IMG/VR virus record: IMGVR_UViG_3300021091_000015 | Reading direction: 5' to 3' (one strand) | From: a virus | Length of the DNA stretch: 64,000 nucleotides | In this document: piece after piece, positions 1 to 64,000 of the stretch | Layout: every line of letters begins with the position of its first letter | How positions within the stretch are numbered: position 1 is the first letter of the stretch | Made by a program: the position numbers and the translations under genes | The notes under the pieces: generated by a model | What the model saw: only the letters and a program-made list of their open reading frames with translations | Told to the model about the DNA's origin: nothing | Databases searched by the model: none

Positions 1-1
1 T

Positions 2-577
2 GATTCAAATTATAAATTTGGTAACTTCAGTTTAAACGAAAACTCAAAAAACAATCGTAATAAAAAGTCTATTAGATTGACTGAGTCGGACCTTATTAGA
101 ATTATTAAGAAGGTTATAATTGAACAACCCGAAAAAGATGACGTGTTATTAAGGTGGTTGGAGAATACCACGGTAATGCCATATATCGCACCCAATCCAT
201 ATAGCGGAGGTGTTTTAAAACTCGGAATTCAAATTAAAGGTAACGACGGAAACACGTTAGAATTATATGATATTAAAGGTAATCAAAAATTCAGCACACT
301 TATAAACCTTATTGAAAGGTTGGATATTACAACCGAGAACGGTAAAAGTGTTTATACCACGGATAAGGAATTTAGAGGTGAGACAGAAATAATTAATAAT
401 TCATATGTACATTATGGTTTATTTGGTCCCGATAGCGATTTGATGAGGAACTTAGATAAGTTTACCAACAAAACCAATAAGTTCATCGTTACAGTAACAC
501 CCCGTTTATCCGACGACCTCTTGAAAACAGGTTCCAAACTATTCAAAACAAAACCAAACATATTGATGGTTAACTAA
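2..577 (+). CDS. Hypothetical protein, 5'-truncated by the window edge; carries an internal KSIRLTESDLIRIIKKVIIEQ leader-like motif
   Basis: Frame is open from position 2 (DSNYKFGNFSLNENSKNNRNKKSIRLTES...) to the stop at 577, so the ORF-track TTG at 77 is probably internal. Confidence 0.7.
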   Translation, partial: DSNYKFGNFSLNENSKNNRNKKSIRLTESDLIRIIKKVIIEQPEKDDVLLRWLENTTVMPYIAPNPYSGGVLKLGIQIKGNDGNTLELYDIKGNQKFSTLINLIERLDITTENGKSVYTTDKEFRGETEIINNSYVHYGLFGPDSDLMRNLDKFTNKTNKFIVTVTPRLSDDLLKTGSKLFKTKPNILMVN

Positions 578-594
578 TATTTATTATAAAAAAC

Positions 595-915
595 ATGAAA
601 CCAAAAACATTAAACGAACAGGTAAGTAGAATTCGAGGTATAATGGGACTCAATGAATCAACAATACATGAAAGTTTTTGGAATAGTATTTTCGGTAAAC
701 CCGATGTAAAAGACGCTGCCAGTACTCAAATGAAATCTCAAGGTTATAGTCACATAGGTAGAGATGAAGAAAGAAAAGAAGAAAACTATCTTGTGTTTAA
801 TGGAGAAAAATTCTACCCAGAACAAATTGAATATGCTGACTACCAAGATTTGGGTGATTTACCAAGAGTAGAAGACGGTAAATTAATAATAGCAAACCCC
901 GCTTGGAATATGTAA
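595..915 (+). CDS. Hypothetical late protein with LNEQVSRIRGIMGLNE leader
   Basis: ORF; ATATTTAT at 577-584; A-rich start context. Confidence 0.7.
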   Translation: MKPKTLNEQVSRIRGIMGLNESTIHESFWNSIFGKPDVKDAASTQMKSQGYSHIGRDEERKEENYLVFNGEKFYPEQIEYADYQDLGDLPRVEDGKLIIANPAWNM

Positions 916-917
916 CT

Positions 918-1010
918 TTTATTAAATTAAATAATATTTATAATTAAAACGACTATGTACAAAAATTTTAGAATTTCAGAAGATGAGAAAAAACAAATTC
1001 TCGAAATGCA
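918..1010 (+). repeat. 93-bp direct repeat (late promoter + leader-coding cassette), copy 1
   Basis: Matches 4898-4990 with one mismatch (950 C vs 4930 T); partial third copy at 3643-3698. Confidence 0.95.
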
Positions 1011-1596
1011 CAGAAAACAAGGTTATAAAAGAGCAATAAACGAAGATGAGGAATCGATGAACCCCGAAAGTATGGGTTCACAAGATACATCAGTTGCAAG
1101 TCCCGAAAGTGGCAATCAAGGTATAAAACCTGAACTCGTTAAGGTTCTTAAAATATTAGCCGAAAGAAGTTTCCCAATAGTTAAAACTGCATTATCACCA
1201 GTTCCGTTCGTAAAAACTTCTGGAGGCGGTGGTTCTACGGTTTACTATGGTCAGTTCAACCCACAAAACACACCCGCCCTGCAAAAAAATTACAAGGTAC
1301 CTTATGAAGGTATTGGGCATGGAACAATATACTTTAGTATACAGCCAAACGGGTTTAATGCTGGTATTTCTGGTGAAGTCCTTCTTAACACTTTTAATTT
1401 CAAAGCCAGACTGACTGCCGATGAAATTAATAAATATACTCCAAATGACTTATATGGTCAAATCCTTGATGGTGTAAAAACACCAGGTGGGTTGATTAAT
1501 GCATTAAATAATCAATATATTGGTATACGAAATGGTGCAGGAAAATTAGAACTAATACAAAGAATGAAAGAGGATGGTTTTAAACAAGAAGGATAA
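955..1596 (+). CDS. Putative virion-internal protein, MYKNFRISEDEKKQILEMH leader family
   Basis: Leader shared with 3643 and 4935, unrelated C-terminus; ATATTTAT at 934-941. Confidence 0.75.
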   Translation: MYKNFRISEDEKKQILEMHRKQGYKRAINEDEESMNPESMGSQDTSVASPESGNQGIKPELVKVLKILAERSFPIVKTALSPVPFVKTSGGGGSTVYYGQFNPQNTPALQKNYKVPYEGIGHGTIYFSIQPNGFNAGISGEVLLNTFNFKARLTADEINKYTPNDLYGQILDGVKTPGGLINALNNQYIGIRNGAGKLELIQRMKEDGFKQEG

Positions 1597-1616
1597 CTTA
1601 CAGTAAAAACATAAAT

Positions 1617-1646
1617 AAAACCCCATCTTAAAAGGTGGGGTTTTTT
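1617..1646 (+). terminator. Intrinsic terminator
   Basis: AAAACCCCATC-TTAAAA-GGTGGGGTTTTTT hairpin with T tract. Confidence 0.85.
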
Positions 1647-1704
1647 ATTTGTGTTTGATAAAAATCAAAGTTTATTGATATTTTTCTCAAAGTTTTGTGA
1701 TATT

Positions 1705-1758
1705 TTAAAAATATTTCAAAAAAAATTTAGTTTATACAAAAAGATTGTTTTATCTTTG
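1705..1758 (+). promoter_or_regulatory. Bacteroidota-type housekeeping promoter (-7 TAnnTTTG) with conserved AAAATATTTCAAAAAAAATTT upstream block
   Basis: TATCTTTG at 1751-1758; similar upstream block at about 4820-4845, 5990-6020, 7860-7890 (minus) and 8330-8355. Confidence 0.7.
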
Positions 1759-1776
1759 TACCCACATAGATGAAAT

Positions 1777-2391
1777 ATGGAGAATTACTTAAAATTGGCT
1801 AAGGGTAAGAAGAAAACCCTAAATAAATTAACAAAGGAAGAAATGGACCTTCCAATGAAGGACTTCATTCCTTGTATATATTACAATTGTTCACCAAATC
1901 TATACGGTGTAAGATTCGCCAAAAAAATCTTGAAGGAGTCTAAGGGATTCTTAACGGAAACGAATCAATCCATGGATAACGGAGATTTTATGTTTTTTGA
2001 CGACACAACCAAAACGTACAAATATGGTGAAATCAAAATATCCTATAAAGGAATCAATGGTAAGTACAGAGTTACCAACATACGAGACCACCAACGATTA
2101 GACTATTTCATTTTGTGTTTCGTAGATACCGAAAATGATTTCAAACCAAAATATTATGTGGTACCAAAAGAACACGTAACTAATGGTACCTTTTTTAAAT
2201 TAAGTGCTATGAATGGTACTTTTATTGCTAATATGAATAATGAGGTTGTACCAAAGTCGATGACCGTATCCGAAGACGATGTTGATTGGTACTTTAGTCA
2301 AAAAAATCTATTAAATGGAAATACATATTCAAAACTCAAATCTTTTATCACTAAATCCGTAAACAATGAATACACAAAAATCAAAAATTAA
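1777..2391 (+). CDS. Putative PD-(D/E)XK restriction-endonuclease-like protein
   Basis: GDFMFFD...YGEIKIS acidic-x-K motif; host-type promoter. Confidence 0.5.
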   Translation: MENYLKLAKGKKKTLNKLTKEEMDLPMKDFIPCIYYNCSPNLYGVRFAKKILKESKGFLTETNQSMDNGDFMFFDDTTKTYKYGEIKISYKGINGKYRVTNIRDHQRLDYFILCFVDTENDFKPKYYVVPKEHVTNGTFFKLSAMNGTFIANMNNEVVPKSMTVSEDDVDWYFSQKNLLNGNTYSKLKSFITKSVNNEYTKIKN

Positions 2392-3358
2392 AAATCAAGG
2401 TAACATGTCACAAAAAACAAAACCCACCTTTTTCAGACAGGAAGTGTGGCCAACACAAAAATTCCTCTCTGTTGAAACATTCGAGAAAAATCGTGTTATC
2501 GAACCACGAATCAAAAAACTCACAAAACTTCTAAAACAAACCGATAACAATCGATTGTATGAAGTGGCAATTGGTATTGCAACCAAACCATTCAATAATG
2601 AATTGTCTCGGTACAAAAAGAATGACAAGTTTTGTCTTGATGGTAATGCACGTGCCGAAGTATGGCGTAGAAACCCTTCACTAGTTCCTGAGTATGTTTG
2701 TGTTAAAATCTATGATATTGACACAAAAGAAAAGGCGGATGAAACTTACTACACATTTGACAATTCAAGTGCAGCAGAAAGTTCAAGTGATAAGTTGAGT
2801 GGTTTTCTTCGTGAAAGAAACTATAACGCGGTAAGTGAACCGATTCGTTATGGTAAGATGAATACCTTTTTGAAAAAGGCAACCCGTTACGTACACGACG
2901 ATGATGGGTTATACTTATTAACAGCACCAATTGAAAAAATGTTGGACTATCATTGGGATGAATTAATTTTCCTCGACCAATACCAAGACATTTTTAGAAA
3001 AGGTGTTAAGAATTCTTGTAACATATACGCATCACTTTTGATGATTGGTAAAAAGTACGGTGTTACACATCCCCGTTTCAAAAAACTGTTGGATAACTAC
3101 TGTAGTGAAATATCAGAAATCAATAATAAAACTGATATGGACGGTGTTACCTATGTCTTCAATACTCTTTATGGTAAGAACAAAGAGATTTGGGGTAACA
3201 ACGCATACAGTGTGAATAAATTACCGTTGTTTGGTAAAATCCTATTTGCGTTTGATTCATTTATGAACAAACAAACAATCGTTAAAGGTTCCAAGATTAT
3301 GAAAAAGGAACAACAGTTTATCGATTACTATAAAAACTATTATCACCCAATCGACTAA
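2366..3358 (+). CDS. Putative ParB/Srx-like (DGxxR) domain protein
   Basis: FCLDGNARAEVW resembles the ParB-N DG(N/Q)(H/T)R motif; overlaps the upstream gene. Confidence 0.5.
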   Translation: MNTQKSKIKNQGNMSQKTKPTFFRQEVWPTQKFLSVETFEKNRVIEPRIKKLTKLLKQTDNNRLYEVAIGIATKPFNNELSRYKKNDKFCLDGNARAEVWRRNPSLVPEYVCVKIYDIDTKEKADETYYTFDNSSAAESSSDKLSGFLRERNYNAVSEPIRYGKMNTFLKKATRYVHDDDGLYLLTAPIEKMLDYHWDELIFLDQYQDIFRKGVKNSCNIYASLLMIGKKYGVTHPRFKKLLDNYCSEISEINNKTDMDGVTYVFNTLYGKNKEIWGNNAYSVNKLPLFGKILFAFDSFMNKQTIVKGSKIMKKEQQFIDYYKNYYHPID

Positions 3359-3380
3359 TAATTTTTATATCATTAAATTT

Positions 3381-3407
3381 AAAACCCTCCAACTCGGAGG
3401 GTTTTTT
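3381..3407 (+). terminator. Intrinsic terminator
   Basis: AAAACCCTCC-AACTC-GGAGGGTTTTTT. Confidence 0.85.
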
Positions 3408-3642
3408 ATTTGTTCTTGGTGTAATGGTCGAAGAAAACCATTCCCCATCCCATAACAATTATCCCTAAACGATACACGGTAAAATCATAACATTTGTTTT
3501 TATATAATATATTGAAATTATTTTTATAAACAAAACCATTTTCGGGCACCGGAACCGGGAATTGAATAAACAATAATAAAAAGACCGTCTTTGAAAGATT
3601 CTTTTTTGTTTTACCTAATATTTATTAGAAAAGAAAATTATC

Positions 3643-4314
3643 ATGTACAAAAATTTTAGAATTTCAGAAGATGAGAAAAAAGAAATTCTTGAAATGCACC
3701 AATCTCATGGGTATAGTGTACCGAAAAAAATAGTTATTACCGAAACACAACTTAAAACCATCGTTAATAAAATTATGAGTGAACAAGCTCGTCAGGGTTA
3801 CAAACCTTCTCAGATGTCACAATATACATTTAAAGATGAAGCAAGTTTCAACGCATACAATAAGATTCCAAAATTTACCCCACAAGCAGCATGGGTTAAT
3901 ATGTATGGTGAAACCATTTCGGGTTATAATAAAGATACAAAAGCATTTAACGCAGCCCCTGAATTCATCGCAAACATTGTAATGAATGTGGCAATGTTCT
4001 CAGGTAATAAGAAGAACATTACCGCTTACGGCACATGGGGAACGTTCAAAACGTATTTAACAAAATACATTACCGAGATAAACAAAATCAGTCCCGCTAA
4101 AGTAAGTGGTCGTTACAGCCCCTTAACAATCGTGGAAACCATCGAGAAGGTTAAAGCTCAAGCATTAAAAGCAAGAGATGAAGCCGGAAAAGATTTGGGT
4201 GTAACCAAATGGCAGAAGTTCATTACCGATGTGGTTCAACCATATTGGTTATCGATGTATCAAGCCAACGTTATACCGCCAGCTCCAACAGCGGAACCCG
4301 TTAAAAAACCTTAA
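3643..4314 (+). CDS. Putative virion-internal protein with two tandem leaders (MYKNFRISEDEKK...; KKIVITETQLKTIVNKIMSEQ)
   Basis: ORF; ATATTTAT at 3618-3625. Confidence 0.75.
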   Translation: MYKNFRISEDEKKEILEMHQSHGYSVPKKIVITETQLKTIVNKIMSEQARQGYKPSQMSQYTFKDEASFNAYNKIPKFTPQAAWVNMYGETISGYNKDTKAFNAAPEFIANIVMNVAMFSGNKKNITAYGTWGTFKTYLTKYITEINKISPAKVSGRYSPLTIVETIEKVKAQALKARDEAGKDLGVTKWQKFITDVVQPYWLSMYQANVIPPAPTAEPVKKP

Positions 4315-4318
4315 AAAC

Positions 4319-4344
4319 AAAACCCCACTTTCGTGGGGTTTTTT
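4319..4344. terminator. Bidirectional terminator between convergent genes
   Basis: AAAACCCCAC-TTTC-GTGGGGTTTTTT. Confidence 0.85.
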
Positions 4345-4345
4345 G

Positions 4346-4768
4346 TTATAAAGATTTTAGAATCTCAAAATTTGTAAAGTTCATGTACTCCACCTTATCA
4401 TTATCATACTGATACAGTATAACAGATTCATTCTCCAATACGGAGTTTATGATTAATCCGAAGTTAAAACCATCTTCGAGAATCTGTATGGTGTGAATAC
4501 CATTATGGGTTTTTACATTAAACAAACCCTCATCAACATATTCACCATCTCTATAAAAGATGAGTGACATGTTATTAAAATCCAATACATACCTACAATC
4601 TTTTAAGGTCGGTTCTGATACCTCCATGGGATGGGTTAACACCTCCTCAATCGTTTGCGTGGTATCACCGTAGAACGTTTGAATCTGATTTACCTGTATC
4701 ACAATTACCTGTGAGAATGTGTTTACTGAAATCAACACCGAGAACACAACTAAAATCAACTTTTTCAT
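4346..4768 (-). CDS. Small secreted beta-rich protein (Sec signal peptide)
   Basis: MKKLILVVFSVLISVNTFS-Q signal; start moved to the ATG at 4768; TAACTTTG promoter at 4793-4800. Confidence 0.75.
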   Translation of the reverse strand: MKKLILVVFSVLISVNTFSQVIVIQVNQIQTFYGDTTQTIEEVLTHPMEVSEPTLKDCRYVLDFNNMSLIFYRDGEYVDEGLFNVKTHNGIHTIQILEDGFNFGLIINSVLENESVILYQYDNDKVEYMNFTNFEILKSL

Positions 4769-4897
4769 AACACATAATTTTATTATTCTAAACAAAGTTA
4801 GAATATTTTTTTATATATCCAAATTTTTTTCGAAATATTTTTATTTTTTTCACAAATTATTGATTTTGGTTGGTTTATATTTTGGATTAATTAAGTG

Positions 4898-4990
4898 TTT
4901 ATTAAATTAAATAATATTTATAATTAAAATGACTATGTACAAAAATTTTAGAATTTCAGAAGATGAGAAAAAACAAATTCTCGAAATGCA
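4898..4990 (+). repeat. 93-bp direct repeat, copy 2
   Basis: See 918-1010. Confidence 0.95.
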
Positions 4991-5477
4991 TAAACAAGCA
5001 ATTAAAGAATCTTTTGATAAAGATTTGGGTGAACAAGTACCACCTAAAACACCAAATACTCAAGCACCAACAGACGACTCAAAAAGAAGAGAAATATATA
5101 ACTCCGATTTAGCTAAATGGAAAACATATTTTAATTTCAGAGATAGAGATTTGATTGAAGCAAAAGATGCAATTGAATCAGTTCAAATCCCAAATGTTAA
5201 TGGATACATGATGACCAATTTTAAATCAGTGGCGACTGTAATGGAGAAAGCCGTACCTCAAGATTGGCAGAGAGCATCAGCAAGTAGTTATAAAACATTT
5301 GGTAATTATACTGGTATAAAACCAGGTTCAGCGTGGCCAACAATTATTAACTACGTAATCGATTTAAAGCTTAATACATTAGCGTTGATTCAACAAAAAT
5401 CGGGTATGCCAGTCACACCACCAAAAAATCCTGCACCGTATCAAGCGGCTTTAAAAAATTTAGGTATCCAAGCTTAA
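4935..5477 (+). CDS. Putative virion-internal protein, MYKNFRISEDEKKQILEMH leader family
   Basis: Leader identical to 955; start placed at 4935 by alignment to its paralogs. Confidence 0.75.
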   Translation: MYKNFRISEDEKKQILEMHKQAIKESFDKDLGEQVPPKTPNTQAPTDDSKRREIYNSDLAKWKTYFNFRDRDLIEAKDAIESVQIPNVNGYMMTNFKSVATVMEKAVPQDWQRASASSYKTFGNYTGIKPGSAWPTIINYVIDLKLNTLALIQQKSGMPVTPPKNPAPYQAALKNLGIQA

Positions 5478-5494
5478 ACTAAAATATTATTAAT

Positions 5495-5524
5495 AAAAAA
5501 GGGGGTTTAAAACCCCCTTTTTTT
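5495..5524. terminator. Bidirectional terminator
   Basis: AAAAAAGGGGGTT-TAA-AACCCCCTTTTTT. Confidence 0.85.
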
Positions 5525-5942
5525 ATTTTACGACAGACTGCCATCCGTAGAATGTTCCGTTGAGTTCGGAACCGTAAACAATCATTTTTTCTTCAGGTGT
5601 GTTTTGGAAAACACAAAATGAACAAACAACACCTTCATCTTTGTAGTAGTACGCAATTATATCTACACCAATCGTATAGATACTATCAATCTGATAAACG
5701 AAAGTCTTATTGACATTGTGGTCAACAAATTCAATAATTTTCTTATCGTGATTGAAACTCACAGTGAAGTTTGTGTTGAAACTACCCATATCGACATCCA
5801 TGTGATTTTGGAACGCGGTGTAGGTGTCAACATTTGATGGGTGATTGAACATGTAGTAATCACCGATATAATAACTGTGTGTTTGTGCTTTACCTACAGA
5901 ACCGTAGATGACGAACAATAGGATTAAAATGTACTTTTTCAT
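5523..5942 (-). CDS. Small secreted beta-rich protein
   Basis: MKKYILILLFVIYGSVGKA-Q signal peptide; host-type promoter block upstream (TAACTTAG variant at 5968-5975). Confidence 0.75.
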   Translation of the reverse strand: MKKYILILLFVIYGSVGKAQTHSYYIGDYYMFNHPSNVDTYTAFQNHMDVDMGSFNTNFTVSFNHDKKIIEFVDHNVNKTFVYQIDSIYTIGVDIIAYYYKDEGVVCSFCVFQNTPEEKMIVYGSELNGTFYGWQSVVK

Positions 5943-6078
5943 GACTCTATTTTTATGATTAACAATACTAAGTTACAACATATTTTGAATATTCCAAATT
6001 TTTTTTGAAATATTTTAAAAAAAAATTCTTATCGGTTTACTTGTGATTTCTTGATATTTATTATGTAAAGAGGATTTC

Positions 6079-7347
6079 ATGAAAAAAGTAATACGGTTAA
6101 CAGAATCGAATTTAGTAGATATTGTAAAAAAAGTCATAACGGAACAAAATTATTCAGAAGTACAAGGAACGACCGACCCAACGAGAATTGCAAAACTTTC
6201 GGTTTTGACTAATGCGGGTTTACCTGCTGACGAAGCTAATTTTAGAGGAAGATGGGTATTGGAACAACCTAACATATATAAAACTTTTGGTGAGGTTAAA
6301 AATTTGAGTCTATTTAAAAATCAGAACCCAAAATCGCCAGCTGATTCTGAAAATTATATTGAAGTAACGGTTCAAAGATTTTTACCGAATGTTTTAAACC
6401 CCGATAGAACGGTTAAAGTAAAAGGTGGTCCCGACTTATCTACACCACCAGTAGTGGAATCTTTAACAAATAACGGTACAAAAACATTTAATGTAAAATA
6501 TAAAGACCCCGACGGTAAACACATTTGGAGTCTTGTTCAAATTGTTGCATCGGGTAACGGTCTATTAGCGTTATCGAGAGCTTTAAATGAGTCAACGGGT
6601 ATGCCAAATAAAATAACAATTGGTATGTCACAAACACAAAGAACCAGTGGTGGATTTACTTATGACGCATCTAAGATTGCTAACACCACACCAACCTTAA
6701 ACTCATTGTCAAATATAACTACAGCCGCGATTATAAATAAAAGTGATTTTGATGCCTCAACGAAAAAATACGTTAGTGGTGATATGTCGGGTATTGGTAG
6801 ATATTTCGATAAAACAAACGAACAGTTGGCGGACATTATGGCAAAATCTTTGTACTTTTTTGATACTCAATTTATACCAAAAGAACAAATACAAACTTAT
6901 AGAACAAAAGTAGATGCTTCAGGTAAATTACTTTTACCAAACTACAATTCAGCACCGTTTTTAGAAATATTAAATAAACTACCAGTGTTCACCGATTTTC
7001 AATCTTTATTTGATGCAAATACCGTTCAACAAAGGTGGGATTACATTAGTGTTAATGTGACCAAATCATATTCAACATTTAATGATATGATAAAAAACGA
7101 AGTTGTTGAACAGTACAAAAAAAGATTGATTGCATTTTTTACTATGGTTTACAAAGATGCAAATCAAGCAACCCAACTTGTTAATTCAACACAATTTAGG
7201 TCTGCTAGTTTGACAATTGAACGTTCTTTTCAAAATGCGATTGTTGGTGTAAAATATACGAGTGTTGCGAATTTAGATAAAGCAACCGAAAAAAAGACAG
7301 GAGCATCATATGAAGTTGGTCAATCAAAACCATCTGTTCAGAAATAA
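6079..7347 (+). CDS. Putative virion-internal protein, ITES(Q/N)L leader family
   Basis: MKKVIRLTESNLVDIVKKVITEQ; ATATTTAT at 6054-6061. Confidence 0.75.
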   Translation: MKKVIRLTESNLVDIVKKVITEQNYSEVQGTTDPTRIAKLSVLTNAGLPADEANFRGRWVLEQPNIYKTFGEVKNLSLFKNQNPKSPADSENYIEVTVQRFLPNVLNPDRTVKVKGGPDLSTPPVVESLTNNGTKTFNVKYKDPDGKHIWSLVQIVASGNGLLALSRALNESTGMPNKITIGMSQTQRTSGGFTYDASKIANTTPTLNSLSNITTAAIINKSDFDASTKKYVSGDMSGIGRYFDKTNEQLADIMAKSLYFFDTQFIPKEQIQTYRTKVDASGKLLLPNYNSAPFLEILNKLPVFTDFQSLFDANTVQQRWDYISVNVTKSYSTFNDMIKNEVVEQYKKRLIAFFTMVYKDANQATQLVNSTQFRSASLTIERSFQNAIVGVKYTSVANLDKATEKKTGASYEVGQSKPSVQK

Positions 7348-7377
7348 AAAAGGGAGGTTTAACCTCCCTTTTCTTTT
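7346..7377. terminator. Bidirectional terminator
   Basis: AAAAAAGGGAGGTT-T-AACCTCCCTTTT. Confidence 0.85.
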
Positions 7378-7378
7378 A

Positions 7379-7816
7379 CTATAAAGAACCTTTCCAAATT
7401 ATAAGATGGTCATCTTCAGGTAAGTGAACCTCAACAAAATTCTGATTCACAAATTTTATACTTCCATTTATTTTAACACCCTTAATTTGAACAATAGTGG
7501 TGTTTGTTTCTTGGTTACTGTCATATTGTAAAACTTTAAAACTTTGACACTCTTGTTTGTAATTGTAAACATAAACAGAGTCGGGTTTACCATCGTCGTA
7601 TTTTTTCCATTTCACAAAAATTCGTTGACCACATAATGAAGTATCAGTAATCTTTTCTGAATAAGATTCTTCATCAATGTAAGTGATTTTAGAAATGTCG
7701 TTAACGTCAATGTTTTTAATAACATACACTGCACCGACAGGACCATTTTGGTTTTCTTGTCCAAACAGAACTGATAAAGACAAGATGAAGACGAGGATTA
7801 ATGATAATTTTTTCAT
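7379..7816 (-). CDS. Small secreted beta-rich protein
   Basis: MKKLSLILVFILSLSVLFG-Q signal; TACCTTTG at 7839-7846. Confidence 0.75.
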   Translation of the reverse strand: MKKLSLILVFILSLSVLFGQENQNGPVGAVYVIKNIDVNDISKITYIDEESYSEKITDTSLCGQRIFVKWKKYDDGKPDSVYVYNYKQECQSFKVLQYDSNQETNTTIVQIKGVKINGSIKFVNQNFVEVHLPEDDHLIIWKGSL

Positions 7817-7929
7817 GACTTTGACTATTTTGTTAATACAAAGGTATATCGACTTTTAGAATATTCCAAATTTTTTTTGAAATATTTTAAAAATAAATCA
7901 TAAGTTATTGAAAATCAACAAAATAAATT

Positions 7930-8268
7930 TTACCAAAAAAGTTGAATACATATCATGACCACCGCTAAAATCAATGTTATGACCGTCTTCAAGGTCATTA
8001 CTTCCGAGAATAACCACATAGACATAAAGGTAAAAACAATCATACCCGAAGCAAACCCTATTAATCTGGCTGGCCATAACTGAAATCCAAAATATGTCAC
8101 AATAAGCCGAACTGATTCCAAAGTCAAAAATATTGATGGTACACCAAAAACGAGAACAGTAAGAATTTTATTGTCGGCCATCCACTTATATTTAAGTGGT
8201 CCTTGATATTGTATAAATGTCAACATATGGGCACATATACCGTAAAATAGTCCCAAAATTAATTTCAT
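7930..8268 (-). CDS. Small 4-TM membrane protein (SMR/DMT-like topology)
   Basis: Four hydrophobic segments in 112 aa. Confidence 0.6.
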   Translation of the reverse strand: MKLILGLFYGICAHMLTFIQYQGPLKYKWMADNKILTVLVFGVPSIFLTLESVRLIVTYFGFQLWPARLIGFASGMIVFTFMSMWLFSEVMTLKTVITLILAVVMICIQLFW

Positions 8269-8384
8269 ATCAAAAAGATACGAATAATATCTGTTAATAC
8301 AAAGTAAGGGGGGGGGGTAAAAAAAAGATAAAAATATTTTAAATTTTTTTTGGATATCTCAAAAATATGTTTTAAGTTTGTGGT

Positions 8385-8981
8385 ATGAAAAGGTTGATAT
8401 TGGTCTTATTTGTTTTTCCGGTTATAGGTTATTCACAAGTAAAAGTGAATGAAGATTCCGTAAATTATTATTTTGAACAAATTTTAAATGAATATCGAGG
8501 TAGTGTCGGTGGTGTATCAATTAATAAAGAATATAAACCATTTACCGACCATTGGGCCGCGTATATTTACAACTTAAAAAAGACAAAGGACAGTGCGAGT
8601 TATTATAGTGAATACTTGATTCACGGTAAGGGTAATGAAAGTCTTGAAAAACGAGCAGAAAGATATTCATCTTTAGGTATGTGGTTGTTCGAAAATGAAA
8701 TTGAGACGTTTAATTTAAACAAACCGATGTCTTTTGACAACTATAAATTTAATAACTTAAAAAATATAGATGATAGAAATTATTTAAAATATGTTGGTGG
8801 TAAATTTGGTGGTAACTACACAAATCGTGATATTGCGTGGTTTATCTTTTTAATGTGGAAAGACTCCCCAACACACAATGAGGTATTATTAAACCCAAAA
8901 GCGACAAAATTTTATATTACCACATATATTGTTGGTAATCAAATTACAGTTTCATATGTTGGACTTTCCGATATTTATTAA
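8385..8981 (+). CDS. Secreted CAP/SCP-domain protein
   Basis: Signal peptide; LNEYR, H, EN and WKDSPTHNEVLL CAP motifs; TTTG-N20-TAAGTTTG promoter ending at 8380. Confidence 0.65.
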   Translation: MKRLILVLFVFPVIGYSQVKVNEDSVNYYFEQILNEYRGSVGGVSINKEYKPFTDHWAAYIYNLKKTKDSASYYSEYLIHGKGNESLEKRAERYSSLGMWLFENEIETFNLNKPMSFDNYKFNNLKNIDDRNYLKYVGGKFGGNYTNRDIAWFIFLMWKDSPTHNEVLLNPKATKFYITTYIVGNQITVSYVGLSDIY

Positions 8982-8990
8982 TAAAAAACC

Positions 8991-9452
8991 ATGACTAAAA
9001 TTATATTAACAGAATCTCAATTAAGGAATTTAGCAAAAAATCTAAACGAAGATTCAATGGACAACAAATACAGAATGGAGTGTGAAGTTGATGTAAATCA
9101 CTTTGGTGCAAAATACAAAGGATTCGAAATTGATGATATTACAACCTCAAACATGACCTTAACTTTTGATATTGATATGGAGGGAAGAAGTTGGGGTATT
9201 AAAGATATTAGTGTTTATAACGTTCAAGGACCATCTGAAATTGAAGTAGAGATTGTTTATTATCCTGAGGACGGTGAAGATTCTGTAGACGAAACAATTA
9301 CTATCCCAATTAGTTGGGAAAATGTAGATATGCAAAAAGATGATGAAATGGGTTATATTGGTATCGGTAGAGACATTCAAATAGATTTAACCAATAATGA
9401 GAATGGTGAATTGGTATTTGACGGTATTATTGTGAATTATAATTCAATTTAA
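8991..9452 (+). CDS. Acidic protein with ILTESQL leader
   Basis: MTKIILTESQLRNLAKNLNE; ATATTTAT at 8971-8978. Confidence 0.7.
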   Translation: MTKIILTESQLRNLAKNLNEDSMDNKYRMECEVDVNHFGAKYKGFEIDDITTSNMTLTFDIDMEGRSWGIKDISVYNVQGPSEIEVEIVYYPEDGEDSVDETITIPISWENVDMQKDDEMGYIGIGRDIQIDLTNNENGELVFDGIIVNYNSI

Positions 9453-9490
9453 GATTTACATTTTTTTTAAGTAATCATATACTTATAATA

Positions 9491-9562
9491 GACCTTGTGG
9501 TTGAAGTCGAAGTGTCCTCGTGACATTTGAGTTGGAATTGATACCAGCGAATTCGGGTTCAA
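9491..9562 (+). ncRNA. Structured 5' leader (candidate cis-regulatory RNA)
   Basis: Hairpins AAGTGTC/GACATTT and GTTGG/CCAGC closed by TTGAA/TTCAA; its 5' end pairs with the 3' UTR at 10387-10398. Confidence 0.45.
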
Positions 9563-9583
9563 ATACAAAAAAAATATAAGGAA

Positions 9584-10378
9584 ATGAATTACACAACCTC
9601 AACAAGGTTTGTTGTACCTCAATCTTTTATTACCAAGGGTAAACAAAGATTAAAACAACACGTTGACACCGTTTACATGAATAACGGTGATGAGTTCGAA
9701 ATCGAACTTTACAATCCCACACAAAATAAAGTTTTGGCCAAGATTGAACTGAATGGTAAATCCATCGGTAATGGTATCATAGTTCGTCCTGGTGAGAGAG
9801 TTTTCCTCGAAAGGTACTTGGACGAGGCAAAGAAGTTTTTGTTCGAAACTTACCTTGTAAATGGGAATAATGAAGAAGTCCAAAAATCCATAGAAAACAA
9901 TGGTGATGTTGTTGTCAAATTTTATGATGAGGTAACAACATATCCCTATTATGGTAGTATTCCTGTTTGGAATAGTAATTGGAATAATAGTGGAACCCTT
10001 AGTTATCCACCGGGTGTAAGAACATTTACAACAAATGGTATGGGTATTGTTGGTTCCTCATCATCTAATTATTCATATGTGAATGATACTGTCACCAGTA
10101 GTATTGATGTGAACCTTAATATACCAAAATTAAAAAAGAGTAAAGAAAGACACGTTGAAACTGGTAGAGTTGAGAAGGGTTCTGAGTCTAACCAAACTTT
10201 TGTTTATGACAACAGTAATTTTAACTCTTTTCCATGTAAAACAAATTGGTGGAAAATAAAACCAAATTCAACCAAAGTGATGGTTAGAGAAGATTTAACT
10301 GTTTACTGTACTGAATGTGGTTCAAAGAGAAAGAAAGATTCTCATAAATTTTGTCCTCATTGCGGAACAAAATATTAA
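9584..10378 (+). CDS. Beta-sandwich protein with C-terminal double zinc ribbon
   Basis: C-terminal CTECG...FCPHCG. Confidence 0.7.
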   Translation: MNYTTSTRFVVPQSFITKGKQRLKQHVDTVYMNNGDEFEIELYNPTQNKVLAKIELNGKSIGNGIIVRPGERVFLERYLDEAKKFLFETYLVNGNNEEVQKSIENNGDVVVKFYDEVTTYPYYGSIPVWNSNWNNSGTLSYPPGVRTFTTNGMGIVGSSSSNYSYVNDTVTSSIDVNLNIPKLKKSKERHVETGRVEKGSESNQTFVYDNSNFNSFPCKTNWWKIKPNSTKVMVREDLTVYCTECGSKRKKDSHKFCPHCGTKY

Positions 10379-10400
10379 AATAAACTAATCGCAAGGTCAT

Positions 10401-10428
10401 AAAAAAAGGGGACATTAGTCCCCTTTTA
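10401..10428. terminator. Bidirectional terminator
   Basis: AAAAAAAGGGGAC-ATTA-GTCCCCTTTT. Confidence 0.85.
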
Positions 10429-10448
10429 TATTATAATGTTTGAATACA

Positions 10449-11318
10449 TTAGATAACTTGTGTGTTGAATTTTCTACATTCACTAAGAATCGTCATTGTG
10501 TCTTTTCCTTTAAAACTAAGATATCTTTCCACCATTTCACTGAACAATCCCTTTATACCACCCCAAACTGCTCCAGCACCTTTAGCGATACCACTTCCGA
10601 TACTTTTAGCAGTAGAACTAACCGCACTTGCTGCTCTGTTCGCCATGTTCGCAGCGCCTTGTTTAAGTTTGTTCCATTGTCCTGATGCCCAACTTTTGGC
10701 GTTTTCCCAAGCGACACCAACTTTATTTTGGATAGTAGCCCAACTTTGTTTTAACCAACCACCTAACATACTACCAAATTCTCTAACATTTGCGGCTGCA
10801 ACTAACACTTTACCCCATTGTTCGATACCAAATTGTTTAAACTGATTAAGTACCCATTTTAGAGTACTTAAAGTCGAGTCGGCCATGGAAGATAATTTTG
10901 CTTCAACCCACTTAGTGCCTTTATTCCAAGCGATTCCTGCAGATATTCCAAGGTTAATTGTCGCTTGGGATAGGGCGGTTGCTGCTCCAACGACAGCTTT
11001 ACCTGTTGCGGATAAAAATTTTAGTATAGCATTACCAACTACTTGACCTACTTTGAATAAACCTTTACCAATTAAAAACACAATAGCTGCGGTTGTGATT
11101 ATGGCGGTAAAAACTGTATTACCAATTTTTATAACAATTTGTTTTGCCCCTTGAACTACTGTATTTGCAGCACTTTTTATTGCTTGTTGTGCTTTTTGTC
11201 CAGCGGCATATCCACTTTGTTGTCCCTGTTGGAAACTTTGAGACATGGTTTGTTCTTCGATTATTTTACTAATCATAGTTTTTAATTGAGATTCGGTAAT
11301 ATGTACTACTCTTTTCAT
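10449..11318 (-). CDS. Ala/Gly-rich amphipathic helical protein with ITESQL leader (tape-measure/ejection-like composition)
   Basis: MKRVVHITESQLKTMISKIIEEQ; periodic Trp; hydrophobic segment; ATATTTAT motifs at 11331 and 11351 (minus). Confidence 0.65.
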   Translation of the reverse strand: MKRVVHITESQLKTMISKIIEEQTMSQSFQQGQQSGYAAGQKAQQAIKSAANTVVQGAKQIVIKIGNTVFTAIITTAAIVFLIGKGLFKVGQVVGNAILKFLSATGKAVVGAATALSQATINLGISAGIAWNKGTKWVEAKLSSMADSTLSTLKWVLNQFKQFGIEQWGKVLVAAANVREFGSMLGGWLKQSWATIQNKVGVAWENAKSWASGQWNKLKQGAANMANRAASAVSSTAKSIGSGIAKGAGAVWGGIKGLFSEMVERYLSFKGKDTMTILSECRKFNTQVI

Positions 11319-11373
11319 TTTTTTTATTTTATAAATATCTTTATTTTACTATAAATATATCATGTTTATAAAA

Positions 11374-12201
11374 TCACTCTGATAATGATGAAACTATTTG
11401 TCCAACGTTTTTGAGTGACCCCCAATGACTTGATGAATTTGATGATGACGCGCCTTGAACTATTCCTTGACCTCTACCTGAAGTATTACCAACAAAAACA
11501 TTTTCAGCTGGAACCCCATTTGAAACCGCATTATTTACAATCATGGTTGTTTTTTGACTTGCACCATATGGTTCTATAATATATATGTTTTTAACATCTA
11601 CATTTGGGTCTTTTGAAATTGATGCGGATTTGGAAGCCCCAGCACTGAACATAAACACAGGTATATTAGGGTTTTGACTTAGAAAATCTTTGATTATTGA
11701 AATATCGGTATTGTAAGGAAATCCCTTAACATTCTTATCTTCACCAAAACCGCTTTTAAACAATCCAACCTGAGCATCAATTTTATAGTCACTGGGTCTA
11801 TAATCCAATCCACCAATTAAAACTGCATCATATTCAGAATTATCTTTTACACGAGAAGTATCTGTTTCACCATCCCATTTGATGTCGATTGAATCTATTG
11901 ATTCCGATAATTTAAACTGTATGGGAATTGATTTTATATCGGAAATACTGATATTTTTTAAAGACAGAGTACCATGAGATATTGGTGCAAATACACCTTG
12001 CATAAATAAAAACTGAAAGTAATAGAAAAGATAATTTTTGTCTATCATGTCAAGATATTCGTCTTTAATTTTGACACCAATATTTTCTTCATAAAATTCT
12101 TTTGAAGGTTTACCAACACTCTGTTCGGAACCTTTTCTTTGTAACCAAAAATCGGCTTCAGGAAAATTGGTTTTAAAAATACAAACGTCTCCTATATTCA
12201 T
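11374..12201 (-). CDS. Two-domain protein: HsdS/TRD-like N-terminus plus alpha/beta-hydrolase-like C-terminus
   Basis: DKNYLFYYFQ...GTLSLKNISISDIKSIPI resembles the type I R-M specificity domain tail; MFSAGA looks like a nucleophile elbow. Confidence 0.45.
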   Translation of the reverse strand: MNIGDVCIFKTNFPEADFWLQRKGSEQSVGKPSKEFYEENIGVKIKDEYLDMIDKNYLFYYFQFLFMQGVFAPISHGTLSLKNISISDIKSIPIQFKLSESIDSIDIKWDGETDTSRVKDNSEYDAVLIGGLDYRPSDYKIDAQVGLFKSGFGEDKNVKGFPYNTDISIIKDFLSQNPNIPVFMFSAGASKSASISKDPNVDVKNIYIIEPYGASQKTTMIVNNAVSNGVPAENVFVGNTSGRGQGIVQGASSSNSSSHWGSLKNVGQIVSSLSE

Positions 12202-13802
12202 ATTTCTGAAAGTCTATCGTTTAAATAAGTATTAAACTCACCATCATCAATATCGGGTGACCATCTATCATCAAGATAGAATCTTGGTTTTTCGTAATAT
12301 TCACCTAATAACTCATGAAAGACACAATGTGTATCGTCATCACATTTCTCAAAGAATTCATCCATCTCGTCTTCACCATAACCCATATTGTCAATAATGT
12401 TCTTTAAGTTAACTCTTATCGTTGCACCTCTATCGTTTAGGTTTAGCACATCTCCATAATCACTAAGTGCATTTCGTAATTGTTTCATTGCATAATCATA
12501 GTATGATGAATTAGCGGAATCGGAGTACGCTGAACCTAATGCATTTATAACTTCATAGTTATCGTCGTACTCATCTATTAATTCATCTATAGACATATTA
12601 GGGTCAAATTCTTCACCCGCCCTATCTCTAAGGTAATCAATAATTATTTTTTTATTATCGTCATCAGCTAAGTATTCTAATGCAGATTTCCAATCATCAT
12701 AATAACCGTCCGTTAATTCCCATATATCACCCGATAATAAAGTCTCAATAAAACCTATTTTCTTTGTACGACCGTTTGCATCTTTTGATTGTCTAATTGT
12801 CCAATCACCATCAACATAATACGGAACAGAATCGGCTTCAATATCCCAATCAAAAATCATATCAGGTTCTTGGAAATCTTGAGTGATACCCATCTTCTGT
12901 AGTTTTCTTTTTAATTTACGAGTGTTAAATATTTCAGGTTTGGATTGATATATCTGCATGATTTGTTCATCAGATAAATCGTTAATACTGAAATCATCAG
13001 AACTATTGTATTCACTACCAAAACCTTTTACGATATCGGTATTCAATATTAAATCAACAACGTAAGGATAAAATTCTGGTCTTGGTTTACTATTCTTGGG
13101 ACCTTTTAATTGGTAAACAATCCCATCATCATCACCAATTGCTGCGGTTAAATGACTTTTATTAATTGTGTAATTATCTTTAAGTTTTTTTGTTTCTCTT
13201 AGTGAAAAGATTGTGTTACTTGAGTTGGTTCTACCACAGTGACCCATACGATTACATTCTTCTCTTGAATCGTTTGTATTAAGGTCCACCCAATAAAACC
13301 CAACACCATCTTTATCTCTATAATCTTTAATTACGTCATTTTTTTCAACATAATTAATATCACCCCCTCCCGATGTTAGTTCTTGATGCCATTTTCTTGA
13401 TTCAGAATATAATTGGTTGAAATCTAAATTTTTATATTCGCCTAAATTTCCGTTCAAACCAATACGAATCCAGTCCATTATCGATACGATATTACTTCTC
13501 ATACCTCTAACACCGGCACTTTTATTTATTGCATCAATACCCATTTTTCTTCTATACTCGGGGTCTTTTCTAAAAGCTTCTCTAGCTAGTTCTTTTTCAT
13601 ATTCGGGTACCGCACTCATCATATATTCTAATCTTTGTTGTGCAAATACATCGATTAGTTTATTGGCTAATATGATTGATAACGGACCACCCAATTCTTC
13701 AATTTGGTCGGCATTTTCGGGACTCAAACCAAGTTTGTTTACCAATATATCTTTTCTATTGGCTTCAAGAATTAACTCTTCAATTAAATTTATTGTTTTC
13801 AT
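12198..13802 (-). CDS. PcfJ-like domain protein with LIEELILEA leader
   Basis: SREECNRMGHCG...IFSLR...QLKGPKN matches the PcfJ-like E...HC pattern. Confidence 0.55.
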   Translation of the reverse strand: MKTINLIEELILEANRKDILVNKLGLSPENADQIEELGGPLSIILANKLIDVFAQQRLEYMMSAVPEYEKELAREAFRKDPEYRRKMGIDAINKSAGVRGMRSNIVSIMDWIRIGLNGNLGEYKNLDFNQLYSESRKWHQELTSGGGDINYVEKNDVIKDYRDKDGVGFYWVDLNTNDSREECNRMGHCGRTNSSNTIFSLRETKKLKDNYTINKSHLTAAIGDDDGIVYQLKGPKNSKPRPEFYPYVVDLILNTDIVKGFGSEYNSSDDFSINDLSDEQIMQIYQSKPEIFNTRKLKRKLQKMGITQDFQEPDMIFDWDIEADSVPYYVDGDWTIRQSKDANGRTKKIGFIETLLSGDIWELTDGYYDDWKSALEYLADDDNKKIIIDYLRDRAGEEFDPNMSIDELIDEYDDNYEVINALGSAYSDSANSSYYDYAMKQLRNALSDYGDVLNLNDRGATIRVNLKNIIDNMGYGEDEMDEFFEKCDDDTHCVFHELLGEYYEKPRFYLDDRWSPDIDDGEFNTYLNDRLSEI

Positions 13803-15616
13803 CTAAATCTATTAAAGGAAACTATTGTCTCAAATAATTTATAGTTTGTGGCGTAAGATGCCAAATTGTCCACTTTTACCGGTCCGTCAAATCTTTCCCC
13901 CGTTTTTTTATTGTAGTAAGTAATATTAACACTTTCTTTCTCACAATCAATTTTTAATGATGGGATGTATATTGAAAACTCTTCGTTATCAATTGTTGTT
14001 TGACCTTTAAAAACATTTTGAATCGTGTTGTTTAATATAGTTCTAAGTTCACCACACCTTTTAACCCCTTCACTATTATCAATAATATTTCCAAAATAAT
14101 TCTCAATGAAAGTTTTCATTTCATCGTAGGTTACATTTTCTTGTTGATAATCCCAAATACCTTCGTAATCGTTATCTATGTCGTAATAACTAACATATTC
14201 GTTTAATACATCTTCCATGAGGATATTAGTACCATCGATTGTTGTATATCCTTTTTTAACTAAGAACAATAAAAAATAAGGTATTCTAACAATGACTTTA
14301 TCTTCTCTATATCTGTAATCAAAATCTATATATTTTTCAATAGCATCAACTTCAACTTGAACCGCACCCTCATAAAAACCATAATTTTTATTAACAAACA
14401 ATGATGAGTAATCATCCCACAAACTATCACTTTCAACAAAATTATCATATTGGTCGGCTTTGAATTGTTCGTAATTCAAATAACCAAGATTTGATTTTAT
14501 TTCACTTTCATTTTGTTTATAATATTCTTCTAAATAATCTTCAAGGGTTGATTTGATATAATCACTGTCTTCGTTATTCATCCTATCCCACAACATATCA
14601 TAACCTGATTGTGCTTCAGCTTGGTAATAAGTTAAAGTATCTTTTGTTGTTTGAAGACTACCGCCGTAGTTTGACTTAAATGATAATATAAAATTTTCTC
14701 TATCTATTTCAAAATCACTAATGTCATTATCGGTTATTAGCTCTCTTAATTTATCTTCATCTTTTTGAACAAAAGCCATAATCAAAGGATTTGATTGTGC
14801 TGTTTTTGAGATTATTTTGTTCACAAGAATACCAGCATCATCTTCGTCTAAAGCGTTCATTCTTGCAATTTGTTGTTTTACAATATCTTCGGGTTGGTCA
14901 TCGCTTATCAAAGAAGGAAAAAAGAAATTTTTAACATCGGGATTTTCATTTAAAAATTCAGTAACATTAATTCTTTTATCATCCCTGTCCATATATTGTT
15001 TTGATTCGAAATGGAACTGGTACTTATCATTTACGTCAGAATCGGATATTAGAATATATAATGGACCCTGAGTATGGTAACGATTGAAAAGACTACCTCT
15101 GTCTTTGTGTTTTGGATTTAATGATTTTGGTCCCCACGTTGTACACCACTCGGTATTAACACCTAAAGTACATGAAGCTTTTTCTGTAAAAGGTGTAAAT
15201 ATTGTGAATTTTCTACCCCTGAAAAGTTCTTTATATTCTTTTTCATTGAGCGCGGAAATAATTGAACCTAAATCTTTTGTGTCTCTTGTGTAATAGTTTT
15301 TAACTACATCGTAAAGGTCTGTCAGGGATTTGATTTTAGTAACATCTAAAGCAACATTGTGTTTATAGACATATTCTAAGTACTCTTTTGCTCTTGGTAA
15401 ATCTTCGAGTTTTAACCCTTTTTTTCTATAAAGATTAATTAATAGTTTAGCGTACTTACCAATTCTCTTAATTCCCGACTCAGCGGATAATGAGAGGGGG
15501 TCCGCCATTACGATTTGATTGAACTCATCTCTTGGCAGGTCTTTATAATATGAATTGTAAATTTCATCAGGGGTGGCCTCCAATATAATAGACTCAATAA
15601 GATTTAAAATTTTCAC
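13799..15616 (-). CDS. Large protein related to the PcfJ-like/WC-motif family, LIESIILEA leader
   Basis: ASCTLGVNTEWCTT...LYI...KYQFHF...MDRDD; GTG start; GTATTTAT upstream. Confidence 0.55.
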   Translation of the reverse strand: MKILNLIESIILEATPDEIYNSYYKDLPRDEFNQIVMADPLSLSAESGIKRIGKYAKLLINLYRKKGLKLEDLPRAKEYLEYVYKHNVALDVTKIKSLTDLYDVVKNYYTRDTKDLGSIISALNEKEYKELFRGRKFTIFTPFTEKASCTLGVNTEWCTTWGPKSLNPKHKDRGSLFNRYHTQGPLYILISDSDVNDKYQFHFESKQYMDRDDKRINVTEFLNENPDVKNFFFPSLISDDQPEDIVKQQIARMNALDEDDAGILVNKIISKTAQSNPLIMAFVQKDEDKLRELITDNDISDFEIDRENFILSFKSNYGGSLQTTKDTLTYYQAEAQSGYDMLWDRMNNEDSDYIKSTLEDYLEEYYKQNESEIKSNLGYLNYEQFKADQYDNFVESDSLWDDYSSLFVNKNYGFYEGAVQVEVDAIEKYIDFDYRYREDKVIVRIPYFLLFLVKKGYTTIDGTNILMEDVLNEYVSYYDIDNDYEGIWDYQQENVTYDEMKTFIENYFGNIIDNSEGVKRCGELRTILNNTIQNVFKGQTTIDNEEFSIYIPSLKIDCEKESVNITYYNKKTGERFDGPVKVDNLASYATNYKLFETIVSFNRFR

Positions 15617-15705
15617 AATAATTGACTTACTATTATAAATACCCGAAACAATATCTTTTTTTCAGACTATTTATAATATGAAATAAACCTTAATACACAA
15701 AAAAA

Positions 15706-16299
15706 ATGAGTTGTTACACAAAAGAACAAATTGAAGAGGTTGTCAAATCTAAAGGTTATGTTTGGTTTGAGGGTACAAAAGACTACGATGTTAATATCGT
15801 TGGAATCAGAAACTCAAGTACGGGTGATAAAGTTACAAACGTATTTGATGATTGTTTAACCGTTTCCTATAAAGAAGGTGGTGTGTGGAAATCTCATTGT
15901 TGGCCCGCCACAACTGACCCTGGTAAAAAGGGTGTCATGGAGTATCATAATGCTGCGGGGGTGGCTAGATTGGTACCGGGTCAATATAGAGGGTCTCACA
16001 CAATCGGACTACACCAAGGTAAATATGAGGCGTTAAAACAACAAAAACCCGTAAAAGTATATCGTGATAAAGATAAGGACATGCAGTATGATGAAAATGT
16101 GATTCAAGAGGGTGTTTTCGGTATCAACATTCACAAAGCGGGTGCAGATTCTACATATGTAGAAAATTGGTCAGAGGGTTGTCAAGTTTTTAAAAAATCC
16201 GCAGATTTTGATAGTTTTATGAAAATAATGAATAAAGCGGCGTCGATACACGGTAAATCTTTTACATACACTCTTGTAGAATCAAAGGATATTAAATAG
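15706..16299 (+). CDS. Putative peptidoglycan enzyme, YkuD/L,D-transpeptidase-like fold
   Basis: GINIHKAG...WSEGCQV (H...S-x-G-C catalytic motif). Confidence 0.65.
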   Translation: MSCYTKEQIEEVVKSKGYVWFEGTKDYDVNIVGIRNSSTGDKVTNVFDDCLTVSYKEGGVWKSHCWPATTDPGKKGVMEYHNAAGVARLVPGQYRGSHTIGLHQGKYEALKQQKPVKVYRDKDKDMQYDENVIQEGVFGINIHKAGADSTYVENWSEGCQVFKKSADFDSFMKIMNKAASIHGKSFTYTLVESKDIK

Positions 16300-16303
16300 T
16301 TTT

Positions 16304-16900
16304 ATGGAAAAACTTATAAAGAAAATATTAAAAGAATATGTTGAGAAATCATTAGAAGAACTAATGCCAACAGTTCATTATGAAAAAAATATTAACGTAA
16401 GATTTAGGGGTCCATTAGAATATACTGTTAGAAAATTTTCAAGAACAAGAGGTAAATTGGAAATGAGAGACGTTGGGACGTATACATTATCAAAAAGAGA
16501 AAAATCAGAAGCGGAGTCAAATATAGATGAAGTGATGAAAGTTGATGTACCTGAAAATTTGGTTTTTGGTATTGAAGTTTACAGGTTTAATATTGATATT
16601 GACAGGATAAATTTTTTCTCCAAAGACGATAAGTATGAAACTTTAAGAGACACTCTCAGAGATGAAAATCCCGCATCAATATATTTGGTTGACCCACAAA
16701 CAGAATCTGTTGGTGACATTTTATTTTTTGTCATAAAAGAAAATAAAGTTATTACAACGTTTTTGGAAAGGTCATTTAATTATGATTCTATTAAACAAAA
16801 AAGAAATTTAGATTTTTTAATCAAAGCCGGCGACATTAAAAATTATTCGGTACCAAAAAAAGACAAACCATTTAATTTTAACGATTGGAGAAGGTCATAA
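16304..16900 (+). CDS. Hypothetical protein with LIKKILKE leader
   Basis: ORF. Confidence 0.65.
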   Translation: MEKLIKKILKEYVEKSLEELMPTVHYEKNINVRFRGPLEYTVRKFSRTRGKLEMRDVGTYTLSKREKSEAESNIDEVMKVDVPENLVFGIEVYRFNIDIDRINFFSKDDKYETLRDTLRDENPASIYLVDPQTESVGDILFFVIKENKVITTFLERSFNYDSIKQKRNLDFLIKAGDIKNYSVPKKDKPFNFNDWRRS

Positions 16901-16930
16901 AAAAGGGGAAGAGTAGCGAACCTTCCCCCT
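16899..16930. terminator. Terminator hairpin
   Basis: AAAAAAGGGGAAG-AGTAGCGAAC-CTTCCCC. Confidence 0.7.
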
Positions 16931-16984
16931 AAATCCGTGAACTAGTCCCGGTCCTAAGTGGGATTTCAACCCCAACTATCTTTA

Positions 16985-17602
16985 TTAGAATTCTAAAAAT
17001 TTCTTTAAATCACCCATAACATCAAGTTTTTTTGGTTTAAATAACTTACCAAATATGTTTGGAAACTTTGATTTATGTTTAGAAATTATTTGAACCGCAA
17101 TACTACCTCTTTTCATACCTTCTTGAGATGAATTCGCCGGTCTCTCAAAATTTTTGGTAAAAACCGCAGCAGTGTCTTTAGTAGATAAATTCGGGTTAAA
17201 TAACGCTTGTTTAGTTGCAGAGTAATAAGGTATTGTTTTTATCTCATGCATTAAGTAATCTACTTGGGTTGAAATATCGTCAGGACTTTTACCTTTCTTT
17301 TTTGCAAAATCAATCAGACCTCGTTTTCTCGATTCTCTCCATTGTGCAATCCCAACAGAAGACCCTCCGGGAATATTTTTGTCTCCAACCGCTTTTGGTT
17401 GGAATCTACTTTCCGCATATAAATTACCCATCACCGCAGCAATACTTTTTTCAGGTAATCCGTGTTGTTTTAATCTATTATATATCAACTCAGCATTTGA
17501 ATTCCAACTTGATGAACTGTATTTAACATCTTCATTAATTAAATTCTCTTTTTCTAATTTTATTAATGACTTTAATTGTGATTCTGTAATTAATATTTTC
17601 AT
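16985..17602 (-). CDS. Phage tail-type lysozyme domain protein with ITESQL leader
   Basis: AAVMGNLYAES...GIAQW...QVDYLMHE...FERP are phage tail lysozyme motifs. Confidence 0.8.
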   Translation of the reverse strand: MKILITESQLKSLIKLEKENLINEDVKYSSSSWNSNAELIYNRLKQHGLPEKSIAAVMGNLYAESRFQPKAVGDKNIPGGSSVGIAQWRESRKRGLIDFAKKKGKSPDDISTQVDYLMHEIKTIPYYSATKQALFNPNLSTKDTAAVFTKNFERPANSSQEGMKRGSIAVQIISKHKSKFPNIFGKLFKPKKLDVMGDLKKFLEF

Positions 17603-17603
17603 A

Positions 17604-17957
17604 TTAATTTTCTTTGATTAATAACTCACCTAAAACTTCAATTTTACCAACTAATTCTTGAAATGGTATTTGTTTAATACCCATACCATCTTTGGTTGAT
17701 TCGTATAGTTTTTCTAACAATTTTTTATATTCTTTTTCCATCGCTTCTTTGGTTAGTTTACCTTCAGATGCTTTCTTGTAATATGGTAATTTAACAACAA
17801 AGTGATGATAAGTCAATAAAGCAAGTCCACCTTTCTCTTTAGCATTTTCACTAATTTTTTTCGCACCACCCATTCGGGTTTCTGCAAATTTTTCAAATTC
17901 GGTTAATTCCGATTCGATAAGTCTTTTTAATTGAGATTCTGATAATAGTATTTTCAT
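17604..17957 (-). CDS. Hypothetical protein with LSESQL leader
   Basis: MKILLSESQLKRLIESE. Confidence 0.7.
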   Translation of the reverse strand: MKILLSESQLKRLIESELTEFEKFAETRMGGAKKISENAKEKGGLALLTYHHFVVKLPYYKKASEGKLTKEAMEKEYKKLLEKLYESTKDGMGIKQIPFQELVGKIEVLGELLIKEN

Positions 17958-17958
17958 G

Positions 17959-18687
17959 TTATCTACAGTTCCACAATACGGGGTCAGTTTCGAAGAGGTT
18001 TTTGAAATCTAAGAACACAAGTTCCGCAAGTTTCACCAAGAAACTCTTTTGGATATCTAAACCACAACTAACGCTTATTCTTCCAAGACCTTCATAGATA
18101 TGACACCTAAGAAGACGTAGGATTAACCATGCCCCAATTGCAATAAAAACACCCGTAGGTAATCCCAATAAGAAAATCTTAACAGATTCCCATGCTGCAA
18201 GTGCACCCGCTTGTTCGTTAACCTGTGTGGGTTGTGCTTGTGGTGCCGGTTGTTTATCTTGTCTTTTCTGTCTTCTCATTGCTTTGAGTTCCTGAATCAT
18301 TTTCTTTAACTCATATTTTGTTGCATTTGGAAGAACGGGATTCAACATCTCGGCAACCTTTGATTTTGCTTCGGTTACTTCAGGTGTGTTTTGGTCTGCA
18401 CCATTTACATCTTGAGCACTAACACCAAGACCTTTAATTTCATTAGCCAATGAGCTAACCAATTGCATTCCTTTTCGGGATTCGGGGCTAAAACATAAAT
18501 CTTGTTGGTTAACCTCTTTAATATCTTTTACTTCTTTATCATATTTCTTAAATCTATCTGGATTTGACATTAAAGCGCTTTTTGGGAATATCCTTTTTTT
18601 ACGAGTGTTTGCAAGGGTCCTTGACCTTTCTTCAATTTCACCGTCTATAATCTTCTTTAATTGAGATTCTGTTATGATGTACTTCAT
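17959..18687 (-). CDS. Hypothetical protein with ITESQL leader and C-terminal TM segment
   Basis: MKYIITESQLKKII; hydrophobic segment after VNEQ; GTATTTAT upstream. Confidence 0.7.
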   Translation of the reverse strand: MKYIITESQLKKIIDGEIEERSRTLANTRKKRIFPKSALMSNPDRFKKYDKEVKDIKEVNQQDLCFSPESRKGMQLVSSLANEIKGLGVSAQDVNGADQNTPEVTEAKSKVAEMLNPVLPNATKYELKKMIQELKAMRRQKRQDKQPAPQAQPTQVNEQAGALAAWESVKIFLLGLPTGVFIAIGAWLILRLLRCHIYEGLGRISVSCGLDIQKSFLVKLAELVFLDFKNLFETDPVLWNCR

Positions 18688-18723
18688 ATCATATAAATAC
18701 TTTAGAATTTATTATAAAAGCAT

Positions 18724-18748
18724 AAAAAACCCCTTGACGGGGTTTTTT
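18724..18748. terminator. Terminator
   Basis: AAAAAACCCC-TTGAC-GGGGTTTTTT. Confidence 0.8.
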
Positions 18749-18764
18749 GTTTTTAATCATAAAA

Positions 18765-19193
18765 TTATTTTAATTTTGAACTCAAACTTTCGATAATGGG
18801 ATTTCCCATGTATTTGTTGAATGTGTTTTTGAGTGATTTTTGTCCTTCGTTTAATGAATAATCATCTTCCATGGTCATACCTGTTTCCATGTCAATTTCG
18901 GCGTCTGCGGGTACATCTGAATAATCATCTTCTTCTAATTCAACATTAATTTCTCTTGGTGGATTAGGTAATTGGTTGGGGTCATTTTTACCCATATTGT
19001 AATCAACAAATTCACCATCCTCAACATCTAAATTAATTTTCGCTGGTGGATTAGGTAATTGATTAGGTCTATTCATACCCATATTATAATCGACAGGTTC
19101 AATATCTTCGAGACTTTCTCGTAATTTTTGTTTAGTATTGTATTGAATAAGTCTTTTCAATTGTGACTCTCTAAATATAACTTTTTTTCCCAT
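18765..19193 (-). CDS. Acidic protein with RESQL leader and a tandem peptide repeat
   Basis: VDYNMGxNxPNQLPNPPxxIN occurs twice. Confidence 0.7.
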   Translation of the reverse strand: MGKKVIFRESQLKRLIQYNTKQKLRESLEDIEPVDYNMGMNRPNQLPNPPAKINLDVEDGEFVDYNMGKNDPNQLPNPPREINVELEEDDYSDVPADAEIDMETGMTMEDDYSLNEGQKSLKNTFNKYMGNPIIESLSSKLK

Positions 19194-19234
19194 TTTTCAG
19201 TTTGTTTACATATATAAATATCAAGTAATATTAA

Positions 19235-19492
19235 TTAATACCTACCACTGAGGTAAACATATAAAACTTCTGGTATTTTAGTGCATGTTTGTTTAATACC
19301 TCCTTGGTCATAACAATCAATGTATGGTAGTTTTTCTATTATGTCTCTAATTTCTTTAGGTACAACATAATAACCTTTTTGATTTTTAACTAATAATCTT
19401 TTGACTAAAGTTTCTCTATGATAGAGTTTGTCAGGTTCGTAATATTCTTTTAGAATATTTTTGTATTGGGATTCCGATATTAATATTTTCAC
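19235..19492 (-). CDS. Hypothetical protein with ISESQY leader
   Basis: GTG start at 19492 gives MKILISESQYKNILKEY, matching the family leader. Confidence 0.6.
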   Translation of the reverse strand: MKILISESQYKNILKEYYEPDKLYHRETLVKRLLVKNQKGYYVVPKEIRDIIEKLPYIDCYDQGGIKQTCTKIPEVLYVYLSGRY

Positions 19493-19608
19493 AGTATTAA
19501 ATTTTAATTTTACTAAACAATTTAACAATTGAATAGTGTGACATAAAAACAAAAAACAAAATTAGGTAAGTAACGTAATTGAGTTTTTTCATTTACATAT
19601 AAATATAT

Positions 19609-19797
19609 TTACTCGTCTTTTTTTTCGTTTACGGATTGTAAAAAGTATCGAACACCGTCATGGATAATAAATTGAAGAGGCATGACTGTTGTTATGTTTA
19701 AGTTTGGGGTCCAAATTTCAGTAACACCAAAACCTTTGTTTTGTGGTTTCATAACCACTTTTTTGTTTGTAAATTTAACACTTCTTAATTCTGACAT
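19609..19797 (-). CDS. Small hypothetical protein
   Basis: 62-aa ORF filling the gap on the coding strand. Confidence 0.45.
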   Translation of the reverse strand: MSELRSVKFTNKKVVMKPQNKGFGVTEIWTPNLNITTVMPLQFIIHDGVRYFLQSVNEKKDE

Positions 19798-19871
19798 ATT
19801 TTATATAAACCATTTATTTAGGTTTATTAAAATATAACTAAATATTGCTAAATTATGTATCAATAATTTTT

Positions 19872-20447
19872 TTATACTTGTTCTGGGTCATTAACCATTT
19901 GGTCTTGAGCTAAAACATTTTTCATTGATTTAGTTAGAGAATTGTATACTTGTTCACCAAATCTATCCATTATTTCATTATCGTTTCTTAAGTCAATAAA
20001 ATTACCTCTGGCCATAAAACCTAAAACATTTTCTAAATTAATACTTCTCCAAGCACCTTTAGCCGCCTCCATTTTAGCTTGTTCATCTTCAACACCCATT
20101 CCTCTTAATTCTTTTAACTTTTTGATATAAGAGTTCATGTCAACAACTTTTTTAATGTTGTTATTCATCTCGACGTTCATTTGTTTTTCGCTTTTTTCTC
20201 TATCACTACCAACATATGAACTTAGAGATTTTTTAATTGACATATGACGAACAGTACCATCCTTTTTCACAAATGCGACACTAACAAGAATGTTATTATC
20301 AATCGCATCTCTTAATTGTTGTAGGTCGTTACCTTGACTAAACCCTTCGTAATCTAATTTTTCCTCAACATCCATAGATGATTCGGTAATTACTCTATCT
20401 AATAAACGTTTTAGTTGTGATTCAGTTACTATAATTTTTTTGCTCAT
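19872..20447 (-). CDS. WYL_2/SH3-like beta-barrel protein with VTESQL leader
   Basis: VSVAFVKKDGTVRHM...AWRSINLENV pattern. Confidence 0.6.
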   Translation of the reverse strand: MSKKIIVTESQLKRLLDRVITESSMDVEEKLDYEGFSQGNDLQQLRDAIDNNILVSVAFVKKDGTVRHMSIKKSLSSYVGSDREKSEKQMNVEMNNNIKKVVDMNSYIKKLKELRGMGVEDEQAKMEAAKGAWRSINLENVLGFMARGNFIDLRNDNEIMDRFGEQVYNSLTKSMKNVLAQDQMVNDPEQV

Positions 20448-20540
20448 ATTTTTTTATATATAAATACCGTGATACCGGTGTAAATTTAGTTCTATGTTTT
20501 ATAATATTTATATGAAAAATAACTAAACTTAAAAAAAACT

Positions 20541-21368
20541 ATGTTACTCAAAAAAGGTTCTACAGGAGAAGATGTAAAAAAAATACAAGAAAAATTAGGG
20601 TTGTCCGCTGACGGTGTATTTGGTACAGGTACCGAATTGGCTGTAAAAGGTTGGCAATCAACCAACGGTCTAATTGCCGATGGTATTGTTGGAGATGGTA
20701 CTTGGTCTAAAATGTTTGCAACACAAACAGTAATCACCGAACCGTCGCCAGCGCCTAACGTTGGTGGTTTAAAATTAGAAAAATTAAAAGGTCACATACC
20801 CGATGCGGTAATTGCTTTGATTCCTGACACCGCGCAAAAGTTTCAAATAAACACACCATTGAGATTGGCACATTTTTTAGCACAATGTGGTCACGAATCA
20901 GGTGGGTTTAAGGCGACACAAGAAAATTTAAATTATTCGGCAAAAGGTCTAAGAGGTATTTTTGGAAAATATTTCCCGACTGACGCATTAGCAGAACAAT
21001 ATCAAAGAAAACCCGAAGCGATTGCATCTCGTGTTTATGGAGGTAGAATGGGTAATGGTGCTGAACCAACAAAAGAAGGGTATAAATTTCGTGGCAGAGG
21101 GTACATTCAATTAACCGGAAAGGATAACTATACAGCATTCGGTAAAGCAATTAATGAGGATGTTATTTCAAATCCTGATTTGGTTTCTTCAAAATATGCC
21201 TTATTATCTGCGGCTTGGTTTTTTAGTAAAAACGGATTACACAAAATGGCGGACGAAGGTGCTACCGACGCGGTGGTTACAAAAATTACAAAAAGAGTAA
21301 ATGGTGGTACAATAGGGTTAGCTGACCGTATAAAACATTTTAAAGAATACTATTCTTTGTTATCATAA
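20541..21368 (+). CDS. Endolysin: peptidoglycan-binding domain plus GH19 catalytic domain
   Basis: LKKGSTGEDVKKIQ...ADGIVG PG-binding repeat; AHFLAQCGHES, FRGRGYIQLTG, INGG-like VNGG. Confidence 0.9.
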   Translation: MLLKKGSTGEDVKKIQEKLGLSADGVFGTGTELAVKGWQSTNGLIADGIVGDGTWSKMFATQTVITEPSPAPNVGGLKLEKLKGHIPDAVIALIPDTAQKFQINTPLRLAHFLAQCGHESGGFKATQENLNYSAKGLRGIFGKYFPTDALAEQYQRKPEAIASRVYGGRMGNGAEPTKEGYKFRGRGYIQLTGKDNYTAFGKAINEDVISNPDLVSSKYALLSAAWFFSKNGLHKMADEGATDAVVTKITKRVNGGTIGLADRIKHFKEYYSLLS

Positions 21369-21395
21369 AAAAAGGGGTTTAATAACCCCTTTTTT
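21367..21395. terminator. Bidirectional terminator
   Basis: AAAAAAAGGGGTT-TAAT-AACCCCTTTTTT. Confidence 0.85.
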
Positions 21396-22947
21396 CTTTT
21401 ATATCTGTGTAATCACCCGGTTTGTCTGTTTCGGGTTCACTACCATCATCAGGAGACAATTCTTTCATTAATATCTTAAATTGTTTAGATGACATAAAGT
21501 GTGCGTTGTATTCCGGATTTTCATCACCAACACTGTAAACTGAATAGAAAGAGTCGTCGTTTGCTTGAGTACTTGTACTGTAAACATCTACAACATATGT
21601 GTTTCCTTCCGTATCCACATAAACATCGGTATCGATGTGTGCATATTTTGGTTCATAAACCTTACCATCTTTTTCTACCCATGAATTTGTCGACACGTTA
21701 TACAATCCTGATTTACCGTTAATTTTACTTTCGTATAGTCTGATTTTTTTATTATCACCACTAACTCTCGCAATTTTAAATTCGTTAGCCATCAAGAAAT
21801 CAACGATAGTCCCAACTCCGTCACCAATACCTTTTTCTCTTAAAGTTCTGTCCAATAAATTAAATTGATTACCAACTTTTTTAATTTCACTGAGGAAATC
21901 AAAGTTACCGTATCTTTCTTTAACGTTGTACTGATTTATTTCGGGGTACACAATATACAAATTACGTAGTTCGTCATCCATTGACCTCCATGATTCCGGT
22001 TTTGCTAATGTTCCACCGTTTTGGATATAAGCTCTTTTATATCCCTTTTCCATTCTTTTAAATTCGTATTGTCCACCAACTCTTTCGTTTATTTGACCAA
22101 CAACATCTCTTAGAGATAATTCCTCTTGTGAAAATGGTTTGGTTGTTATTATATTTCTTTCGCCTCTAAGTTGTGGATATATTTCTTCTATCTCTTCCCA
22201 TGTTTTAACAAGGTCACCACCATTCATCATGTTTGTAATTCTGAAACCGGTATTAACTCCTGTGTCTTTTTGGATTGTACTTATAAAATATGGGTCATTT
22301 TCACTTTTATTTTCATCAATAACAAAATAAAATGTTCTTTCTCCTCGGTAATTACCCCACATATTTGATTTACCCATATCAGGTCTCCAAGTTACACACC
22401 ATGGAGAAATATCTCTGTCAGATTGTTCAGGTCTACCTAATGCTTTTTTGTACATTGTGTGATACCAGTATCCATATCGTATGGACATTTGTTGGTCTCT
22501 TATCGCATAAACCCTAAGACCATCTCTTTCGAATACTAAATTATCGTTACCAAACCATAATCTTCTTGACGCTTCTATTCTCTCTGGTGACGCTTTTGTA
22601 TCACTACCGGCAAAAACATCTCTCTCAACTGCTCTTTCTTCAGGTCTAAATTCGTTTAATAAAAACGATAATTGAGAATAAGAATATTTTTCAATCTGTC
22701 TTAAATTATTTGGGTCAAATTTTGGATATCCGTGTTCACCGTCGTATCTACTTAAAAATGTAAATACTTGTGGTCGGTCAGGCCTTAAACCTTCTTTTAT
22801 TTTAGCAAAGTCATAAAAAAGCCTTTCACCTTCTTCGTCTGTAATATTTGGTCTTTCTGTTTTCCAAATATCCATTAGGGTGTTGAAGAGCTTCTTGTTT
22901 TTTACCTCCTCTAATAATGTGTCAAACAGTATTTCTGTGAATCTCAT
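21379..22947 (-). CDS. Large protein of the WC-motif/PcfJ-related family, TLLEE leader
   Basis: SPWCVTW...MWGNY...FYFVID resembles 13799; GTATTTAT upstream. Confidence 0.55.
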   Translation of the reverse strand: MRFTEILFDTLLEEVKNKKLFNTLMDIWKTERPNITDEEGERLFYDFAKIKEGLRPDRPQVFTFLSRYDGEHGYPKFDPNNLRQIEKYSYSQLSFLLNEFRPEERAVERDVFAGSDTKASPERIEASRRLWFGNDNLVFERDGLRVYAIRDQQMSIRYGYWYHTMYKKALGRPEQSDRDISPWCVTWRPDMGKSNMWGNYRGERTFYFVIDENKSENDPYFISTIQKDTGVNTGFRITNMMNGGDLVKTWEEIEEIYPQLRGERNIITTKPFSQEELSLRDVVGQINERVGGQYEFKRMEKGYKRAYIQNGGTLAKPESWRSMDDELRNLYIVYPEINQYNVKERYGNFDFLSEIKKVGNQFNLLDRTLREKGIGDGVGTIVDFLMANEFKIARVSGDNKKIRLYESKINGKSGLYNVSTNSWVEKDGKVYEPKYAHIDTDVYVDTEGNTYVVDVYSTSTQANDDSFYSVYSVGDENPEYNAHFMSSKQFKILMKELSPDDGSEPETDKPGDYTDIKEKRGY

Positions 22948-23001
22948 TGTTAAAAATAATTATATACACATAAATACCCAATAATTTAGGTTTGTACATA
23001 A

Positions 23002-23346
23002 TTATTCCACAACTTCACTTTCTGTTTTTACAAAACTACGCTTTAAATTCTCAACTTCCTCCAATAACGATTTACACATTTTTTCAATCATGAGAATTTT
23101 CATGAGATTATCCGCTTGCGGAAAGTTGTTCTCTTGTTGATAGTTGTTTAAGATAACCATTTTTAAAAGATTTTCATTTTCCAACTTGTAGGTGCGTTCT
23201 TTCTTCTTTTGAAAGTACTTTTTTGAATTTACTTTTGTACAGTCAATGCAATAGTTACTGTGGCCGTCATGAATCAGCTTGTTTTTGTAGAAATTAGACA
23301 AAGGGAATACCCCTTTACATCCTGTGCACTTCTTGTGTTTTTCCAT
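23002..23346 (-). CDS. Zinc-finger protein (CxxC...CxxC as in homing-endonuclease N-termini) plus coiled coil
   Basis: KKCTGCKGVFPLSNFYKN...DGHSNYCIDC; TATCTTTG at 23366-23373. Confidence 0.6.
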   Translation of the reverse strand: MEKHKKCTGCKGVFPLSNFYKNKLIHDGHSNYCIDCTKVNSKKYFQKKKERTYKLENENLLKMVILNNYQQENNFPQADNLMKILMIEKMCKSLLEEVENLKRSFVKTESEVVE

Positions 23347-23442
23347 TGATGATTGTTAATTTATACAAAGATAGTACTTTTTTTGATATATTTTGTATAT
23401 TTCAAATAAAATATGAAATATGTATAATTTAAATAAATTTAT

Positions 23443-24009
23443 ATGGATAGACTAATCTTAAAGGTGGGGTTTTACTCGATATATGAAAAGGTTATTAATA
23501 ATCGTAAAATTTATACCGTTGATAACGGTAAAATTATCTATTCAAATAGATTTAAAAAGTATTTTCCTAATTCAAACAGGGATGTAAAGGAATTTAGTGA
23601 TTTGGATAACGCTAAAAAATATGTTCAAGGTGAAATCAAAAAACACGCGTTGAGTAAGAAGAAAAAAATAGAAAAGTTACCAAAATCACTATACTTGATT
23701 TTAATGAAAGAAGAGAAAACGCAAAAAATTTTTGTAAAAGTAGGTATTACATCAAAAAGATTTATTTTACGTAGATTTAGTAAGGGTTACGGATATAAGG
23801 GGTATACTTTAGAAACGATTTTAAGAAGAATTGACACTAAAGACGCTGAAAAACTAGAAGAAACAATAAAAGAAAAACTAAATAAAAAAAGGGGTGTAAA
23901 AAAATTTAAACCCATTTTGGAAAATTTTTCCGGTTATTCAGAATGTTTTTCTTACGATTCCCTAAATGAAATTATAACTATATTTGATTCACTAACAAAA
24001 AATTGTTAG
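23443..24009 (+). CDS. GIY-YIG-like (T5orf172-type) nuclease
   Basis: LYLI...VKVGIT..R...AEKLE...GYSECF. Confidence 0.6.
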   Translation: MDRLILKVGFYSIYEKVINNRKIYTVDNGKIIYSNRFKKYFPNSNRDVKEFSDLDNAKKYVQGEIKKHALSKKKKIEKLPKSLYLILMKEEKTQKIFVKVGITSKRFILRRFSKGYGYKGYTLETILRRIDTKDAEKLEETIKEKLNKKRGVKKFKPILENFSGYSECFSYDSLNEIITIFDSLTKNC

Positions 24010-24353
24010 ATTGATTTTGGTTTTCTGCCTCTTTTTATTGGTGTATCTAATACAGACACCTCCGTTTTCTTTTTTAACTCTTTGTTTTTGCTTTCTAAAA
24101 ACTCAACCTTTATTCTAAGTTCAGCAACTTCTCGAGTTAAATCTAATATTTTGGACCTTAGGTCGTCTTTTTCGGAAGACGACTTTTCTAACAAAATTTC
24201 AAGTTTTGTTATGCGTTCTCTACACTCATCTTTCATGTAATCCTCTGATTTTTCTTTTCTCATAGCTCTTTTTTCGTAATATCTCCACGCGCTAGCGGAA
24301 CCTAAAACCGTGATTATTGTAATTAGTACCGTGTAAAAAGAATCCATGTCCAT
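24006..24353 (-). CDS. N-terminal TM plus coiled-coil protein (possible lysis/spanin-like)
   Basis: One TM segment, heptad region; ATATTTAT at 24371. Confidence 0.5.
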   Translation of the reverse strand: MDMDSFYTVLITIITVLGSASAWRYYEKRAMRKEKSEDYMKDECRERITKLEILLEKSSSEKDDLRSKILDLTREVAELRIKVEFLESKNKELKKKTEVSVLDTPIKRGRKPKSI

Positions 24354-24435
24354 TAGCTAATTTTTATTTAATAAATATACCAAAATTACATATTGTTCAC
24401 TTTTTTATTTAAGTTAATTTTAATATATTATTGAT

Positions 24436-24990
24436 GTGAGCGTAATTGTCAATTTCTTTGGGGGGCCAGGTATTGGTAAATCAACACAAAGCTCTGAATT
24501 GTTTACTTTGATGAAAAAAAATCACATGGATGTTGAATTAACATTCGAATACCCAAAAATTGTTGCTTGGGAAGAAAATTACTCAACAATAAAAGACCAA
24601 TTTTTTGTTACAGCTAATCAACATAGAAATATCAGTAGGCTTTATGGTAAGGTAAAATATATCATTGTAGATTCACCAATAATATTAGGAACGGTTTACA
24701 AAGATTTATATAATGATACACCCGAATATCCCGCAACCTTCTATGATAATTCATTTGATTACTTTATTTTCAAATTATTTAAAAAGTACAACAATTTCAA
24801 CGTTTTATTAAACAGGGATGACACCACATTTAATGAAAATGGTAGGTTTCAAAATTTAATTCAATCTAAAGAGATAGATGATGTAATAAAACGTAGATTG
24901 ATAGACCATTCAATTCCTTTTGTTGAGTTTTCGGTTGGAAAAAATACTGCTGGAGATATATTTAGTTATATATTAAAAAACCAACTATGA
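24436..24990 (+). CDS. P-loop kinase, NadR/AAA_28-like
   Basis: GGPGIGKST Walker A; IIVDSP. Confidence 0.75.
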   Translation: MSVIVNFFGGPGIGKSTQSSELFTLMKKNHMDVELTFEYPKIVAWEENYSTIKDQFFVTANQHRNISRLYGKVKYIIVDSPIILGTVYKDLYNDTPEYPATFYDNSFDYFIFKLFKKYNNFNVLLNRDDTTFNENGRFQNLIQSKEIDDVIKRRLIDHSIPFVEFSVGKNTAGDIFSYILKNQL

Positions 24991-25589
24991 AAAAACTATC
25001 TATTCTTGTTGTTTTATCGTTTTTGTTGTTAATAACAACATCATTAACAACACAGAAAGATTTAATCCGTGTAAAAAATAACGTATTTGAAGTAAAGTAC
25101 TCACAAATATTAGAGGAGCCAATATGGTTAATTTATAAATCAACAAATAGACGAACAAATGTTAATAGAGGGTCAATGGATTTTTATACGGAACAAGGTG
25201 TACACACATCTGACGGTGGCGATTATAAAAACAATGTGTGGGATAAAGGTCATTTAGCACCTGCTGCCACTTTTTCCGACAATATGGAAAATTTAAAACA
25301 AACTTTTAGTTATTTAAATTGTGCATTACAACACCAAGACTTAAATAGGGGTGAATGGAGGTTACTTGAGGAACAAGAAAGACTTTGGGACGATAAAGAA
25401 CCATTAACTATTAAAATAGACTTGATTTTTGACAAAAATTCTCAGAAATTAGAGACAGGTGCAACAGTCCCATCTTTTTTTGTTAAACATATTCATTTTG
25501 ATAAAAGTGAAAAATGGTCTTGTTTCAAGTTTGAGAACAAAAAACCAACAAAAAGGTGGACAGAACATCAAATAACCTGTAAACACTAA
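24987..25589 (+). CDS. Secreted DNA/RNA non-specific endonuclease (NucA/EndoG family)
   Basis: Signal peptide; DKGHLAP; N..LQ...LN.GEW..LE. Confidence 0.85.
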   Translation: MKKLSILVVLSFLLLITTSLTTQKDLIRVKNNVFEVKYSQILEEPIWLIYKSTNRRTNVNRGSMDFYTEQGVHTSDGGDYKNNVWDKGHLAPAATFSDNMENLKQTFSYLNCALQHQDLNRGEWRLLEEQERLWDDKEPLTIKIDLIFDKNSQKLETGATVPSFFVKHIHFDKSEKWSCFKFENKKPTKRWTEHQITCKH

Positions 25590-25590
25590 T

Positions 25591-25800
25591 ATGCTCTGTA
25601 AAGAATTATTTAATTTTCAAAATAAATTATATTTTATTGAACGAAGAATAAAAGAAACAAGGGTTAAACCTGAATTTATCGAGGACTTAAAAAAATATTG
25701 GGGGTGTGATAATGTTGTTCGTCAAATGAATAGACAAACAAATGAAAATTATCTATTATTTTTGAAGGAAATACCCGAAGCGGAAATCTTACCTGATTAA
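25591..25800 (+). CDS. Hypothetical protein
   Basis: ORF in operon. Confidence 0.55.
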   Translation: MLCKELFNFQNKLYFIERRIKETRVKPEFIEDLKKYWGCDNVVRQMNRQTNENYLLFLKEIPEAEILPD

Positions 25801-26187
25801 TTTCTTTAATTCTTTTATACACTCTTTAGTGTATTTTATTTCATTTCTTTTCGCTTGTCTTTCACATGGATTTTGTGAATAGTAATAACATTTTTCATAA
25901 AGTCGATATAAATAACTTGATTGTAGGTAATGGGTATACTCATGAATTATTGTTGAGATTATATCATCTATGGTTTCGCAGTTAGAAATATAAATGACAA
26001 TTTTGTTTTTATTAAAACAGTATTGTCCATAGTACCACATCTTGCCTTCGATTCGAGATTTATCATTAATTTCAAGAATTAACTTTTTTCTCTTTCTACT
26101 GTTAACCCCAAAATTCTCAACACACCACTCAAGAGCCATCTTGGTGTAAGAAATCTTCAACTCTTCGTCAATATTTCTTTTAGACAT
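25789..26187 (-). CDS. HEXXH zincin-like metallopeptidase
   Basis: IIHEYTHYLQ...CERQA. Confidence 0.7.
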   Translation of the reverse strand: MSKRNIDEELKISYTKMALEWCVENFGVNSRKRKKLILEINDKSRIEGKMWYYGQYCFNKNKIVIYISNCETIDDIISTIIHEYTHYLQSSYLYRLYEKCYYYSQNPCERQAKRNEIKYTKECIKELKKLIR

Positions 26188-26554
26188 CGTTTGGTTTGTT
26201 TGTCTTAATAGTTCTTTTTGTTCTTATATTTGTTTTAGTCATATCTAACAATTTATCCAAGTTAGATTCTATATTTTTTAAGACTTCAGCAAATTCATAA
26301 TTCTCCAAGTTTTCATTTCTATTTTTTAATGATTTTAATAAATTTGGTAAAATAGCCTCGTTTGTGTTTAATTTAACATTCATCGATTTGATTACCATTT
26401 TGAGTATTAAAAATTGGGTGGTGATTTTTTTCTCCTTTGAGAATGTAAAATAACTTTCAACTGACACATTTAGAAGTACACTTTTACTTATTGAATCTAA
26501 AAATTTGATTACCGCCACCGATTGTTTTGCTTTCATTTTGACCTTTCGTTTCAA
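26180..26554 (-). CDS. Hypothetical protein with UVR-like motif
   Basis: LENYEFAEVLK. Confidence 0.5.
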   Translation of the reverse strand: MKRKVKMKAKQSVAVIKFLDSISKSVLLNVSVESYFTFSKEKKITTQFLILKMVIKSMNVKLNTNEAILPNLLKSLKNRNENLENYEFAEVLKNIESNLDKLLDMTKTNIRTKRTIKTNKPNDV

Positions 26555-26674
26555 TATAAATATTTTATTATTTTATTTTGAATTTAAAGGGCGTCATTAC
26601 CTTAAATTTAATTATAATATTGATAATCAATATATTAAATACTTTTTATTTGATAAGTAGTTGATTTTAAAAAA

Positions 26675-27034
26675 TTATTTTGCCCACTTACCTCGACTTA
26701 CTATTTGTGCGATTATACCATATACGGATAGGTCAGAATATGTGTCTTGAACACACTCACCTACAGTATCTTCTTTGCCCAATAATACTAACTGTTTGAG
26801 CCTTTGTATTTTATCATTCATTCTAAACCACAAACCCGTTTGAGATAATTTTATTTCCTCAGGAGTTTCTAATCTAGTACCAACCGAAATATTATCGGGT
26901 CCGTAGTTCATTTGTTTTTTACAAAACAGTTCGTACTGTTCTTTTAGGATTTTTTTAAATTCTGCGGTAGTTTCGGGATATCGTTCCTCACACGCTTTAA
27001 TTGATGAAGATGGTTCTATTTTTCCTGTTGTCAT
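26675..27034 (-). CDS. Nucleotide-modification-associated domain protein (DUF1599-like, all-alpha NTP pyrophosphatase fold)
   Basis: KQMNYG...RMNDKIQRL...DTYSDLSVYGII. Confidence 0.7.
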   Translation of the reverse strand: MTTGKIEPSSSIKACEERYPETTAEFKKILKEQYELFCKKQMNYGPDNISVGTRLETPEEIKLSQTGLWFRMNDKIQRLKQLVLLGKEDTVGECVQDTYSDLSVYGIIAQIVSRGKWAK

Positions 27035-27109
27035 ATTACATTTAATTTATTATTTAAATAATAAACAAAAAAATCTGAAAAACCAAATATTTATATAAAA
27101 ATCCCAGAC

Positions 27110-27343
27110 ATGGAAAATACAGAATTTAATAAAGAAACCAAATTTCCCGAAACAACAAAATCTAAACAATTAGTTCAAATGTTATCATTTAGAGTTGTTC
27201 CCGCGTATTTTAGAGAGATAGAAAAAGTTGCAAATAAGAAAAAAATGAGTGTATCTAAATTGATTCGTACCTACATTAAAGAGGGTATGAAAAGTGACAA
27301 TGCAATCAGTAGTGCGGAAGACAAAGAATTTAGAGTTGAATAA
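27110..27343 (+). CDS. Ribbon-helix-helix DNA-binding protein
   Basis: MLSFRV...IEKVA....MSVSKLIR. Confidence 0.65.
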   Translation: MENTEFNKETKFPETTKSKQLVQMLSFRVVPAYFREIEKVANKKKMSVSKLIRTYIKEGMKSDNAISSAEDKEFRVE

Positions 27344-28408
27344 TTATTTATCAAATCTTTTAAATCCATTCATTGAAATGTGATTATATTTGACTCCGCC
27401 GATGAAATGGTGGAGTTCTTTTTTTCCCGCATAACTCATCGCAGACTTTAGATATGATTCAAAATTATTTACCCAACCCTCAATTGTATATTCAACCACT
27501 TGAGTTCGAACCACACCTTCTGAAGTAGTTAGATTTTCTTTTCCCCAACTCGTTTGAACTTCTTTGGTTGACATACCCCTAAAAGTTTTATATAAATTAA
27601 TATCTGCGTCAAACATTTCTTTTGTTTCTTTTGAATATTGGTCAACTTTATCATAAACACTAATCGTTGAAGTTCCGGTTTTTTTACTTGTTTCACCAGC
27701 ACTCTCTAAACACTTATTCAAAATTGAACCTAACATTACAATATCCGCACCTAAAGCAAGGGCTTTAATTACATCCGAGTATTTTTTGAATCCACCATCG
27801 GCTACTATTTTTGTGTTAGTACTCAACCATCTTTCGTTTTTAATTTTTCTACACTCAGATATTAATGATGCCATAGGGTAACCAACGCCTGTTTGAACAG
27901 TTGTCAAACAACCATTGCCATTACCAATACCAATTCTTACGTAATCAGCACCTACTTTGGAATATTCATAAAATGTTTCGGGATTTGCAACATTACCAAC
28001 CATTAATTTAATATTTGTTCCGTATTTTTTCTTTGCTTGTTCGGTCATTATCAACAAGTCTTTCATGTGCCCATTAGCCACATCAATTAGTACTAACATT
28101 GGTTGTTCCTCGGAATATTCGGTCCTTGTTGACTCTAAAAATAATTTTTCAAAGTCAGACATACTGTAAGAAAGAAAAATACTACAATCCACCCACGATG
28201 AATCAGGATTTTTAATTCTTGGCAATACGGGTAAAATACCTTGCTCTTTAAATAAATCAAAATTGGTTTGACTTACAACCGTATCCATTGGGGCTGTCAT
28301 TAATGGTAATAATCCATTACTCAAACGACAATTAATCTCACTACGAGAGCGGACATCAGAAGTTATTGCTGGTTCAATTAGTATGTCGTCAAAATCAAAC
28401 AATTGCAT
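27344..28408 (-). CDS. guaC: GMP reductase / IMP dehydrogenase family
   Basis: APMDTV, DVANGH, GIGNGNGCLT, ADGG, FRGMS, EG; no CBS insert (GuaB vs GuaC not resolved). Confidence 0.75.
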   Translation of the reverse strand: MQLFDFDDILIEPAITSDVRSRSEINCRLSNGLLPLMTAPMDTVVSQTNFDLFKEQGILPVLPRIKNPDSSWVDCSIFLSYSMSDFEKLFLESTRTEYSEEQPMLVLIDVANGHMKDLLIMTEQAKKKYGTNIKLMVGNVANPETFYEYSKVGADYVRIGIGNGNGCLTTVQTGVGYPMASLISECRKIKNERWLSTNTKIVADGGFKKYSDVIKALALGADIVMLGSILNKCLESAGETSKKTGTSTISVYDKVDQYSKETKEMFDADINLYKTFRGMSTKEVQTSWGKENLTTSEGVVRTQVVEYTIEGWVNNFESYLKSAMSYAGKKELHHFIGGVKYNHISMNGFKRFDK

Positions 28409-28491
28409 TTTTTCTCTTTTTAGTTATTTATCAAAAAGGTAAGTAAAATAATTTAATTTACCAAACACCTAAACCAAGATATTTATAGGAT

Positions 28492-28824
28492 ATGGAATTA
28501 AACAAAATCAATGAAAATGACGTGTTGAATATACTTAGGAGCGTTTTGTATGAGGAAGTTTCTAAAGTTAACAGGAACGATTACAACAGGGTTCAGTTCA
28601 AAATCGATGAGTTGGAATTCCAACTTAGTGAAACCATTAAGGAGTTAAGAAAATTACAAGATTTAACACCAGATGGATTAAAAACTTTAACAAACGGTAG
28701 ATTCAAGACGATATCAGATAATTTATCTAATGCACATTCTACGTTGAAAGTTTTAAAAAACAAAGTTAAAACCCATAAAAAATATTCTAATCAAAGTCAA
28801 GCTGAAGAAAAGAGAGTAAAATAA
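28492..28824 (+). CDS. Coiled-coil late protein with VLYEE leader
   Basis: ATATTTAT upstream. Confidence 0.6.
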   Translation: MELNKINENDVLNILRSVLYEEVSKVNRNDYNRVQFKIDELEFQLSETIKELRKLQDLTPDGLKTLTNGRFKTISDNLSNAHSTLKVLKNKVKTHKKYSNQSQAEEKRVK

Positions 28825-29196
28825 TTATTCCTCATTATCTAACCCACTTCCAATATTCTTAACTATTTCCCTTCCTTTATCGGTCAAAAAAAACCTTTCT
28901 TCATTATTTTCATCTTCAATGGAGTCTATGATTCCTTTTTTTTGTAGTTCATATAAAAGACTACCGGTGACTATTTCTTTTAGAAATTCTTCCATGTCGT
29001 CTTGATTGAAGATATTTTCTAATGAGTCTTCATCTAAGTCGCCATTAATAAATTTTGTTGTGAGTTTATCACAGAAGAACTCCAACGCGTAAGATTCGTC
29101 TTCAATCTCATACTCATTAAAAAAATCAGATTCCCTAAGTAAGAGAACAATTTCACTCGCCTTTTCCATGACGATTGGTTGGTATATGTTTTTCAT
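28825..29196 (-). CDS. Acidic protein with C-terminal winged-helix-like motif
   Basis: LQKKGII...FFLTDKG. Confidence 0.55.
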   Translation of the reverse strand: MKNIYQPIVMEKASEIVLLLRESDFFNEYEIEDESYALEFFCDKLTTKFINGDLDEDSLENIFNQDDMEEFLKEIVTGSLLYELQKKGIIDSIEDENNEERFFLTDKGREIVKNIGSGLDNEE

Positions 29197-29298
29197 GTTT
29201 TAAGTGTCTTAGTAAAGTATAAGAAATAAAGATGAAAAAACAAAGACCTCTTGACATTGATACAATAAATGGTTATTTTTTAAAAAAAAGTTTACGGT

Positions 29299-30555
29299 AT
29301 GCCTGATAATAGAAAAATTTTTATACAGATAGCGGCCTACAGGGATAAAGAACTGTTACCAACACTCAAAGATTGTATAAAGAAAGCCAAAAACCCTGAT
29401 AAACTCGTATTTTCCATTGCCTGGCAACACTCAAAAGATGATGAGTGGGATAATTTAGATGAATGGAAATGTGACCCACGATTTAAAATAATCGACATCA
29501 ATCATACAAAAGCTAAAGGTCCGTGTTGGGCGAGACATATCTTACAACAACAATATGATGGTGAAGAGTACACTTTACAATTGGACTCACATCACAGATT
29601 TACAAAAAATTGGGATGAAGAATTAATTATAGAATTAAAAAAATTACAGGAAAAGGGTCATAAAAAACCCATGTTAACGGGATACATACCCTCATACGAA
29701 CCTGAGAACGACCCAAAAGGTCGTTTAGACGTACCATGGAAAATGAACTTTGATAGATTTAGTCCTGATGGTAATATACATTTTCTTCCGGCATCAATTG
29801 ATGATTTTAAAGAAAGAGACGAGCCTGTCAAAGCTAGATTTTATTCCGCTCACTTTTGTTTCACTCTTGGTCAATTTGCGTTAGAAGTACAACATGACCC
29901 CGATTATTATTTTCATGGTGAGGAAATTTCGATATCTGTTAGAGCCTATACCCATGGATATGATTTATTCCATTTACATCGAGTTTTAATATGGCACTAT
30001 TACACTCGTAGGGGTTCCACTAAACAGTGGGATGACGACCCGATATGGCACAAAAGAAATGAGTACAGTCATTATAAAAATAGGAAACTATTTGGTATGG
30101 AGAATGACGGTAAAGAAATTGATTTTGGTGATTTTGGTTTTGGTCCAAATAGAACTCTTGAACAATACGAAAGATATTCGGGTATCTCTTTTAAAAAAAG
30201 AGCGACACAAAGATATACATTAGATTACAACCACCCACCAAATCCATATATTGAAGACCAAATCGAATATGATAATTCATTTACTTCACATTTTAAACAT
30301 TGTATAGATATTGGTTACCATGATGTACCTCATGACGACTACACGTTTTGGGCGGTGTCTTTTAATGATGAAAATGGTAATGAAATTTACAGACAAGACG
30401 CCTCACCTGAAGAAATTCGAATGATGAAAAGAGATGTGGACGGTTACTGTAAACTATGGAGAAGTTTTGAAACGGTAAGTAAACCCGCTAAATGGTATGT
30501 TTGGCCACATTCAGAAAAACATGGTTGGGGTAATAGACTAGAGGGTGTAATTTAA
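29299..30555 (+). CDS. GlcNAc transferase-like glycosyltransferase (Skp1 Gnt1/GT60-like), paralog 1
   Basis: IFIQIAAYRD, LQLDSHHRF..NWD, FHGEE, WHYY. Confidence 0.8.
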   Translation: MPDNRKIFIQIAAYRDKELLPTLKDCIKKAKNPDKLVFSIAWQHSKDDEWDNLDEWKCDPRFKIIDINHTKAKGPCWARHILQQQYDGEEYTLQLDSHHRFTKNWDEELIIELKKLQEKGHKKPMLTGYIPSYEPENDPKGRLDVPWKMNFDRFSPDGNIHFLPASIDDFKERDEPVKARFYSAHFCFTLGQFALEVQHDPDYYFHGEEISISVRAYTHGYDLFHLHRVLIWHYYTRRGSTKQWDDDPIWHKRNEYSHYKNRKLFGMENDGKEIDFGDFGFGPNRTLEQYERYSGISFKKRATQRYTLDYNHPPNPYIEDQIEYDNSFTSHFKHCIDIGYHDVPHDDYTFWAVSFNDENGNEIYRQDASPEEIRMMKRDVDGYCKLWRSFETVSKPAKWYVWPHSEKHGWGNRLEGVI

Positions 30556-30563
30556 TAAAATAT

Positions 30564-31832
30564 ATGGAAAAAATATTAGTTCATTTACCAGCATATAGGG
30601 AACCTGAGTTATTACCTACAATAAAAAGTGCGTTAGAAAACGCCCAGTTTCCCGAAAGAATTCACTTTGGTATTTGTCGACAATTTAACCCCGAGGATGG
30701 TTTTGATAATGTTGATGAGTATAGAGATGACCCACGATTTAAAATAAAAGACATTCATTATACCGAAGCAAAAGGTTTAGCGTATGCACGTTCTGTCATT
30801 AATGAAGAATTGTTAACCGATGAAGATTTTGTTTGTCAATTAGACTCTCATCATAGATTTTCTGAGAATTGGGATTCTAAATTGATTGGTTGGTATCACG
30901 AATTAAAGGAGGATGGACATAATCCACTTATTTGTGGTTATTTACCTTACTATGACCCGTTTAATGACCCTGAAAAAAGAGTTCACGAACCTTGGTTCTC
31001 AAGAGCTGAATGTTTTTACCCACATGGTACAATATTCATAAGACCTGCCGGTGTTCGTGGTGGTTGGCAAGACTTGACAAAACCATATCCCGCCAGATTC
31101 TTAAGTGGTCATTTTTGTTTTGGTCCTAATAAATGGGCTAAAGAAGTTAGGCACGACCCAAATATCTTTTTTGCTGGTGAAGAAATCAATCTTTCGGTTC
31201 GGAGTTTTACACATGGATACGATTTGTTTCACCCACATCAAGTTGTTATATGGCACGCAACCATGAGAGAAGAACGCGCTGGTAAATTGGTATGGGATGA
31301 CCAACATAAACGGGGTGAAAGTATGTGGTGGAAAGGTAATGACGTTGCTCGTTCAAGAATTAGACAACTATTGTGCACTGAGGATAATGGTCACGATTTA
31401 GGACCATATGGGTTGGGAACTGATAGGACTATTCGTGACTATGAAAAATATGCGGGTATTCATTTCAAGAAAAGAGCGTTTCAAAAGTGGACAATTGACG
31501 ATAAATTCCCACCTAATCCACAATTTGATACAGAGGAAGAGTGGGAGGAATCATTTATGAAATCATTTTACTATTTAGTTAATATTGATAGAAATGACCT
31601 ACCTGAAAATGATTATGATTTTATATTGGTAGCGTATGATGATGAAAATGGGTTATCAATATTTAACAAGTACATTGATGGTCATAATTTACAAAAATTT
31701 TTAAATGGTGATGGACCAATTCACTACGAAGAAATGTTTTTGATTGAAAAAGAACCAAAAAGAGTCGTTTATTGGGCTCACTCACCTGAAAGAGGATGGG
31801 TAGAAAGAAAAGAAATAAATTTAAATAATTAA
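30564..31832 (+). CDS. GlcNAc transferase-like glycosyltransferase, paralog 2
   Basis: AYRE, QLDSHHRF..NWD, FAGEE; colinear with 29299. Confidence 0.8.
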   Translation: MEKILVHLPAYREPELLPTIKSALENAQFPERIHFGICRQFNPEDGFDNVDEYRDDPRFKIKDIHYTEAKGLAYARSVINEELLTDEDFVCQLDSHHRFSENWDSKLIGWYHELKEDGHNPLICGYLPYYDPFNDPEKRVHEPWFSRAECFYPHGTIFIRPAGVRGGWQDLTKPYPARFLSGHFCFGPNKWAKEVRHDPNIFFAGEEINLSVRSFTHGYDLFHPHQVVIWHATMREERAGKLVWDDQHKRGESMWWKGNDVARSRIRQLLCTEDNGHDLGPYGLGTDRTIRDYEKYAGIHFKKRAFQKWTIDDKFPPNPQFDTEEEWEESFMKSFYYLVNIDRNDLPENDYDFILVAYDDENGLSIFNKYIDGHNLQKFLNGDGPIHYEEMFLIEKEPKRVVYWAHSPERGWVERKEINLNN

Positions 31833-31836
31833 AAAA

Positions 31837-32580
31837 ATGAGCAAATTTACAGAAGTATTAAAAGCATGTAGTAATTTTAAAAAAACAACATACTATTGGG
31901 ACCACAATATTTTAACGCACGAGGAAAATAGTATTAGAAATTACCCCGCACCTTGGATTACAAAAACCGTAGAGTTATTGAAAATAATTGAAGGTAATGT
32001 TATCGTTGAAATTGGTTCAACAAGAAGAGAATTGACTCAGAGTTGTATTTCTTATCATAATAACTCAATGAAATTGGAAAGTAAAGACGCTCCCCCATGT
32101 TGTCAAGATGGTCATTCAACTTATTTTTGGGTTAGAGAAGGTTTTGAAGTACATACGGTTGATATCGACCAAATGTGTAAACAAGAAATTGAGAGTTCTT
32201 ATGAACATCACATTAAAGAACCAATACCAAGTAATTTACATATGCACATTCCACATGATGGTATTGAGTTTTTGAAAAATTTCAATAAGAAAATTGATTT
32301 ATTATTTTTAGATGGTTGGGATGTGGGTACTGATAATTTTGCTGAGAAACATTTAGAGGCGTTTATGGCCGCGAAAGATAAATTGGCTGACAATCATCTG
32401 ATTTCAATTGATGACACCGATTTTGATACGGATTTAGGTGGAAAAGACAAATACCTTACACCATATCTATTAGAAAACGGATATATCAAAGTTCTATGGG
32501 GTAGACAAACTGTTTTTGTAAAAAATTCTGATTTAGAAAATAATAAAACGGGTCTTTTTTCTAAATTATTTGGTAATTAA
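31837..32580 (+). CDS. Class I SAM-dependent methyltransferase
   Basis: IVEIGS, TVDID, IDLLFLDG, IDD. Confidence 0.7.
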   Translation: MSKFTEVLKACSNFKKTTYYWDHNILTHEENSIRNYPAPWITKTVELLKIIEGNVIVEIGSTRRELTQSCISYHNNSMKLESKDAPPCCQDGHSTYFWVREGFEVHTVDIDQMCKQEIESSYEHHIKEPIPSNLHMHIPHDGIEFLKNFNKKIDLLFLDGWDVGTDNFAEKHLEAFMAAKDKLADNHLISIDDTDFDTDLGGKDKYLTPYLLENGYIKVLWGRQTVFVKNSDLENNKTGLFSKLFGN

Positions 32581-33614
32581 TGTCGTCAATCAAAAAAATA
32601 GAATTTTATTTAGATTTTCCTCAAGTTACGGGGGTTGACGGGTTTAGTGAATTCGACGCAGACGATATTAAAAATCCCGACATTACATACGATGGTGTAG
32701 AATATATGCATCAAATATGTCCCATAGAAATTCTTAGAAGTTTAATTAAAAAATATCCAGAAATTGAATTCATACCAATTAATACAAGATTAATAAACAA
32801 AGATTGTTGTTGCCCCGCATATGGTATTGCCACACCTGTCATAAAAAATCCAAAAACGGGAAAGTTTATGATAATATCGTATTGCGATAGGGGGTATTAT
32901 ATAACAAAGGGCGAATCGCCTTGGGGTTGGGATTTAGATAATTGTGTTGATGTGTTTCAACCTGTGGGCATTAATTTTGATGTCGTACATTATAAACCAA
33001 TGATACCATTTGATTGTACCGATGAAGAGGGGTATAAAAAAAATTGTTTGGAATATGTCTACACACCGTGTACCATGTCAACATATTTTAAAAGTGGTAT
33101 GATTGAAATTGAAAAGTTATACAATAGGGTCGATAGGAAAATACCCGAAAAATTGTTTTTAAGAGGTGGTAATGCCCCGTTTAGGGAATACTTGAGACAT
33201 TTTGATGATAGGTTTAACATTTTTTATCCCGATAGGTTAACGGGTGATGAATTTATGATAGAACTTTCACAATATTCTATCATTATGGACGTAAACTCAG
33301 TGGTAGAAATATCAGGTCGTTTAATTGACGGTATGGGTTTGGGTTGTGCGGTTATAAGACCTGAATTAGCTATTCAATATCATAATAAATTGATTCCTAA
33401 TTATCATTATGCTAAAGTTGATTGTGATGATTTGTCTGATTTTCCCAGATTAGCGAACGCTTATATTGAAAAATTTGAAGAATTAAAAAACAAACCGAAA
33501 TTGGTAGAATTTATTGGTCAAAATGGTAGAAAATGGTATGAGGAAAATTCAAGATTAGATTCTTATTCAAAACTATTTGTTGATGAATTAATAAACTTAG
33601 ATAAACTTTTATAG
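32580..33614 (+). CDS. Glycosyltransferase (GT-B, GT90/CgeB-like C-terminus)
   Basis: LFLRG...R; LIPNYHY; IGQNGRKWY. Confidence 0.6.
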   Translation: MSSIKKIEFYLDFPQVTGVDGFSEFDADDIKNPDITYDGVEYMHQICPIEILRSLIKKYPEIEFIPINTRLINKDCCCPAYGIATPVIKNPKTGKFMIISYCDRGYYITKGESPWGWDLDNCVDVFQPVGINFDVVHYKPMIPFDCTDEEGYKKNCLEYVYTPCTMSTYFKSGMIEIEKLYNRVDRKIPEKLFLRGGNAPFREYLRHFDDRFNIFYPDRLTGDEFMIELSQYSIIMDVNSVVEISGRLIDGMGLGCAVIRPELAIQYHNKLIPNYHYAKVDCDDLSDFPRLANAYIEKFEELKNKPKLVEFIGQNGRKWYEENSRLDSYSKLFVDELINLDKLL

Positions 33615-34243
33615 TGAATTATAAAAAATATGAAAAAATATGGGTAATCGGTGATTCGCATTCAAACACTTTTCATATTGGTCACCCAAAAATAGGGACA
33701 CTAAACGTTGGACCAATAACCATGCATAGAGTTGGTAGAGATGGTTTAGAAGAAAACTTTGATAACTATTACATTCCGAGAGGTGAAGTTTCAAGAGAAG
33801 GTTTGTGGGTGTTGGCGTTTGGTGAAATAGATTGTCGATGTCATTTATGGAATCAGATTAATGTGAACGGTAGAAATGAAGATGAAGTAATAAACACATT
33901 AGTTTCAAACTATTTTGAATCAATTAAAAACGCAAATTATCATGAAATTGCAATAATGAGTGTCGTTCCCACAATAAGGTATCTCACAGGTAATTATGAC
34001 CATAGTCGATTCCAAGAACAATACCCTGTAATTGGATTAGACAGTGATAGATTACGTTACGTTCAAAAAATAAATGATTTATTAAAAGAAAAATGTAAAG
34101 AAAATAACTACCCATACATTGATGTACATTCATTATACTGTGATAACGAAGGTTACATGGTAAAAGAATGGTCAGATGGTGAAGTACATATAACTGATAG
34201 AGATAGACTATTTGATTTTTTTGAAAAAATGGGATTACTATAA
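33614..34243 (+). CDS. SGNH/GDSL hydrolase (possible acyl transferase/esterase)
   Basis: IGDSH, GEIDCR, DGEVH. Confidence 0.75.
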   Translation: MNYKKYEKIWVIGDSHSNTFHIGHPKIGTLNVGPITMHRVGRDGLEENFDNYYIPRGEVSREGLWVLAFGEIDCRCHLWNQINVNGRNEDEVINTLVSNYFESIKNANYHEIAIMSVVPTIRYLTGNYDHSRFQEQYPVIGLDSDRLRYVQKINDLLKEKCKENNYPYIDVHSLYCDNEGYMVKEWSDGEVHITDRDRLFDFFEKMGLL

Positions 34244-34260
34244 TTAAAGATAAAGAAAAA

Positions 34261-35046
34261 ATGATTGAGCAATTAAAATTATACGACGTTAAGTCACCCA
34301 AAGTTAGATTGGGAAATGAATGGGATGGTGGTTATGTTGCTCCCCAAATAATATTAGATTCAAGTGCAGCATTATTCTCTTATGGAGTTGGTTCTGATAT
34401 TTCATTTGAAATTGATTACGTAAGAAAAACTAATAAACCTTCATTCTCATATGACCACACAGTGGAAGGTGCGGGTATTCCTCATGATTTACAACACCTA
34501 ATGGTGTTTAAAAAAGAGGGTTTGTCTTACCAAAAAGAAACCGATTTAGATACATTCTTTGCTCACTATGAACAGAGTGGCATTAAAGAACAAGTTTTTT
34601 TAAAAATGGATATTGAGGGTGCAGAATTCCCCTTCTTTTTAAATTCTGATATAAAAAGATTATCAGAAATCGTAACGGGAATTGTTGTGGAGTTTCACCC
34701 AATTGACAACCCAAGATTACTACAAGAGTATTTTGACGTACTTAAAAAAATTAACGAATATTTTTATCATTGTCATATTCATTGTAACAATTATGCGGGT
34801 TCATCTCCATACTCAGAATATGGACTTGATATTACTTTACCACACATATTGGAAATGACGTTCATAAATAAAACACTGGTCGCGAATAATAAGTCGACTC
34901 TAAGTAGATTTTTAGACACTTTTAAAAGTGGTAAAAAAGTTGATTTAGATATGAACAATTACCCAAATCCCGAATATGATAGAAAAAACGATTTAAATAG
35001 ACCCGAACATTCTTTAGATTTTATAAAATTAATAAACAAACTATAA
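34261..35046 (+). CDS. FkbM-like methyltransferase
   Basis: DGGY, SYGVG..ISFE, LKMDIEGAE, VEFH. Confidence 0.8.
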   Translation: MIEQLKLYDVKSPKVRLGNEWDGGYVAPQIILDSSAALFSYGVGSDISFEIDYVRKTNKPSFSYDHTVEGAGIPHDLQHLMVFKKEGLSYQKETDLDTFFAHYEQSGIKEQVFLKMDIEGAEFPFFLNSDIKRLSEIVTGIVVEFHPIDNPRLLQEYFDVLKKINEYFYHCHIHCNNYAGSSPYSEYGLDITLPHILEMTFINKTLVANNKSTLSRFLDTFKSGKKVDLDMNNYPNPEYDRKNDLNRPEHSLDFIKLINKL

Positions 35047-35047
35047 C

Positions 35048-35899
35048 ATGATTTACATTTCACTTACAACAGTACCTAAAAGAATAAATCTTTGGGATTC
35101 ATTTAAAGAAAATCTGACCTCTCTTTTGAATCAGAAGACAGATAAAGATTACAAAGTATTGTTAAATATACCATACAAGTATAAAAATAATAACGATGAA
35201 GAATACATCATCTCAAATGACTTAATTGATTTTGTAAATAAAAATTCTAAATTAATAATTAATCGCGTTGAGAAAGATTATGGTCCCGTGGTTAAAATTA
35301 CAGGAGCGTTACTCTATATCACAAATCCCGACGACATAATGATTGTTTGTGATGATGACCATGTTTACCACGAAGACATGTTAGAATACCATTTAAAAAA
35401 GATGTCTCAATACCCTGAAGCTATGATTTGTTTCAGGGGTGATAATTGTATTGAAAAAAGAGAGTGGTTAGACAGTGATGGTATTGTTAAATATACCTTA
35501 AGTCCTACACATTTTTATTTCCCAATAAAATACGATGGTCAAGTTATTCAACCCGGTCATTGGCATTCGGTATCTTATCTAAGAAATTACTTTAGTGATG
35601 ATTTTATGGATGAATCATTTTTATCCATGGCAACAAATGATGATGTATTAACAGGTTATTATTTTAGATTAAGGGAAAGACCATATATTGTTGCAACTTG
35701 GGAAAATGAGACGGACTGGAGGTCTGTAAACAATAATGGAAGAGGTTCACATTCTTTCCCAATCGTAAGACAGATATTATTTCCTGATTCGGGATTTAAT
35801 GAGTTTAGAGCTCAATGCGGTCACCATATGGGTTATATGCATGATAGAATTTTTGATGAATTTACCCAAAATAACAATAAAATTTACACTCAAAAATAA
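35048..35899 (+). CDS. GT-A glycosyltransferase, paralog 1
   Basis: SLTTVPKR, DYGP..K, CDDD. Confidence 0.75.
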   Translation: MIYISLTTVPKRINLWDSFKENLTSLLNQKTDKDYKVLLNIPYKYKNNNDEEYIISNDLIDFVNKNSKLIINRVEKDYGPVVKITGALLYITNPDDIMIVCDDDHVYHEDMLEYHLKKMSQYPEAMICFRGDNCIEKREWLDSDGIVKYTLSPTHFYFPIKYDGQVIQPGHWHSVSYLRNYFSDDFMDESFLSMATNDDVLTGYYFRLRERPYIVATWENETDWRSVNNNGRGSHSFPIVRQILFPDSGFNEFRAQCGHHMGYMHDRIFDEFTQNNNKIYTQK

Positions 35900-35902
35900 A
35901 TT

Positions 35903-36748
35903 ATGTCAATTCTGAATACAATTAAAAATTTAATTATGAAACATAAGAGAAGAGTTATCGTAACATTAACAACAATCCCATCAAGACTTTCGGCGGAATA
36001 TGATACAGGGATAAAAAGTAATATTAAATCATTAATAGAACAAGAATATAATGGTGAATATGAAATACATTTAAACGTACCGTCTGTAAGTAAATTAACC
36101 GGTGAACCTTACGTTATACCAGAATGGATGAAAGAGTTGTCACAACAACATCCTAAATTTAAAATTTTTGAAGGTTTAGATGATTTAGGTACTATGACAA
36201 AGTTAGTTCCCACCTTAAAAAGAGTTACCGAAAGAGACGCTATTTTGATTGTATGTGATGATGATTTAGTTTATCACCCCAAGATGGTTGAAGAACAAGT
36301 TAAAAATCAAGAAACCTATACTGACACCGCTTGTGGATATGATGGAAGTAGATGTGAGAACCCGAGTGATTTTGATGATGTTAGAAACACTTTTGTTGTT
36401 TCCGTTTATAAAGACGTGTATGTAAAATTTTTACAACACTATAAAACAATTTCTTATCAAAGATATTTTTTCCAAGATGATTTATATAAGGAGTTTATGG
36501 ACGTATCATGGAATGATGACGTATCATTTTCTGCATACATGGGTAAACATGGATTTAAGAAATTGGTTAGATTTTACAGTGACGAAGAACCACTTATCAC
36601 CATTGAACAATGGAGAGAAAAAGGTGGTGTCACCACATTTCCAGTAATCAGACATACAACACACGAAGGTATCGAGGGTTGTAACATACACAGGAATCAA
36701 AATATTGACGACAACCACATGAGATTTATTCAATTAGGTTGGATGTAA
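35903..36748 (+). CDS. GT-A glycosyltransferase, paralog 2
   Basis: TLTTIPSR, DLG..K, CDDD, NDD. Confidence 0.75.
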   Translation: MSILNTIKNLIMKHKRRVIVTLTTIPSRLSAEYDTGIKSNIKSLIEQEYNGEYEIHLNVPSVSKLTGEPYVIPEWMKELSQQHPKFKIFEGLDDLGTMTKLVPTLKRVTERDAILIVCDDDLVYHPKMVEEQVKNQETYTDTACGYDGSRCENPSDFDDVRNTFVVSVYKDVYVKFLQHYKTISYQRYFFQDDLYKEFMDVSWNDDVSFSAYMGKHGFKKLVRFYSDEEPLITIEQWREKGGVTTFPVIRHTTHEGIEGCNIHRNQNIDDNHMRFIQLGWM

Positions 36749-36757
36749 AAAAACATT

Positions 36758-37897
36758 ATGAAAAAAATATGGTACGCACCTAATAAGTTTGAGTCATATG
36801 GTGAGGAGGAAATACAAGCGGTTGTTAATTGTTTAAGAGATGGTTGGATTGCCGGATTTGGACCTAAAACGATTGAATTTGAAGAAAGAATTAGTCGTTT
36901 TTTTGGTAAAAAATTCGGTGTTTTTGTGAACAGCGGTTCGTCCGCCTGTTTATTATCATTAGCTTGTTTACAATTAAACAAGGGAACTAAGGTGATTACA
37001 CCCTCTTGTACATTTTCAACAACTTTAGCACCTATAATTCAATTAGGTTTAATACCTGTATTTTGTGATGTTGGTATAAACTCTTATGTACCAACTGTAA
37101 GTGAAATAATTTCTTTGGTTGATAATGAAGTTAAAGTCATTATGCTACCAAATCTTATTGGTAACAAACCCAATTGGAAATTATTAAAAGAATGTTTAAT
37201 CGAAATTGGTAGAGGGGATATTATTTTAATTGAGGATTCTGCTGACACTATAACTCACACATTAGAATCGGACATCTCAACAACAAGTTTTTACGCTAGT
37301 CATGTGATTACAGCTGGTGGTTCGGGGGGTATGGTTATGTTCAATGACACCAAATTAAGAGACGTATGCTTACAATACAGAGATTGGGGAAGGTTAGGAG
37401 ATAATTCTGAAATAATGTCTGACAGATTTAACCATTCTGTTGACGGAATTCCTTACGACCACAAATTCTTGTATTCGGTGTTGGGTTATAATTTTAAAAG
37501 TTCGGAAATGAATGCGGCATTTGGTTTAGTACAATTAGATAGATTTAAAAATTTTGAACAAATAAGACGAAATAATATAGAAAGATACATTAATAATTTA
37601 AGAGGTGTTGGTGACATTATTTTACCCGATGATTCAATAAAACCCAATTGGTTGGCTATCCCACTACAAAGTGAGTACAGGTACGATTTACTTCATTTCT
37701 TAGAGGAAAATAATATACAAACAAGAGTAACTTTTGCTGGTAATGTTACAAGACATCCAGCGTATAGAAATTATTTAAAGTCATTTAAAAACTCAGACAT
37801 GATTATGAGAAATGGGTTTTTACTTGGTGCACACCATGGGATGAATATTGATGATGTTGATTACGTGACAGATAAAATTATAAAATTTTTTAATTAA
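36758..37897 (+). CDS. DegT-family PLP enzyme, RfbH/ColD-like NDP-4-keto-6-deoxyhexose 3-dehydratase
   Basis: VNSGSSA, EDSAD, SFYASHVITAGG with His at the usual Schiff-base Lys; RDWGR, YDHKF, GYN. Confidence 0.8.
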   Translation: MKKIWYAPNKFESYGEEEIQAVVNCLRDGWIAGFGPKTIEFEERISRFFGKKFGVFVNSGSSACLLSLACLQLNKGTKVITPSCTFSTTLAPIIQLGLIPVFCDVGINSYVPTVSEIISLVDNEVKVIMLPNLIGNKPNWKLLKECLIEIGRGDIILIEDSADTITHTLESDISTTSFYASHVITAGGSGGMVMFNDTKLRDVCLQYRDWGRLGDNSEIMSDRFNHSVDGIPYDHKFLYSVLGYNFKSSEMNAAFGLVQLDRFKNFEQIRRNNIERYINNLRGVGDIILPDDSIKPNWLAIPLQSEYRYDLLHFLEENNIQTRVTFAGNVTRHPAYRNYLKSFKNSDMIMRNGFLLGAHHGMNIDDVDYVTDKIIKFFN

Positions 37898-38844
37898 TGA
37901 AGGTAGTTTACATAACAGGTTGTTTAGGTTTTATTGGTTCTCATATTACAAGAGAATGTCTGAATTTAGGGTGGTATGTTATGGGTGTTGATAAAATGAC
38001 ATATGCATCAAATAAAGAATTATTAAAAGAATTTAATGAATATAAAAATTTCACATTTGTTAAAAGTGATATTAATGATTTAAAATTTTTATATGATTGT
38101 GACTATGTGATTAATACCGCAGCAGAAACCCACGTTGGTAATTCAATATCAAATAGTAATGAATTTGTCTCAAGTAATATTAATGGTGTCCATAATTTAT
38201 TGGAATTAATTAGAACATATCGTTTAGAAACGTCAAAGACACCTGTTTTATTACATTTTAGTACCGATGAGGTATATGGTGATATACTTAATGGTGAACA
38301 CAATGAAGATGATATCTTAAAACCAAGTAATCCTTATTCTGCAACCAAATCAGCCGCAGACCAATTAATAGTTGCGTGGGGTAGGACGTATAACTTACCA
38401 TATGTAATTATTCGACCAACAAACAATTATGGTGTTGGTCAATACGTTGAAAAACTTATACCAAAAACTTGCAAATATCTAATATTAGGTAGAAAAATAC
38501 CTTTACATAACAATGGTTTCCCAATTAGAAATTGGTTACACGCTGAAGATACTGCAAGGGCCGTAATAACAATAATAAATTCAAATAGAGTAAATGAGAT
38601 TTTTAATATCTCATCAAATTACGAACAGACAAATTACGAAACCGTGAGTAAAATAGTGAAAATTTACCATGGTAAAGACGACCCAAATGATTTTATTGAT
38701 TTAACATATTCCAGACCCGGTATGGATATGAGATATTCATTAAACGATTCTAAAATGAGGTCATTAGGTTGGACACCATTGAAAAATTTTGATGATGAAA
38801 TAATAAAAATAGTAGAATATTATAAAAATAAATTTATATGGTAG
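37897..38844 (+). CDS. rfbB: dTDP-glucose 4,6-dehydratase
   Basis: TGCLGFIG, DKMTYA, AAETHV, STDEVYG, PSNPYSATK, NNYG..Q..EKLIP. Confidence 0.85.
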   Translation: MKVVYITGCLGFIGSHITRECLNLGWYVMGVDKMTYASNKELLKEFNEYKNFTFVKSDINDLKFLYDCDYVINTAAETHVGNSISNSNEFVSSNINGVHNLLELIRTYRLETSKTPVLLHFSTDEVYGDILNGEHNEDDILKPSNPYSATKSAADQLIVAWGRTYNLPYVIIRPTNNYGVGQYVEKLIPKTCKYLILGRKIPLHNNGFPIRNWLHAEDTARAVITIINSNRVNEIFNISSNYEQTNYETVSKIVKIYHGKDDPNDFIDLTYSRPGMDMRYSLNDSKMRSLGWTPLKNFDDEIIKIVEYYKNKFIW

Positions 38845-39461
38845 AGCTAAAGAAACGAATAGTTGAAATCGCCTATAAACATAAATTAGGTCATCTTGGT
38901 AGTTATTTCTCAGCACTAGAAATAATTGATAGTATCTATCAAAAAATGAATAAAGATGATATATTCATCTTATCATCAGGCCATGCCGCATTAGCATTAT
39001 ACGTTTGCTTGGAAAAATATAGAGGACAAGATGCTGAAGCATTATTTTTAAAACATGGTGGACACCCACATTGGGATGAAGAAGCGGGTATATGTTGCTC
39101 AACAGGTAGTTTGGGTTTAGGTATTACTATTGCCCTAGGAAGAGCAATTGCTAATCTAAATAGAAAAGTATATGTGTTATTAAGTGATGGTGAGTGTGCT
39201 GAAGGTAGTGTTTGGGAATCTCTTAAAACCATAGTTGAACAAAACATTACAAACATTGAGGTACATGTTAACGTAAATGGATATGCAGCTTATAGAGAAG
39301 TAGACGTTGAATATTTGACAAATAGATTAAAATCATTTCTATCTAATATTAATATCCATTACACTACAGTAGAACATTTTTCATTTCTTAAAGGATTAAA
39401 TGCTCACTACCATATAATGAAAGAAAATGATTACCAAACAGCATTAGAACAATTATTATGA
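38838..39461 (+). CDS. Transketolase-like, N-terminal ThDP-binding subunit
   Basis: GHLGS, LSSGH, STGSLG.G, SDGECAEG..WE. Confidence 0.85.
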   Translation: MVELKKRIVEIAYKHKLGHLGSYFSALEIIDSIYQKMNKDDIFILSSGHAALALYVCLEKYRGQDAEALFLKHGGHPHWDEEAGICCSTGSLGLGITIALGRAIANLNRKVYVLLSDGECAEGSVWESLKTIVEQNITNIEVHVNVNGYAAYREVDVEYLTNRLKSFLSNINIHYTTVEHFSFLKGLNAHYHIMKENDYQTALEQLL

Positions 39462-39934
39462 GACGAGAATTTGCTAAATTATTGCTTAATGAAATGAAAT
39501 CTAATCCTGATATTTATCTTATTACAGGTGATTTAGGTTATGGTTTATGGGATGACATTATGAATATATTTCCTGATAGATTTTTTAATGTGGGGTCATC
39601 TGAAATGGCTATGATGGGCATAGCTATTGGACTAGCGATGGAAAATAAAATACCATTTGTATATTCAATTACACCGTTTGCTATTTATAGACCATTTGAA
39701 ATGATTAGAAATTACGTTAATCATGAAAATATTCCTGTAAAGATATTAGGTGGTGGTAGAAATGAAGATTATGGTTATTTAGGATTCTCACATTGGGCTA
39801 GTGAAGATTTAGCTGCTCTAAGCATATTTGAAAATCTTAAATTATTTAAACCACATACTCAGGATGAATTAGAAAATGATTTTAATTTTGCTGTTAATAA
39901 TAATTCTCCTGTTTATATTAATTTAAAAAAATGA
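39458..39934 (+). CDS. Transketolase-like, pyrimidine-binding subunit
   Basis: GDLG, NVG.SE, AIGLA, R.FE.IR, G.SH. Confidence 0.85.
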   Translation: MRREFAKLLLNEMKSNPDIYLITGDLGYGLWDDIMNIFPDRFFNVGSSEMAMMGIAIGLAMENKIPFVYSITPFAIYRPFEMIRNYVNHENIPVKILGGGRNEDYGYLGFSHWASEDLAALSIFENLKLFKPHTQDELENDFNFAVNNNSPVYINLKK

Positions 39935-40707
39935 GAATACTAATTACAGGAGCAAATGGATACATAGGTAAATCATTGTTTGAAAGTTTAAAAAATCAAT
40001 TTAATGTTGTTGGGATATCGAGAAAAGATTTTGATTTAACCGACTCTTTTGAAACTTTGAAATTTTTTTCAGACAAATATTTCGATGTTGTTTTACATTG
40101 CGCAGTAATTGGAGGAAGTAGACTAAAAAAAGATGATTTTCAAATAATGGATGAGAATTTGAAGATGTATTTTAATCTTTTAGGTTGTAAAAATCGGTTT
40201 GATAGATTTATTAATTTGGGTTCGGGTGCAGAAATTTTCAATAGTGAGTCACCATATGGTTTAAGTAAAAAAGTTATCCATAATTCCATTTTAGAAAAAG
40301 ATAATTTTTTTAATATAAGATTGTTTGCAGTTTTTGATGAAAACGAGATTGACACAAGATTTATAAAGTCGAATATAGTAAGATACATCAAGGAGGAGCC
40401 ATTTGTTTTATATGAAAATAAAGAAATGGATTTTTTTTATATGGAAGACTTTACAAGGTTGGTAAAATATTTTATCTTTAGTGATAAAGATATTCTACCA
40501 AAAATTCATGAATGTACTTACAATAAAACCTTTAAAACTATAGAAATTCTACAGATGATAAATAATTTAGGTGAGTTCAAATCACCAACCCTTAACGACT
40601 CTATAATAGGTAAAAAATATTGCGGAAATTTTATTGATTTAGGAATTGAGTATGTTGGATTAGAACAAGGAATAAAAAACACGTATAACAGATTACGAAA
40701 CAAATGA
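39931..40707 (+). CDS. NAD-dependent epimerase/reductase (SDR)
   Basis: TGANGYIG, YGLSK. Confidence 0.8.
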   Translation: MRILITGANGYIGKSLFESLKNQFNVVGISRKDFDLTDSFETLKFFSDKYFDVVLHCAVIGGSRLKKDDFQIMDENLKMYFNLLGCKNRFDRFINLGSGAEIFNSESPYGLSKKVIHNSILEKDNFFNIRLFAVFDENEIDTRFIKSNIVRYIKEEPFVLYENKEMDFFYMEDFTRLVKYFIFSDKDILPKIHECTYNKTFKTIEILQMINNLGEFKSPTLNDSIIGKKYCGNFIDLGIEYVGLEQGIKNTYNRLRNK

Positions 40708-40720
40708 AATAAATAAAGAG

Positions 40721-42430
40721 TTGGTGATGAATCAAGAGATTAATAAAAATTTAACTATTGTTACTGGTTTATGGAATATTGGTAGACCGGGGAGGGATTT
40801 TACACATTATATTGAACACTTCAAAATGTTCTTAGATATTCCACAAAATTTATTCATTTATATACCAGCGGAATATGAATATTTGGTTTGGGAAAAACGA
40901 AGTAGAGAGAATACATATGTACGAATAACCGAATTGGAAGATATAAAAAGATTATACGACCCTTTTTGGAATAAAACTCAAGAAATAAGGACATGTCCTG
41001 ATTGGTTAAATCAAGCTGGTTGGTTATCGGGTTCACCACAAGCAGTTTTGGAATACTATAACCCAATAGTTCAATCTAAAATGTTTATGTTAAATGACGC
41101 GTCAATTTGGAATCCATTTGACACTGAGTATTTCTTTTGGTTAGATGCGGGAATTACAAATACTGTGCCTCACACACATATAACTGAAAATAACATCTTA
41201 AATAAATTACCTGAATATGGTAATCCATTTTTATTTTTAAGTTATCCATATCAAGCCGAAAATGAAATTCATGGTTTCACTTTTACTGAAATGAATAAGA
41301 TTGCACGAACGAAGGTAGAATATGTTTGTCGAGGTGGTTTGTTCGGTGGACACAAACAACAAATACACGAAGCAAATGCAACATATTATTCAATCTTGAC
41401 TAACACATTGAATACGGGTTACATGGGAACAGAGGAAAGTGTCTTTACTTTGATGTCATACAATGAACCTCACTTGTACAAAAGATTTGAATTAGATGGT
41501 AATGGTTTGATTGTGAAATTTACCCAAGCGATTATTGATAAAAAAGTAGATATCGTTGCACCTAAAATAACCCAATCCCAAAAATTTATTAAGTACACAG
41601 ATAGGGATGTTGAAAAGGTTAAAACAAATTTATACGTCTTAACATTTAATTTCGCTGAGCAGGTTTTACACACCATTACATCAATGGAAAAAACGCCCGA
41701 TTGGTTAAATAGACCGCATTTAGTTTTACTCGATAATTCAACAACCCAAGAATCTCGAGATAAAAATAGGGAAATCGCTGAAAGTTTTAAATTTGAATAT
41801 GTTAGTTTAGGGGGTAACACCGGTATTTGTGGAGGTAGACAAGCGGCGTCAGAACATTTTCATAATTCTGATGCTGATTTTATGTTCTTTTTTGAAGACG
41901 ATATGACCGTTAATCCTCCTGAAATTGAAGGTCAATTTTGTAGAAACGGATTTAGAAAATACATCCCCAATCTTTACAATTTGGTTCACAGAATAATGTT
42001 AAAAGAACAATTTGATTTTCTTAAATTGTCATTTACTGAAGTATATTTTGATAACGACAAACAATGTTCTTGGTACAATGTGCCACAAACAATTAGAACA
42101 AGAGATTGGCCCAACTATGATAAATTACCTGTGACAGGTTTAGACCCAAATGTACCATTAACTAATTTTAAGAATATTAAAAGTATGGATGGATTATCTT
42201 ATATCGACGGTGAAATTTATTATGCAAATTGGCCAATGATTGTTAGTAAAGAAGGTAATTATAAAATGTTCATAGAAACAAAATGGGCACATCCATTTGA
42301 ACAAACGTGGATGTCATATATGTATCAATTAACAAAAGAAAATAAACTAAGACCTGCGGTATTATTAGCGTCACCGATTTGGCATGATAGAATTAAACAC
42401 TATCAACCCGACGAAAGAAGAGAAAATTAA
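40721..42430 (+). CDS. HtrL/WlaTC-like glycosyltransferase fused to a GT2-like domain
   Basis: TIVTGLWNIGR, WLDAG, GGLFGG, GTEE; C-terminal LDNS...N.G..GGR...FFEDD. Confidence 0.7.
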   Translation: MVMNQEINKNLTIVTGLWNIGRPGRDFTHYIEHFKMFLDIPQNLFIYIPAEYEYLVWEKRSRENTYVRITELEDIKRLYDPFWNKTQEIRTCPDWLNQAGWLSGSPQAVLEYYNPIVQSKMFMLNDASIWNPFDTEYFFWLDAGITNTVPHTHITENNILNKLPEYGNPFLFLSYPYQAENEIHGFTFTEMNKIARTKVEYVCRGGLFGGHKQQIHEANATYYSILTNTLNTGYMGTEESVFTLMSYNEPHLYKRFELDGNGLIVKFTQAIIDKKVDIVAPKITQSQKFIKYTDRDVEKVKTNLYVLTFNFAEQVLHTITSMEKTPDWLNRPHLVLLDNSTTQESRDKNREIAESFKFEYVSLGGNTGICGGRQAASEHFHNSDADFMFFFEDDMTVNPPEIEGQFCRNGFRKYIPNLYNLVHRIMLKEQFDFLKLSFTEVYFDNDKQCSWYNVPQTIRTRDWPNYDKLPVTGLDPNVPLTNFKNIKSMDGLSYIDGEIYYANWPMIVSKEGNYKMFIETKWAHPFEQTWMSYMYQLTKENKLRPAVLLASPIWHDRIKHYQPDERREN

Positions 42431-42435
42431 ATTTT

Positions 42436-43233
42436 ATGAAAATTGGAGTCATTGGTATTGGTGTTGTGGGTCAAGCAATTAAAGATGGGTTTGAATATAT
42501 TGGACACGAAGTATCTATTTACGATATAAAAATGCCTGAGACAAAAATAGAGGATGTTTTAGGTTGTGAAATCGTATACTTAACGGTTAGTACGATAATT
42601 GGTTTAAATGAAGAATGTGATTTATCCGCGGTAAGCAGTGTGGTGAGTCAATTAGATGAATTAAACTATAACGGTTTAATTGCAATAAAAAGCACGGTAG
42701 AACCTGGAACAACTAATAAATTAAAATTAGTTTATCCAAATTGTAGATTTGTTTTTGTACCGGAATTTTTAAAAGAAAGATGCGCATATAATGATTTTGT
42801 ATTTAATAATAACATACTTGTAGTTGGGACTGAAAATGATATCGATTATAACTTAATTGTTGAAAGTCATGGTAATTTACCTATTCATAGGGTAAAAATG
42901 AAAATTGTTGAAGCTGAATTAATGAAGTATTTTTCAAACACTTATAAAGCAACAAAAATTACATTTGCGAATTCATTCCACAAAGTTTGTCAACATTTTG
43001 GAGCTAATTATGGCGCGATTAAAGATGCGTTTTTATTTCACGGAGTGGGTGAAAGTCATTATTTGAACGTAAATGAAGAGTTTGGTGGATACGCGGGCCC
43101 TTGTTTACCTAAGGACACCAAAGCTATGAAAGTTCTTTGTAAAAAATATAATATCGATGTTGACATTTTCAAATTTATTGATGAGGAAAATGATAAATTT
43201 ATAAAAAAGGTCCCAAAAGGGATGAGAAAATAA
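42436..43233 (+). CDS. UDP-glucose/GDP-mannose dehydrogenase family (short form)
   Basis: GIGVVG, KSTVEPGT, PEFL, AE..KY..N...A.K..FAN, GYAGPCLPKD. Confidence 0.85.
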   Translation: MKIGVIGIGVVGQAIKDGFEYIGHEVSIYDIKMPETKIEDVLGCEIVYLTVSTIIGLNEECDLSAVSSVVSQLDELNYNGLIAIKSTVEPGTTNKLKLVYPNCRFVFVPEFLKERCAYNDFVFNNNILVVGTENDIDYNLIVESHGNLPIHRVKMKIVEAELMKYFSNTYKATKITFANSFHKVCQHFGANYGAIKDAFLFHGVGESHYLNVNEEFGGYAGPCLPKDTKAMKVLCKKYNIDVDIFKFIDEENDKFIKKVPKGMRK

Positions 43234-44166
43234 GTGAGAATTTTAGTCACAGGAGCCGCTGGATTTTTAGGTTCACATTTATGTGATTCTCTTTTAAGTA
43301 ATGGACATCAAGTTATTGGTGTTGATAATTTTTTCAGAGGTAAAAAATCAAATTTACCGATTCATGATAATTTTAGGTTTTACGAAATTGATTTAAGGAA
43401 TTTAAGTCAAACAAAGATTATGATGAATACCGAGTATCCTGAAATTGTTGTACACTATGCAGCAATCAACGGAACAAAGTATTTTTATGACATACCGTAC
43501 AAAGTTTGTAATGATAATATTCTTTTAACACAAAACATTTTAGAATCCTGTGGAAAGTCAGTTAGAAAAGTTGTTTATGCGTCGTCTTCTGAAGTATATG
43601 GTCCCGAACCTAAAGTCCCAACAAAAGAAACTGAATATATAATTTTAGATTCATTATCCGATAGAGATTCTTATGCGTCATCAAAAGCAATAGGTGAGTA
43701 TTTGGTTAGATTATGGGCTAGGGAAAATCAAAAAAATTATCTAATCGTTAGACCATTCAATACCTATGGACCAAGAATGGCAACAAACGGTTACGGACAA
43801 GTTATACCTGAATTTATAGAAAGAATTAAATCGAGCGAACAATTTTACTTGTTTGGTGATGGTAAACAAACTCGTTCTTTTTGTTATGTTACAAACCATA
43901 CCGACATAATGAATCAATTGATTGAAAATGTTAATGATAAAATTTTAAATATTGGTTTTGACGAAGAGGTGACAATAAATGAATTATCAAAAGTAATTCA
44001 CGAAATCATGGGTATTGAGTTCAACGTTATCTATAAAGAAGGTTGGAAGAACGATACTAAATGGAGAAAACCTGATTTAGATGAATTAAAAAATTGTACA
44101 AATTATAATAATTTTATACAATTAAAAGATGGTATTAAAAAAATGTTAGATTATCCGAATATTTAA
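43234..44166 (+). CDS. NAD-dependent epimerase / UDP-glucuronate decarboxylase-like
   Basis: TGAAGFLGSH, ASSSEVYG, YASSK, FNTYGPRM, GDGKQTRSFCY. Confidence 0.85.
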   Translation: MRILVTGAAGFLGSHLCDSLLSNGHQVIGVDNFFRGKKSNLPIHDNFRFYEIDLRNLSQTKIMMNTEYPEIVVHYAAINGTKYFYDIPYKVCNDNILLTQNILESCGKSVRKVVYASSSEVYGPEPKVPTKETEYIILDSLSDRDSYASSKAIGEYLVRLWARENQKNYLIVRPFNTYGPRMATNGYGQVIPEFIERIKSSEQFYLFGDGKQTRSFCYVTNHTDIMNQLIENVNDKILNIGFDEEVTINELSKVIHEIMGIEFNVIYKEGWKNDTKWRKPDLDELKNCTNYNNFIQLKDGIKKMLDYPNI

Positions 44167-44222
44167 TATAAACCCCGACTAATAGTCATAAGTATTTTAA
44201 TACACCTATATGGACCCCGATA

Positions 44223-44453
44223 GTGATACACAAACTGAAACACAAGGAGACAAGATTGACCCTTTATCGAGATACATCTCTAATGTTAGCGATGTTCTTT
44301 CTCCCATTTGGGTACGACGCTTCATTCAAGTTGTTGATGGAGGTCACTGGCTCGTATTGGGTTGCAGATATAATTTTTTACTTTATTTCAGGATGTTTTT
44401 GGTTATCGTATATATTTTTTACTCGAACATTATCTTCTAAAAAGGATAATTGA
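44223..44453 (+). CDS. Small 2-TM membrane protein
   Basis: Two hydrophobic segments. Confidence 0.5.
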   Translation: MIHKLKHKETRLTLYRDTSLMLAMFFLPFGYDASFKLLMEVTGSYWVADIIFYFISGCFWLSYIFFTRTLSSKKDN

Positions 44454-44772
44454 CATCTTTCAGTTTTGATTCTAATAATCTAAAACATTCATAAAAACCC
44501 TCTACTTCAATCAATTCTCTATTTGATTGAGAGTCTTGACAAGGAAAAAATATCTTGCCATCATTTAATGACAAACTATAAACCCAATTATTCCTTGTCA
44601 TCATTTCTACAGTAAGATAGATACCGTTTTTATCAAAAAATTTGTACAATTTCTTAATGTCGTAATATCGAAGAACCGATAAGCATGGTAAACCAACGTT
44701 AGGAAACATCATTTTAGAAAAGATGTTTAACGCTCTCGGATATAAATATTTAATGGTATACCAATCCATCAT
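44437..44772 (-). CDS. Hypothetical protein
   Basis: ORF. Confidence 0.55.
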   Translation of the reverse strand: MMDWYTIKYLYPRALNIFSKMMFPNVGLPCLSVLRYYDIKKLYKFFDKNGIYLTVEMMTRNNWVYSLSLNDGKIFFPCQDSQSNRELIEVEGFYECFRLLESKLKDVNYPF

Positions 44773-44852
44773 ATCAGTAATTATTTGAAATAAGATATTA
44801 ATTCAATTTTTTTTTTCAATGATAAATTACCATACCAACAATATTTATTAAT

Positions 44853-45221
44853 ATGGATTTTTTAAGTGACAAAAAAAAAGATAAAATTAGTGAGTTTGTT
44901 AAGTTTGTTAAAATCGAACTAAACTTAGAGAAGTGCCCTGTTGTTATTTTACAAAATGGTAGAGGTGAACTAAAAACCACAGCGAGTTACAATTATTTAA
45001 AGGACCCAAAAATAATTCGAGTTAATGTTAAAAATAGAGCTTTGGTTGACGTGTTAAGAAGTATCGCTCACGAAATGATTCACCATAAACAATATGAACA
45101 AGGTAGACTAAAAGTACAACCACCTGACATAGGGGGTGAAATTGAAGATGAAGCCAATTCTAAAGCTGGACAATACATAAAGATGTTTTCCAAGAAAGAT
45201 AATACAATATATGATGAGTAA
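44853..45221 (+). CDS. HEXXH zincin-like protein
   Basis: LRSIAHEMIHHKQ...IEDEAN; ATATTTAT at 44841. Confidence 0.7.
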   Translation: MDFLSDKKKDKISEFVKFVKIELNLEKCPVVILQNGRGELKTTASYNYLKDPKIIRVNVKNRALVDVLRSIAHEMIHHKQYEQGRLKVQPPDIGGEIEDEANSKAGQYIKMFSKKDNTIYDE

Positions 45222-45222
45222 A

Positions 45223-45813
45223 TTATCTTAAAAAGGTTAAAATTACTTTCACAGTAACCGCCCTTTCTCTTGTCCCATCTGAAAGATATAAATCCGTAAT
45301 TATTTCAGGGCTCATTAAAATTAATTCATTTGGTGGTGCAACCCCAACATTATTCGTTTTAAAAGTGTAATCGGTTTTTAAACCAAGAGTATGGTCTAAA
45401 ATTGACATCCTTGTGTAGTTTGTGTACAAACCATTTGATGGGTAAGTAACCCAAAATGGTTCATGAGAGGGTTTTTGACCTCCTGGTTGAAACGACCAAT
45501 CACAATACAAATTATATCCATCAAACTCCCACATCGTTTTATTCTTAATAAACCTACGTGACAACGCGGTGTTTTTATAATTTTGTGACATTAAAGTCCC
45601 TCCACTAATAAAACTTTGTTGATTAAACGAATTGATACAAATGGTGTCGTTTTTTATAAGCTCAACTTGACTTTGGGAACTTATTACAACAACATCATAA
45701 TCAACAAAAGTCCATTTACCACCACCCATGTACAAAATTGGTTCACTTACTTCTTCATATTTCTGACAACTTGTAAGTAATAGTAAAATAAAAACATAAA
45801 ATAAATTTTTCAT
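45223..45813 (-). CDS. Lipoprotein
   Basis: Lipobox LLTS-C followed by QKYEE, similar to the Bacteroidota lipoprotein surface-export signal. Confidence 0.7.
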   Translation of the reverse strand: MKNLFYVFILLLLTSCQKYEEVSEPILYMGGGKWTFVDYDVVVISSQSQVELIKNDTICINSFNQQSFISGGTLMSQNYKNTALSRRFIKNKTMWEFDGYNLYCDWSFQPGGQKPSHEPFWVTYPSNGLYTNYTRMSILDHTLGLKTDYTFKTNNVGVAPPNELILMSPEIITDLYLSDGTRERAVTVKVILTFLR

Positions 45814-45897
45814 GATATTTAAAATTTCAGCTAAAATAGGTATATTTTTATACTATACAATAAATTTTTAAAGATTTTTTTTACTATTTATAAGGAT

Positions 45898-46152
45898 ATG
45901 AAGATTATAATCTCAGAAAAACAATATAAAAAAATTGTAGATAGTGCTCAATTAGATGAGCAAGGTAATGACCCATCCGCGGCACAACCGTCCAGTGGTG
46001 TTGGTAGTTCAGGTAGCAAACAAGGTTATCCTGAGGTTGGAAAATGGGAAAGCGGTGTAACTAGAGGGCCTGGCAATCAAATTGGTGTGACCAAATGGTC
46101 GGACGTGGTTGGTTCAGTTTTAAAAAGAGGTCATGGAAATCCACTCAAATAA
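45898..46152 (+). CDS. Small late protein with ISEKQY leader
   Basis: MKIIISEKQYKKIV...LDEQ; repeated W-S-V-RG-GN. Confidence 0.65.
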   Translation: MKIIISEKQYKKIVDSAQLDEQGNDPSAAQPSSGVGSSGSKQGYPEVGKWESGVTRGPGNQIGVTKWSDVVGSVLKRGHGNPLK

Positions 46153-46193
46153 ATGATATTTATATGATATTTATTATATAGAAACACAAAAAA

Positions 46194-47495
46194 ATGGATT
46201 TTACTGTTAGTAAAGATAGAAGATATGTACAACTAGAAACTATGGTTGTAGATTTAGAAACGGGAATAAAATTTGATTTAAATCACGCCCACCCATCCGT
46301 TGTTTGTGAAATGTTCAAAAATCAGTTTACACACAGTTACAAATATAAATTAATGGAATCTACTGATTTGTTTTCAAAGATGAAACAATTAATATACCCA
46401 CTAATCACACACGATAGAGGTATTGTTTCGGAATATGAAATAAGATTTGGTATGCATCTCATTTATGAATCAACCGAAGAATTTAGTCTGACTACATATA
46501 GAACAATTGAGGAATCTTGGGATTTTGTCAAAACAAAAATGTTAGAAGTATTCCCTGTCACACCTTCAGAATTGTTGGAAGGATGGTTGGATGATACGTG
46601 GGGAAAAGTCAAACAAGGGGCTTCATATGTTTGGGATAAAGTCAAACAAGCTGGTTCTTGGATTTTAAATAAAGGACTTCCTTGGTTTTTTGAAAAACTC
46701 GAAGCATTTTTATTGAATCCCGTAACCATTGGTATTGAAGTTGCATTAATGGCAATAGGTGTGGGTAAAATCGCGGGAGCAATCTTATGGGGCGCTCTTG
46801 GAATATGGAAAATATATCAACTGTTCACAGGTAAAATTGAAAATAGCATATGGTCTTATCTTGATATTGGTGTTTGTCTTCTTGGTTTACTTTTAACAGG
46901 TGGCGCTGCAAAGGCCTTAGGTGGTGCAATAAAAGCAACAGGTAGAAGTATTGCTAAATTAGCAAAATTACCTGGTATCAAACAATTATTACAACTTTTA
47001 GGAAAGGGTGTTAGTTTCATTAGTAATATGATTTTAAAACCAATTGAATGGTTGGCAAAAACTTTGGGTGGTTCTAAGGTAACAGAAATGATAAACATCG
47101 CTAAGAATAAAATTGGTGAGGTTGTTAAAAAACTACAAAATGCCTTTAGTAAAGCTGCAGAGGGGCCAGGTCTTGGTAAAACAATAGTTCAAGGTGTTAA
47201 AACTGATGTTGTTAATCCATTAAAAACCGCACTAAAAACTAAAACCGCAGCGGAATTAGAGAGGGCAGCATTTAAAGGTGCTAAAACAGGTACCGCATTT
47301 GCTCTTGGTATGAAAGGTGTGGAGAAATATGCGGAAAGTAAGGCTAAAGAAGATGAAAATAAATTAAAACAAGAGAAAGCAAAAGCTGACCAAGCAATTG
47401 CCCAATACGCAAGTAATGACGAAACCTTAAAACAGGCGGCACAAACCGATATGCAGGCTTTAATCAATAAATTTAAACAAATGGATAATCAATAA
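46194..47495 (+). CDS. Putative virion/ejection protein with hydrophobic helical hairpins
   Basis: Tandem ATATTTAT at 46157/46167; LLEG site followed by W-rich amphipathic and TM segments. Confidence 0.6.
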   Translation: MDFTVSKDRRYVQLETMVVDLETGIKFDLNHAHPSVVCEMFKNQFTHSYKYKLMESTDLFSKMKQLIYPLITHDRGIVSEYEIRFGMHLIYESTEEFSLTTYRTIEESWDFVKTKMLEVFPVTPSELLEGWLDDTWGKVKQGASYVWDKVKQAGSWILNKGLPWFFEKLEAFLLNPVTIGIEVALMAIGVGKIAGAILWGALGIWKIYQLFTGKIENSIWSYLDIGVCLLGLLLTGGAAKALGGAIKATGRSIAKLAKLPGIKQLLQLLGKGVSFISNMILKPIEWLAKTLGGSKVTEMINIAKNKIGEVVKKLQNAFSKAAEGPGLGKTIVQGVKTDVVNPLKTALKTKTAAELERAAFKGAKTGTAFALGMKGVEKYAESKAKEDENKLKQEKAKADQAIAQYASNDETLKQAAQTDMQALINKFKQMDNQ

Positions 47496-47510
47496 ATTAA
47501 AAATAAAAAA

Positions 47511-49604
47511 ATGGAAAACAAAGACGCAATCCTAATAAGAAAGTATCTGACTCTAATGGAGTCAATTGATAATAAAGTTAAATCAAAAACAGAAGAACCT
47601 CTTAATGAACAGTTAAGAATGTTCCAAGATTTGGTAAAAACCTTAGCAAGAACAGTTGAAGTGGAAAAAGCGTTATGGCAAACACTTAAAACTGAAATTC
47701 CAGCAATTGGAAATAAATTTAAAAGTGCCGCAGAATTTAAAGCAGCCGCTGAGGCTGGTAAAATTACCTCTGTTGAGTCTGCAGAAATTGTAAAATATGC
47801 AATCAAGAATGTTCCTGAAGTTGCAATTAAAATGAAAGGACTTTTAAGAACTCAACCTGAATTTAAGGAAATTGCAAAACAAGTATTTCCAAAAGGAACA
47901 CAAATGGCTGCAGATGCGTCTAAACTAAAGTTAGCACAAGAAACAATGGCTAAATTTGGTATTGAGGGTAAAGAAGCTGAGGCTATGTTGAAAAAAGCAG
48001 CACAAGATGCGGGTGGTTCTACTAAAGTTACCGCGAAAGCTGTAGACAAGGCAGTCGCAAAAAGGGCTGGTGATACCACCAAAAAAGCCACAGGAGCGGG
48101 TAAAGATGCTGCTAAGACGGCTGAGGAAGCTTCTAAAATCTCAAAAGGTAAAGAAGTTATGATTGCTGGTGGTGGTAAAAAATACCACGAGTGGTTGAAA
48201 AAAATGTGGGAAAAATTCGGTAAGAAAAAAACTGTTATCGAAGATGGTATTAAAAAAGTTACCGTTACTAAAAAATTATTACAATGGGCATTATTGGCCG
48301 GTGGTGCATACTTCATTTACTCTTTATTAACCGATTCAGACGGAAGTGACGTTGTTGTTGTTGATGAGGAGGGTAAAAAAGTTGACCCAAATTTAATCGA
48401 TGGAATGGCAGAATGTTTAAGAAACCTTATTGATAATGGTTCTGCACAAATTGAAGAATCATCTGACGGTTCCCCAATAGTTTATGTTAAAAACACAGGT
48501 AACTCAGAATACGATAGTTTAGGTGGGTTAAATTTCTACATGAATGGTAGAGTTATTAGTGATGATGCATCTAAAAGAGGTAATTGGAAATGTAAACAAG
48601 GTAAAATTCAAACAATTCCTGAATCATTTGTAATTAATGAACAATCCGAAACCGAAATGACAAACGACGTTGAGACAATGATTGATTTGTTAGACTTTCC
48701 GGTTTCGGGTGGTGACTTGGTACAGGCAAGAACATTATTGGCAAAATATGCAAAAAGTCCAAAAGGAAAAGATTTCTTACAATTATATAAAGACTCAGGA
48801 TTAGGAAGTGGTTCGTTAAAAAAATCATTAGATTACATCGCAACATTCCAAGCAAGTTCAGTTTTATCTAAAAATAAAATGTATGAACTTATTAAACAAA
48901 TCGAATCTGGTAAAACAGGTGGTGGTGAAAATCAAGGAGGTAATCAAACCGCAGATTTATCTGGTATTGAAATTACATGGGATGGTGAAAAGAAAAAAGA
49001 AGAAGGTGGAGGCGGTGACGGTGATAAACCAATACCAGTGCCTCAACCAATAAAATATTATCAATGTGATGCGTTCCCATTCAGATTTGGTTGTAAGAAT
49101 GAAAAAATTAGAGAAGTACAAAGATGTTTAGGGATGGAATCGAAATACCAAACGGGTAATTTTGGGCCATTAACTTTATCTCAAATGAGAAATAAATTTG
49201 GTATGGATGTTATTGATGAAATCACATATAATGGAATTATCAGTAAATGTAAAAAAGTATCACAAACAGGTACCACGGTTAATACAGGAACTACAATTGC
49301 TAGTACTGGAACAACCGTAACACCACCTGTACAGGGTGGTGGAACTGTTTCACCAAAACCAACATCAGGTGGAGACACAACTGTTAAACCTGAAGCCTCT
49401 TTAAATAGAAGAACTTGTAAAAATTTGTTTGACACAATTAACGATAGAGACCAATCCGCGGGTAAAGCAACTGCTACGGATAAAGAAAAACAACAACTTA
49501 AATTCTGTATGCAACAGTACAACTTTGGTGTTGGAAGTGGTGTAACTAGAATGAAGAGAAGATATGGACTAACATCTTCAGGTGGAGACAGAGGAATAAG
49601 ATAA
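47511..49604 (+). CDS. Large putative virion/ejection protein with TM segment and PG-binding-like motif
   Basis: LNEQ and INEQ sites; WALLAGGAYFIYSLL; IREVQRCLG...TGNFGPLT. Confidence 0.6.
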   Translation: MENKDAILIRKYLTLMESIDNKVKSKTEEPLNEQLRMFQDLVKTLARTVEVEKALWQTLKTEIPAIGNKFKSAAEFKAAAEAGKITSVESAEIVKYAIKNVPEVAIKMKGLLRTQPEFKEIAKQVFPKGTQMAADASKLKLAQETMAKFGIEGKEAEAMLKKAAQDAGGSTKVTAKAVDKAVAKRAGDTTKKATGAGKDAAKTAEEASKISKGKEVMIAGGGKKYHEWLKKMWEKFGKKKTVIEDGIKKVTVTKKLLQWALLAGGAYFIYSLLTDSDGSDVVVVDEEGKKVDPNLIDGMAECLRNLIDNGSAQIEESSDGSPIVYVKNTGNSEYDSLGGLNFYMNGRVISDDASKRGNWKCKQGKIQTIPESFVINEQSETEMTNDVETMIDLLDFPVSGGDLVQARTLLAKYAKSPKGKDFLQLYKDSGLGSGSLKKSLDYIATFQASSVLSKNKMYELIKQIESGKTGGGENQGGNQTADLSGIEITWDGEKKKEEGGGGDGDKPIPVPQPIKYYQCDAFPFRFGCKNEKIREVQRCLGMESKYQTGNFGPLTLSQMRNKFGMDVIDEITYNGIISKCKKVSQTGTTVNTGTTIASTGTTVTPPVQGGGTVSPKPTSGGDTTVKPEASLNRRTCKNLFDTINDRDQSAGKATATDKEKQQLKFCMQQYNFGVGSGVTRMKRRYGLTSSGGDRGIR

Positions 49605-49615
49605 AAATATAGACA

Positions 49616-50218
49616 ATGGAATTAAGGAAATACATTAAAGAAACTCTACTCGAAGAAAGAGAAAGAAAGTTGTACGAATCTTATGATGAATTAAATGACA
49701 TCAGAGATAAGGAGTATTTTCTTGAAAGATACTTTGTTATAACCTCTGGTCTTTTAAATGAAGGATATTCCTTTGAAGAAGTTGAGTCTGTACTTAATGA
49801 AGTTGAAAATCCATTATCGGGTCTTGACTTAACTGGTGATGATTTATTAAGTGCGGGTGGTTCGCAATTGAAAGAGTACGCAATCAATCTATTATTAACA
49901 TTTATTTTTGGTGGTAAGAATCAAGGAATGATTACAACCATCTCAGTGGTTTTTGCTGATTATGATGTTAGAGACATACTTAAACCTTTTAAAGATGAAC
50001 CGAATTGTATGTCTCATATGCCAAAAATGGTTGATGGGGTATTAGAAGCTTTATCAAGATATGTGGCAGGTTCTGCTGTTGGTGTAGATAGGAATAATTA
50101 CGGATTAAATTTAGGAGGTTTATCTTCAGGTTTTGCTGGAAATATATTTGGTGAAGTAATAAAAGATTCTAATATAGGTGAAACCATATCAGACAAAATA
50201 TGTAAATTTATTCACTAA
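49616..50218 (+). CDS. Hypothetical late protein
   Basis: IKETLLEE leader; in operon. Confidence 0.6.
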   Translation: MELRKYIKETLLEERERKLYESYDELNDIRDKEYFLERYFVITSGLLNEGYSFEEVESVLNEVENPLSGLDLTGDDLLSAGGSQLKEYAINLLLTFIFGGKNQGMITTISVVFADYDVRDILKPFKDEPNCMSHMPKMVDGVLEALSRYVAGSAVGVDRNNYGLNLGGLSSGFAGNIFGEVIKDSNIGETISDKICKFIH

Positions 50219-51180
50219 TGGAATTCACTAAAAAACAAATAATAGAAAATAAAAAAGTATTAAAAGAAGATACATTAGAAAATATTCTAATGGTAGCGGG
50301 ATTTGTACCTGTAATTGGTGAAATCGCTGACATTATATTGATTATTAGATATATCTATAAAAAAGAATATCTATACGCAGCATTGATGTTAGTCGCGCTT
50401 ATACCTACAGTGGGTGACTTTATAGTTAAACCATTTATTCGAGTATTAAAGAGCGCAGGTATTGCTGGTAAAACAGCTCTTAGGAGTAGTGATGATTTAG
50501 CTAAATACTTGATGCAAAATCCAAGTGCGAAAGAACAATTCTTAAAGATGTCAAAACACTTTGACGATGCTGGTGTAAAACAAACAATAAATTCAGTATC
50601 AAATATAAACAAGGGTTGGGGTCAAAAAATGACTGATGGTCTTAGTTCTCTAAAAACCACAGCATCTAAATTAAGACCTGTACAAATGACTCAAAGAATT
50701 GGTAAAGAGATTGCAACACAACCTTCGGCTGGTTATCTTAAAATGATGTCAGGTAGAGGACCTGTGGCAACAGGTATGAAAGCATTCTTTAGAGAAGAAA
50801 AATTAGCTCAGTATATTGCGAAAAAAGGTATGGAACCTAGCAATTGGTTGAGTAAATGGTGGAATATAACAAGAGCAGGAAGACAATCAAGAAAAGACAT
50901 GTTTAGGTCAATTGTCATATCAAGTCAAGTTGCAAAAATGTTTGGCTTACCCAATTTAAGTATGAACCAACTCGATAGAGCGATGCTTGATGATAGATTT
51001 AAAAATGCTTTAGCTAATGACCCAACAGTTAGTCAATACATTGCACAAAACACGACTCCCGATGATTTAAGTCAAATTGAAGGTGATTCAAACACAAATC
51101 AAGGAGGGGAATCTGTGAACCCCTTAGCTGGAATTTTAGGTATAGGTTTATTAAAAACTTTAGCAAAAAAATACGTCTAA
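50218..51180 (+). CDS. Protein with pre-toxin-TG-like hydrophobic hairpin
   Basis: AGFVPVIGEIAD...ALIPTVGD directly after LKED. Confidence 0.55.
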   Translation: MEFTKKQIIENKKVLKEDTLENILMVAGFVPVIGEIADIILIIRYIYKKEYLYAALMLVALIPTVGDFIVKPFIRVLKSAGIAGKTALRSSDDLAKYLMQNPSAKEQFLKMSKHFDDAGVKQTINSVSNINKGWGQKMTDGLSSLKTTASKLRPVQMTQRIGKEIATQPSAGYLKMMSGRGPVATGMKAFFREEKLAQYIAKKGMEPSNWLSKWWNITRAGRQSRKDMFRSIVISSQVAKMFGLPNLSMNQLDRAMLDDRFKNALANDPTVSQYIAQNTTPDDLSQIEGDSNTNQGGESVNPLAGILGIGLLKTLAKKYV

Positions 51181-51204
51181 ATTAAGATTACAAGATATTT
51201 ATAA

Positions 51205-51309
51205 TTAGAATCAAATGGTTTGGTCGCCATGAGATGATAATTAGACTAAAAACGAAAGGAGGTATTCCACATCTCGGCAAAGGGGTCTGAATTGACCTCT
51301 TTGTTCGTT
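51205..51309 (+). ncRNA. Candidate late sRNA A
   Basis: ATATTTAT at 51195-51202; no ORF; hairpins ATGGT/GCCAT, GAGGT/ATCTC, CAAAGGGGTC/GACCTCTTTG. Confidence 0.55.
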
Positions 51310-51444
51310 ATATACCTCTCAAAGACAATATCGAGGACAAAGTGTCCTTAAAACAAAAAACCCACCAATTGGTGGGTTTATTATTTAATTAGTAACACCT
51401 CCATACTTTTCCCATTATCTCCATATTTATAATAAAGTAATAAA

Positions 51445-51966
51445 ATGGGAAAATGTATTTGTTCAAGCTGTGGGATTGAATTTGAAAAATCAAATTCTGA
51501 ATTAAATCGTAATAAAAAATTAAATAGACCTAATTTTTGTTCAAGAAATTGTGTTGGTATTAACAATACTAAAAATTTATTAAACGTTAAAAATCGATAC
51601 GATATACAAAGACACTCAAATAATAGAGGTGGGGAATATTCAAAATTCAAATATCATTTTAGAAATATTAAAAAAAGAAATCAAATTATTGATTTAACTA
51701 TTGAAGATTTGTCTAATCAATGGGTTTTACAAAATGGAATTTGTCCATTCAGTGGTATAAAATTAGAGTTGTCATCATATACCAAAATAAAAAAGAATCC
51801 AATATATTCTGCGTCTTTAGATAGGATAGATAATAAATTAGGTTATGTTAAAGGAAATGTTAGATGGGTTTCAAGGGCAATTAATTGGATGAAAAATGAA
51901 ATGGATGATGCGTATATTCATGAATTAATTAGTATTTTAATTAAAAATAAAAGGGAACCCTTTTGA
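51445..51966 (+). CDS. Free-standing HNH homing endonuclease-like protein
   Basis: N-terminal CxxC...FCS..C; SLDRIDNKLGYVKGNVRWVS..IN.MK. Confidence 0.8.
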   Translation: MGKCICSSCGIEFEKSNSELNRNKKLNRPNFCSRNCVGINNTKNLLNVKNRYDIQRHSNNRGGEYSKFKYHFRNIKKRNQIIDLTIEDLSNQWVLQNGICPFSGIKLELSSYTKIKKNPIYSASLDRIDNKLGYVKGNVRWVSRAINWMKNEMDDAYIHELISILIKNKREPF

Positions 51967-51976
51967 GGTTCCCTTT
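51949..51976. terminator. Bidirectional terminator between the HNH gene and tmRNA
   Basis: AAAGGGAACC-CTTTTGA-GGTTCCCTTT. Confidence 0.8.
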
Positions 51977-51980
51977 AATG

Positions 51981-52556
51981 TGGAGGTGGCGGGTTTCGAC
52001 AATTATTGGACTATATCATCATCTCAACGAGATGTCGGACGCTAATGTGGTATTACGATAGAAGCGTCTATCACCCACTAGTCTCTGCACCTTCCTGTTC
52101 CTATCAGGCTTGGCTCAGGATTATCTAAAAGACTTCCCCTGAGTTCATCCGATTTTCGACATATCTCACGATATGAAGGGGCTCGATTAAAAACCCGCGT
52201 CTTGCTCGCAATACAATAAATGGACTACACGTTTAGGACAGTATTTTCTAATACTCCGAAATTCACAATTCCCTTATTTTAAAGTGGTTCGGTTTACTGA
52301 GAACTAATCTTCCACTTTGTTTCTTTTAGGATAGAAACCACACCCTACAAGGACTTCTGTTCCAAGGTTATCTGTCCGTCGACCCGTTAGTTACAACCAA
52401 TTAGGCTGCAACTTTAGAAGTCGCAAGAAGACCTGCTACTTCCATTTGGTTATAAACGTTGCCGTTTAAAATTTACCACCGTGGATTAAAGTCGTAGATG
52501 ACATCCGACTACGTGCCCATTTACCATATCAACGCCAATCAATTCCATACACCCCC
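51981..52556 (-). ncRNA. ssrA: tmRNA (intron-containing); tag (A)GNVYNQMEVAGLLATSKVAA at 52463-52401
   Basis: 5' GGGGGTG pairs with 3' CACCTCC-A, giving G3.U70; T-arm GCGGG-TTCGAAA-CCCGC after splicing; tag ORF ends AA-stop; TATCTTTG promoter at 52575-52582. Confidence 0.92.
52000..52192 (-). mobile_element. Group I intron (IC3-like, no ORF) in the tmRNA T-loop
   Basis: Core motifs AATCCTGAGCCAAG, GGTGCAGAGACT, GATATAGTCC; P1 GGGU/GCCC with U.G at the 5' splice site; terminal G; P10 UCGA. Confidence 0.9.
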
Positions 52557-52583
52557 ATAAGTCAAAGAACAAGACAAAGATAG

Positions 52584-53303
52584 TTAATTTTCTTCGTCTA
52601 TATAATTTATTGTAAATATACCATCATTTTCGATTAAATCAAAAACTAATGGTTTATTTATTGGTCGATACCTTTCTGTACAAGTTGATGCGTTAGCAAA
52701 TACTGTATCGCCAATCATTGCAACACCATATGCACCATGTATGTGACCAAAAACATGTAAAAGTGGTTTTAAAACTTCAACACGCTCTCTTAAAAGTTCA
52801 CATCCGACCTGTAAATTATTGGGTGTAAAATCTCTAATTCCATGTGGTGGACCATGTGTTATTAAGATATCGGTATTATTTGGGATTGAGTCCCATTTTT
52901 CTTTTAACACCTCACCGTTTCTTGGTAAATTAAATGCCCAATCAAAAAATTCAGGTTGCCATGGAGAACCATAAATTTTTATTGGTCTTGAGAATTCTGA
53001 ACTAATAATTTCCAACTCACCATCTTCCAAATAAGTAACATTATTTTCTGTGAGAATTGATGGGTCTATGTAAAGATTTAACCATGTTGGTTTTCTTTGA
53101 AACGCAAAATCGTGGTTACCTGCAATGAAAATTTTATGGGTAAATCCTTGTATATTTTGAAACCAATTAATAAAATCACGAACATCATTTTGTCGTCCGA
53201 CATTTGTGCAATCTCCTGAGTGTATCAAAATATCTCCCTGTGGTATGTTATACAACATACCATTGTGTAAAGAGTGGGTGTCAGAAATACATACTATTCT
53301 CAT
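52584..53303 (-). CDS. Calcineurin-like metallophosphoesterase (MPPED/239FB-like)
   Basis: SDTH, HSGD, AGNHD, THGPP, GHIH. Confidence 0.85.
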   Translation of the reverse strand: MRIVCISDTHSLHNGMLYNIPQGDILIHSGDCTNVGRQNDVRDFINWFQNIQGFTHKIFIAGNHDFAFQRKPTWLNLYIDPSILTENNVTYLEDGELEIISSEFSRPIKIYGSPWQPEFFDWAFNLPRNGEVLKEKWDSIPNNTDILITHGPPHGIRDFTPNNLQVGCELLRERVEVLKPLLHVFGHIHGAYGVAMIGDTVFANASTCTERYRPINKPLVFDLIENDGIFTINYIDEEN

Positions 53304-53419
53304 ATTTGTAAATATATCAAAAAATATGTTTAAAAAAGAAGGGGTTAGTCACCCAACCCCTTTTTAGGACGACCGGTTTCTCGGTTCGACTCCACCACTT
53401 GGTTTAAAAAACCAAGAAA

Positions 53420-53866
53420 TTACTTTTCGTTAAGTAACTCCGTGATTGCTTCCAATTCCATTTGTACTCTTATCTCGGGTGAAATTAATGAATTCAAACG
53501 AGATTCAATTTCAGAAAGTTCTTTACGTTTTTCTTGAATTAAAATTTGATTTACTCTTGTTTGAAAATCATCTTTCCATTCATCGACAGTAAATCCTAAC
53601 CATGTGAATTTGTAGTTTACGCCAAGTTCTTTGGCTGCGGTTTCGGATTTATCTTTTCTTTCCATCAGAAATGCGTACATCTCTACGATTTTACGTACAT
53701 CTGTGATAGTTGGAATTGATGTCCTGTCATGTGCGGAATTCGCTGAATAACCAAAGTTACCGCTGGTTTTCCAACAAGGTCTTTCAGCTTTTTCAATTGC
53801 TAATTTTTTACTTTGAACTAAATCGAATAGTTCTTTTACTTTCTGGTCAGTTGTTTTTGTTGCCAT
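53420..53866 (-). CDS. Hypothetical coiled-coil protein
   Basis: Start moved to the ATG at 53866 (MATKTT), because the longer call overlaps RNA repeat 1. Confidence 0.65.
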   Translation of the reverse strand: MATKTTDQKVKELFDLVQSKKLAIEKAERPCWKTSGNFGYSANSAHDRTSIPTITDVRKIVEMYAFLMERKDKSETAAKELGVNYKFTWLGFTVDEWKDDFQTRVNQILIQEKRKELSEIESRLNSLISPEIRVQMELEAITELLNEK

Positions 53867-53907
53867 AATTGTTGTTTTTATGTTATTTATTTTGTTGTTT
53901 TTAAAAA

Positions 53908-54326
53908 ATGGAAACTGTGTCAATAATTGTTTTGATTATCGGTCAAAGTAGAAATAACTGAACACATATCCATGTGTGTTTTAAAAGTGGAAAGACTACA
54001 ACTAATTTTTGATTTTTTGCTTAAAATTTAGAAGTAAGTTGATAGATAGCCACTCAATATGATTGACGGAAAAAGTACGGGTAATGTAACATATAATTGT
54101 TATAGAAGGGGGGACATTAGTCCCCTAGCAGAAGTAACCCAATACATAGCCGTCTAAGAAGTTATGTGGAAATTGTGTGTCTGGTTTTCGTATCTGATAG
54201 TTGTTTGTTAGAAGTAAGACGTTTGCATTGATACTTTTGTCACCGCTAAGGACCAAAACAGAACCACTCCGTGGTTTGATGTGATGGTCAGTTGACTATC
54301 CTCTCAATGGCTCACATAGCCACATA
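53908..54326 (-). ncRNA. Tandem array of four structured RNA repeats (53908-53973, 53986-54054, 54065-54154, 54163-54326)
   Basis: Each unit: stem-GG-CTAT-3bp-bulge-5bp-TACTTCT-variable loop-stems-TTT-CC, with compensatory stem changes; boxA-like GTTCTTTGA at 54334-54342. Confidence 0.75.
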
Positions 54327-54354
54327 TAATATTTCAAAGAACTAATGGGTGAGT

Positions 54355-56427
54355 TTAGACACCCATCAATTTACCTGTCTCTTCATAAGAGTAACAGAAG
54401 TCCTCGTACTTGAAATGTGTATCCACATTCTCGTCAAGGGTAACTTGTTTTCCTCGACCTTCTACGTGTAGAAGAATAAGGTCATAAACACTTACTTTTG
54501 GTAATTCAGCGTATTGTTGAATTACTTTAAAGGTGTTATTGAAGTCGCTCCTCGCGGTTACAAAACCACTTGAATCAATGTCCAACATGATGTACTCTTT
54601 GGTTTCTAAGTCAATAATTGCAATCAAAGTGTTTGACGACTCAGATTCTAATGATTGACAATTTGAAATTGTCTCAGGTAACCATGTCGTGTTTGATTCA
54701 GGATGTTCTCTCTCCATGATACCAAAGGATGTTTCAAGTGAACTTAAACTACCGCCATTGAAGTTTCTTACGTCAATAACCGCGTACTTGAATCCACGAT
54801 TTAATCCATCTTGAATATCGATGTCGATGTACTCCGCACAAGGACCCTGTCTATGTCTCACGTCCCCCGAGTGAACAGAGTTACCAACTCTCAAGTTACT
54901 GAAAGATAGTACTTCTGACACTTTTTCACCAACAAACGTAACACTTAAATCCAAGTCTTCAGAACCACGTTTATCCATCCAATGAATAAATGGTCTGATA
55001 ACTTTTGCATCGGGGTTATCGAGCGGAACTCGTTGACCTCTGATGGTAGGTTTAGTTGAGAAGTTCATACTTCTCATGTTGGTTGGTAAAGGAATCTTTT
55101 TTAATTCCTCATCAATCCAACAGTTACCTAAAGAATCCATTACCGAAAACTTATCTCTAAGAGTTTCGAATAATTTAGAGTGGATGGTTTCCACAATCTC
55201 TTTAGGGATTGCTTGTAGTGATGGTAATTCGGTACGTTTTCTCGCTCCTTTAATCATAACTGACCTATTTGTTTTAGGTTCAGTACGACCTTCAAAGTGA
55301 GTGTAAACCTCAAACAATACTTTGTTTGATGTACCTTTTACCGCTTCTCCGAATAATTTCATAATTGTTTCAATATCTTGTGGATATGTACGAACCAACC
55401 AATCTAATCGACGAGAGAATTCACCGGGTCTTTGAGACAATACTCTCAAACCATTCTCCAAACTTTTTTTGAATCCCTCATCTACAAGGGAGAACCAAGA
55501 TTTTACTTTCTCGTTTCTAATCTTGTTGAACGCATCAAAAGATTTAGGGAATTGGTTTTTATACTCACCCGGGTGTAAGATTTCACCTAAACGAACCCAT
55601 CGTTGGTCTCTTAAAACCATTTCTCTTGGGTCACAGTTTGTGTTCTCAAGTAAATTCAAGATGTACTTCCTCTCTTTACGAGTGAATTTCTTGAATTTAA
55701 ACTTTTCTCTTTCGGGATTTACTCCTTTATCGGTAGACCATCTGTTTAGTCTAATTTCCTTTTCAGGAACTTTAGGTAAACTAATGTCTCCACCTGAAAG
55801 ATGAACGGCTATTCTTAACACGTCGGTTGAAGTTTTTACTGGAAGTCCCTCGATTCCCATTCCCGCAAGTGTACACAAATTCTCTTTGAAAGGAATTGTG
55901 TCAGGGAAAATCAATGTTTCACCACTTGATACAAACCACTTAACAATCTCAAGGTCTTGGGGGGTTAATGATGTGTTGATTGACACTAAGTCAGTGAAAA
56001 TTTTTGAGAATCTATCAGAGGTACCATACTTAATCAAGTTGTATTTAATTTTTTCAAACTTGATTTCTTTTTCGTAAGTGTGGGTTGATGGTTCCCATTG
56101 ACCATTACTCCAATAATGCAAGATTGCGTTCATGTATAATTCGAAGTCGGACATAACCATCACTTCTTGTGGGAAATTCTTATATAGGGGTTGGTAATTA
56201 CGATTACCACCCATTACATTTTTCAAATGATTCAATACTTCATGATTGAAGTTTTGAATAAACGATAATTCTGATTTGGACAACGCGAAGAAAGCATCTT
56301 CGTCTAACATGTAACCCCATTGCATTAAGTGGGATTGAACGGTTGCTACCGCGATTCTATTATCTTGACCGTCGTTTGGTGAACAGACCAAACCTTTTTG
56401 AAACGCAACTAAATTCCTTGTTGTCAT
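54355..56427 (-). CDS. Large alpha-helical protein with C-terminal TerD-like domain
   Basis: C-terminal FIHW...DLDLS...HSGD...AEYID TerD-type motifs; N-terminal PLY..FP, FKEN, TDVLR, HPGEY, RPGEF; TATCTTTG at 56464-56471. Confidence 0.7.
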   Translation of the reverse strand: MTTRNLVAFQKGLVCSPNDGQDNRIAVATVQSHLMQWGYMLDEDAFFALSKSELSFIQNFNHEVLNHLKNVMGGNRNYQPLYKNFPQEVMVMSDFELYMNAILHYWSNGQWEPSTHTYEKEIKFEKIKYNLIKYGTSDRFSKIFTDLVSINTSLTPQDLEIVKWFVSSGETLIFPDTIPFKENLCTLAGMGIEGLPVKTSTDVLRIAVHLSGGDISLPKVPEKEIRLNRWSTDKGVNPEREKFKFKKFTRKERKYILNLLENTNCDPREMVLRDQRWVRLGEILHPGEYKNQFPKSFDAFNKIRNEKVKSWFSLVDEGFKKSLENGLRVLSQRPGEFSRRLDWLVRTYPQDIETIMKLFGEAVKGTSNKVLFEVYTHFEGRTEPKTNRSVMIKGARKRTELPSLQAIPKEIVETIHSKLFETLRDKFSVMDSLGNCWIDEELKKIPLPTNMRSMNFSTKPTIRGQRVPLDNPDAKVIRPFIHWMDKRGSEDLDLSVTFVGEKVSEVLSFSNLRVGNSVHSGDVRHRQGPCAEYIDIDIQDGLNRGFKYAVIDVRNFNGGSLSSLETSFGIMEREHPESNTTWLPETISNCQSLESESSNTLIAIIDLETKEYIMLDIDSSGFVTARSDFNNTFKVIQQYAELPKVSVYDLILLHVEGRGKQVTLDENVDTHFKYEDFCYSYEETGKLMGV

Positions 56428-56524
56428 AATGTCGTATTAATGTTGTAATTTATTGTAATGGTACAAAGATATATAAACTTTTTGTAAAAACAAAGTTTTT
56501 TTTAAAAAAAATTAAAAAAAATTT

Positions 56525-56986
56525 TTAAATCCTCACCAAATGATTCGCGCTGTAGGTCATCATAGCCCCCGCGTGTTTGTATCTCACTTTATACCCCATA
56601 CCCTCAACCAAACCAACGGCTTGTCTTAAAACCTTATTTGATTTGTATTTTGGGTCAGGATTAAGGTCAATATCAATCCAAGTGACTTTTGGTAAACCAT
56701 TGTTTCTCAAGTGTTCAGCAACTTCAACCGCCTTCCACACTTCAGTCATTAGTCTACTTGACGTATCTTTTTCAAATGGTATTGTGTCTTTAGTACACAA
56801 TACGTGAGCACCCTTACCTTTTGTGTAAAGAGCAATAACCACCCCGTAAACTGTTTTAGAATTACTAAATGATTGTGAATCCGAACCAATCAATATTTCA
56901 ATATCGTTTTTATCCACCAAATAATCTTTGATGTAACCTATAACGTCGGTTATGAGTGTTCCGTGCAATGTTCTAAATTTTTTCAT
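56525..56986 (-). CDS. RNase H-like YkuK (DUF458) family protein
   Basis: IGSDSQ, RL..E...AVE.A, IDIDLNP....SN. Confidence 0.75.
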   Translation of the reverse strand: MKKFRTLHGTLITDVIGYIKDYLVDKNDIEILIGSDSQSFSNSKTVYGVVIALYTKGKGAHVLCTKDTIPFEKDTSSRLMTEVWKAVEVAEHLRNNGLPKVTWIDIDLNPDPKYKSNKVLRQAVGLVEGMGYKVRYKHAGAMMTYSANHLVRI

Positions 56987-57013
56987 ACCATTTTATAATA
57001 TATAAGTACTCCG

Positions 57014-57051
57014 CGGAAGGTGAGGGGCTCGAACCCTTGCGACTGTAACAC
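57014..57051 (-). pseudogene. 3' fragment of a tRNA (Ser-like acceptor)
   Basis: AAGGG-TTCGAGC-CCCT T-arm followed by CACCTTCC-G; no 5' half found. Confidence 0.55.
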
Positions 57052-57231
57052 CTTGTTATGTGTAGTAATTTTGTGGGGTTGATGTGGGTTGGTGAAAATT
57101 ATTACACATAACTACCAAGTAGTCTTTAATATAACCGATAATGTCGGTTATACGATATTCGCTTAAAAGGTAGACCCGGGCCCAACAAGCCGTTTTCGTA
57201 CGCAACGGAAGGGCCCTTTTTAAGGTCTACT

Positions 57232-57306
57232 TGGAGCGGGAAATGGGATTTGAACCCACGGCCCTCGCCTTGGCAAGGCGATGCTCTACCACTGAGCTAC
57301 TCCCGC
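57232..57306 (-). tRNA. tRNA-Gly(GCC), CCA encoded
   Basis: GCGGGAGTAGCTCAGTGGTAGAGC...CTTGCCAAG...GTTCAAATC...CCCGCTCCA. Confidence 0.95.
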
Positions 57307-57375
57307 TTGGAGTGGTCTTCCCATAACGATTTCCTTAATAGGTTTTGGAGTTAAGGGTACGACCACATGTTGATA

Positions 57376-57828
57376 TTATTTTTGATTTTTTTGTTGCCAC
57401 TCATAGGACACCGTATCTTCGGTAATTGGACCACCTTTTGCCCATGTTTTACATGTTCTTGCGGAGTGACATTTAAAGTGATGCATCCAACAGTACCCTA
57501 ATCTACCACTATCATCAGAAACCGAACCTGGCATACACTCATCCATTCTTGGTGATATATCAAATGCTACACAATTACCACATAGTGATTTTTTAGCAGC
57601 TTCAACAGTGGTGTTCCAATCAGATGCAACCATTTCCCAATAATCACCGGGTTCGTCAATATTAAGTGGACCATATTTTATATAATCCGCTTTTATTGAC
57701 TTGTCTCTATTATTGGTATTTAACTCTAAATCTTGAGTTGCTTTAGGACATTCCATTTCCGCTTCGGATAGGAGTCTTTTGTTTAATCTTTCGATAAGTT
57801 GTTTTTTCTTTTTTAATTCAATTCCCAT
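57376..57828 (-). CDS. Cys/His-rich late protein with LLSE leader
   Basis: CGNC, CWMHHFKCHSARTC; ATATTTAT at 57843 (minus). Confidence 0.65.
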   Translation of the reverse strand: MGIELKKKKQLIERLNKRLLSEAEMECPKATQDLELNTNNRDKSIKADYIKYGPLNIDEPGDYWEMVASDWNTTVEAAKKSLCGNCVAFDISPRMDECMPGSVSDDSGRLGYCWMHHFKCHSARTCKTWAKGGPITEDTVSYEWQQKNQK

Positions 57829-57854
57829 GATTTTTTTATTATATAAATATCTCG

Positions 57855-57928
57855 TGGTCCCTCACGGGCTTGAACCGTGGACCTACCGATTATGAGTCGG
57901 GTGCTCTGACCAACTGAGCTAAGGGACC
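57855..57928 (-). tRNA. tRNA-CAT, most like Ile2 (lysidine-modified, reads AUA)
   Basis: GGTCCCTTAGCTCAG...CCGACTCATAATCGG; lacks initiator features. Confidence 0.85.
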
Positions 57929-58079
57929 GTATCGTCGAAATAACCGATAAAATGAATTATCGTTTAAATCGGCGATATTAGTTTTTTACTTTGAATTTCA
58001 TCTGTGTGATAACAGCATTTGCCACCTTTTTATGTCCCGAGGGATTCATATGACATGTCCAATTACCACAATCTGTACG

Positions 58080-58258
58080 AACAAAAGTTCAATCGTTCAT
58101 ATGTCATTTTTGATTTTCACCATTTAAATCCTTCTGAAAAAGATGTTGATTGGTCAAAACTCAGATTGAAGTCTGATGAATCAATCAAAAATGAACTTAA
58201 TAAATGTGTTCTTTTATGTTCAAATTGTCATAGAAAGAGACATCATTTAAATTCGTAG
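58080..58258 (+). pseudogene. Truncated HNH endonuclease remnant
   Basis: FDFHHLNP...CVLLCSNCHRKRH C-terminal HNH with no credible N-terminus; antisense within the tRNA cluster. Confidence 0.6.
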
Positions 58259-58327
58259 GCCCACCAAGATTCGAACTTGGAATATCTCATTAGAAGTGAG
58301 AGGGTATATCCCTTTACCTATGGGCCC
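58256..58327 (-). tRNA. tRNA-Arg(TCT)
   Basis: GGGCCCA acceptor; TCTCA-CTTCTAA-TGAGA; GTTCGAATC. Confidence 0.9.
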
Positions 58328-58391
58328 ATTAAAATGGAAATTTCCTTCTACGATAACCGTAGTTGTAGATTTGAGGAGTTTTCCATTTTTG

Positions 58392-58477
58392 TACCGCTGG
58401 CCGGAATCGAACCGGCACGGACATTACTGTCCAAGAAATTTTAAGTCTCTCTTGTCTACCTGTTTCAACACAGCGGC
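58392..58477 (-). tRNA. tRNA-Leu(TAA)
   Basis: GCCGCTG acceptor; CTTAAAA loop; long variable arm GGACAG/TGTCC; GTTCGATTC. Confidence 0.9.
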
Positions 58478-58558
58478 ATCAATTTCACCAACATGTCAAA
58501 GAACAAATTCAGTTCAATCTGAACTATTGTACAATTATACAAAAAAAAGACTTAAAAT

Positions 58559-58593
58559 AAAAAACCCGAACTTCAAAAATAAAAGTTCGGGTT
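58559..58593 (-). terminator. Terminator of the putative attenuator
   Basis: AACCCGAACTTT...GAAGTTCGGGTT-TTTATTTT. Confidence 0.8.
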
Positions 58594-58623
58594 CAATTAG
58601 TTAGAGTTTACTCTCAGTATAAC

Positions 58624-58725
58624 TTACAACTTAAAATCCGAACTTGGGTTACTTAAATACAAACCTCTCCCATTACCACTTAGCGGGTTGTTTGACGTTT
58701 GTTGTATGTGTACCAAGTTCATCAT
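58624..58725 (-). CDS. Putative 33-aa leader peptide MMNLVHIQQTSNNPLSGNGRGLYLSNPSSDFKL
   Basis: Short ORF carrying alternative pairing segments, upstream of the terminator and tRNAs; ATACTTAT promoter variant upstream. Confidence 0.5.
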   Translation of the reverse strand: MMNLVHIQQTSNNPLSGNGRGLYLSNPSSDFKL

Positions 58726-58762
58726 TGTTTAATAAGTATATACAAATATACAAAAAGTTTTT

Positions 58763-59005
58763 TTAAAATAAATCATCACACCATATTGGTGTCTTCTCTC
58801 CCATGTATGAACCTGACACGTTAAAATCAAAATATTCAACCGCTTCAGTCATGTCCATACCTTGGTCCATGAGAATCTTTAAACACTTTTCAACCGAGTA
58901 AATCAATCTCATAGAGTTTTCATCAATTCCTAATACCGCGGAATCAAATCCATCCGCTATTAAAATTTCCTCATCTGCATATTGTTCTAAAATTTTTTCT
59001 AACAT
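58763..59005 (-). CDS. Conserved phage hypothetical protein
   Basis: ADGFDSAVLG...EAVEYFDFN..G.Y.GEKTP. Confidence 0.65.
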   Translation of the reverse strand: MLEKILEQYADEEILIADGFDSAVLGIDENSMRLIYSVEKCLKILMDQGMDMTEAVEYFDFNVSGSYMGEKTPIWCDDLF

Positions 59006-59060
59006 ATTGTCTTTTTTAGTTGTATCCCTATAGGAAATCGAACCACTCTTTCATCTGTGT

Positions 59061-59146
59061 CGGAGAGAGTAAAATTTGAACCTACGATACTTTGTAGTAC
59101 ACCTAATTTCAAGTCAGATGTAATCGACCAACTTCGCTTCTTATTC
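59061..59146 (-). pseudogene. Degenerate tRNA-Ser(TGA)
   Basis: TCTGA-CTTGAAA-TTAGG anticodon arm, variable arm, GGTTCAAAT and CTCTCCG end; stems mismatched. Confidence 0.6.
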
Positions 59147-59281
59147 ATCTGTTAACTTTTATTATAAATTATAACAAGTAAATTTCATATTTCAAAATGT
59201 TTAAAAAAATATATATAACAATCTTCATTGCCGAGGTATTTATAGTAAACCAAATAAATAAAACTAAACTAAATTACAACT

Positions 59282-59536
59282 ATGAACTTTAAAAAATGGA
59301 TTATTGACCTATTCAAAGATGAAAGAGGGTCAACTTCAATCAAACCGGTAATTGCTCTATTAGGCGCATTATTCCTTTGTGGTACCATGGCTGTAAATTC
59401 TTTTTCTCATGGTGACATTAAACCATCTGAAGAATTAGTAAACGCAGTTATGGTTATTACTGCAATTGGAATGGGTGCAGATACTGTAGACAAGTTCTCA
59501 CATAAAAAGAAATCAGACGACTCAGTATCTGAGTAA
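59282..59536 (+). CDS. Putative 2-TM holin
   Basis: Two TM segments, charged C-terminus; GTATTTAT upstream. Confidence 0.5.
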   Translation: MNFKKWIIDLFKDERGSTSIKPVIALLGALFLCGTMAVNSFSHGDIKPSEELVNAVMVITAIGMGADTVDKFSHKKKSDDSVSE

Positions 59537-59590
59537 GTGATTACGGAGTGATATAACCCGTTTAGGTGATATCAATCAATCATCATCTTA

Positions 59591-59935
59591 TTATTGAATC
59601 TGAAGTATTTTATTGTACGTATCGGTTATTTCAGCACAAGTTTCATAATCTTCGTTACCTTCAAAGAATGGTAGAATATCCCTTACTAAAACAATTGATT
59701 CTTTTCTTTTAAATTTTAACTCAGTTTCCCATTGTAAACCATTTATCTTAGCGCCTAACACTAAAATTACATTGTTTTTATCTTTTCTTTTAAGACTTTT
59801 AAAGAGGTTGACTAACGTCAGATAAATTAGTTCTTTGTTAACATTGTAAAAATCACCAAAGCTATTATAGTCCTGTTGGAGTATTAACTTTTTGATTACG
59901 GTATCGTTTGGTTTTTTAGGTAGTTTTGGTGGCAT
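59591..59935 (-). CDS. Hypothetical protein with C-terminal UVR-like motif
   Basis: NEDYETCAEI. Confidence 0.55.
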   Translation of the reverse strand: MPPKLPKKPNDTVIKKLILQQDYNSFGDFYNVNKELIYLTLVNLFKSLKRKDKNNVILVLGAKINGLQWETELKFKRKESIVLVRDILPFFEGNEDYETCAEITDTYNKILQIQ

Positions 59936-60018
59936 GTCGATTTAATTTTTGGTTCATCACAAATTTGACCAAAAAAATCGACCTATACAAATAAATGAAT
60001 AAATTGTTTAAAAAAAGT

Positions 60019-60429
60019 TTAAACCGTATGGTCCCACTGAACTCTCACACAGTTTTGGGGTAATCTGTGGATATGTCTATAATTATTGATGTACCCCATC
60101 ATATTAGCACTCCCAACCGCGTTGGCTGAATGTACAACCACATCAACAACAGGTTTTCCATCCAACCACTGATTAACTAACCATTTGGTACAGTCCATAC
60201 CTGTTTTCTCGGTGATATTGTCGTAGTTGATTTCGTAGTTTTTAACTACACCGTGTAACCATTCTTTCATTGCGCTATCACCCAAGTCGTGGTCTAAAGA
60301 AATCAACTCAACATTATCTAAACCAATCTCGGTTATCTTTTGAACCAATTCATCATAGGAACGAACCACTACCCAATTTTATTTATCAACGGGGGTTCTT
60401 ACATCATCTAAGTAAATTTTATATTTCAT
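60019..60429 (-). pseudogene. Cyclic-phosphate-processing receiver-domain protein with in-frame TAA at 60379-60381
   Basis: MKYKIYLDDVRTPVDK*NWVVVRSY...ISLDHDLG...TGMD...HSAN..G. Confidence 0.7.
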
Positions 60430-61465
60430 CTTTTTTAAATGGTTTTGTATATGGTGGGTATAATATTTTCCATATTATACTTTTATATTCTTTACCGTCC
60501 AACATATTAAATAATATTGATGGGTGGTTATATCTTTTTGCTAATTCAGCAAACTCGCGTCGGTTACATTCTTTTTGATGTGCCTCAAAATAAGTGTTTC
60601 GTATTTTATTGAATATCCATTGATATTCCTTCTCAATATTTTCATAACGAACCACAAAATCTTTAACAGTTTCTTTCACCCAACTGTTAAACTCATCAGG
60701 TACTTTTTCAAGTAACTCATCAAATGATTTATCTTCTTTAAGGTATTCCCAAATATCTCTACTTGACACATTGGTTAAAATTTTATGTAATCGAACATAC
60801 TCCTCAAATTTAATTTTCATTCTAAAATTTGATGGGTAAAATCTTACAACAAAACCTTCACTGTTTGATGTATTAAGTTTCTTATATGTGTCAAATGTTT
60901 CTTTATTGAAAGTTACCATTGTGCTTCCAACAACGTCTTCTTCCAAAATACCTGATGAATTAAAAATTGCACATGCGGTGTACCAGTTCAATTCACCTTC
61001 AGGGGTTGTTACAGAAAGGAATGTGATTTTTTCACAATTATAATTTACAACAATTCTATTCTCAGGATAAATAATTTCACATAGGTATGTAACCTCTTTT
61101 ACAAAATTATTTAAATTGTATTTTGATTTTAAAATTTCAAAACCACGGATAGACTGTTCAGAAGTAAATGAACCTCTTGTTGACATAATCCATTCCCCAT
61201 CGTAAAAGAATAGAATACCAAGAGAACCATCCATTTTATCTTGAATGTGAACATATTCACTGTCCCATGGAATTAAGTCCTTATCAATAACTTCCTCATA
61301 GTTAAAGAACTTACCAAACGGTTCTGCAATTACATCGCCTTTTGAATTGGTAACGAGTCCACGACATTGCATAGTAATATCGTCCCACAAAGATTCGTAT
61401 TGTACTCTTGGGGTATAATTCCATATGCACAAATCTTTTGTGGGGTGAGTTTGTTTTATTAACAA
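60419..61465 (-). CDS. RNA ligase, T4 Rnl1-like (true start may be near 61501)
   Basis: CRGL, KFFN, KMDGSLG (motif I), EII, EGFVV, RMKIK. Confidence 0.85.
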   Translation of the reverse strand: MLIKQTHPTKDLCIWNYTPRVQYESLWDDITMQCRGLVTNSKGDVIAEPFGKFFNYEEVIDKDLIPWDSEYVHIQDKMDGSLGILFFYDGEWIMSTRGSFTSEQSIRGFEILKSKYNLNNFVKEVTYLCEIIYPENRIVVNYNCEKITFLSVTTPEGELNWYTACAIFNSSGILEEDVVGSTMVTFNKETFDTYKKLNTSNSEGFVVRFYPSNFRMKIKFEEYVRLHKILTNVSSRDIWEYLKEDKSFDELLEKVPDEFNSWVKETVKDFVVRYENIEKEYQWIFNKIRNTYFEAHQKECNRREFAELAKRYNHPSILFNMLDGKEYKSIIWKILYPPYTKPFKKDEI

Positions 61466-61497
61466 ACCATCCTCATGGTATTTTTGTAACCTAACTA

Positions 61498-61911
61498 TCA
61501 GAGTTTTACTTCAAAACGATTTTTCATAATCTCTAATTTGTCAGAGGGTACTCCGTGGACATTTTCACCACCGTGTCTGTTTTCAACAACAATAGTGTGA
61601 ATTCGATATCCGTATCTTTTCGCCATTTCAAAATATGGTTCCATTTCCCATTCTTGGGTAAACGTATTTGACACAACAACTCTTACGACGCTATTCATCA
61701 TCAAATTTGCACACCTTTGTTGGCAGTCGTTATGAGCTTCCCTTAATTTTATTGGGTCAAAATTGTAGTTACCTTCCTTGTCTGTAAAGAAATCATCCGC
61801 CGACAATGGTTTCATTGGATTATTTGGGGTATAAAGAATGACCTCACCTAAAGTGGATTTACCCGAGCCGGGTAAACCCCTAACTAATATCAAATCTTTT
61901 GTATATTCCAT
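61498..61911 (-). CDS. Polynucleotide-kinase-like P-loop protein (AAA_33)
   Basis: RGLPGSGKST, SADD, SNT, HGVP; TATATTTG at 61930-61937. Confidence 0.8.
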   Translation of the reverse strand: MEYTKDLILVRGLPGSGKSTLGEVILYTPNNPMKPLSADDFFTDKEGNYNFDPIKLREAHNDCQQRCANLMMNSVVRVVVSNTFTQEWEMEPYFEMAKRYGYRIHTIVVENRHGGENVHGVPSDKLEIMKNRFEVKL

Positions 61912-61965
61912 GGTAAAATAGATTTATCGCAAATATAAATAATAATTTTTAGAATACCAAAAAAA

Positions 61966-62062
61966 TAAAAACCCCCAACAGAGAGTCGGGGGTTTGTGGT
62001 CATTTTGTGGTTTCAACACCACAGACTATAAAACGAAAGGAAATCGGCAAAGATATCCTGTG
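61966..62062 (-). ncRNA. Candidate sRNA B
   Basis: Minus-strand ATATTTAT at 62068-62075; TGTGGT/ACCACA hairpin; terminator CCCCCGAC/GTTGGGGG plus T tract; no ORF. Confidence 0.5.
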
Positions 62063-62102
62063 TGAATATAAATATATATGTTTTTTTAAAAAGTATGAAT
62101 AT

Positions 62103-64000
62103 TTACACCCTTTTTTTAAAAATTTTTATTTCACCGTCTTTAAATTTTAAATTAATGGAATCATTCTCCTTAATTTCGCCTTTTAAGATTGAATCACTTA
62201 AATAATCTTCACACATATTTTGGATGATTCTTTTAACTGGTCTTGCACCAAAATCTTCTTGAATATTAAGTTCCGATATTCTCTCCACAATTGTCTTATC
62301 AAAAGAAACTTTATAATTTTTTTCTTTTAATCTAACAGACAACTTATTTAATTCAATTTCAATAATCTTTTTAATTACATCTTTATCTAACGAATTAAAA
62401 CTGATTATGTCGTCTACTCGATTCAAAAACTCAGGGTTAAAGTGTTGTTTTAATGATTTTTGAACGATTGATTTTTTAACCTCAAAGTTTTGTGATTCTG
62501 AAGATGATGAACTAAAACCAACACCCTTACCAAATTCAGATACTTTTTTTGCACCAATATTGGATGTCATGATTACTATAGTGTTTGTAAAGTTTACTTT
62601 TCTTCCAAACGAATCGGTTAAATGTCCTTCATCCAAAATTTGAAGTAAGATATTGAAAACGTCTTTGTGTGCTTTTTCAACCTCATCGAACAATACCACA
62701 GAAAATGGATTATTTTTAATCTTCTCAGTAAGTTGGCCTCCTTCATCATAACCAACATAACCTGGAGGTGAACCAATTAATTTTGCCACGTTGTGTTTTT
62801 CCATGTATTCACTCATATCAACACGAATTACTTTTTCGGAGTCTCCGAAAAGTAGTTCAGCAATCGATTTTGCGAGATATGTTTTACCAACACCAGTTGA
62901 ACCTAAAAATATAAAAGAACCTATTGGTTTATTTGTATCTTTAATACCAACCCTATTTCTTCTAATTGATTTGGAAATTATTGAAATAGCCTCGTCTTGA
63001 CCAATTACTTTAGATTTTAATTTTTCTTCTAAGTTCAAAAGATTTGCGGTCTCTGTATCATCAATCTTAGAGAGAGGTACACCTGTAATTTGTGAAATCA
63101 TTTCATATACATCTGCAACCGTTACGGGTGTTTTATTGTCTTTTTGTTTGTCTAACCACTTCTTTTTTTCATCATTTAATTTACTCAGTAATTTTCTTTC
63201 TTCATCTCTTAATTTAGCCGCTTGTTCATAGTTTTGACTTTTTACAACTTCTATCTTCCTATTTTTTAAATCATCAGATTCCTTTTTTAGTTTTTCAATA
63301 ATCTCAGGAATTTTGGTATTTATTTTTTTTTCTGAACCCAATTCATCCATCACGTCAATTGCTTTATCGGGAAACTGACGGTCTGTGATAAATCTTGATG
63401 ACAAATTCACGATAGTTTCAAAAACCTCCGGTTCATAAAATACTTTGTGAAAATTTTGATATGAATCTTTTAAATTTTTTAAAATTTGAACTGTTTCTTC
63501 CTTACTTGGTTCTTTCAAAATTATTTTTTGAAATCTTCTAACTAATGCACCATCTTTCTCGATGTGTTTTTTAAATTCATCAAATGTTGTCGCCCCAATA
63601 CATTGAATTTCTCCTCGAGCTAATGCGGGTTTCATAATATTAGCGGCGTCCATTGACCCGCTAGCGTTGCCAGCACCAACCATTGTGTGTATTTCATCAA
63701 TAAACACAATTACATTAGGTTCATTCTGTATTTCGTTTAGAACTGCTTTAATACGTTCTTCAAACTGACCTCTGTATTTTGTACCAGCCACCAAAGATGT
63801 TAAATCTAATGATACAACTCGTTTGTCTAAAAGATTTGATGGACAATCTCCTTTTACAATCATCTGAGCGAGTTTCTCAACTAAAGCCGATTTACCCACA
63901 CCCGCGTCACCAATTATCACTACGTTGTTTTTCTTTTTTCTAGATAATATCTGTGCAATTCTTTTAACCTCACCATCTCTCCCAATTATTGGGTCAATTT
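62103..64000 (-). CDS. clpC: ClpC-type AAA+ unfoldase, 5'-truncated by the window edge
   Basis: DPIIGR, GDAGVGKS, GTKYRGQFEER, UVR segment QNYEQAAKLRD, GSTGVGKT, GARP; frame is open to the window end. Confidence 0.92.
   Translation of the reverse strand, partial: IDPIIGRDGEVKRIAQILSRKKKNNVVIIGDAGVGKSALVEKLAQMIVKGDCPSNLLDKRVVSLDLTSLVAGTKYRGQFEERIKAVLNEIQNEPNVIVFIDEIHTMVGAGNASGSMDAANIMKPALARGEIQCIGATTFDEFKKHIEKDGALVRRFQKIILKEPSKEETVQILKNLKDSYQNFHKVFYEPEVFETIVNLSSRFITDRQFPDKAIDVMDELGSEKKINTKIPEIIEKLKKESDDLKNRKIEVVKSQNYEQAAKLRDEERKLLSKLNDEKKKWLDKQKDNKTPVTVADVYEMISQITGVPLSKIDDTETANLLNLEEKLKSKVIGQDEAISIISKSIRRNRVGIKDTNKPIGSFIFLGSTGVGKTYLAKSIAELLFGDSEKVIRVDMSEYMEKHNVAKLIGSPPGYVGYDEGGQLTEKIKNNPFSVVLFDEVEKAHKDVFNILLQILDEGHLTDSFGRKVNFTNTIVIMTSNIGAKKVSEFGKGVGFSSSSSESQNFEVKKSIVQKSLKQHFNPEFLNRVDDIISFNSLDKDVIKKIIEIELNKLSVRLKEKNYKVSFDKTIVERISELNIQEDFGARPVKRIIQNMCEDYLSDSILKGEIKENDSINLKFKDGEIKIFKKRV

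Follow-up and report, generated by a model that had tools for sequence, protein, structure and literature searches.

Short N-terminal leaders shared by unrelated proteins of an uncultured T4-related phage as possible capsid-targeting propeptides

The stretch of viral DNA analysed here (64,000 nucleotides of the IMG/VR record IMGVR_UViG_3300021091_000015, the window in what follows) raises the question why a leader of about 20 N-terminal residues is common to otherwise unrelated proteins, with a recurrence far above chance. A profile search places this leader at the start of 13 open reading frames of the window, beginning at residue 1-8, and finds two further copies, one internal (3724-3783, in the gene at 3643) and one at 62-124 in the frame that is opened by the window start. 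The family 1 starts listed in an initial annotation of this DNA (6079, 8991 and 45898 on the plus strand; 11318, 17602, 17957, 18687, 19193, 19492 and 20447 on the minus strand) were all found again, as were both of its internal copies. A six-frame regular expression for family 1 gave 12 matches, ten of them within eight codons of a start, one internal (3736) and one spurious (40076, minus strand). The parts downstream of the leader, here called cargoes, show no similarity to one another by pairwise BLAST (E <= 0.01), in line with the earlier view that these domains are unrelated.

The leader is bipartite: a short, beta-like start, h-x-h-[TS]-E-S-[QD]-L, is followed first by a basic amphipathic helix and then by a closing [ILV]-x-E, which lies 13 residues past the first Glu and is the point where sequence similarity ends. 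The hydrophobic positions at +3, +6, +7, +10 and +11 form a heptad-like amphipathic pattern. In 21 of 34 non-redundant leaders an [ILV]-x-E ends 12-14 residues past the first Glu, whereas shuffled sequences give 2.4 +/- 1.4, so that the terminal motif proposed initially is well borne out; the same spacing holds in 143 of 148 database representatives. As synonymous codons for Ser, Thr, Ile and Leu are used freely wherever family 1 is conserved, selection acts on the leader at the level of the protein and not of the DNA.

On the plus strand, family 1 leaders open the genes at 6079..7347 (422 residues; leader 1-22, ending I-T-E before Q), 8991..9452 (153 residues, acidic; leader 1-20, ending L-N-E; 18.6 bits) and 45898..46152 (84 residues with a G/S/P-rich linker; leader 1-21, ending L-D-E; 23.5 bits). 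The copy at 62..124 (19.2 bits), in the 5'-open frame 2-577 of the same strand, ends I-I-E before Q and has about 20 residues upstream of it, the start of the gene being outside the window. On the minus strand the leader opens 10449..11318 (289 residues; leader 1-22, ending I-E-E; 21.6 bits), the product of which is basic, rich in Q, G and A, and without an orthologue in G002, a syntenic relative of 288 kb and 92% completeness. It also opens 17604..17957 (117 residues; leader 1-20, ending L-T-E; 24.7 bits), 17959..18687 (242 residues; leader 1-20, ending I-E-E; 23.8 bits), 18765..19193 (142 residues; a variant with R for T/S before the Glu; 16.8 bits) and 19235..19492 (85 residues; ending L-K-E; 22.1 bits), which has a GTG start and the same starting residue in its G002 orthologue. 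The last of this group, 19872..20447 (191 residues; leader 1-22, ending I-T-E before S; 27.5 bits), has a leader that is invariant across 11 orthologues; its AlphaFold2 model was unusable (pLDDT 42.8).

Cargoes almost all lack a recognised function. An exception, as annotated initially, is the lysozyme at 16985..17602 on the minus strand (205 residues; leader 1-24, ending I-N-E; 19.6 bits), which matches Phage_lysozyme2 (PF18013) with 119.1 bits (cut-off 28.2) over profile positions 2-139 of 140 and residues 36-175. It is a virion-type peptidoglycan hydrolase, separate from the GH19 endolysin at 20541; it has no orthologue in G002, and in alignments with its homologues from cultured phages similarity begins only at residue 24-38. 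Three other cargo labels fared worse: the WYL-like domain scores under the Pfam cut-off, the PcfJ-like domain was not recovered, and no transmembrane stretches were seen in the supposed membrane proteins. For the 422-residue cargo at 6079, Foldseek gave no match at E <= 0.001 and VIA-align only generic helical matches (best Z 5.7). In the AlphaFold2 model of this protein, residues 1-22 have a pLDDT below 50 and a confident fold begins at residue 25, and 19 homologues at 26-72% identity all keep M1, L7, E22 and Q23, and nearly all keep E9.

Family 2 was correctly placed at 955, 3643 and 4935, all on the plus strand. It opens 955..1596 (213 residues; first 17 residues, ending I-L-E; 23.1 bits), 4935..5477 (180 residues; 22.1 bits) and 3643..4314 (223 residues), where a family 2 leader (residues 1-17, 21.7 bits) is followed in tandem by a family 1 leader (residues 28-47, 14.3 bits). 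Its DNA is a near-identical duplicate of promoter plus first 19 codons, present at 918-1017, 3606-3705 and 4898-4997 (96% and 75% identity over 100 nt).

Two smaller leader types add to these. Type 3 opens two genes on the minus strand, 12198..13802 (534 residues; first 13 residues, ending I-L-E before A) and 13799..15616 (605 residues; GTG start, same ending, TATTTAT 18 nt upstream), whose products have only their first 14 residues in common. Type 4 opens 595..915 on the plus strand (106 residues; first 21 residues, ending L-N-E; TATTTAT 10 nt upstream) and recurs on the G002 gene at 181119. Both type 3 cargoes are large and very acidic (net -33 and -41), a feature that is unlike the T4 internal proteins and speaks against a T4-type reading.

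With these types included, the window has nearer 17 tagged genes than the about 25 first supposed. Of the looser helical leaders, 13802 and 15616 (type 3) and 595 (type 4) hold, whereas there is no paralogous N-terminus for 16304, 22947, 28492, 49616 or 57828; in an all-against-all comparison, the G002 orthologues of the first four of these fall in no N-terminal group, and 57828 has no orthologue there. An [IL]-x-E is present in 38 of the 83 N-termini of the window, so that this motif alone does not mark a leader. Outside families 1 and 2 it occurs in 25 of 70 N-termini and 18 of 75 internal segments (p 0.15), and since its enrichment is not significant beyond these two families, the five remaining loose leaders were rejected.

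Both leader and cargo are exchanged. Compared with G002, the leader is kept and the cargo swapped at 595, 955 and 17959: the 595 leader is 70% identical to that of G002 240132, with an exchanged cargo at 9-12% identity, and at 17959..18687 the first 60 residues are kept and the remainder is exchanged. The 534-residue protein at 12198..13802 offers the wider view, as it has more than 1,100 homologues which in different phages begin with a type 3, a type 4-like or a family 1 leader, or with two leaders in tandem, and every leader type joins at an invariant E13-A14 (an h-h-E/A junction). A profile of this family found no match among PDB sequences and Pfam.

A precedent for such leaders exists in T4. 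The T4 internal proteins are diverse, and their only common part is a capsid-targeting sequence (CTS) of 10-19 residues that is removed by gp21 (PMC3012670, PMC9026906, PMC5694885); the accounts of Mullaney and Black (1996) in PMC9026906 and PMC3012670 place it on IPI, IPII, IPIII and Alt, where the prohead protease gp21 cuts it. Like the CTS, the leader of the window is a short N-terminal peptide with [IL]-x-E as its end, carried by unrelated proteins whose bodies are diverse and fast-evolving. Judging from the genes of relatives, the phage group also encodes a gp21-type protease together with a scaffold core and a gp23 capsid. Here the protease search suggested by the initial annotation succeeded: a Peptidase_S77 (PF03420) protein is encoded in the relatives G002, G003 and G010 (79.7, 80.9 and 77.6 bits, respectively; at 28855-29538 in G002). 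It is 32% identical to T4 gp21 (E 2e-21) and retains the E-L-N-H-P and S-S-R-G-x-G-S blocks. The relatives further encode a portal (phrog_213), a Gp23 capsid protein (PF07068, 216 bits) and, between protease and capsid gene, a very acidic frame of 417 residues that is a scaffold candidate by position only; portal, scaffold-position frame and capsid gene follow the T4 order. All of these head genes come from syntenic relatives (80-95% identical) and none from the DNA of the window itself. The scaffold-position frame is weakly enriched in [IL]-x-E (12 versus 6.9, p 0.03), and none of the recognisable head proteins has the leader.

The heptamer TATTTAT connects the two sets of genes. Of the 16 tagged genes, 12 have it in the 60 nt upstream, compared with 13 of the 67 others (Fisher p 5e-5), which confirms the upstream motif noted earlier; in the relatives it also precedes the terminase, portal, protease, scaffold-position and gp23 capsid genes; it is presumably a late promoter.

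I consider it somewhat probable (about 0.58) that the leaders are capsid-targeting propeptides that work like the T4 CTS, with a longer and different sequence, and the tagged proteins would accordingly be both packaged and cleaved. Tagged genes would be transcribed late, from the TATTTAT promoters that they have in common with the head genes, and the basic amphipathic helix would dock each protein on the very acidic scaffolding core during prohead assembly. The gp21-type protease would then cleave behind the terminal Glu, and perhaps at earlier [IL]-x-E sites within the leader as well, freeing the cargo inside the head, from where it may exit with the DNA at infection. Because such a tag would be self-contained, cargo could be exchanged by recombination and tagged genes could fuse with function kept. 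As far as sequences can tell, the T4 analogy appears to hold better than the initial annotation could know: the gp21-type protease, the [ILV]-x-E boundary and the exchange of leaders support its cargo-tag reading, whereas the tagged genes are fewer and lie closer together than it claimed.

The analogy concerns function and architecture, with no detectable homology, as there is no sequence similarity and the leader profile gave no match to T4 at E <= 10. The leader is also longer, about 20-22 residues in two parts versus a CTS of 10 in IPII and IPIII, and the numbers differ, with about 17 tagged genes per 64 kb versus a handful in T4. Over 1,100 metagenome clusters, several interchangeable leader types in one genome, and internal and C-terminal copies set the present system further apart. 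The internal-protein loci of T-even phages are polymorphic, according to the citations of Repoila et al. (1994) in PMC3012670 and PMC9026906. As described there, a CTS-like start is kept and the body exchanged, which resembles the situation at 595, 955 and 17959, and family 2 would correspond to a cassette of promoter plus leader; the set here is much larger, and its tag is another one, in an uncultured jumbo phage of Bacteroidota type. In phiKZ-like giants (phiKZ gp175, SPN3US gp245), many inner-head proteins are cut after Glu (PMC5694885, PMC7411985). There too a gp21-related protease is responsible, paralogues may have identical N-termini and propeptides contain redundant cleavage sites, but these propeptides mostly exceed 100 residues, use a [SAG]-x-E motif and include no single portable short tag on unrelated cargo. 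A more distant parallel is found in the cargo-loading peptides of encapsulins, short terminal peptides that bring unrelated cargo into an HK97-fold shell. Those usually are C-terminal, remain uncleaved and bind the shell protein itself, so the likeness may be taken as analogy only.

Alternatively, the leader could be a docking or oligomerisation helix that is retained uncleaved. It would join many different proteins with one another or with one shared partner, for instance as components of an inner body, of an accessory of the tail or baseplate, or of some other late assembly. The heptad-like hydrophobic pattern is in keeping with such a helix, and so is the description of the lysozyme domain's family as a tail lysozyme. 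Copies at internal, C-terminal or both-end positions would likewise suit a position-independent binding peptide: extra internal or C-terminal copies occur in 32 of the best 150 database matches, some at both protein ends, and one small frame of G002 has a copy at its end. However, a retained helix gives no account of the [ILV]-x-E at the exact end of the module, found in 143 of 148 database representatives, nor of the invariant E-Q and E-A junctions, nor of a co-occurring gp21-type protease with matching cut sites. Docking and cleavage are moreover compatible, as the T4 CTS does both, and I regard retention without cleavage as unlikely. The extra copies, present in about one fifth of those 150 matches, are not predicted by a simple N-terminal propeptide.

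A role outside the virion, in the infected cell, seems more doubtful still. The leader might be recognised by a chaperone or unfoldase, or act as a signal for timed degradation or localisation; the window encodes a ClpB/ClpA-like AAA+ ATPase (62103-63998), and the scarcity of recognised cargo functions would permit such a role. No link between this ATPase and the leader was found, however, and the leader is charged and amphipathic, unlike Sec or Tat signals. Tagged genes and head genes have a promoter motif in common, and the junction fits the sites of T4-type proteases, neither of which points to a function in the cell. That the shared starts are functionless by-products of recombination or of an expression cassette (promoter plus first codons), as the family 2 duplicate might suggest, is hardly credible and, on sequence grounds, largely refuted for family 1, whose residues are kept despite free synonymous variation, whose leader is conserved in homologues at 26-30% identity, and which occurs in 1,114 clusters, the best 150 of which have it almost without exception at residue 1.

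Those 1,114 protein clusters stem from an exhaustive database search and derive from metagenomes. Within G002, the matches at E < 0.01 all lie within 238-284 kb of its 288 kb, a single region of 46 kb, bar one borderline match, so the set is not genome-wide as first described; an unbiased all-against-all comparison of N-terminal 24-mers shows the leader to be the sole large N-terminal family of this genome. The cultured T4-like Bacteroidota phages immuto and RM378 do not have the leader, a tblastn search of a phage collection did not find it, and megablast of 23 kb of the window against cultured phages gave no match, nor did exact 43-mers of the window against IMG/VR and JGI metagenomes. When the first 40 residues of one tagged protein were used in a word-indexed search, only orthologues of that protein were returned. 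A pattern scan of IMG/VR gave more than 591 matches and was dropped as a sign of spread, as a rough estimate yields about the same number by chance. In the literature, the motif string of the leader appears in no paper, the sole paper that pairs 'capsid targeting sequence' with metagenomes concerns another subject, and Petrov et al. (2010) mention neither internal proteins nor the CTS. What is new here would be the leader sequence and a much larger scale, the CTS-like principle being already known from T4.

Tentatively, and with somewhat less than even odds, I suggest a modular code, readable from sequence, for cargo loading in uncultured, T4-related jumbo phages with Bacteroidota-type hosts. 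In it, several interchangeable tags of about 20 residues (beta start, basic amphipathic helix and protease site) would bring hundreds of unrelated and mostly uncharacterised proteins into the capsid for delivery to the host, and internal copies would denote polyproteins to be split by the head protease into individual cargoes. Proteins carried in a phage head are the first to act on infection; they include anti-restriction factors, host-takeover enzymes and wall hydrolases, and they are nearly unrecognisable from sequence. If the suggestion is true, the leader would give thousands of metagenomic proteins now labelled 'hypothetical' a place in a defined set of candidates for a large group of uncultured phages, and the packaged and injected proteome, likely a reservoir of counter-defence and takeover functions, could be listed from metagenomes alone. 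It would also extend the CTS principle, so far established for a handful of proteins in a single model phage, to a much larger modular system; T4 engineers package foreign proteins with such well-defined portable tags. As to origin, the ESM Atlas returned 'viruses' as sole result, and the distant proteins that bear the leader include one from Tara Oceans.

In the six reading frames of the window, a loose regular expression for the core of family 1 (given as K-[IV]-x-[IL]-[TS]-E-[SK]-Q-[LY]-K in the initial annotation) gives 12 matches, of which 10 lie at most 8 codons from the start of an open reading frame, one is a second copy in the protein encoded at 3643-4314, and one is spurious. A leader profile, which I built from 34 non-redundant leaders, detects 15 copies in 14 open reading frames (E<0.01), 13 of them N-terminal: ten of family 1, at 6079, 8991, 11318, 17602, 17957, 18687, 19193, 19492, 20447 and 45898, and three of family 2, at 955, 3643 and 4935. 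One further copy (3724-3783) is internal to the 3643-4314 protein, which carries a family 2 and a family 1 leader in tandem, and another (62-124) lies in an open reading frame that runs off the window start (2-577), where about 20 extra residues precede it. All these leaders had been named in the initial annotation. The cargo parts behind them show no pairwise BLAST similarity, in agreement with the claim that the downstream domains are unrelated. The family 2 leaders are a recent DNA duplication of a promoter and 19 codons. A repeat at the DNA level is ruled out for family 1, as the codons of its conserved residues vary freely (four for Ser, three for Thr, three for Ile and four for Leu), which argues that selection acts on the peptide.

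Of the looser leaders proposed earlier, those of the proteins encoded at 12198-13802 and 13799-15616 (type 3), whose likeness is limited to the first 14 residues and whose cargoes are large and very acidic, and that at 595 (type 4), which recurs on two different proteins of the syntenic relative G002, are real further types, but those at 16304, 22947, 28492, 49616 and 57828 lack paralogous support. The tag was also thought to be genome-wide, which did not hold: in G002 all profile matches (E<0.01) fall within 238-284 kb, except for a borderline one beside the capsid gene. In an unbiased comparison of all 346 G002 open reading frames by their N-terminal 24-mers, each against all others, the tag is the only large N-terminal family.

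When the leaders are aligned on their invariant Glu (position 0), only hydrophobic residues occur at -4 and -2, position -1 is T or S, and S-Q/D-L-K follows at +1 to +4. Hydrophobic residues at +6/+7 and +10/+11, flanked by K or R, make up an amphipathic, net-basic helix in the middle of the tag. At +13, 68% of leaders have an acidic residue (53% have Glu), and no position beyond it is conserved. The initial annotation had the leaders end in [IL]-x-E; this pattern alone is too frequent to count as evidence for a tag, being present in 38 of 83 N-termini of the window, with an excess that is gone once families 1 and 2 are taken out, but [ILV]-x-E ending at +12 to +14 is found in 21 of the 34 leaders, versus 2.4 +/- 1.4 in shuffled sequences. 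As there is a second peak at +8, and the I/L-T/S-E core is itself a T4-type site, a tag holds up to three such sites. In the 422-residue family 1 protein at 6079, compared with 19 homologues of 26-72% overall identity, M1, L7, E22 and Q23 are invariant and E9 nearly so; AlphaFold2 models residues 1-22 with pLDDT below 50, with a free helix at 9-23, and a confident fold begins at residue 25. The tagged lysozyme (16985-17602) was correctly recognized: its Pfam lysozyme domain starts with residue 36, and homologues encoded by cultured phages have no leader.

The tag is portable. The 534-residue protein at 12198-13802 has more than 1,100 homologues, and among the best 120 of these most carry the type 3 leader, seventeen a 24-residue leader resembling type 4, two a 27-residue family 1 leader (R-L-S-E-x-D-L), one a family 1 followed by a type 3 leader, and several start with a K-I-L-I-S-E-E-Q type of sequence. 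All these leaders join the conserved body through one common h-h-E/A junction, in which E13 never varies and A14 hardly does. This would be expected if all leader types were functionally equivalent and processing took place at the junction, with Ala at P1'; the processing sites of T4 gp23 and IPIII have Ala at this position. At three loci, window and G002 share the leader while the body has been replaced. The 534-residue protein is strongly acidic and has no match in Pfam, PHROG or PDB; its very large, uncharacterised family keeps an R-M-G-H-C-G-R block invariant at about residues 185-191, and it appears to belong to the core proteins of a wide group of uncultured phages.

A 33-column leader profile, run exhaustively with HMMER against 1.84 billion cluster representatives, finds the tag in 1,114 clusters (library-wide E<=0.001). 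Among the best 150 representatives, the tag starts at residues 1-6 in 143, and the 111 of at least 80 residues represent 91 unrelated cargo groups; hardly any of the 150 has a Pfam domain. In 143 of 148, Glu occupies +13 and I or V occupies +11, a count that is not independent since the profile favours this pattern. All ten tag-bearing representatives that I looked up are of metagenomic origin, with Tara Oceans among the sources, and some are encoded on contigs 130-400 kb long. T4, RM378, Flavobacterium phage immuto and a 484-kb uncultured phage lack the tag, and tblastn did not find it in the cultured-phage collection.

A prohead protease and a candidate scaffold, which the initial annotation proposed to seek elsewhere in the genome, are present in the relative G002, in a head module of T4 order: terminase, portal (phrog_213), two small open reading frames, a Peptidase_S77 protease (79.7 bits), an extremely acidic frame of 417 residues at the scaffold position, and a Gp23 capsid protein (216 bits). 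The protease shares 32% identity with T4 gp21 and retains the blocks around gp21's catalytic His and Ser. Two other relatives, G003 and G010, each have the protease plus a cluster of tagged genes; as the G010 protease is 92% identical to that of G002, the three represent one phage group rather than independent lineages. In the capsid protein, I-N-E/S precedes the conserved R-R block by about 20 residues; the L-T-E/A cut of T4 precedes its corresponding block by about 35, so the two sites are similarly placed without aligning exactly.

In G002 the motif TATTTAT is found, at a distance of 4-45 nt, upstream of the genes for terminase, portal, protease and scaffold and of two tail-side genes, and is rare at 140-240 kb, a region of small genes; its G002 sites include 23710, 25599, 27312, 28894 and 29591. 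In the window it occurs, often as A-TATTTAT-A/T, at 25 sites 1-38 nt upstream of start codons (e.g. 577, 934, 6054, 8971, 28479 and 51195), and precedes 12 of 16 tagged genes versus 13 of 67 others (p 5e-5), the four tagged genes without it being operon-internal. Head, tail-side, lysis and tagged genes follow it, and TATTTAT is probably the late promoter of this phage group. On the sense strand, its sequence matches most of T4's late TATAAATA box in reverse complement.

The best-supported mechanism is that the tag is a propeptide resembling the capsid targeting sequence (CTS) of T4 internal proteins, with docking, cleavage, packaging and ejection as its putative steps. What the data establish is the tag itself, how it is built, that it is portable, and that relatives possess the machinery. 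The tagged proteins would be made late, the basic helix would dock on the acidic scaffold core, a gp21-type protease would cut after the terminal Glu of the tag, and the cargo would stay in the head. The T4 CTS, of 10-19 residues, is enough to package foreign proteins and is cut off by gp21 (PMC9026906), a published precedent exact in kind; as the two have no detectable similarity, the tag is a new variant rather than a homologous member. The propeptides of giant phages are longer, and are cleaved after Glu (PMC5694885).

Some observations fit this mechanism less neatly. The tag is missing from every recognisable head protein, and the type 3 cargoes are large and very acidic. Two or three copies are present in 32 of the best 150 representatives, and many internal copies retain an M-K-K that was once a start, a sign that adjacent tagged genes have fused; others lie at the very C-terminus, as in the small G002 frame 239809-240135. 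If the protease cut at each copy, these proteins could, speculatively, be polyproteins. Alternatively, the tag may be a docking helix that is retained, which accounts for internal and C-terminal copies as well as polyprotein cleavage does.

The window has a G+C content of 32% and four tRNAs, and no cultured phage is close to it at the DNA level. Its syntenic IMG/VR relatives are G001 (232 kb) and G002 (288 kb, 92% complete); G002 239168-288260 corresponds to window 77-51180, with protein identities mostly of 80-95%, and the lysozyme gene and 10449-11318 have no counterpart there. A 15-kb sugar-nucleotide and glycosyltransferase cluster occupies 29-44 kb. Within it, the island at 32580-44166 differs from G002 268-282 kb and is a variable glycan cassette: an aminotransferase, three epimerase/dehydratase-like genes, a UDP-glucose dehydrogenase-like gene and others lack G002 counterparts, while the glycosyltransferases on either side share 83-90% identity. 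A protein with PG_binding_1 and chitinase-like glycoside hydrolase 19 domains (20541-21368), preceded by TATTTAT, is likely the endolysin, distinct from the tagged lysozyme. Other genes encode RNA-ligase-like, RNase H-like and phosphoesterase proteins and a phage-encoded ClpB/ClpA-like double AAA+ ATPase (62103-63998; AAA_2 at 236 bits, ClpB_D2-small), cut by the window end. Six open reading frames interleaved with the tagged genes, at 4346-4795, 5523-5942, 7379-7816 and 45223-45813 on the minus strand and 8385-8981 and 24987-25589 on the plus strand, have no Pfam match and are predicted to encode exported proteins from their signal-peptide-like hydrophobic N-termini. In G002, 107949-124367 forms one uninterrupted reading frame of 5,472 residues, the first 35 or so of which resemble those of a 308-residue frame at 52194.

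Follow-up and report, generated by a model that had tools for sequence, protein, structure and literature searches.

The 64,000-nucleotide stretch of viral DNA analysed here (IMG/VR record IMGVR_UViG_3300021091_000015), referred to in the following as the window, carries the 16-mer GAAAGGAGGTATTCCA on its + strand at 51254–51269, in a 264-nt gap flanked by + strand ORFs at 50218–51180 and 51445–51966. Within this gap, a promoter-like motif, ATATTTAT (51195–51202), heads a series of + strand elements that we call sRNA A: a 5′ hairpin (51210–51235) with the loop GGUUUGGUC(G/A)CC, an unpaired centre, or seed (51236–51274), that includes the 16-mer, the hexamer AUCUCG (51271–51276), the last two letters of which form the base of a second hairpin, and this 3′ hairpin itself, with 10 pairs (51275–51307). 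A strong hairpin at 51358–51379, a terminator on both strands, closes the + strand unit. The original prediction had placed the 16-mer at this position in an ORF-less unit running from a promoter at 51195 to a hairpin terminator, and that layout was borne out. The RNA would be about 95 nt long if it ended at the 3′ hairpin, or about 175 nt if it ended at the strong terminator. The + strand of 51181–51395 folded at −62.5 kcal/mol (z −5.86), whereas the minus strand folded less well (z −4.0). A search of the region against Rfam returned no family at gathering score; at E values up to 10, the matches within 51181–51400 scored far under their gathering scores and covered the 3′ part, mostly the terminator.

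The motif ATATTTAT occurred 25 times in the window, with 19 of the copies placed 4–32 nt 5′ of an ATG ORF, so that many phage mRNAs would have very short leaders. Example sites are 577, 934, 4914, 6054, 46167, 51423 and 57850 (minus strand), and in a related phage (L235) the motif stands 8 nt 5′ of the ATG of the bS21 gene. Two of the six remaining copies in the window head sRNA A and a second RNA, sRNA B, described below. These placements mark sRNA A as an RNA gene in its own right, headed by a promoter of the phage type. A "late" timing was supposed solely from the shared promoter-like motif. A PHROG search assigned no function to the genes upstream of sRNA A.

On the other side of sRNA A lies a tmRNA gene (51981–52556, minus strand), the T-loop of which is split by a group I intron (51990–52202). 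Rfam scored the intron at 68.8 bits and the tmRNA at 35.4 bits, the latter under gathering because of the intron, and ARAGORN did not find the split gene, in which the tag frame closes with VAA. As the minus strand of the 16-mer contains UACCUCC, a sequence able to close the acceptor stem of the tmRNA, we considered whether it might be the tmRNA 3′ exon; this was rejected, as the real exon follows directly after the intron, and AAACCCGC CACCUCC A with its terminator occupies 51996–51950. Contigs from RNA libraries covered 52055–52876 at a depth of 100–200, and several ended at 52192, the exon–intron border, with loose ends running into the T-arm and acceptor strand, as expected of spliced RNA or of intron-less relatives. 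An HNH endonuclease gene (51445–51966, +) separates sRNA A from the tmRNA and is encoded on the other strand from the intron. The HNH gene is absent from L027, L028, L033 and L035, where an intron-less tmRNA converges on sRNA A and the two share a terminator. Since many relatives lack the HNH gene, the sRNA–tmRNA neighbourhood is the older arrangement.

Relatives of sRNA A were collected with two sequence patterns. The first was anchored on the hairpin loop and ACGAAAGG; the second used the loop and the 3′ side of the second hairpin only, leaving the centre free. Together they yielded a family of 69 loci, with 44 distinct sequences, on large freshwater phage contigs of up to 333 kb. The loop GGUUUGGUC(G/A)CC was invariant in the 44 sequences, an invariance qualified by the fact that both patterns demanded most of it. 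The order of elements was the same in all copies: ATATTTAT at a constant distance, the loop hairpin, GAUAA, a variable linker, AAACGAAA(A)GGAGGU(A/G)UUC, a spacer of 0–6 nt, the invariant AUCUCG and the second hairpin. The exact 16-mer had about 25 matches in viral contigs, of which just two (L020 and L024) shared the flanking sequence; the others were discarded as relatives, being ordinary SDs or chance matches. It is thus the conservation across the family, not the single copy, that excludes chance. A phage collection contained no cultured relatives and gave matches to the intron and the HNH gene only.

In the consensus fold of the 44 sequences, the whole centre was unpaired. Overall, 98.3% of the cells in the alignment could pair, compared to 40–74% with slid partners, and the 3′ hairpin had 99.8% of its cells paired. 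Six stem pairs had changed on both sides, including a pair in the 5′ hairpin that is U–A in 29 sequences and C–G in 11. Many one-sided changes (G–C to G–U and A–U to G–U) are consistent with the + strand alone. Four relatives (L029, L030, L038 and L039) had no terminator beyond the 3′ hairpin, and where a new gene follows immediately, this hairpin is, on the sequence, the sole possible transcript end. The window's own sub-clade (L024, L030, L039 and L062), though not the family at large, retains AUACCUCU, a sequence resembling the 16S tail (51312–51319 in the window) that could pair with GGAGGUAU in the long transcript and may serve to mask the seed internally in a long isoform. With its own promoter-like motif and terminator, a conserved unpaired seed and structured ends, sRNA A resembles a trans-acting base-pairing sRNA. 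The comparisons confirm it as a conserved phage small-RNA gene on the + strand, separate, structured and predicted to lack an ordinary protein-coding frame.

None of the 43 distinct family members analyzed had ATG, GTG or TTG 3–14 nt past the GGAGG, in agreement with the earlier statement that no start codon stood at SD spacing. That account did not mention an invariant ATC, found 6–9 nt past GGAGG in 42 of the 43 members (8 nt in the window) and 12 nt past it in the other. In about 30 of the 43, this AUC opens a frame of six codons, I-S-(A/T)-(K/R)-(G/E)-(S/L), closed by a stop within the hairpin loop. The remaining 13 or so include the window, where the frame has 27 codons; in these it continues into unrelated sequence for a variable length. 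The residue changes within it track RNA pairs, namely the covariation in the stem and a compensatory site with sRNA B.

The best conserved single-stranded part of sRNA A is the complement to the 3′ tail of 16S rRNA. When the 44 distinct sequences were anchored on GGAGG and the letters counted, the core (GGAGG in 42, GGGGG in 2) lay opposite C1539–C1535. On its 5′ side, positions −3 to −1 were A in 43–44 sequences, opposite U1542–U1540, and position −4 was A in 23 and G in 21, opposite C or U at 1543. On the 3′ side, position +1 was U in 41 (opposite A1534), +2 was A in 27, G in 14 and U in 3 (opposite C or U at 1533), +3 was U in 41 (opposite A1532), +4 was U in 34 and C in 10 (opposite A1531), and +5 was C in 32 and U in 10 (opposite G1530). 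From +6 onward, opposite helix 45, the letters were mixed. By these counts the conserved footprint corresponds to 16S 1530–1543, the free tail, and ends at about the start of helix 45. Most changes keep the pairing, with A or G opposite U or a pyrimidine and C or U opposite G, and some of the variation instead suits a Bacteroidota tail form that has GGAA at 1529–1532. Three variants have a one-letter insertion after GGAGG and retain GUUCC.

The original prediction had compared the 16-mer with a 16S end, GGAACACCUCCUUUC, and counted 15 matches in 16. This end turned out to be one common Bacteroidota form; a second common form, GGAAUACCUCCUUUC, complements the 16-mer exactly, turning 15/16 into 16/16. 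The supposed mismatch is a match for GGAAUACC tails, found in Sphingobacteriales, Chitinophagales and Saprospiraceae. Against the Sphingobacteriales-type tail, the window's 16-mer formed 16 Watson–Crick pairs with the tail form UGGAAUACCUCCUUUC (−28.2 kcal/mol) and extended two letters into helix 45, whereas the Flavobacterium-type tail left an A–C mismatch that splits the helix into 10 + 5 pairs. The figure of 16/16 would hold only for a host with a GGAAUACC..UUUC tail.

Bacterial genomes scanned for the 16S end GGAAUACCUCCUUU gave at least 120 loci, and nearly all of the matches listed were Bacteroidota. Among these matches, 59 had GGAAUACCUCC followed by UUUCU (Sphingobacteriales such as Pedobacter, Mucilaginibacter and Sphingobacterium, with some Bacteroidales), 41 had GGAAUACCUCC followed by UUUUU (Chitinophagales) and 16 had GGAAUACCUCC followed by UUUUA (Saprospiraceae and Sediminibacterium). 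Among 401 sampled genomes from this phylum, tails of the forms GGAACACC, GGAAUACC and GGAUCACC were each common. We compared the family with three tail forms common in Bacteroidota and having GGAA at 1529–1532, namely GGAAUACC..UUUC, GGAAUACC..UUUU and GGAACACC..UUUC, a comparison that matches types of RNA and tail, not phage–host pairs. For most family RNAs, one or more of these three forms allowed 12–17 contiguous pairs (about −19 to −28 kcal/mol). Six variants whose sequence past GGAGG carries a substitution or is lengthened by one letter formed only 9–11. Because of the G at +2 and the extra A, no single tail form is a perfect partner for about one third of the family. Pairing with the GGAUCACC tail, the form of most bacteria, was on average weaker. 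No convincing complement to 16S rRNA was found for the invariant loop of the 5′ hairpin, the only match being a 7-mer near position 100, present in about a quarter of 120 operons. Conservation in related phages had been named at the outset as a check on the 16-mer, and the complement is indeed conserved throughout the family. The pattern of letters indicates that the exposed centre is selected for complementarity to the free tail of Bacteroidota 16S rRNA, and it is very probable that this complementarity is functional.

Part of the conservation of the centre has another source, which the earlier single-RNA account had missed. A second small-RNA gene, sRNA B, lies on the minus strand at 61961–62075 (RNA about 62060–61961), with ATATTTAT at 62075–62068 and its own terminator, and is also conserved in four related records. 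One region of sRNA B runs antisense to the sequences on either side of the tail complement of sRNA A. When the duplex between the two RNAs was computed for the window and three related records, sRNA B paired in all four genomes with AAAACGAAAGG and AUCUCG(G/A)CAAAG of sRNA A, at a predicted −39 to −44 kcal/mol, and at CG(G/A)C a change between G and A was compensated by one between C and U. Between the two paired flanks, 11–14 nt of sRNA A, (A)GGUAUUCCACA, were looped out as an internal loop, leaving the GGUAUUCC core unpaired in all four. The duplex accounts for the conservation of AAACGAAAGG and AUCUCGRCAAAG, but not for that of GGAGGU(A/G)UUC; since sRNA B leaves these letters uncovered, some other constraint must hold (A)GGUAUUCC. 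In a scan of the window for partners of the seed, sRNA B scored best (−37.8 kcal/mol; mean −14, sd 4.4), and the remaining candidates formed long duplexes rich in loops, the meaning of which is doubtful. With up to three mismatches allowed, nothing else in the 64 kb fitted the complement of the 16-mer. sRNA B, a second gene with extended, covarying complementarity, has what is expected of the antisense member of an sRNA/anti-sRNA pair. It resembles the seed in inverted form with the tail-complement core taken out, and it probably limits or times sRNA A; alternatively, the duplex may present the looped-out core. We also observed in sRNA B (window and L242–L245), just 5′ of the terminator, a conserved GACC and, a few letters on, AAACC, which could kiss the invariant GGUC and GGUUUG in the loop of sRNA A as a second contact.

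The genes of this phage do not use SD sequences, as had been noted in the original prediction. Among the 74 phage ORFs of at least 100 aa, a 4-mer SD core was found at −20 to −4 in 3, versus 5 in a control region, and a 5-mer core in none. The frequency of AGGAGG was that of chance. The 16S tail of Bacteroidota is buried by bS21, bS18 and bS6 (Jha 2021, PMC7797042). The gene for bS21, rpsU, has a uniquely long SD of 9–13 bp (−14 to −21 kcal/mol; McNutt 2023, PMC9976891), and ribosomes that lack bS21 preferentially translate rpsU (PMC9976891). The same authors speculated that phages aid the exchange of bS21 and that the autoregulation is a counter-defence (PMC9976891). Ablation of the anti-SD (ASD) cripples F. 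johnsoniae, chiefly through lost rpsU translation (Naeem 2026, PMC13000453), and also disturbs rRNA processing (PMC13000453).

In four of five Bacteroidota genomes with a GGAAUACC tail, one Pedobacter and three Chitinophagaceae, the rpsU leader contained GGAGGUAU or GGGGGUAU, the same letters as in the phage RNA. The leader sequences were GGAGGUAUUUC in Pedobacter (the motif also given as GAGGAGGUAUUUC), AAAGGAGGUAUC in Lacibacter, AAAAGGGGGUAU in Ferruginibacter and GAGGAGGUAUAUC in Sediminibacterium. The Ferruginibacter leader (L250) and the sRNA A of two phages (L027 and L028) both have GGGGG instead of GGAGG, a variant that gives a G–U pair with U1537 of the ASD. The window itself contains no bS21 gene. 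All eight of the RNA-bearing large phage records searched encode bS21, with the gene far from sRNA A in the relatives, and none of the four phage bS21 genes examined has an SD in front of it. The RNA-bearing records match the "bS21 phages" of freshwater lakes, which have genomes of 293–331 kb and Bacteroidetes hosts (Chen et al., PMC9723584). As the association of sRNA A with bS21 is confined to one phage lineage, it counts as one evolutionary event. The suggestion in the original prediction that the RNA might interfere with rpsU autoregulation gains weight from the co-occurrence with bS21, the SD-less phage bS21 genes and the motif shared with the rpsU leaders.

Four riverine RNA libraries reached sRNA A with one low-depth contig (51007–51267, 92% identity). 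The contigs from these libraries, which show neither transcript ends nor strand, covered the tmRNA and 54.1–56.2 kb strongly and sRNA B not at all. Libraries of this kind usually lose small RNAs, and since RNAs of about 100 nt drop out of them and of such assemblies, the contigs have no bearing on the expression of sRNA A. The heaviest cover, with a depth up to about 500, fell on 54110–56164, which overlaps a 690-aa ORF on the minus strand (54355–56427).

The explanation that we favor, at what we consider an even chance, is that sRNA A is a decoy of the extended SD of rpsU that occupies free 16S tails and blocks the resynthesis of host bS21. The 16S 3′ tail, normally buried under bS21, bS18 and bS6, would be exposed only on subunits that lack bS21. 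Owing to its extended SD, the rpsU mRNA of the host would be favored by such subunits, and bS21 would be restored. sRNA A would mimic and lengthen this rpsU signal, with 12–17 contiguous pairs versus 9–13 for rpsU. As the longer copy, it would occupy the free tails as an unproductive decoy and out-compete the rpsU mRNA, and the replenishment of host bS21 would stop. A non-start codon at the P-site suits a decoy, as the subunit would dock and be unable to initiate. The phage bS21 mRNA, which has no SD, would be unaffected, so that host bS21 would gradually be swapped for phage bS21. sRNA B, paired to both flanks of the tail complement, would probably time or limit this activity. Of the original proposal of an sRNA that binds the 30S tail, the conserved, structured gene and the conserved tail complement were upheld; transcription, 30S binding and the effect on rpsU are what we infer from them. 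Several points count against a decoy: the scant cover of the locus by RNA-library contigs, the dependence of the 16/16 match on the host's tail form, the third of the family for which no tail form is perfect, the share of the conserved block that sRNA B explains, the invariant AUC at SD spacing, and the single lineage behind the link with bS21. In addition, replete ribosomes hide the tail, so that few targets may be accessible. A more active role, in which sRNA A swaps ribosomal proteins on mature host ribosomes, seems improbable to us. Here, a helix of 14–16 bp would pull the tail from the bS21/bS18/bS6 pocket and evict host bS21, the subunit would pass to phage bS21, and sRNA B would strip sRNA A off again.

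Other explanations start from the same complementarity. The true partners of the seed might be other RNAs, such as sRNA B or tail-like phage and host mRNAs, with the likeness to an SD a by-product and the ribosome not a target. That sRNA B is the best partner in the window, conserved in four related genomes and with a compensatory change, speaks for this explanation, as does the internal AUACCUCU of the window's sub-clade, which could pair with the seed. Yet sRNA B leaves (A)GGUAUUCC unpaired in every genome compared, although these letters are among the best conserved, the window offers no further site for the 16-mer complement, and a match of 13–16 nt to the tail that reads SDs (forms with GGAA at 1529–1532) is hardly expected as a by-product; we consider this explanation unlikely. 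It is a little less probable that sRNA A is a tiny mRNA resembling rreB, in which the long SD holds the 30S subunit and a mini-ORF of about six codons is translated or occupied from AUC as a weak start, so that the active product would be a peptide or a stalled ribosome. The AUC does stand at ideal SD spacing, the six-codon frame with its stop in the loop recurs in about 30 distinct sequences, and rreB and rreR are real small mRNAs that have SDs of 16–17 nt and co-sediment with 30S (PMC5711450). If the transcript ended at the 3′ hairpin, the longer frames would be stopless and would feed the neighboring phage tmRNA, the gene of which is a convergent neighbor in many relatives. On the other hand, the usual start codons AUG, GUG and UUG are missing at SD spacing, the frame runs open into unrelated sequence in about 13 of the 43 members, including the window, its residue changes obey RNA pairs and not a peptide constraint, and the hexamer AUCUCG is already accounted for by the pairing with sRNA B and by the base of the stem.

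It is quite unlikely that sRNA A pairs with the 16S tail at the precursor stage or during 30S assembly, where it would upset 3′-end maturation or late assembly and so stop the production of new host ribosomes and not rpsU translation. The identical complementarity would serve, the window's complement enters helix 45 by two letters, and rRNA processing is inhibited by ASD ablation independently of bS21 (PMC13000453). However, conservation fades from −5 outward, where the trailer would begin, trailers vary among hosts, and a phage that needs ribosomes late would gain little from blocked assembly. Least of all do we expect sRNA A to belong to the upstream operon, as a structured 3′ untranslated region or as a stability element, instead of being a gene of its own. 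This very improbable explanation would account for the RNA-library contig that runs from the upstream ORF into sRNA A, and for the element always ending a + strand gene block. It is at odds with the ATATTTAT that every copy has at a fixed distance, with the different upstream genes among the relatives, and with an unpaired centre that is too conserved for a spacer.

Compared to known systems, sRNA A is closest to the extended SD of rpsU (PMC7797042, PMC9976891, PMC13000453). In both, almost all of the free tail (nt 1532–1544) is matched by a long uninterrupted complement, and the pairs of sRNA A (16 in the window, 12–17 in most of the family) reach or exceed the 9–13 of rpsU; the phage RNA has the same letters, GGAGGUAU or GGGGGUAU, as the leaders of GGAAUACC-type genomes, and in phage and host alike the remaining genes avoid SDs. 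sRNA A differs in having no AUG or bS21 frame downstream, in being encoded by the phage, far from its SD-less bS21 gene, in the greater length of its complement (up to 16–17), and in its two flanking hairpins and dedicated antisense partner. The alpha-proteobacterial small mRNAs rreB and rreR, with SDs of 16–17 nt (Hahn 2016, PMC5711450), are likewise small transcripts with at least 16 nt complementary to the 16S 3′ end, although sRNA A reaches 16/16 with the GGAAUACC..UUUC form only. Strong 30S binding and poor translation have been demonstrated for rreB (PMC5711450). These are cellular genes of SD-using bacteria, with an ORF of 14–18 codons and a GTG or ATG start, whereas sRNA A has an AUC only, its frame is not conserved, and its host hides the ASD.

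RNAs that act as decoys or mimics are otherwise known from 6S RNA, which targets RNA polymerase, and from CsrB/RsmZ, which target CsrA; sRNA/anti-sRNA sponge pairs are known as well. sRNA A would resemble the former in that an RNA posing as the natural ligand titrates a core machine, and the pairing of sRNA B with sRNA A recalls the sponge pairs. The difference is that sRNA A would imitate the ribosome-binding site of an mRNA and titrate the tail of an rRNA. We found no publication on an RNA like sRNA A, and the literature yielded no decoy of an mRNA ribosome-binding site or of an rRNA tail, whether phage-encoded or not.

These results bear on two open questions, why Bacteroidota keep a hidden anti-SD and what role phage-encoded bS21 plays. 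Because the dependence on SD–ASD pairing resides in the host gene and not in the phage gene, masking of the ASD would favor phage bS21. An RNA through which a phage copies the only natural ligand of the hidden tail offers a testable route to the takeover of the bS21 cycle, and an experimental system is ready in the form of F. johnsoniae reporters, bS21-depleted ribosomes and ASD-ablated strains. If the active swapping of ribosomal proteins were true, sRNA A would be the first known trans-acting RNA to remodel a finished ribosome via its rRNA tail. If the decoy explanation is true, sRNA A would be the first RNA decoy against an rRNA tail, and would add an RNA layer to the hijacking of ribosomes by large phages abundant in lakes.

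What the first reader, a model, noticed from the sequence alone, without database searches (positions are those of the whole stretch)
53908..56427. Array of four covarying structured RNAs directly downstream of a helical+TerD protein: candidate new ribonucleoprotein system
Seen (minus strand): four units share one architecture but not stem sequence. U1 ATGG-ATAT-GTG-T-TCAGT-TATTTCTA...ATTGA-CAC-AGTTT-CCAT. U2 AGTGG-CTAT-CTA-T-CAACT-TACTTCTA...AGTTG-TAG-TCTTT-CCACT. U3 GACGG-CTAT-GTA-T-TGGGT-TACTTCTG...ACCCG-TAC-TTTTT-CCGTC. U4 TATGTGG-CTAT-GTG-[insert]-CGTCT-TACTTCTA...AGACA-CAC-AATTT-CCACATA. All three helices covary. The CTAT/NNTTT internal loop, the bulge and the unpaired TACTTCT are conserved, while the apical loops differ. 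The array starts about 30 nt after the stop of a 690-aa protein and is preceded by the same boxA-like GTTCTTTGA as the tmRNA and tRNA-Leu. Inference: these are processed small RNAs bound by that protein, analogous to Ro60/Y RNA (bulged terminal stem, variable loop). The neighbourhood of tRNAs, tmRNA, RNA ligase, kinase, phosphoesterase and an RNase H-like gene fits this. The variable loops could be decoys, guides or scaffolds. I do not recognise a named family for this motif.
Basis: partly seen in the sequence, partly recalled or inferred. Interest (0 to 1): 0.9.

Follow-up and report, generated by a model that had tools for sequence, protein, structure and literature searches.

The report
Y-RNA-like array beside TerD protein
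Four small folded RNA genes follow an uncharacterised 690-residue phage protein, and the same RNA-protein pair recurs in very distant phages and in bacterial RNA-repair operons where Ro60 and its Y RNAs normally sit, so it is probably an undescribed relative of the Ro60/Y RNA particle.

Summary
Four tandem units lie on the minus strand (53908-54326). They share one fold: a terminal stem, a CUAU/NNUUU internal loop, a 3-bp stem, a 1-nt bulge, a 5-bp stem, then unpaired UUACUUCU. Their stems covary.

A covariance model built from such units hits only next to homologs of the 690-aa gene, on the gene's strand. This holds in 19 of 19 related phage contigs, in 4 of 5 whole phage records searched at E<=0.01 and, more weakly, in distant phages and bacterial chromosomes.

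The protein is a helical domain plus a clear TerD fold. It has no TROVE sequence signal and only a weak fold likeness to Ro60. Rfam holds no family for the RNAs.

Three results still point to Ro60/Y RNA logic:
- Some sister units carry tRNA T-arm, acceptor-like and D-arm mimics, as YrlA does.
- In Bacteroidota chromosomes the pair sits between a WYL regulator and RtcB, as canonical Ro60 and Y RNAs do.
- Canonical Bacteroidota Y RNAs share the stem-UUACUUC junction.

Best reading (about 0.6): a Ro60-like ribonucleoprotein with TerD in place of vWA, working in tRNA/RNA surveillance or repair. Binding, processing and function are inferred.

This scan has already noted the same system on other DNA.

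The parts
54355..56427 (-). Gene for the 690-aa protein: N-terminal all-helical domain (about residues 1-470), TerD beta-sandwich (about 473-639) and C-terminal helices.
54334..54342 (-). GTTCTTTGA leader motif, 8 nt before U4. The same 9-mer precedes tRNA-Leu (58496-58504) and the tmRNA (52562-52570).
   Evidence: Three exact copies, all on the minus strand. Related contigs have it before the first array unit and usually before the tmRNA and the tRNA-Leu cluster; there it often follows a TAnnTTTG box.
54163..54326 (-). Unit U4: the handle plus an 88-nt extended hairpin payload inserted at the bulge between S2 and S3.
   Evidence: Consensus fold of 11 orthologs, with 17 of 41 pairs showing compensatory change.
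54065..54154 (-). Unit U3: the handle plus two hairpins in the apical region.
   Evidence: R1 hit of 47.7 bits, E 1.5e-9.
53986..54054 (-). Unit U2: minimal unit with an AU-rich apical loop of about 25 nt.
   Evidence: R1 hit of 74.8 bits, E 9e-17.
53908..53973 (-). Unit U1: minimal unit with variant letters (AUAU loop, UUAUUUCU).
   Evidence: R1 hit of 63.3 bits, E 1e-13.
53420..53866 (-). 148-aa ORF directly after the array. It is a possible third component, but only within this phage clade.
   Evidence: A homolog follows the array in L002-L020 and in L028, at 55-95% identity. phrog_2574, function unknown. No homolog found in the distant loci at E<=1e-3.
53339..53362 (-). Intrinsic-terminator-like hairpin with a U run. 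It is the only such site on this strand downstream of the array; one weak site lies inside U4.

Best explanation
The four units are genes for small stable non-coding RNAs of one family. Each has a constant 'handle' and a variable payload. The handle is a terminal stem, a CUAU/NNUUU internal loop, a 3-bp stem, a bulged nucleotide, a 5-bp stem and single-stranded UUACUUCU.

Payloads in this window:
- U4: an 88-nt hairpin.
- U3: two hairpins.
- U1 and U2: short AU-rich loops.

The RNAs are probably cut out of a precursor that starts near the GTTCTTTGA leader or runs on from the protein gene. The handle is then bound by the 690-aa helical+TerD protein.

The resulting particles would work as Ro60/Y RNA particles do. 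The protein supplies an RNA-handling platform, and the RNA payload tethers or gates partners such as tRNA-recognising enzymes, nucleases or the neighbouring ligase, kinase and phosphoesterase. The likely purpose is surveillance, protection or repair of tRNA, tmRNA or rRNA during infection.

Shown here: the conserved fold with covariation, the exclusive gene linkage, the shared operon slot with Ro60/Y RNA, the tRNA-like payloads in sister units, and the TerD fold.

Inferred: physical binding, processing, and the biological role.
For: (1) Structure. 96% of cells pair, with 11 of 13 pairs changed on both sides. The anchor-only test gave 88.7% against 59.1%.

(2) Linkage. R1 hits lie only just after the homolog, on its strand, in all 19 related contigs that have downstream DNA, and nowhere else in 250 kb. 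Five whole phage records of 135-385 kb were searched at E<=0.01. Four had hits (XacN1, Weasels2 and two 310-kb relatives), and every hit lay beside the gene. RpAliso had none in that search; its single unit beside the gene appeared only with filters off (26.9 bits). Units also sit beside homologs of 23-33% identity in Xoo-sp13, LpeD (weakly), a gut phage and metagenome contigs.

(3) Orthogonality. Canonical TROVE genes of Bacteroidota have YrlA or Deinococcus-type Y RNA hits beside them and no R1 hit. The five phage records with the TerD protein have no TROVE gene.

(4) Same slot. In a Bacteroidota chromosome the order is a WYL/WCX regulator, RNA units including a tRNA-like chimera, a 746-aa homolog, then RtcB. 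RtcB adjoins five such loci. WYL homologs of 50-57% identity flank canonical Ro60 loci.

(5) Payloads. Sister units carry GGTTCGAATCC T-arms and acceptor-like hairpins. One Weasels2 unit has T, acceptor-like and D arms in YrlA order and matches Rfam YrlA positions 23-86 at 26 bits.

(6) Handle layout. Canonical Bacteroidota Y RNAs read G-Y-Y-G-U-A-G, then a 7-8 nt stem strand, then UUACUUCG. Here it is GGCUAUG, then 7 nt, then UUACUUCU.

(8) Context. The unit sits in a one-strand block of kinase, RNA ligase, cyclic-phosphate receiver domain, tRNAs, RNase H-like gene, phosphoesterase and tmRNA.
Against: - No experiment or transcript data: discrete RNAs and binding are unproven.
- The protein has no TROVE signal. 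Pfam gives nothing at E<=10 in 42 members, and hhalign against nine Bacteroidota Ro60 sequences gives probability 0.2%.
- None of the four units in this window has a tRNA-like module.
- No strong terminator-like site separates gene, array and the next ORF; the one site between them is weak and lies inside U4. A cis role on one long mRNA is therefore not excluded.
- Salicola phage SCTP-2 has a homolog but no detectable unit.
Confidence: 0.6

Rival explanations
1. The units are tRNA-like or structured decoy RNAs that act without the 690-aa protein. They might, for example, soak up host anticodon nucleases or tRNA-modifying and processing enzymes. The protein would then only process, stabilise or chaperone them, or be functionally separate.
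For: tRNA-like T, D and acceptor mimics occur in sister units. The arrays sit inside tRNA gene clusters and share the leader motif of tRNA and tmRNA genes.
Against: The constant handle is kept even in minimal units that have no tRNA-like part. The handle travels with the protein gene across phyla and is found nowhere else in whole phage genomes. This is hard to explain unless the protein recognises it.
Confidence: 0.15
2. The units are cis-acting parts of the protein's own mRNA: UTR structures for autoregulation, stabilisation or processing. They would not be independent RNA genes.
For: They are always on the gene's strand and adjacent to it. They lie downstream in this clade and upstream in XacN1, Xoo-sp13, RpAliso, LpeD and the bacterial operons. 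The only terminator-like site between gene and array is a weak one inside U4.
Against: There are three to seven different units per locus, with large independent payloads. True tRNA genes and tRNA-like chimeras lie inside arrays. A second leader motif sits inside arrays. Units are packed 8-12 nt apart, like tRNA clusters.
Confidence: 0.1
3. The variable loops are guides, and the protein is an RNA-guided effector that targets complementary nucleic acid.
For: A constant scaffold with a variable segment is the layout of guide RNAs. The loops differ between units.
Against: The loops are short, AU-rich and poorly conserved even between close orthologs. Many payloads are folded domains, not single strands. 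No nuclease or other catalytic domain was found in the protein.
Confidence: 0.05
4. The units are a repeated selfish or structural DNA element (REP- or MITE-like) with no RNA function.
For: They form a tandem array of palindromic units in an intergenic region.
Against: Compensatory changes keep RNA-type pairs, including G-U, on one strand only. Unpaired motifs are conserved. The position is fixed beside one gene across phyla and there are no copies elsewhere.
Confidence: 0.02

Closest known systems
Bacterial and phage Ro60 (Rsr, TROVE + vWA) with Y RNAs YrlA/YrlB (Rfam RF02553; Chen et al. 2014, PMC4201824; Thermus phage phiLo Ro60 with Yrl1/Yrl2, PMC12135203)
   Same: - One to several small RNA genes sit beside the protein gene on its strand.
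- The RNAs are modular: a terminal bulged stem as handle, plus a variable or tRNA-like effector module.
- The pair is linked to RtcB and a WYL-type regulator in bacteria, and to tRNA and RNA-repair genes in phages.
- A YUAY motif (UUAC) follows the handle, and canonical Bacteroidota Y RNAs share the UUACUUC junction.
- The protein is a large helical domain followed by a metal-binding-type C-terminal domain.
   Different: - No TROVE sequence signal.
- The C-terminal domain is TerD, not vWA.
- The handle loop reads GGCUAU/NNUUU, not GNCGAAN0-1G.
- The Rfam YrlA model does not find these RNAs, and R1 does not find canonical Y RNAs.
- Arrays reach seven units, and most units lack any tRNA-like part.
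TerD-family proteins of tellurite-resistance (Ter) systems (PDB 2qz7, 2kxt, 3ibz)
   Different: Here TerD is one domain of a 690-aa protein with a 470-residue helical domain. It has no Ter operon partners, and it sits with RNA genes and RNA-repair genes.
Phage tRNA gene clusters with accompanying small stable RNAs
   Same: The array lies in a tRNA/tmRNA block, is packed as tightly as tRNA genes and shares a leader motif with them.
   Different: The units are not tRNAs. They have their own conserved handle and a dedicated protein partner gene.

Membership tests
Ro60 / TROVE proteins (PF05731) | TROVE domain detectable by sequence profile | tested here: not met
   Pfam gave no TROVE hit at E<=10 in any of 42 family members. 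hhalign of the 42-member alignment against nine Bacteroidota TROVE proteins gave probability 0.2%.
Ro60 / TROVE proteins (PF05731) | HEAT-repeat ring fold | tested here: inconclusive
Ro60 / TROVE proteins (PF05731) | C-terminal von Willebrand A domain with a metal site | tested here: not met
Ro60 / TROVE proteins (PF05731) | Binds Y RNA on the outer ring surface and passes RNA ends through the hole | not testable with these tools
   No protein-RNA modelling or experiment was available.
Y RNAs, YrlA type (Rfam RF02553) | Score at or above the Rfam gathering threshold | tested here: not met
   No hit in the array even at E<=10. The best hit in any sister locus was 26.4 bits against a threshold of 69, and covered the tRNA-like part only.
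Y RNAs, YrlA type (Rfam RF02553) | GNCGAAN0-1G Ro-binding motif near the 5' end | tested here: not met
   The units read GGCUAUG at that place. Canonical Bacteroidota Y RNAs read G-Y-Y-G-U-A-G.
Y RNAs, YrlA type (Rfam RF02553) | 5' and 3' ends form a bulged terminal stem, and YUAY follows the 5' strand | tested here: met
   Covarying S1, S2 and S3 stems with an internal loop and a bulge. UUAC directly follows S3 in nearly all units.
Y RNAs, YrlA type (Rfam RF02553) | tRNA-like domain (T arm, acceptor-like hairpin, D arm) | tested here: not met
   None of the four window units has one. It is present in sister units of related contigs and complete in one Weasels2 unit.
Y RNAs, YrlA type (Rfam RF02553) | Encoded within a few kb of the partner protein gene, on the same strand | tested here: met
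   The partner, however, is the TerD protein, not a TROVE protein.
TerD domain (PF02342) | TerD beta-sandwich fold | tested here: met
tRNA | Cloverleaf recognised by ARAGORN or Rfam RF00005 | tested here: not met
   No tRNA call in 53908-54326.

The most novel reading that the evidence does not exclude
This would be a second, widespread Ro-like ribonucleoprotein family that no sequence method links to TROVE. Its protein is a helical platform plus a TerD domain that recognises a dedicated RNA handle. Phages and bacteria equip that handle with interchangeable payloads: tRNA mimics, long hairpins or bare loops. Each payload would direct the same protein to a different RNA or enzyme partner. In jumbo phages the particle would protect or repair the phage's own tRNAs and tmRNA against host RNA-cleaving defences. 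In Bacteroidota it has displaced Ro60/Y RNA in WYL-controlled RtcB repair operons.
Probability: 0.5. Interest if true: 0.85.

Novelty: new variant of a known kind. Interest (0 to 1): 0.8.

Why it matters
Ro60/Y RNA is the only well-studied particle of its type, and what it does in bacteria is still unclear. A parallel system would give independent leverage on that question. This one has a different protein domain set, its own RNA handle, many natural payload variants and thousands of family members (2410 cluster representatives).

It also occurs in cultivable phages: Rhodococcus phage Weasels2, Xanthomonas phages XacN1 and Xoo-sp13, and Ruegeria phage RpAliso. It is present in Bacteroidota chromosomes beside RtcB as well. 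The idea is therefore directly testable.

The result also names a large protein family of unknown function (phrog_33734) and an RNA family absent from Rfam. It suggests that phages carry RNA-quality-control particles along with their tRNA and RNA-repair genes.

Tried and rejected
**Searches that found nothing**
- Rfam at gathering threshold and at E<=10 gave no family for the array.
- blastn of the array against 50,697 phage records gave no match.
- Pfam on the protein and on 42 relatives gave only one weak TerD hit.
- A profile search of PDB sequences gave only TerD, at E 0.48.
- Foldseek on the helical domain gave nothing.
- hhalign against TROVE gave nothing.
- Literature searches for TerD with YrlA, Y RNA, TROVE or phage structured RNAs found no description of this pair. 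The 2023 catalogue of about 10,000 phage structured RNAs (PMC10690425) does not discuss it, and its tables are not held.

- Burroughs and Aravind 2016 (PMC5062991), where a ROT/TROVE classification might include this protein, is not held.
- The supplements of the jumbo-phage review are not held. I could not check whether the XacN1 protein was already counted there as ROT/TROVE.
- No whole genome is held for this window.
- Complex prediction (690-aa protein with the 148-aa neighbour) was not available.
- The atlas fold library was not available.

**Attempts and ideas set aside**
- My heuristic parser for comparing handle geometry across families chose wrong partners, so I did not use it. That comparison rests on sequences and minimum-free-energy folds.
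- Anticodon-loop mimicry: CUUCUAA resembles a tRNA-Arg(UCU) loop, but no closing stem exists.
- GTTCTTTGA as a -35 box: it lies too close to the unit start.
- CRISPR-repeat-like RNA anti-CRISPRs: the units are too long and have three helices.
Full report
**1. What is in the window**

On the minus strand, a 690-aa ORF (54355-56427) ends in TAA at 54357-54355. A 7-bp hairpin spans the stop codon. The 9-mer GTTCTTTGA follows at 54342-54334, and then come four tandem units:
- U4, 54326-54163, 164 nt
- U3, 54154-54065, 90 nt
- U2, 54054-53986, 69 nt
- U1, 53973-53908, 66 nt

The units are separated by only 8-12 nt.
- a terminal stem S1 ending in GG/CC
- an internal loop, CUAU on the 5' side and NNUUU on the 3' side
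- a 3-bp stem S2
- one bulged nucleotide
- a 5-bp stem S3
- unpaired UUACUUCU(A)
- a variable part

U1 has variant letters (AUAU, UUAUUUCU). After the array come a 148-aa ORF (53866-53420) and then an intrinsic-terminator-like hairpin at 53362-53339. This is the only such site on this strand downstream of the array; the one other minus-strand site is weak and lies inside U4.

**2. Is the structure real?**

A strict descriptor found the motif only in the array within the 64-kb window. It also found the motif just after the homologous gene in ten related IMG/VR contigs, with different stem sequences.

On 15 short units, 97.9% of cells pair and 11 of 13 pairs show double changes. I built covariance model R1 from these units. 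On 45 units collected with R1, 96.1% of cells pair, against 35-50% when the 3' partner is slid by 1-3 columns. Double changes occur in 177 cells.

Those sets were chosen with pairing in mind, so I ran a test that avoids circularity. I picked units by their unpaired anchors only (GGCYAY, 8 nt, TTACTTCT, then the next TTYCC). Among 32 distinct units, 88.7% of S2/S3 positions pair. Shuffling 3' strands between units gives 59.1 +/- 2.5%, with a maximum of 67.6% in 1000 shuffles. The 32 units have 16 different S2 and 18 different S3 sequences.

U4 is not found by R1, because an 88-nt element is inserted at the bulge. In 11 orthologs this insert forms a long hairpin, with 17 of 41 pairs changed on both sides.

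**3. Linkage to the protein**

R1 was run over the window and 21 loci (250 kb, both strands). It hits three to seven times just downstream of the homolog, on its strand, in every one of the 19 related contigs that have downstream DNA. It hits nowhere else.

Five whole phage records were then searched at E<=0.01:
- Four had hits: two 310-kb relatives (one 100% complete with terminal repeats), Xanthomonas phage XacN1 (385 kb) and Rhodococcus phage Weasels2 (135 kb). Every hit lay beside the gene.
- Ruegeria phage RpAliso had none in that search. With filters off it shows one unit upstream of the gene (26.9 bits).

The pairing persists at 21-33% protein identity:
- XacN1 and Xoo-sp13: units upstream of the gene
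- Weasels2: units downstream
- RpAliso: units upstream
- Lactobacillus phage LpeD: weak hits upstream
- a human-gut phage contig
- metagenome contigs L028-L031

Salicola phage SCTP-2 has a homolog but no detectable unit. The protein family is large: 2410 representatives of 50%-identity clusters at E<=0.001.

**4. The protein**

Pfam finds nothing. PHROGs places the protein in phrog_33734, function unknown. AlphaFold2 with 42 relatives gives a confident model (pLDDT 91.3, pTM 0.87).

For the helical domain, the three Ro60 structures are the matches that align over by far the most residues:

**5. Why Ro60/Y RNA is nevertheless the right comparison**

(a) *Payloads.* In related contigs some units carry a tRNA T-arm (GGTTCGAATCC) followed by a hairpin. 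One Weasels2 unit carries a T arm, an acceptor-like hairpin and a D arm in the permuted order typical of YrlA. It matches Rfam YrlA positions 23-86 at 26 bits, below threshold. Other arrays end in tRNA-like chimeras that hold the handle where the anticodon arm would be. Chen et al. 2014 (PMC4201824) describe the same plan for bacterial Y RNAs: a Ro-binding stem plus a tRNA-like module, alongside shorter Y RNAs without one.

(b) *Operon slot.* Among 401 sampled Bacteroidota genomes, 10 have a full-length homolog. Seven of these belong to a chromosomal subfamily of about 750 aa, and weak R1 hits lie upstream of these genes on the gene's strand. In one 4.8-Mb contig the order is a divergent WYL/WCX regulator, the RNA units, the 746-aa homolog, RtcB, then TatD. 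RtcB adjoins five such loci. WYL homologs of 50-57% identity flank canonical TROVE genes of the same phylum, and one of those also has RtcB next to it. The TerD-type pair thus occupies the place that Ro60 and Y RNAs hold in RNA-repair operons.

(c) *Orthogonality.* Canonical TROVE loci carry YrlA or Deinococcus-type Y RNA hits beside them (28-47 bits) but no R1 hit better than E 0.4. The five TerD-type phage records carry no TROVE gene, while the control genomes do score. Each protein family therefore has its own RNA.

(d) *Shared handle plan.* Canonical Bacteroidota Y RNAs read G-Y-Y-G-U-A-G, then a 7-8 nt stem strand, then (U/A)UACUUCG. The fold of one of them shows a 4-nt 5' loop, a 3-bp stem, a single unpaired U, a 4-bp stem and a U-rich 3' loop. 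The units here read GGCUAUG, 7 nt, UUACUUCU, with the same layout. This suggests that the two RNA families are related. It is read from a handful of sequences and was not tested statistically.

**6. Context in the window**

The pair sits in a block of genes on a single strand:
- a ClpB-like ATPase, an AAA_33 kinase, an RNA ligase and a cyclic-phosphate receiver-domain protein
- tRNA-Leu, Arg, Met and Gly
- an RNase H-like protein (PF04308)
- the 690-aa gene, the array and the 148-aa ORF
- a metallophosphoesterase
- a tmRNA interrupted by a group I intron

GTTCTTTGA precedes tRNA-Leu, the array and the tmRNA. In relatives it often follows a TAnnTTTG box, which from my own knowledge is the Bacteroidota -7 promoter element, and it recurs inside longer arrays. 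It looks like a common leader of stable-RNA transcription units. I found no support for calling it boxA.

**7. Mechanism and its status**

I commit to the following reading, at about 0.6. The units are processed out of a precursor. The protein binds the constant handle. The payloads couple the particle to other RNAs or enzymes, for surveillance, protection or repair of tRNA, tmRNA or rRNA during infection.

Shown here: fold, covariation, linkage, orthogonality, operon equivalence, the TerD fold and the tRNA-like payloads in sister units. Inferred: processing, binding, the role of TerD (perhaps a metal-dependent counterpart of vWA) and the biological function.

Rivals:
- protein-independent tRNA-mimic decoys (0.15)
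- cis elements of the mRNA (0.1)
- guide RNAs (0.05)
- selfish repeats (0.02)

**8. Novelty**

Rfam 15, Pfam and PHROGs give no function. The literature I could search describes neither the RNA family nor its pairing with this protein. Two sources that might classify the protein as ROT/TROVE could not be read.

Earlier notes of this scan report the same system on other DNA. I re-tested their main claims here and agree with them. I file the finding as a new variant of a known kind: Ro60/Y RNA-type particles.

Noticed in passing
window 51990-52570 (-): A tmRNA gene (52171-52556, 35 bits, E 3e-12, below the Rfam threshold) is interrupted near its 3' end by a group I intron (51990-52202, 68.8 bits). 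Neither ARAGORN nor the Rfam gathering run calls the tmRNA. Relative L004 has an uninterrupted tmRNA (98 bits), and L007 has the intron version.
   Followed up: partly
window 58496-58504, 54334-54342, 52562-52570 (-): GTTCTTTGA precedes tRNA-Leu, the RNA array and the tmRNA. Related contigs have it before the first array unit and usually before the tmRNA and the tRNA-Leu cluster. There it often follows a TAnnTTTG box, which points to a Bacteroidota-type promoter and host. It is probably a shared leader of stable-RNA transcripts.
   Followed up: partly
window 53420-53866 (-): A 148-aa ORF (phrog_2574, function unknown) directly follows the array in every contig of this clade and in L028, at 55-95% identity. 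It is not found in distant loci.
   Followed up: partly
L007:6705-6827, L013:6651-6777, L028:8749-8810, L054:10930-11050 (-): tRNA-like chimeras lie within the RNA arrays, at the end of the array in L007 and L013. They have normal acceptor, D and T arms (L007, L054), but the GGCUAU...UUACUUCUA-type handle stands where the anticodon arm should be. Rfam scores the L007 and L013 chimeras as long tRNAs (41-56 bits); ARAGORN does not call them.
   Followed up: partly
L013:8272-8670: A full-length GOLLD RNA (316 bits) lies about 1.6 kb downstream of the array in a complete 310-kb relative of this phage.
   Followed up: no
L004:3813-3885, L007:3834-3908: A tRNA with anticodon CTA (an amber-reading tRNA, labelled Pyl by ARAGORN) sits just upstream of the 690-aa gene in two relatives. 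It may hint at stop-codon suppression or recoding in those phages. The window has tRNA-Gly(GCC) at the corresponding place.
   Followed up: no
window 59591-63920 (-): An RNA-repair gene set lies upstream of the tRNAs: a ClpB-like double AAA ATPase (605 aa), an AAA_33 kinase (137 aa), an RNA ligase (348 aa, weak PF09414) and a cyclic-phosphate-processing receiver-domain protein (PF20274, 116 aa).
   Followed up: partly
L035-L039 and L054-L055 (Bacteroidota chromosomes): Homologous WYL/WCX regulators (50-57% identity) sit divergently next to either canonical Ro60 with Y RNAs or the TerD-type protein with its RNAs. In the small overlap of the two samples, no genome with the chromosomal (~750-aa) form also had a TROVE match at E<=1e-10; G003, which carries a phage-like copy, has a weak TROVE match (24 bits).
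   Followed up: partly

Follow-up and report, generated by a model that had tools for sequence, protein, structure and literature searches.

In the 64,000-nt stretch of viral DNA analysed here (IMG/VR record IMGVR_UViG_3300021091_000015; the window), a 33-codon ORF and an intrinsic terminator precede a small cluster of tRNA genes of this Bacteroidota phage. We consider that this locus is probably a ribosome-mediated, translation-sensing leader-peptide attenuator, which gates read-through into a boxA-led phage tRNA array. That the attenuator specifically senses the supply of tRNA is a narrower proposition, to which we give a little more than an even chance. Sequence comparison establishes the parts of the switch, their alternative pairings, the recurrence of the design in unrelated units, a frame-specific match between leader codons and the tRNAs behind them, and the existence of sister units without an internal promoter. 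How the ribosome would operate the switch is taken up after the evidence from the locus, its family and the unrelated units has been laid out.

Organization of the locus

The order on the minus strand is the 80-aa gene, promoter P1, the 33-codon ORF, a spacer, the terminator, a second promoter-like box (P2), a hairpin, boxA and four tRNA genes:

59005-58763, minus strand: 80-aa gene (phrog_13182), the 5′ neighbour of the leader unit
58743..58750, minus strand: P1, a Bacteroidota sigma-A -7 box, TATATTTG, matching the consensus TAnnTTTG
58624..58725, minus strand: leader ORF MMNLVHIQQTSNNPLSGNGRGLYLSNPSSDFKL, 33 codons and a stop codon; open frame, conserved start
58720-58713, minus strand: segment 1, GAACTTGG (UGAACUUGG at 58713..58721); leader codons 2-5; pairs with segment 2
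58638..58647, minus strand: segment 2, CCAAGTTCGG/CCAAGUUCGG; codons 27-30; ends 11 nt before the stop codon
58595..58637, minus strand: variable spacer, which includes the 3′ end of the leader with its stop codon, and a weak hairpin; loop of the putative 2:3 antiterminator
58590-58583, minus strand: segment 3, CCGAACTT, in the 5′ arm of the terminator (58592-58583)
58573-58566, minus strand: segment 4, AAGTTCGG, in the other terminator arm (58573-58565), followed by the T tract
58552..58594, minus strand: intrinsic terminator; stem 58594-58562 of 13 pairs, 5 of them G-C, then the U tract TTTATTTTAA
58532..58539, minus strand: P2, TATAATTG, which resembles a -7 box but departs from the consensus at the near-invariant T-8 (one mismatch); located 3′ of the terminator and 5′ of boxA
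58511..58525, minus strand: small hairpin AGTTCAGATTGAACT between P2 and boxA
58488..58504, minus strand: boxA motif GTTCTTTGACATGTTGG, an exact match, 10 nt upstream of tRNA-Leu
58391..58477, minus strand: tRNA-Leu(taa), first gene of the putatively gated array
58255..58327, minus strand: tRNA-Arg(tct), second tRNA of the array
57854..57928, minus strand: CAT-anticodon tRNA (Met or lysidine-type Ile2), third tRNA of the array
57232..57306, minus strand: tRNA-Gly(gcc), last tRNA of the array

Loci of the same family were collected from IMG/VR and from metagenomes by means of the neighbouring gene, a conserved 17-mer and a peptide profile, and comprise 21 distinct variants; INPHARED held no near-identical phage record. 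In the relatives, the leader unit is embedded midway in an array of at least 20 tRNAs, between tRNA-Glu (with 1-3 inserted genes) and tRNA-Leu(taa). The array of the window phage has decayed: the entire first array and its leader have been lost, and four tRNAs are left of the second. Of the lost array, just some tRNA-like remnants persist, at ~59150-59015, and no homologue of leader 1 is present in the window. In the relatives, Ile(tat) is followed by the orthologue of the window's CAT tRNA (74/75 matching positions for L005, 71/75 for L001). Distant relatives of the 80-aa gene (L011-L080) lie outside tRNA clusters and yielded no additional leaders. A candidate group I intron in the tRNA-Leu gene of L010 was not confirmed by Rfam at gathering thresholds.

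Promoters and boxA

The -7 consensus of Bacteroidota promoters is TAnnTTTG, with a G at -5 (PMC6847099, PMC9723704). The P1 box TATATTTG predicts a transcription start at ~58738 and hence a 5′ UTR of 13 nt before the AUG of the leader, which places the ORF close to the start of the transcript, and its frame is kept in the 21 variants. A TAnnTTTG box occupies the P1 column in 19 of 22 aligned family variants, the exceptions being L120/L121 (TATATCTG) and L010 (TTATCTTTG), and boxes similar to P1 stand ahead of many unrelated leaders. The preliminary description, which was made from the letters of the window alone, had taken ATACTTAT for the promoter; that sequence is instead the conserved start of the transcript, and the promoter is TATATTTG at 58750-58743. 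A sigma-70 scan is uninformative for this host, finding 14 sites where 16.8 are expected. Promoters of the TAnnTTTG type are also found 5′ of other genes of the window.

P2 resembles P1 (78% identity over 32 nt). Its TATAATTG version is limited to the clade of the window (the window and L119-L121), and the hairpin insertion AGTTCAGATTGAACT next to it is likewise found, in the family alignment, in the window clade only (the window, L119-L123, L125 and L126). The other family variants have a -7 box (TATATTTG, TATCTTTG or TAGATTTG) at the P2 position or at most 12 nt away, and in most of them it is a perfect TAnnTTTG; in the L001/L003 types, TATATTTT lies upstream and a perfect -7 box follows 12 nt further on. 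The tmRNA unit of the window carries a module of TATCTTTG and boxA with the same geometry as P2 and its boxA. A weak promoter candidate after the terminator had been pointed out before; a conserved box does lie there, between the terminator and the tRNAs, with its position, 58539-58532, one base off from the one proposed. The preliminary description had also held that tRNAs driven only by a promoter downstream of the terminator would speak against attenuation, and the conservation of P2 in the window's family goes half of the way in that direction. Because P2 is conserved, dependence of the array on read-through is a feature that the window's family lacks, and there the attenuator could supply no more than one input out of two. 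Judging from the sequence, P2 gives the array a predicted basal input of its own, to which the attenuator would add the flow of polymerases from P1 and from upstream genes.

The 17-mer ahead of the tRNAs, which had been called a boxA, is identical to a boxA of the host rrn type. It occurs mostly in Bacteroidota genomes, and in Pedobacter hartonius it is located in the 16S-23S spacer, between tRNA-Ala and 23S rRNA; the 16S-23S spacer is the classical site of the spacer boxA. In IMG/VR, the same 17-mer stands ~10 nt before tRNAs in more than 100 phage contigs. Close copies are present elsewhere in the window, one at 52570-52559, before the tmRNA unit and directly after its TATCTTTG box, and one at 54342-54331, before a small-RNA array that follows a 690-aa gene. 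This distribution suggests that phages use the rrn boxA system of the host for their tRNA arrays. By analogy, polymerases that enter the array would become resistant to termination through boxA.

A proposed switch of four segments

The preliminary description proposed a 33-codon ORF at 58725-58624 and, on the minus strand, segments 1-4 with the mutually exclusive pairings 1:2, 2:3 and 3:4. The ORF, the segments and the pairings are all where it had placed them. Eight nucleotides of segment 4 recur in segment 2, for which segments 1 and 3 are alternative partners, and the terminator formed by 3:4 is the only strong intrinsic terminator called in the region of 56.5-60.5 kb. A complement of at least 8 nt to the 5′ arm of the terminator was found upstream in 97 of 20,000 dinucleotide shuffles (~0.005), and a complement of at least 8 nt to segment 2 further upstream in 59 of 20,000 (~0.003); the joint chance expectation of the 2:3 and 1:2 complements is ~1.4e-5. 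Since a scan of very many windows would find such complements by chance, it is their conservation that matters.

Conservation in related phages had been named as a check of the proposal, and it bears the proposal out: all 21 distinct variants retain the ORF, the terminator and each of the three alternative pairings. Pairing 1:2 spans 6-9 bp and 2:3 spans 6-8 bp, 3:4 is kept, and GUUCGGA of segment 2 is invariant in all of them. Just after segment 2, sequence entropy among the family variants rises from ~0.3 to ~1.2 bits, and weak hairpins are predicted in the spacer of every variant. Searched against Rfam at E ≤ 1, the region 56500-60000 gave no match on the leader; the matches were the four tRNAs and two weak ones to Plastid-ycf2, on the opposite strand, over two of the tRNAs.

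Folding predictions are in keeping with the proposed switch. The 196-nt RNA of the window has a predicted energy of -52.3 kcal/mol (z = -4.6), and its minimum free energy (MFE) fold uses 1:2, a helix of 9 bp, together with 3:4. The terminator hairpin (-15.7 kcal/mol) and the 2:3 domain (-15.8 kcal/mol, with a helix of 8 bp) are nearly isoenergetic, and the same is true of the family, where the 2:3 domain ranges from -10 to -17 and the terminator from -11 to -16 kcal/mol. The full transcript folds into 1:2 and the terminator in 20 of the 21 variants; the exception, L101, has the terminator but lacks 1:2. Masking of segment 1, as by a ribosome on codons 1-8, before segment 4 is made brings 2:3 into the MFE fold of 21/21 variants. 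A simulated ribosome placed at the stop codon abolishes 2:3 in the window and in most relatives, and seven variants retain it; in six of these seven the stop lies 14 nt after segment 2, and there, according to the model, a terminating ribosome would barely touch segment 2. In outline, then, the simulations agree with the logic put forward at the outset, in which full translation would lead to termination and an upstream stall to read-through.

Covariation supports the structure of the terminated form. When the distant homologues L151, L245 and L233 (MKNINNILTSTRPLNNGNGYGVQPLCYICSDINKG and similar) are added to the family, 1:2 and 3:4 remain 92.6% paired, compensatory double changes are seen in five pairs of the superfamily (three of the nine 1:2 pairs and two pairs of the terminator stem), and the covariation score of 1:2 and 3:4 is reached by 0/500 shuffles. 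Within the family, no covariation was found for 2:3 (233/500 shuffles), its core being invariant. As the six core pairs of 2:3 never vary, the family alone is silent on this helix, for or against, and the support for 2:3 comes from other families. RNAalifold, applied to the family alignment, chose 2:3 and two small helices that show no covariation, an outcome due in part to misalignment of the 3′ arm of the terminator.

The leader peptide and its RNA

In the 21 variants the leader frame stays open and its start is conserved, an in-frame indel of 3 nt included. The peptide has a conserved core, NNPLSGNGRGxYL, in which synonymous changes are about as numerous as non-synonymous ones (crude dN/dS ~0.3). 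It belongs to no family of Pfam or PHROGs, a profile of it run against 1.84 billion cluster representatives recovered its own cluster and low-complexity matches only, and no copy of the leader was found in bacterial genomes. An 18-nt core, AGTGGTAATGGGAGAGGT, which encodes SGNGRG, is near-invariant within the close family even at synonymous sites, and the conservation of SGNGRG in the sequences compared exceeds what a pure checklist of codons would appear to need. Substitutions show a weak preference among codon positions, with 11 variable columns at position 1, 8 at position 2 and 15 at position 3 (p 0.34). The last leader codons are about as variable as the spacer, and conservation stops just past segment 2, before the stop codon.

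Features of this kind would also be expected if the ~180-nt transcript from P1 were a trans-acting small RNA, structured or with a dual function, whose active part is the invariant purine-rich core and for which the ORF is of secondary importance. The block AGTGGTAATGGGAGAGGT is nucleotide-invariant in nearly all variants, the codon-position skew is weak, the fold has a z-score of -4.6, and there is a precedent for trans action by a terminated attenuator RNA in rnTrpL (PMC6614838). We nevertheless hold this to be very improbable. In the window, the only complement of AGTGGTAATGGGAGAGGT is the opposite strand of the element itself, and the RNA matches no Rfam family. Conservation of the block does not extend to the distant homologues L151, L245 and L233, which retain the ORF and the switch, and the frame-specific codon matching described below favours translation.

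Unrelated units of the same design

The strongest evidence for the switch comes from outside the family. IMG/VR was searched for the boxA motif that precedes tRNA-Leu in the window, and the 300 nt upstream were inspected. In many contigs, these 300 nt contain a TAnnTTTG box, an ORF of 19-36 codons and a terminator, with peptides and terminators unrelated to those of the window. In each of 18 sequence-unrelated units, the 3′ end of the ORF is complementary to the 5′ arm of the unit's own terminator. Compared with 300 shuffles, the duplex energies of these 18 representative units have p values of 0.003-0.09 individually and of 1.6e-16 combined; for terminators without an ORF, p is 0.47-0.97 in 5/6. 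Across the units, the distance of the stop codon from the end of segment 2 ranges from -13 to +18 nt, with a median of 3.5.

Among homologous leaders, segments 2, 3 and 4 covary, sometimes by way of an amino-acid change. L184 has GGAGAUGG/CCAUCUCC where L179 has GAAGAUGG/CCAUCUUC, at the expense of a Glu-to-Lys change, and L244 has AGUUCAG/CUGAACU in place of the window's AAGUUCGG/CCGAACUU. Helix 1:2 is significant in only ~5 of the 21 representatives tested, so the four-segment form is not general. In nine units, at most 19 nt separate the U tract of the terminator from boxA, and in relatives of the window a tRNA of the first array is found 5 nt past the U tract belonging to a second leader, MIRSTHTMSFTICSKWAEVADICMSRGVL. 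Since the terminator abuts boxA or a tRNA in such sister units and leaves no room for a promoter, their arrays would be reachable by read-through only.

These results bear on a simpler account, in which the ORF is an independent small-protein gene, the terminator merely insulates a P2-driven tRNA operon from upstream transcription, and the pairings play no part in regulation. The unit is self-contained, with P1 on one side and P2 on the other, the peptide core is conserved with the dN/dS given above, and P2 with boxA is a stand-alone module that also serves the tmRNA; with P2 conserved, this account was at first the favoured one. The results across families caused it to be set aside, and we now find it quite unlikely. 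It gives no reason for the copy of its own terminator's 3′ arm with which each of 18 unrelated short ORFs ends, for the non-synonymous changes by which segments 2, 3 and 4 covary or for the absence of a promoter behind the terminator in many sister units, and the supposed protein has no relatives beyond its own cluster.

Leaders written in the codons of their arrays

If an attenuator of this kind senses tRNA supply, its leader should be read by the tRNAs that it controls. The preliminary description had remarked that the ORF contains codons cognate to the tRNAs of the array. For the four tRNAs of the window the match is weak (10/33 codons vs a background of 0.18, p 0.06), but it holds for the ancestral array, that is, the fuller tRNA set kept by the relatives (20/33 vs 0.37, p 0.005). 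The weakness of the match to its own set follows from the decay of the array to four tRNAs: the leader of the window retains codons for Asn, Pro, Tyr and Gln, for which the corresponding phage tRNAs are gone. We lean towards the view that the window contains a decaying copy of such a sensor circuit, of whose controlled genes most have disappeared before the sensor itself.

Of the 408 leader codons in the 14 units whose downstream sequence is usable, 253 are decoded by tRNAs located behind the unit's own terminator. Permuting the tRNA sets among the units lowered the number to 181 ± 12.5, and the highest of 20,000 permutations reached 238 (p <5e-5). The match is specific to the reading frame, being 62% in frame vs 40% and 35% out of frame (p 2e-15), which also argues for translation of the ORFs.

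L001 provides an internal comparison, as it carries two leaders and two arrays. Its leader 1 has 25/28 codons read by its own array and 18% by the other; leader 2, the homologue of the window ORF, has 23/33 read by its own array and 21% by the other. With separate assignment of codons, the split is 23:5 for leader 1 vs 6:23 for leader 2 (Fisher p 4e-6). The division extends to synonymous codons: CGC/CGA are used before Arg(acg) and AGA before Arg(tct), and ATC/ATT (with one ATA) before Ile(gat) and only ATA before Ile(tat). CGC and CGA are rare codons in this phage (0.01 and 0.07).

An attenuator of the same design could respond to the general state of translation (availability of ribosomes, host shut-off, elongation rate or coupling to the polymerase), with the codon match reflecting shared history or codon bias. 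Several properties of the leaders would suit such a sensor. Tandem regulatory codons are absent, and many kinds of codons are represented once or twice each; the leader is generally rich in rare codons (TCG 0.07, GGG 0.07, CCG 0.08, CTA 0.09); and the leader of the window has been kept despite the loss of most of its cognate phage tRNAs. We judge a general sensor to be unlikely all the same. Each of the two leaders of L001 uses the part of the code that its own array serves, even in the choice between Arg CGN and AGA and between Ile ATY and ATA, and permutation of tRNA sets among units destroys the match. On balance we are inclined to think, by a modest preference, that large Bacteroidota phages have a demand-driven supply of tRNA, in which each block of tRNA genes would stand behind a checklist leader ORF written in its own codons, a switch and an rrn boxA.

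A model for gating of the array

The model draws on sequence and comparison for initiation and for translation of the leader, and on folding and the precedent of classical attenuators for the later steps. RNA polymerase of the host would start at P1 or arrive from upstream genes, and the 33-codon leader would be translated during its synthesis. A ribosome that moves smoothly to the stop codon would cover segment 2, which would allow the 3:4 terminator to form and end the transcript at ~58555. If no ribosome has loaded, 1:2 would form, and termination would likewise follow. A ribosome that is slowed within the leader would hold segment 1 apart, leaving segment 2 free as segment 3 emerges; 2:3 would then form first and block the terminator, and the polymerase would continue through boxA into tRNA-Leu, tRNA-Arg, the CAT tRNA and tRNA-Gly. 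From the folding models and the classical analogues, we infer that the position of the ribosome decides between 2:3 and 3:4, that slow cognate decoding is the signal and that loss of tRNA is the trigger.

As the leader is composed mostly of codons read by the tRNAs of the ancestral array, slow decoding would report a shortage of these tRNAs, and the loop would be homeostatic. Shortage of any tRNA of the array would stall the ribosome and open the block, and restoration of the supply would close it again. Shortage could arise from a mismatch in codon usage, from host shut-off or from anticodon nucleases. The preliminary description had favoured depletion of host tRNAs, for example by anticodon nucleases; that these nucleases or some other form of tRNA depletion pull the trigger is conjecture.

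Significance

Leader-peptide attenuation is a textbook mechanism for the operons of amino-acid biosynthesis and of synthetases. Our search of the literature found no paper in which tRNA genes or the tRNA arrays of phages are controlled in this way. Why and when phages use their tRNA genes is debated, the main views being that they compensate for differences in codon usage or that they replace tRNAs destroyed by host defences or shut-off. If the model is true, expression of phage tRNAs is a feedback-controlled response to trouble in decoding, and the leaders offer a direct experimental handle on this debate. Leader-peptide attenuation would also be extended to the genes of stable RNAs and to the format of a checklist of many codons. 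For annotation, it is of consequence that ORFs of 19-36 codons and the switches that accompany them currently escape gene callers and Rfam.

Comparison with known systems

The locus has in common with trpL, hisL, leuL and pheL a short promoter-proximal ORF, an intrinsic terminator and the exclusive pairings 1:2, 2:3 and 3:4, with the position of the ribosome deciding, in our model, among them. It resembles the multivalent thr and ilvGMEDA/ilvBN leaders of enterobacteria in that several kinds of codons are read. Unlike the attenuators of amino-acid operons, which control enzymes, it would gate tRNAs, and it has a checklist of many codons instead of a tandem run of a single codon. In trpL the stop codon lies between segments 1 and 2, whereas here segment 1 is at the start of the ORF, segment 2 at its end and the stop codon after segment 2. 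The family of the window further differs from the amino-acid attenuators in having a second promoter after the terminator, and it has no relation in sequence or in Rfam to them (Trp_leader, His_leader and others).

Closer to the phylum of the host, leader-peptide attenuators operate in Flavobacterium, where the transcriptome of F. psychrophilum places them ahead of amino-acid operons (PMC9723704), so the mechanism is available in such hosts. The phage units share with them the host phylum, the TAnnTTTG type of promoter and translation without a Shine-Dalgarno sequence; they differ in that the F. psychrophilum attenuators serve bacterial operons of amino-acid biosynthesis, whereas phage tRNA arrays would be gated here.

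In what it would report, the switch is akin to the attenuators of pheST and other aminoacyl-tRNA synthetase genes and to the T-box leaders of Firmicutes, which report the supply of charged tRNA and feed back on it. The pheST attenuator has a run of Phe codons and controls a synthetase, and T-boxes bind uncharged tRNA directly, with neither a ribosome nor an ORF. To our knowledge, neither of them controls tRNA genes through a multi-codon leader.

Finally, the array resembles the stable-RNA operons that depend on rrn boxA and Nus factors, its 17-nt motif being identical to that of the Pedobacter 16S-23S spacer. Unlike in rrn operons, the phage boxA lies downstream of the terminator of a probable attenuator, and its recruitment of NusB/NusE and its antitermination activity are putative.

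The leader unit and its relatives

The leader ORF contains one block whose nucleotides are near-invariant across 21 variants, including six synonymous sites.

58663-58680, minus strand: leader core block AGTGGTAATGGGAGAGGT, 18 nt, codons SGNGRG

It is not conserved among distant homologues. An SD-like GAGGU lies inside it, although the host avoids SD sequences. Two parts of the unit resemble other parts of it: the region of the upstream promoter P1 (58741-58772) is 78% identical over 32 nt to that of P2, the promoter between terminator and boxA (58530-58561), and an alignment of segment 2 plus its 3′ flank against segment 4 plus its U tract gives 79% identity over 24 nt. From these repeats, the unit looks to have arisen in part by local duplication.

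Relatives of the phage carry a second attenuator.

L001 (a related phage locus) 458-547, and the equivalent position in L002-L005, L010, L013, L083 and L091: second attenuator

Its promoter is TATCTTTG, and its leader, MIRSTHTMSFTICSKWAEVADICMSRGVL, has 29 codons, among which every one of the first tRNA array's 14 amino acids is represented. The 3′ end of the leader is complementary to the terminator AACCTCGGGA/TCTCGAGGTT (E -21 vs. -9 for the null), and the pairing covaries among the relatives (TCCCGAGG/CCTCGGGA vs. TCTCGAGG/CCTCGAGA). The U tract is followed, after 5 nt, by tRNA-Ala.

Loss and interruption of tRNA genes

Relatives keep a first tRNA array, together with its leader, that the window phage has lost.

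About 59015-59150, minus strand: tRNA-like remnants, 5′ of the 80-aa gene
58019-58258, plus strand: HNH endonuclease ORF, 79 aa (phrog_2255, E 2e-17)

In one remnant stretch, CTTGAAA resembles the anticodon loop of a Ser(UGA) tRNA and GGTTCAAAT resembles a T arm; another is a tRNA-Glu 3′ end that aligns to L001 2962-3008. Neither ARAGORN nor Rfam made a call in these remnants. The HNH ORF lies between tRNA-Arg and the CAT tRNA on the opposite strand, its end overlapping the tRNA-Arg gene, and may mark a site where the array broke up.

In two relatives, L010 (3528-4460) and L126 (about 660), tRNA-Leu(taa) is broken in or just 3′ of the anticodon loop (GACTTAAA/CAAATTTGAG... and GACTTA/GGTAATT..., the slash marking the break). 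Neither gene was called by ARAGORN, and Rfam found no group I intron in that of L010 at gathering thresholds. An intron or an insertion may account for the interruption.

Stable-RNA genes and their boxA

The genes around the tRNA region include these three.

56525-56986, 60419-61465 and 62103-63920, all minus strand: neighbor genes

One encodes an RNase H-like protein (PF04308), another matches RNA ligase weakly (PF09414, under the family cutoff), and the third encodes a ClpB-like double-AAA ATPase. Together they make up an RNA-repair and chaperone neighborhood around the stable-RNA genes.

A boxA motif, GTTCTTTGAC(A/T)T, recurs before stable-RNA units.

58488-58504, minus strand: boxA before tRNA-Leu
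52559-52570, minus strand: copy before the tmRNA unit, immediately 3′ of a TATCTTTG promoter box
54331-54342, minus strand: copy before the small-RNA array 3′ of the 690-aa gene
L259 (a further compared locus) 2545-2561: boxA

In more than 100 phage contigs the motif precedes tRNAs at about 10 nt. The 17-mer is common among Bacteroidota genomes. It is also identical to the 16S-23S spacer boxA of Pedobacter. Judging from these matches and positions, the phage seems to use the host rrn boxA as a label on its stable-RNA units.
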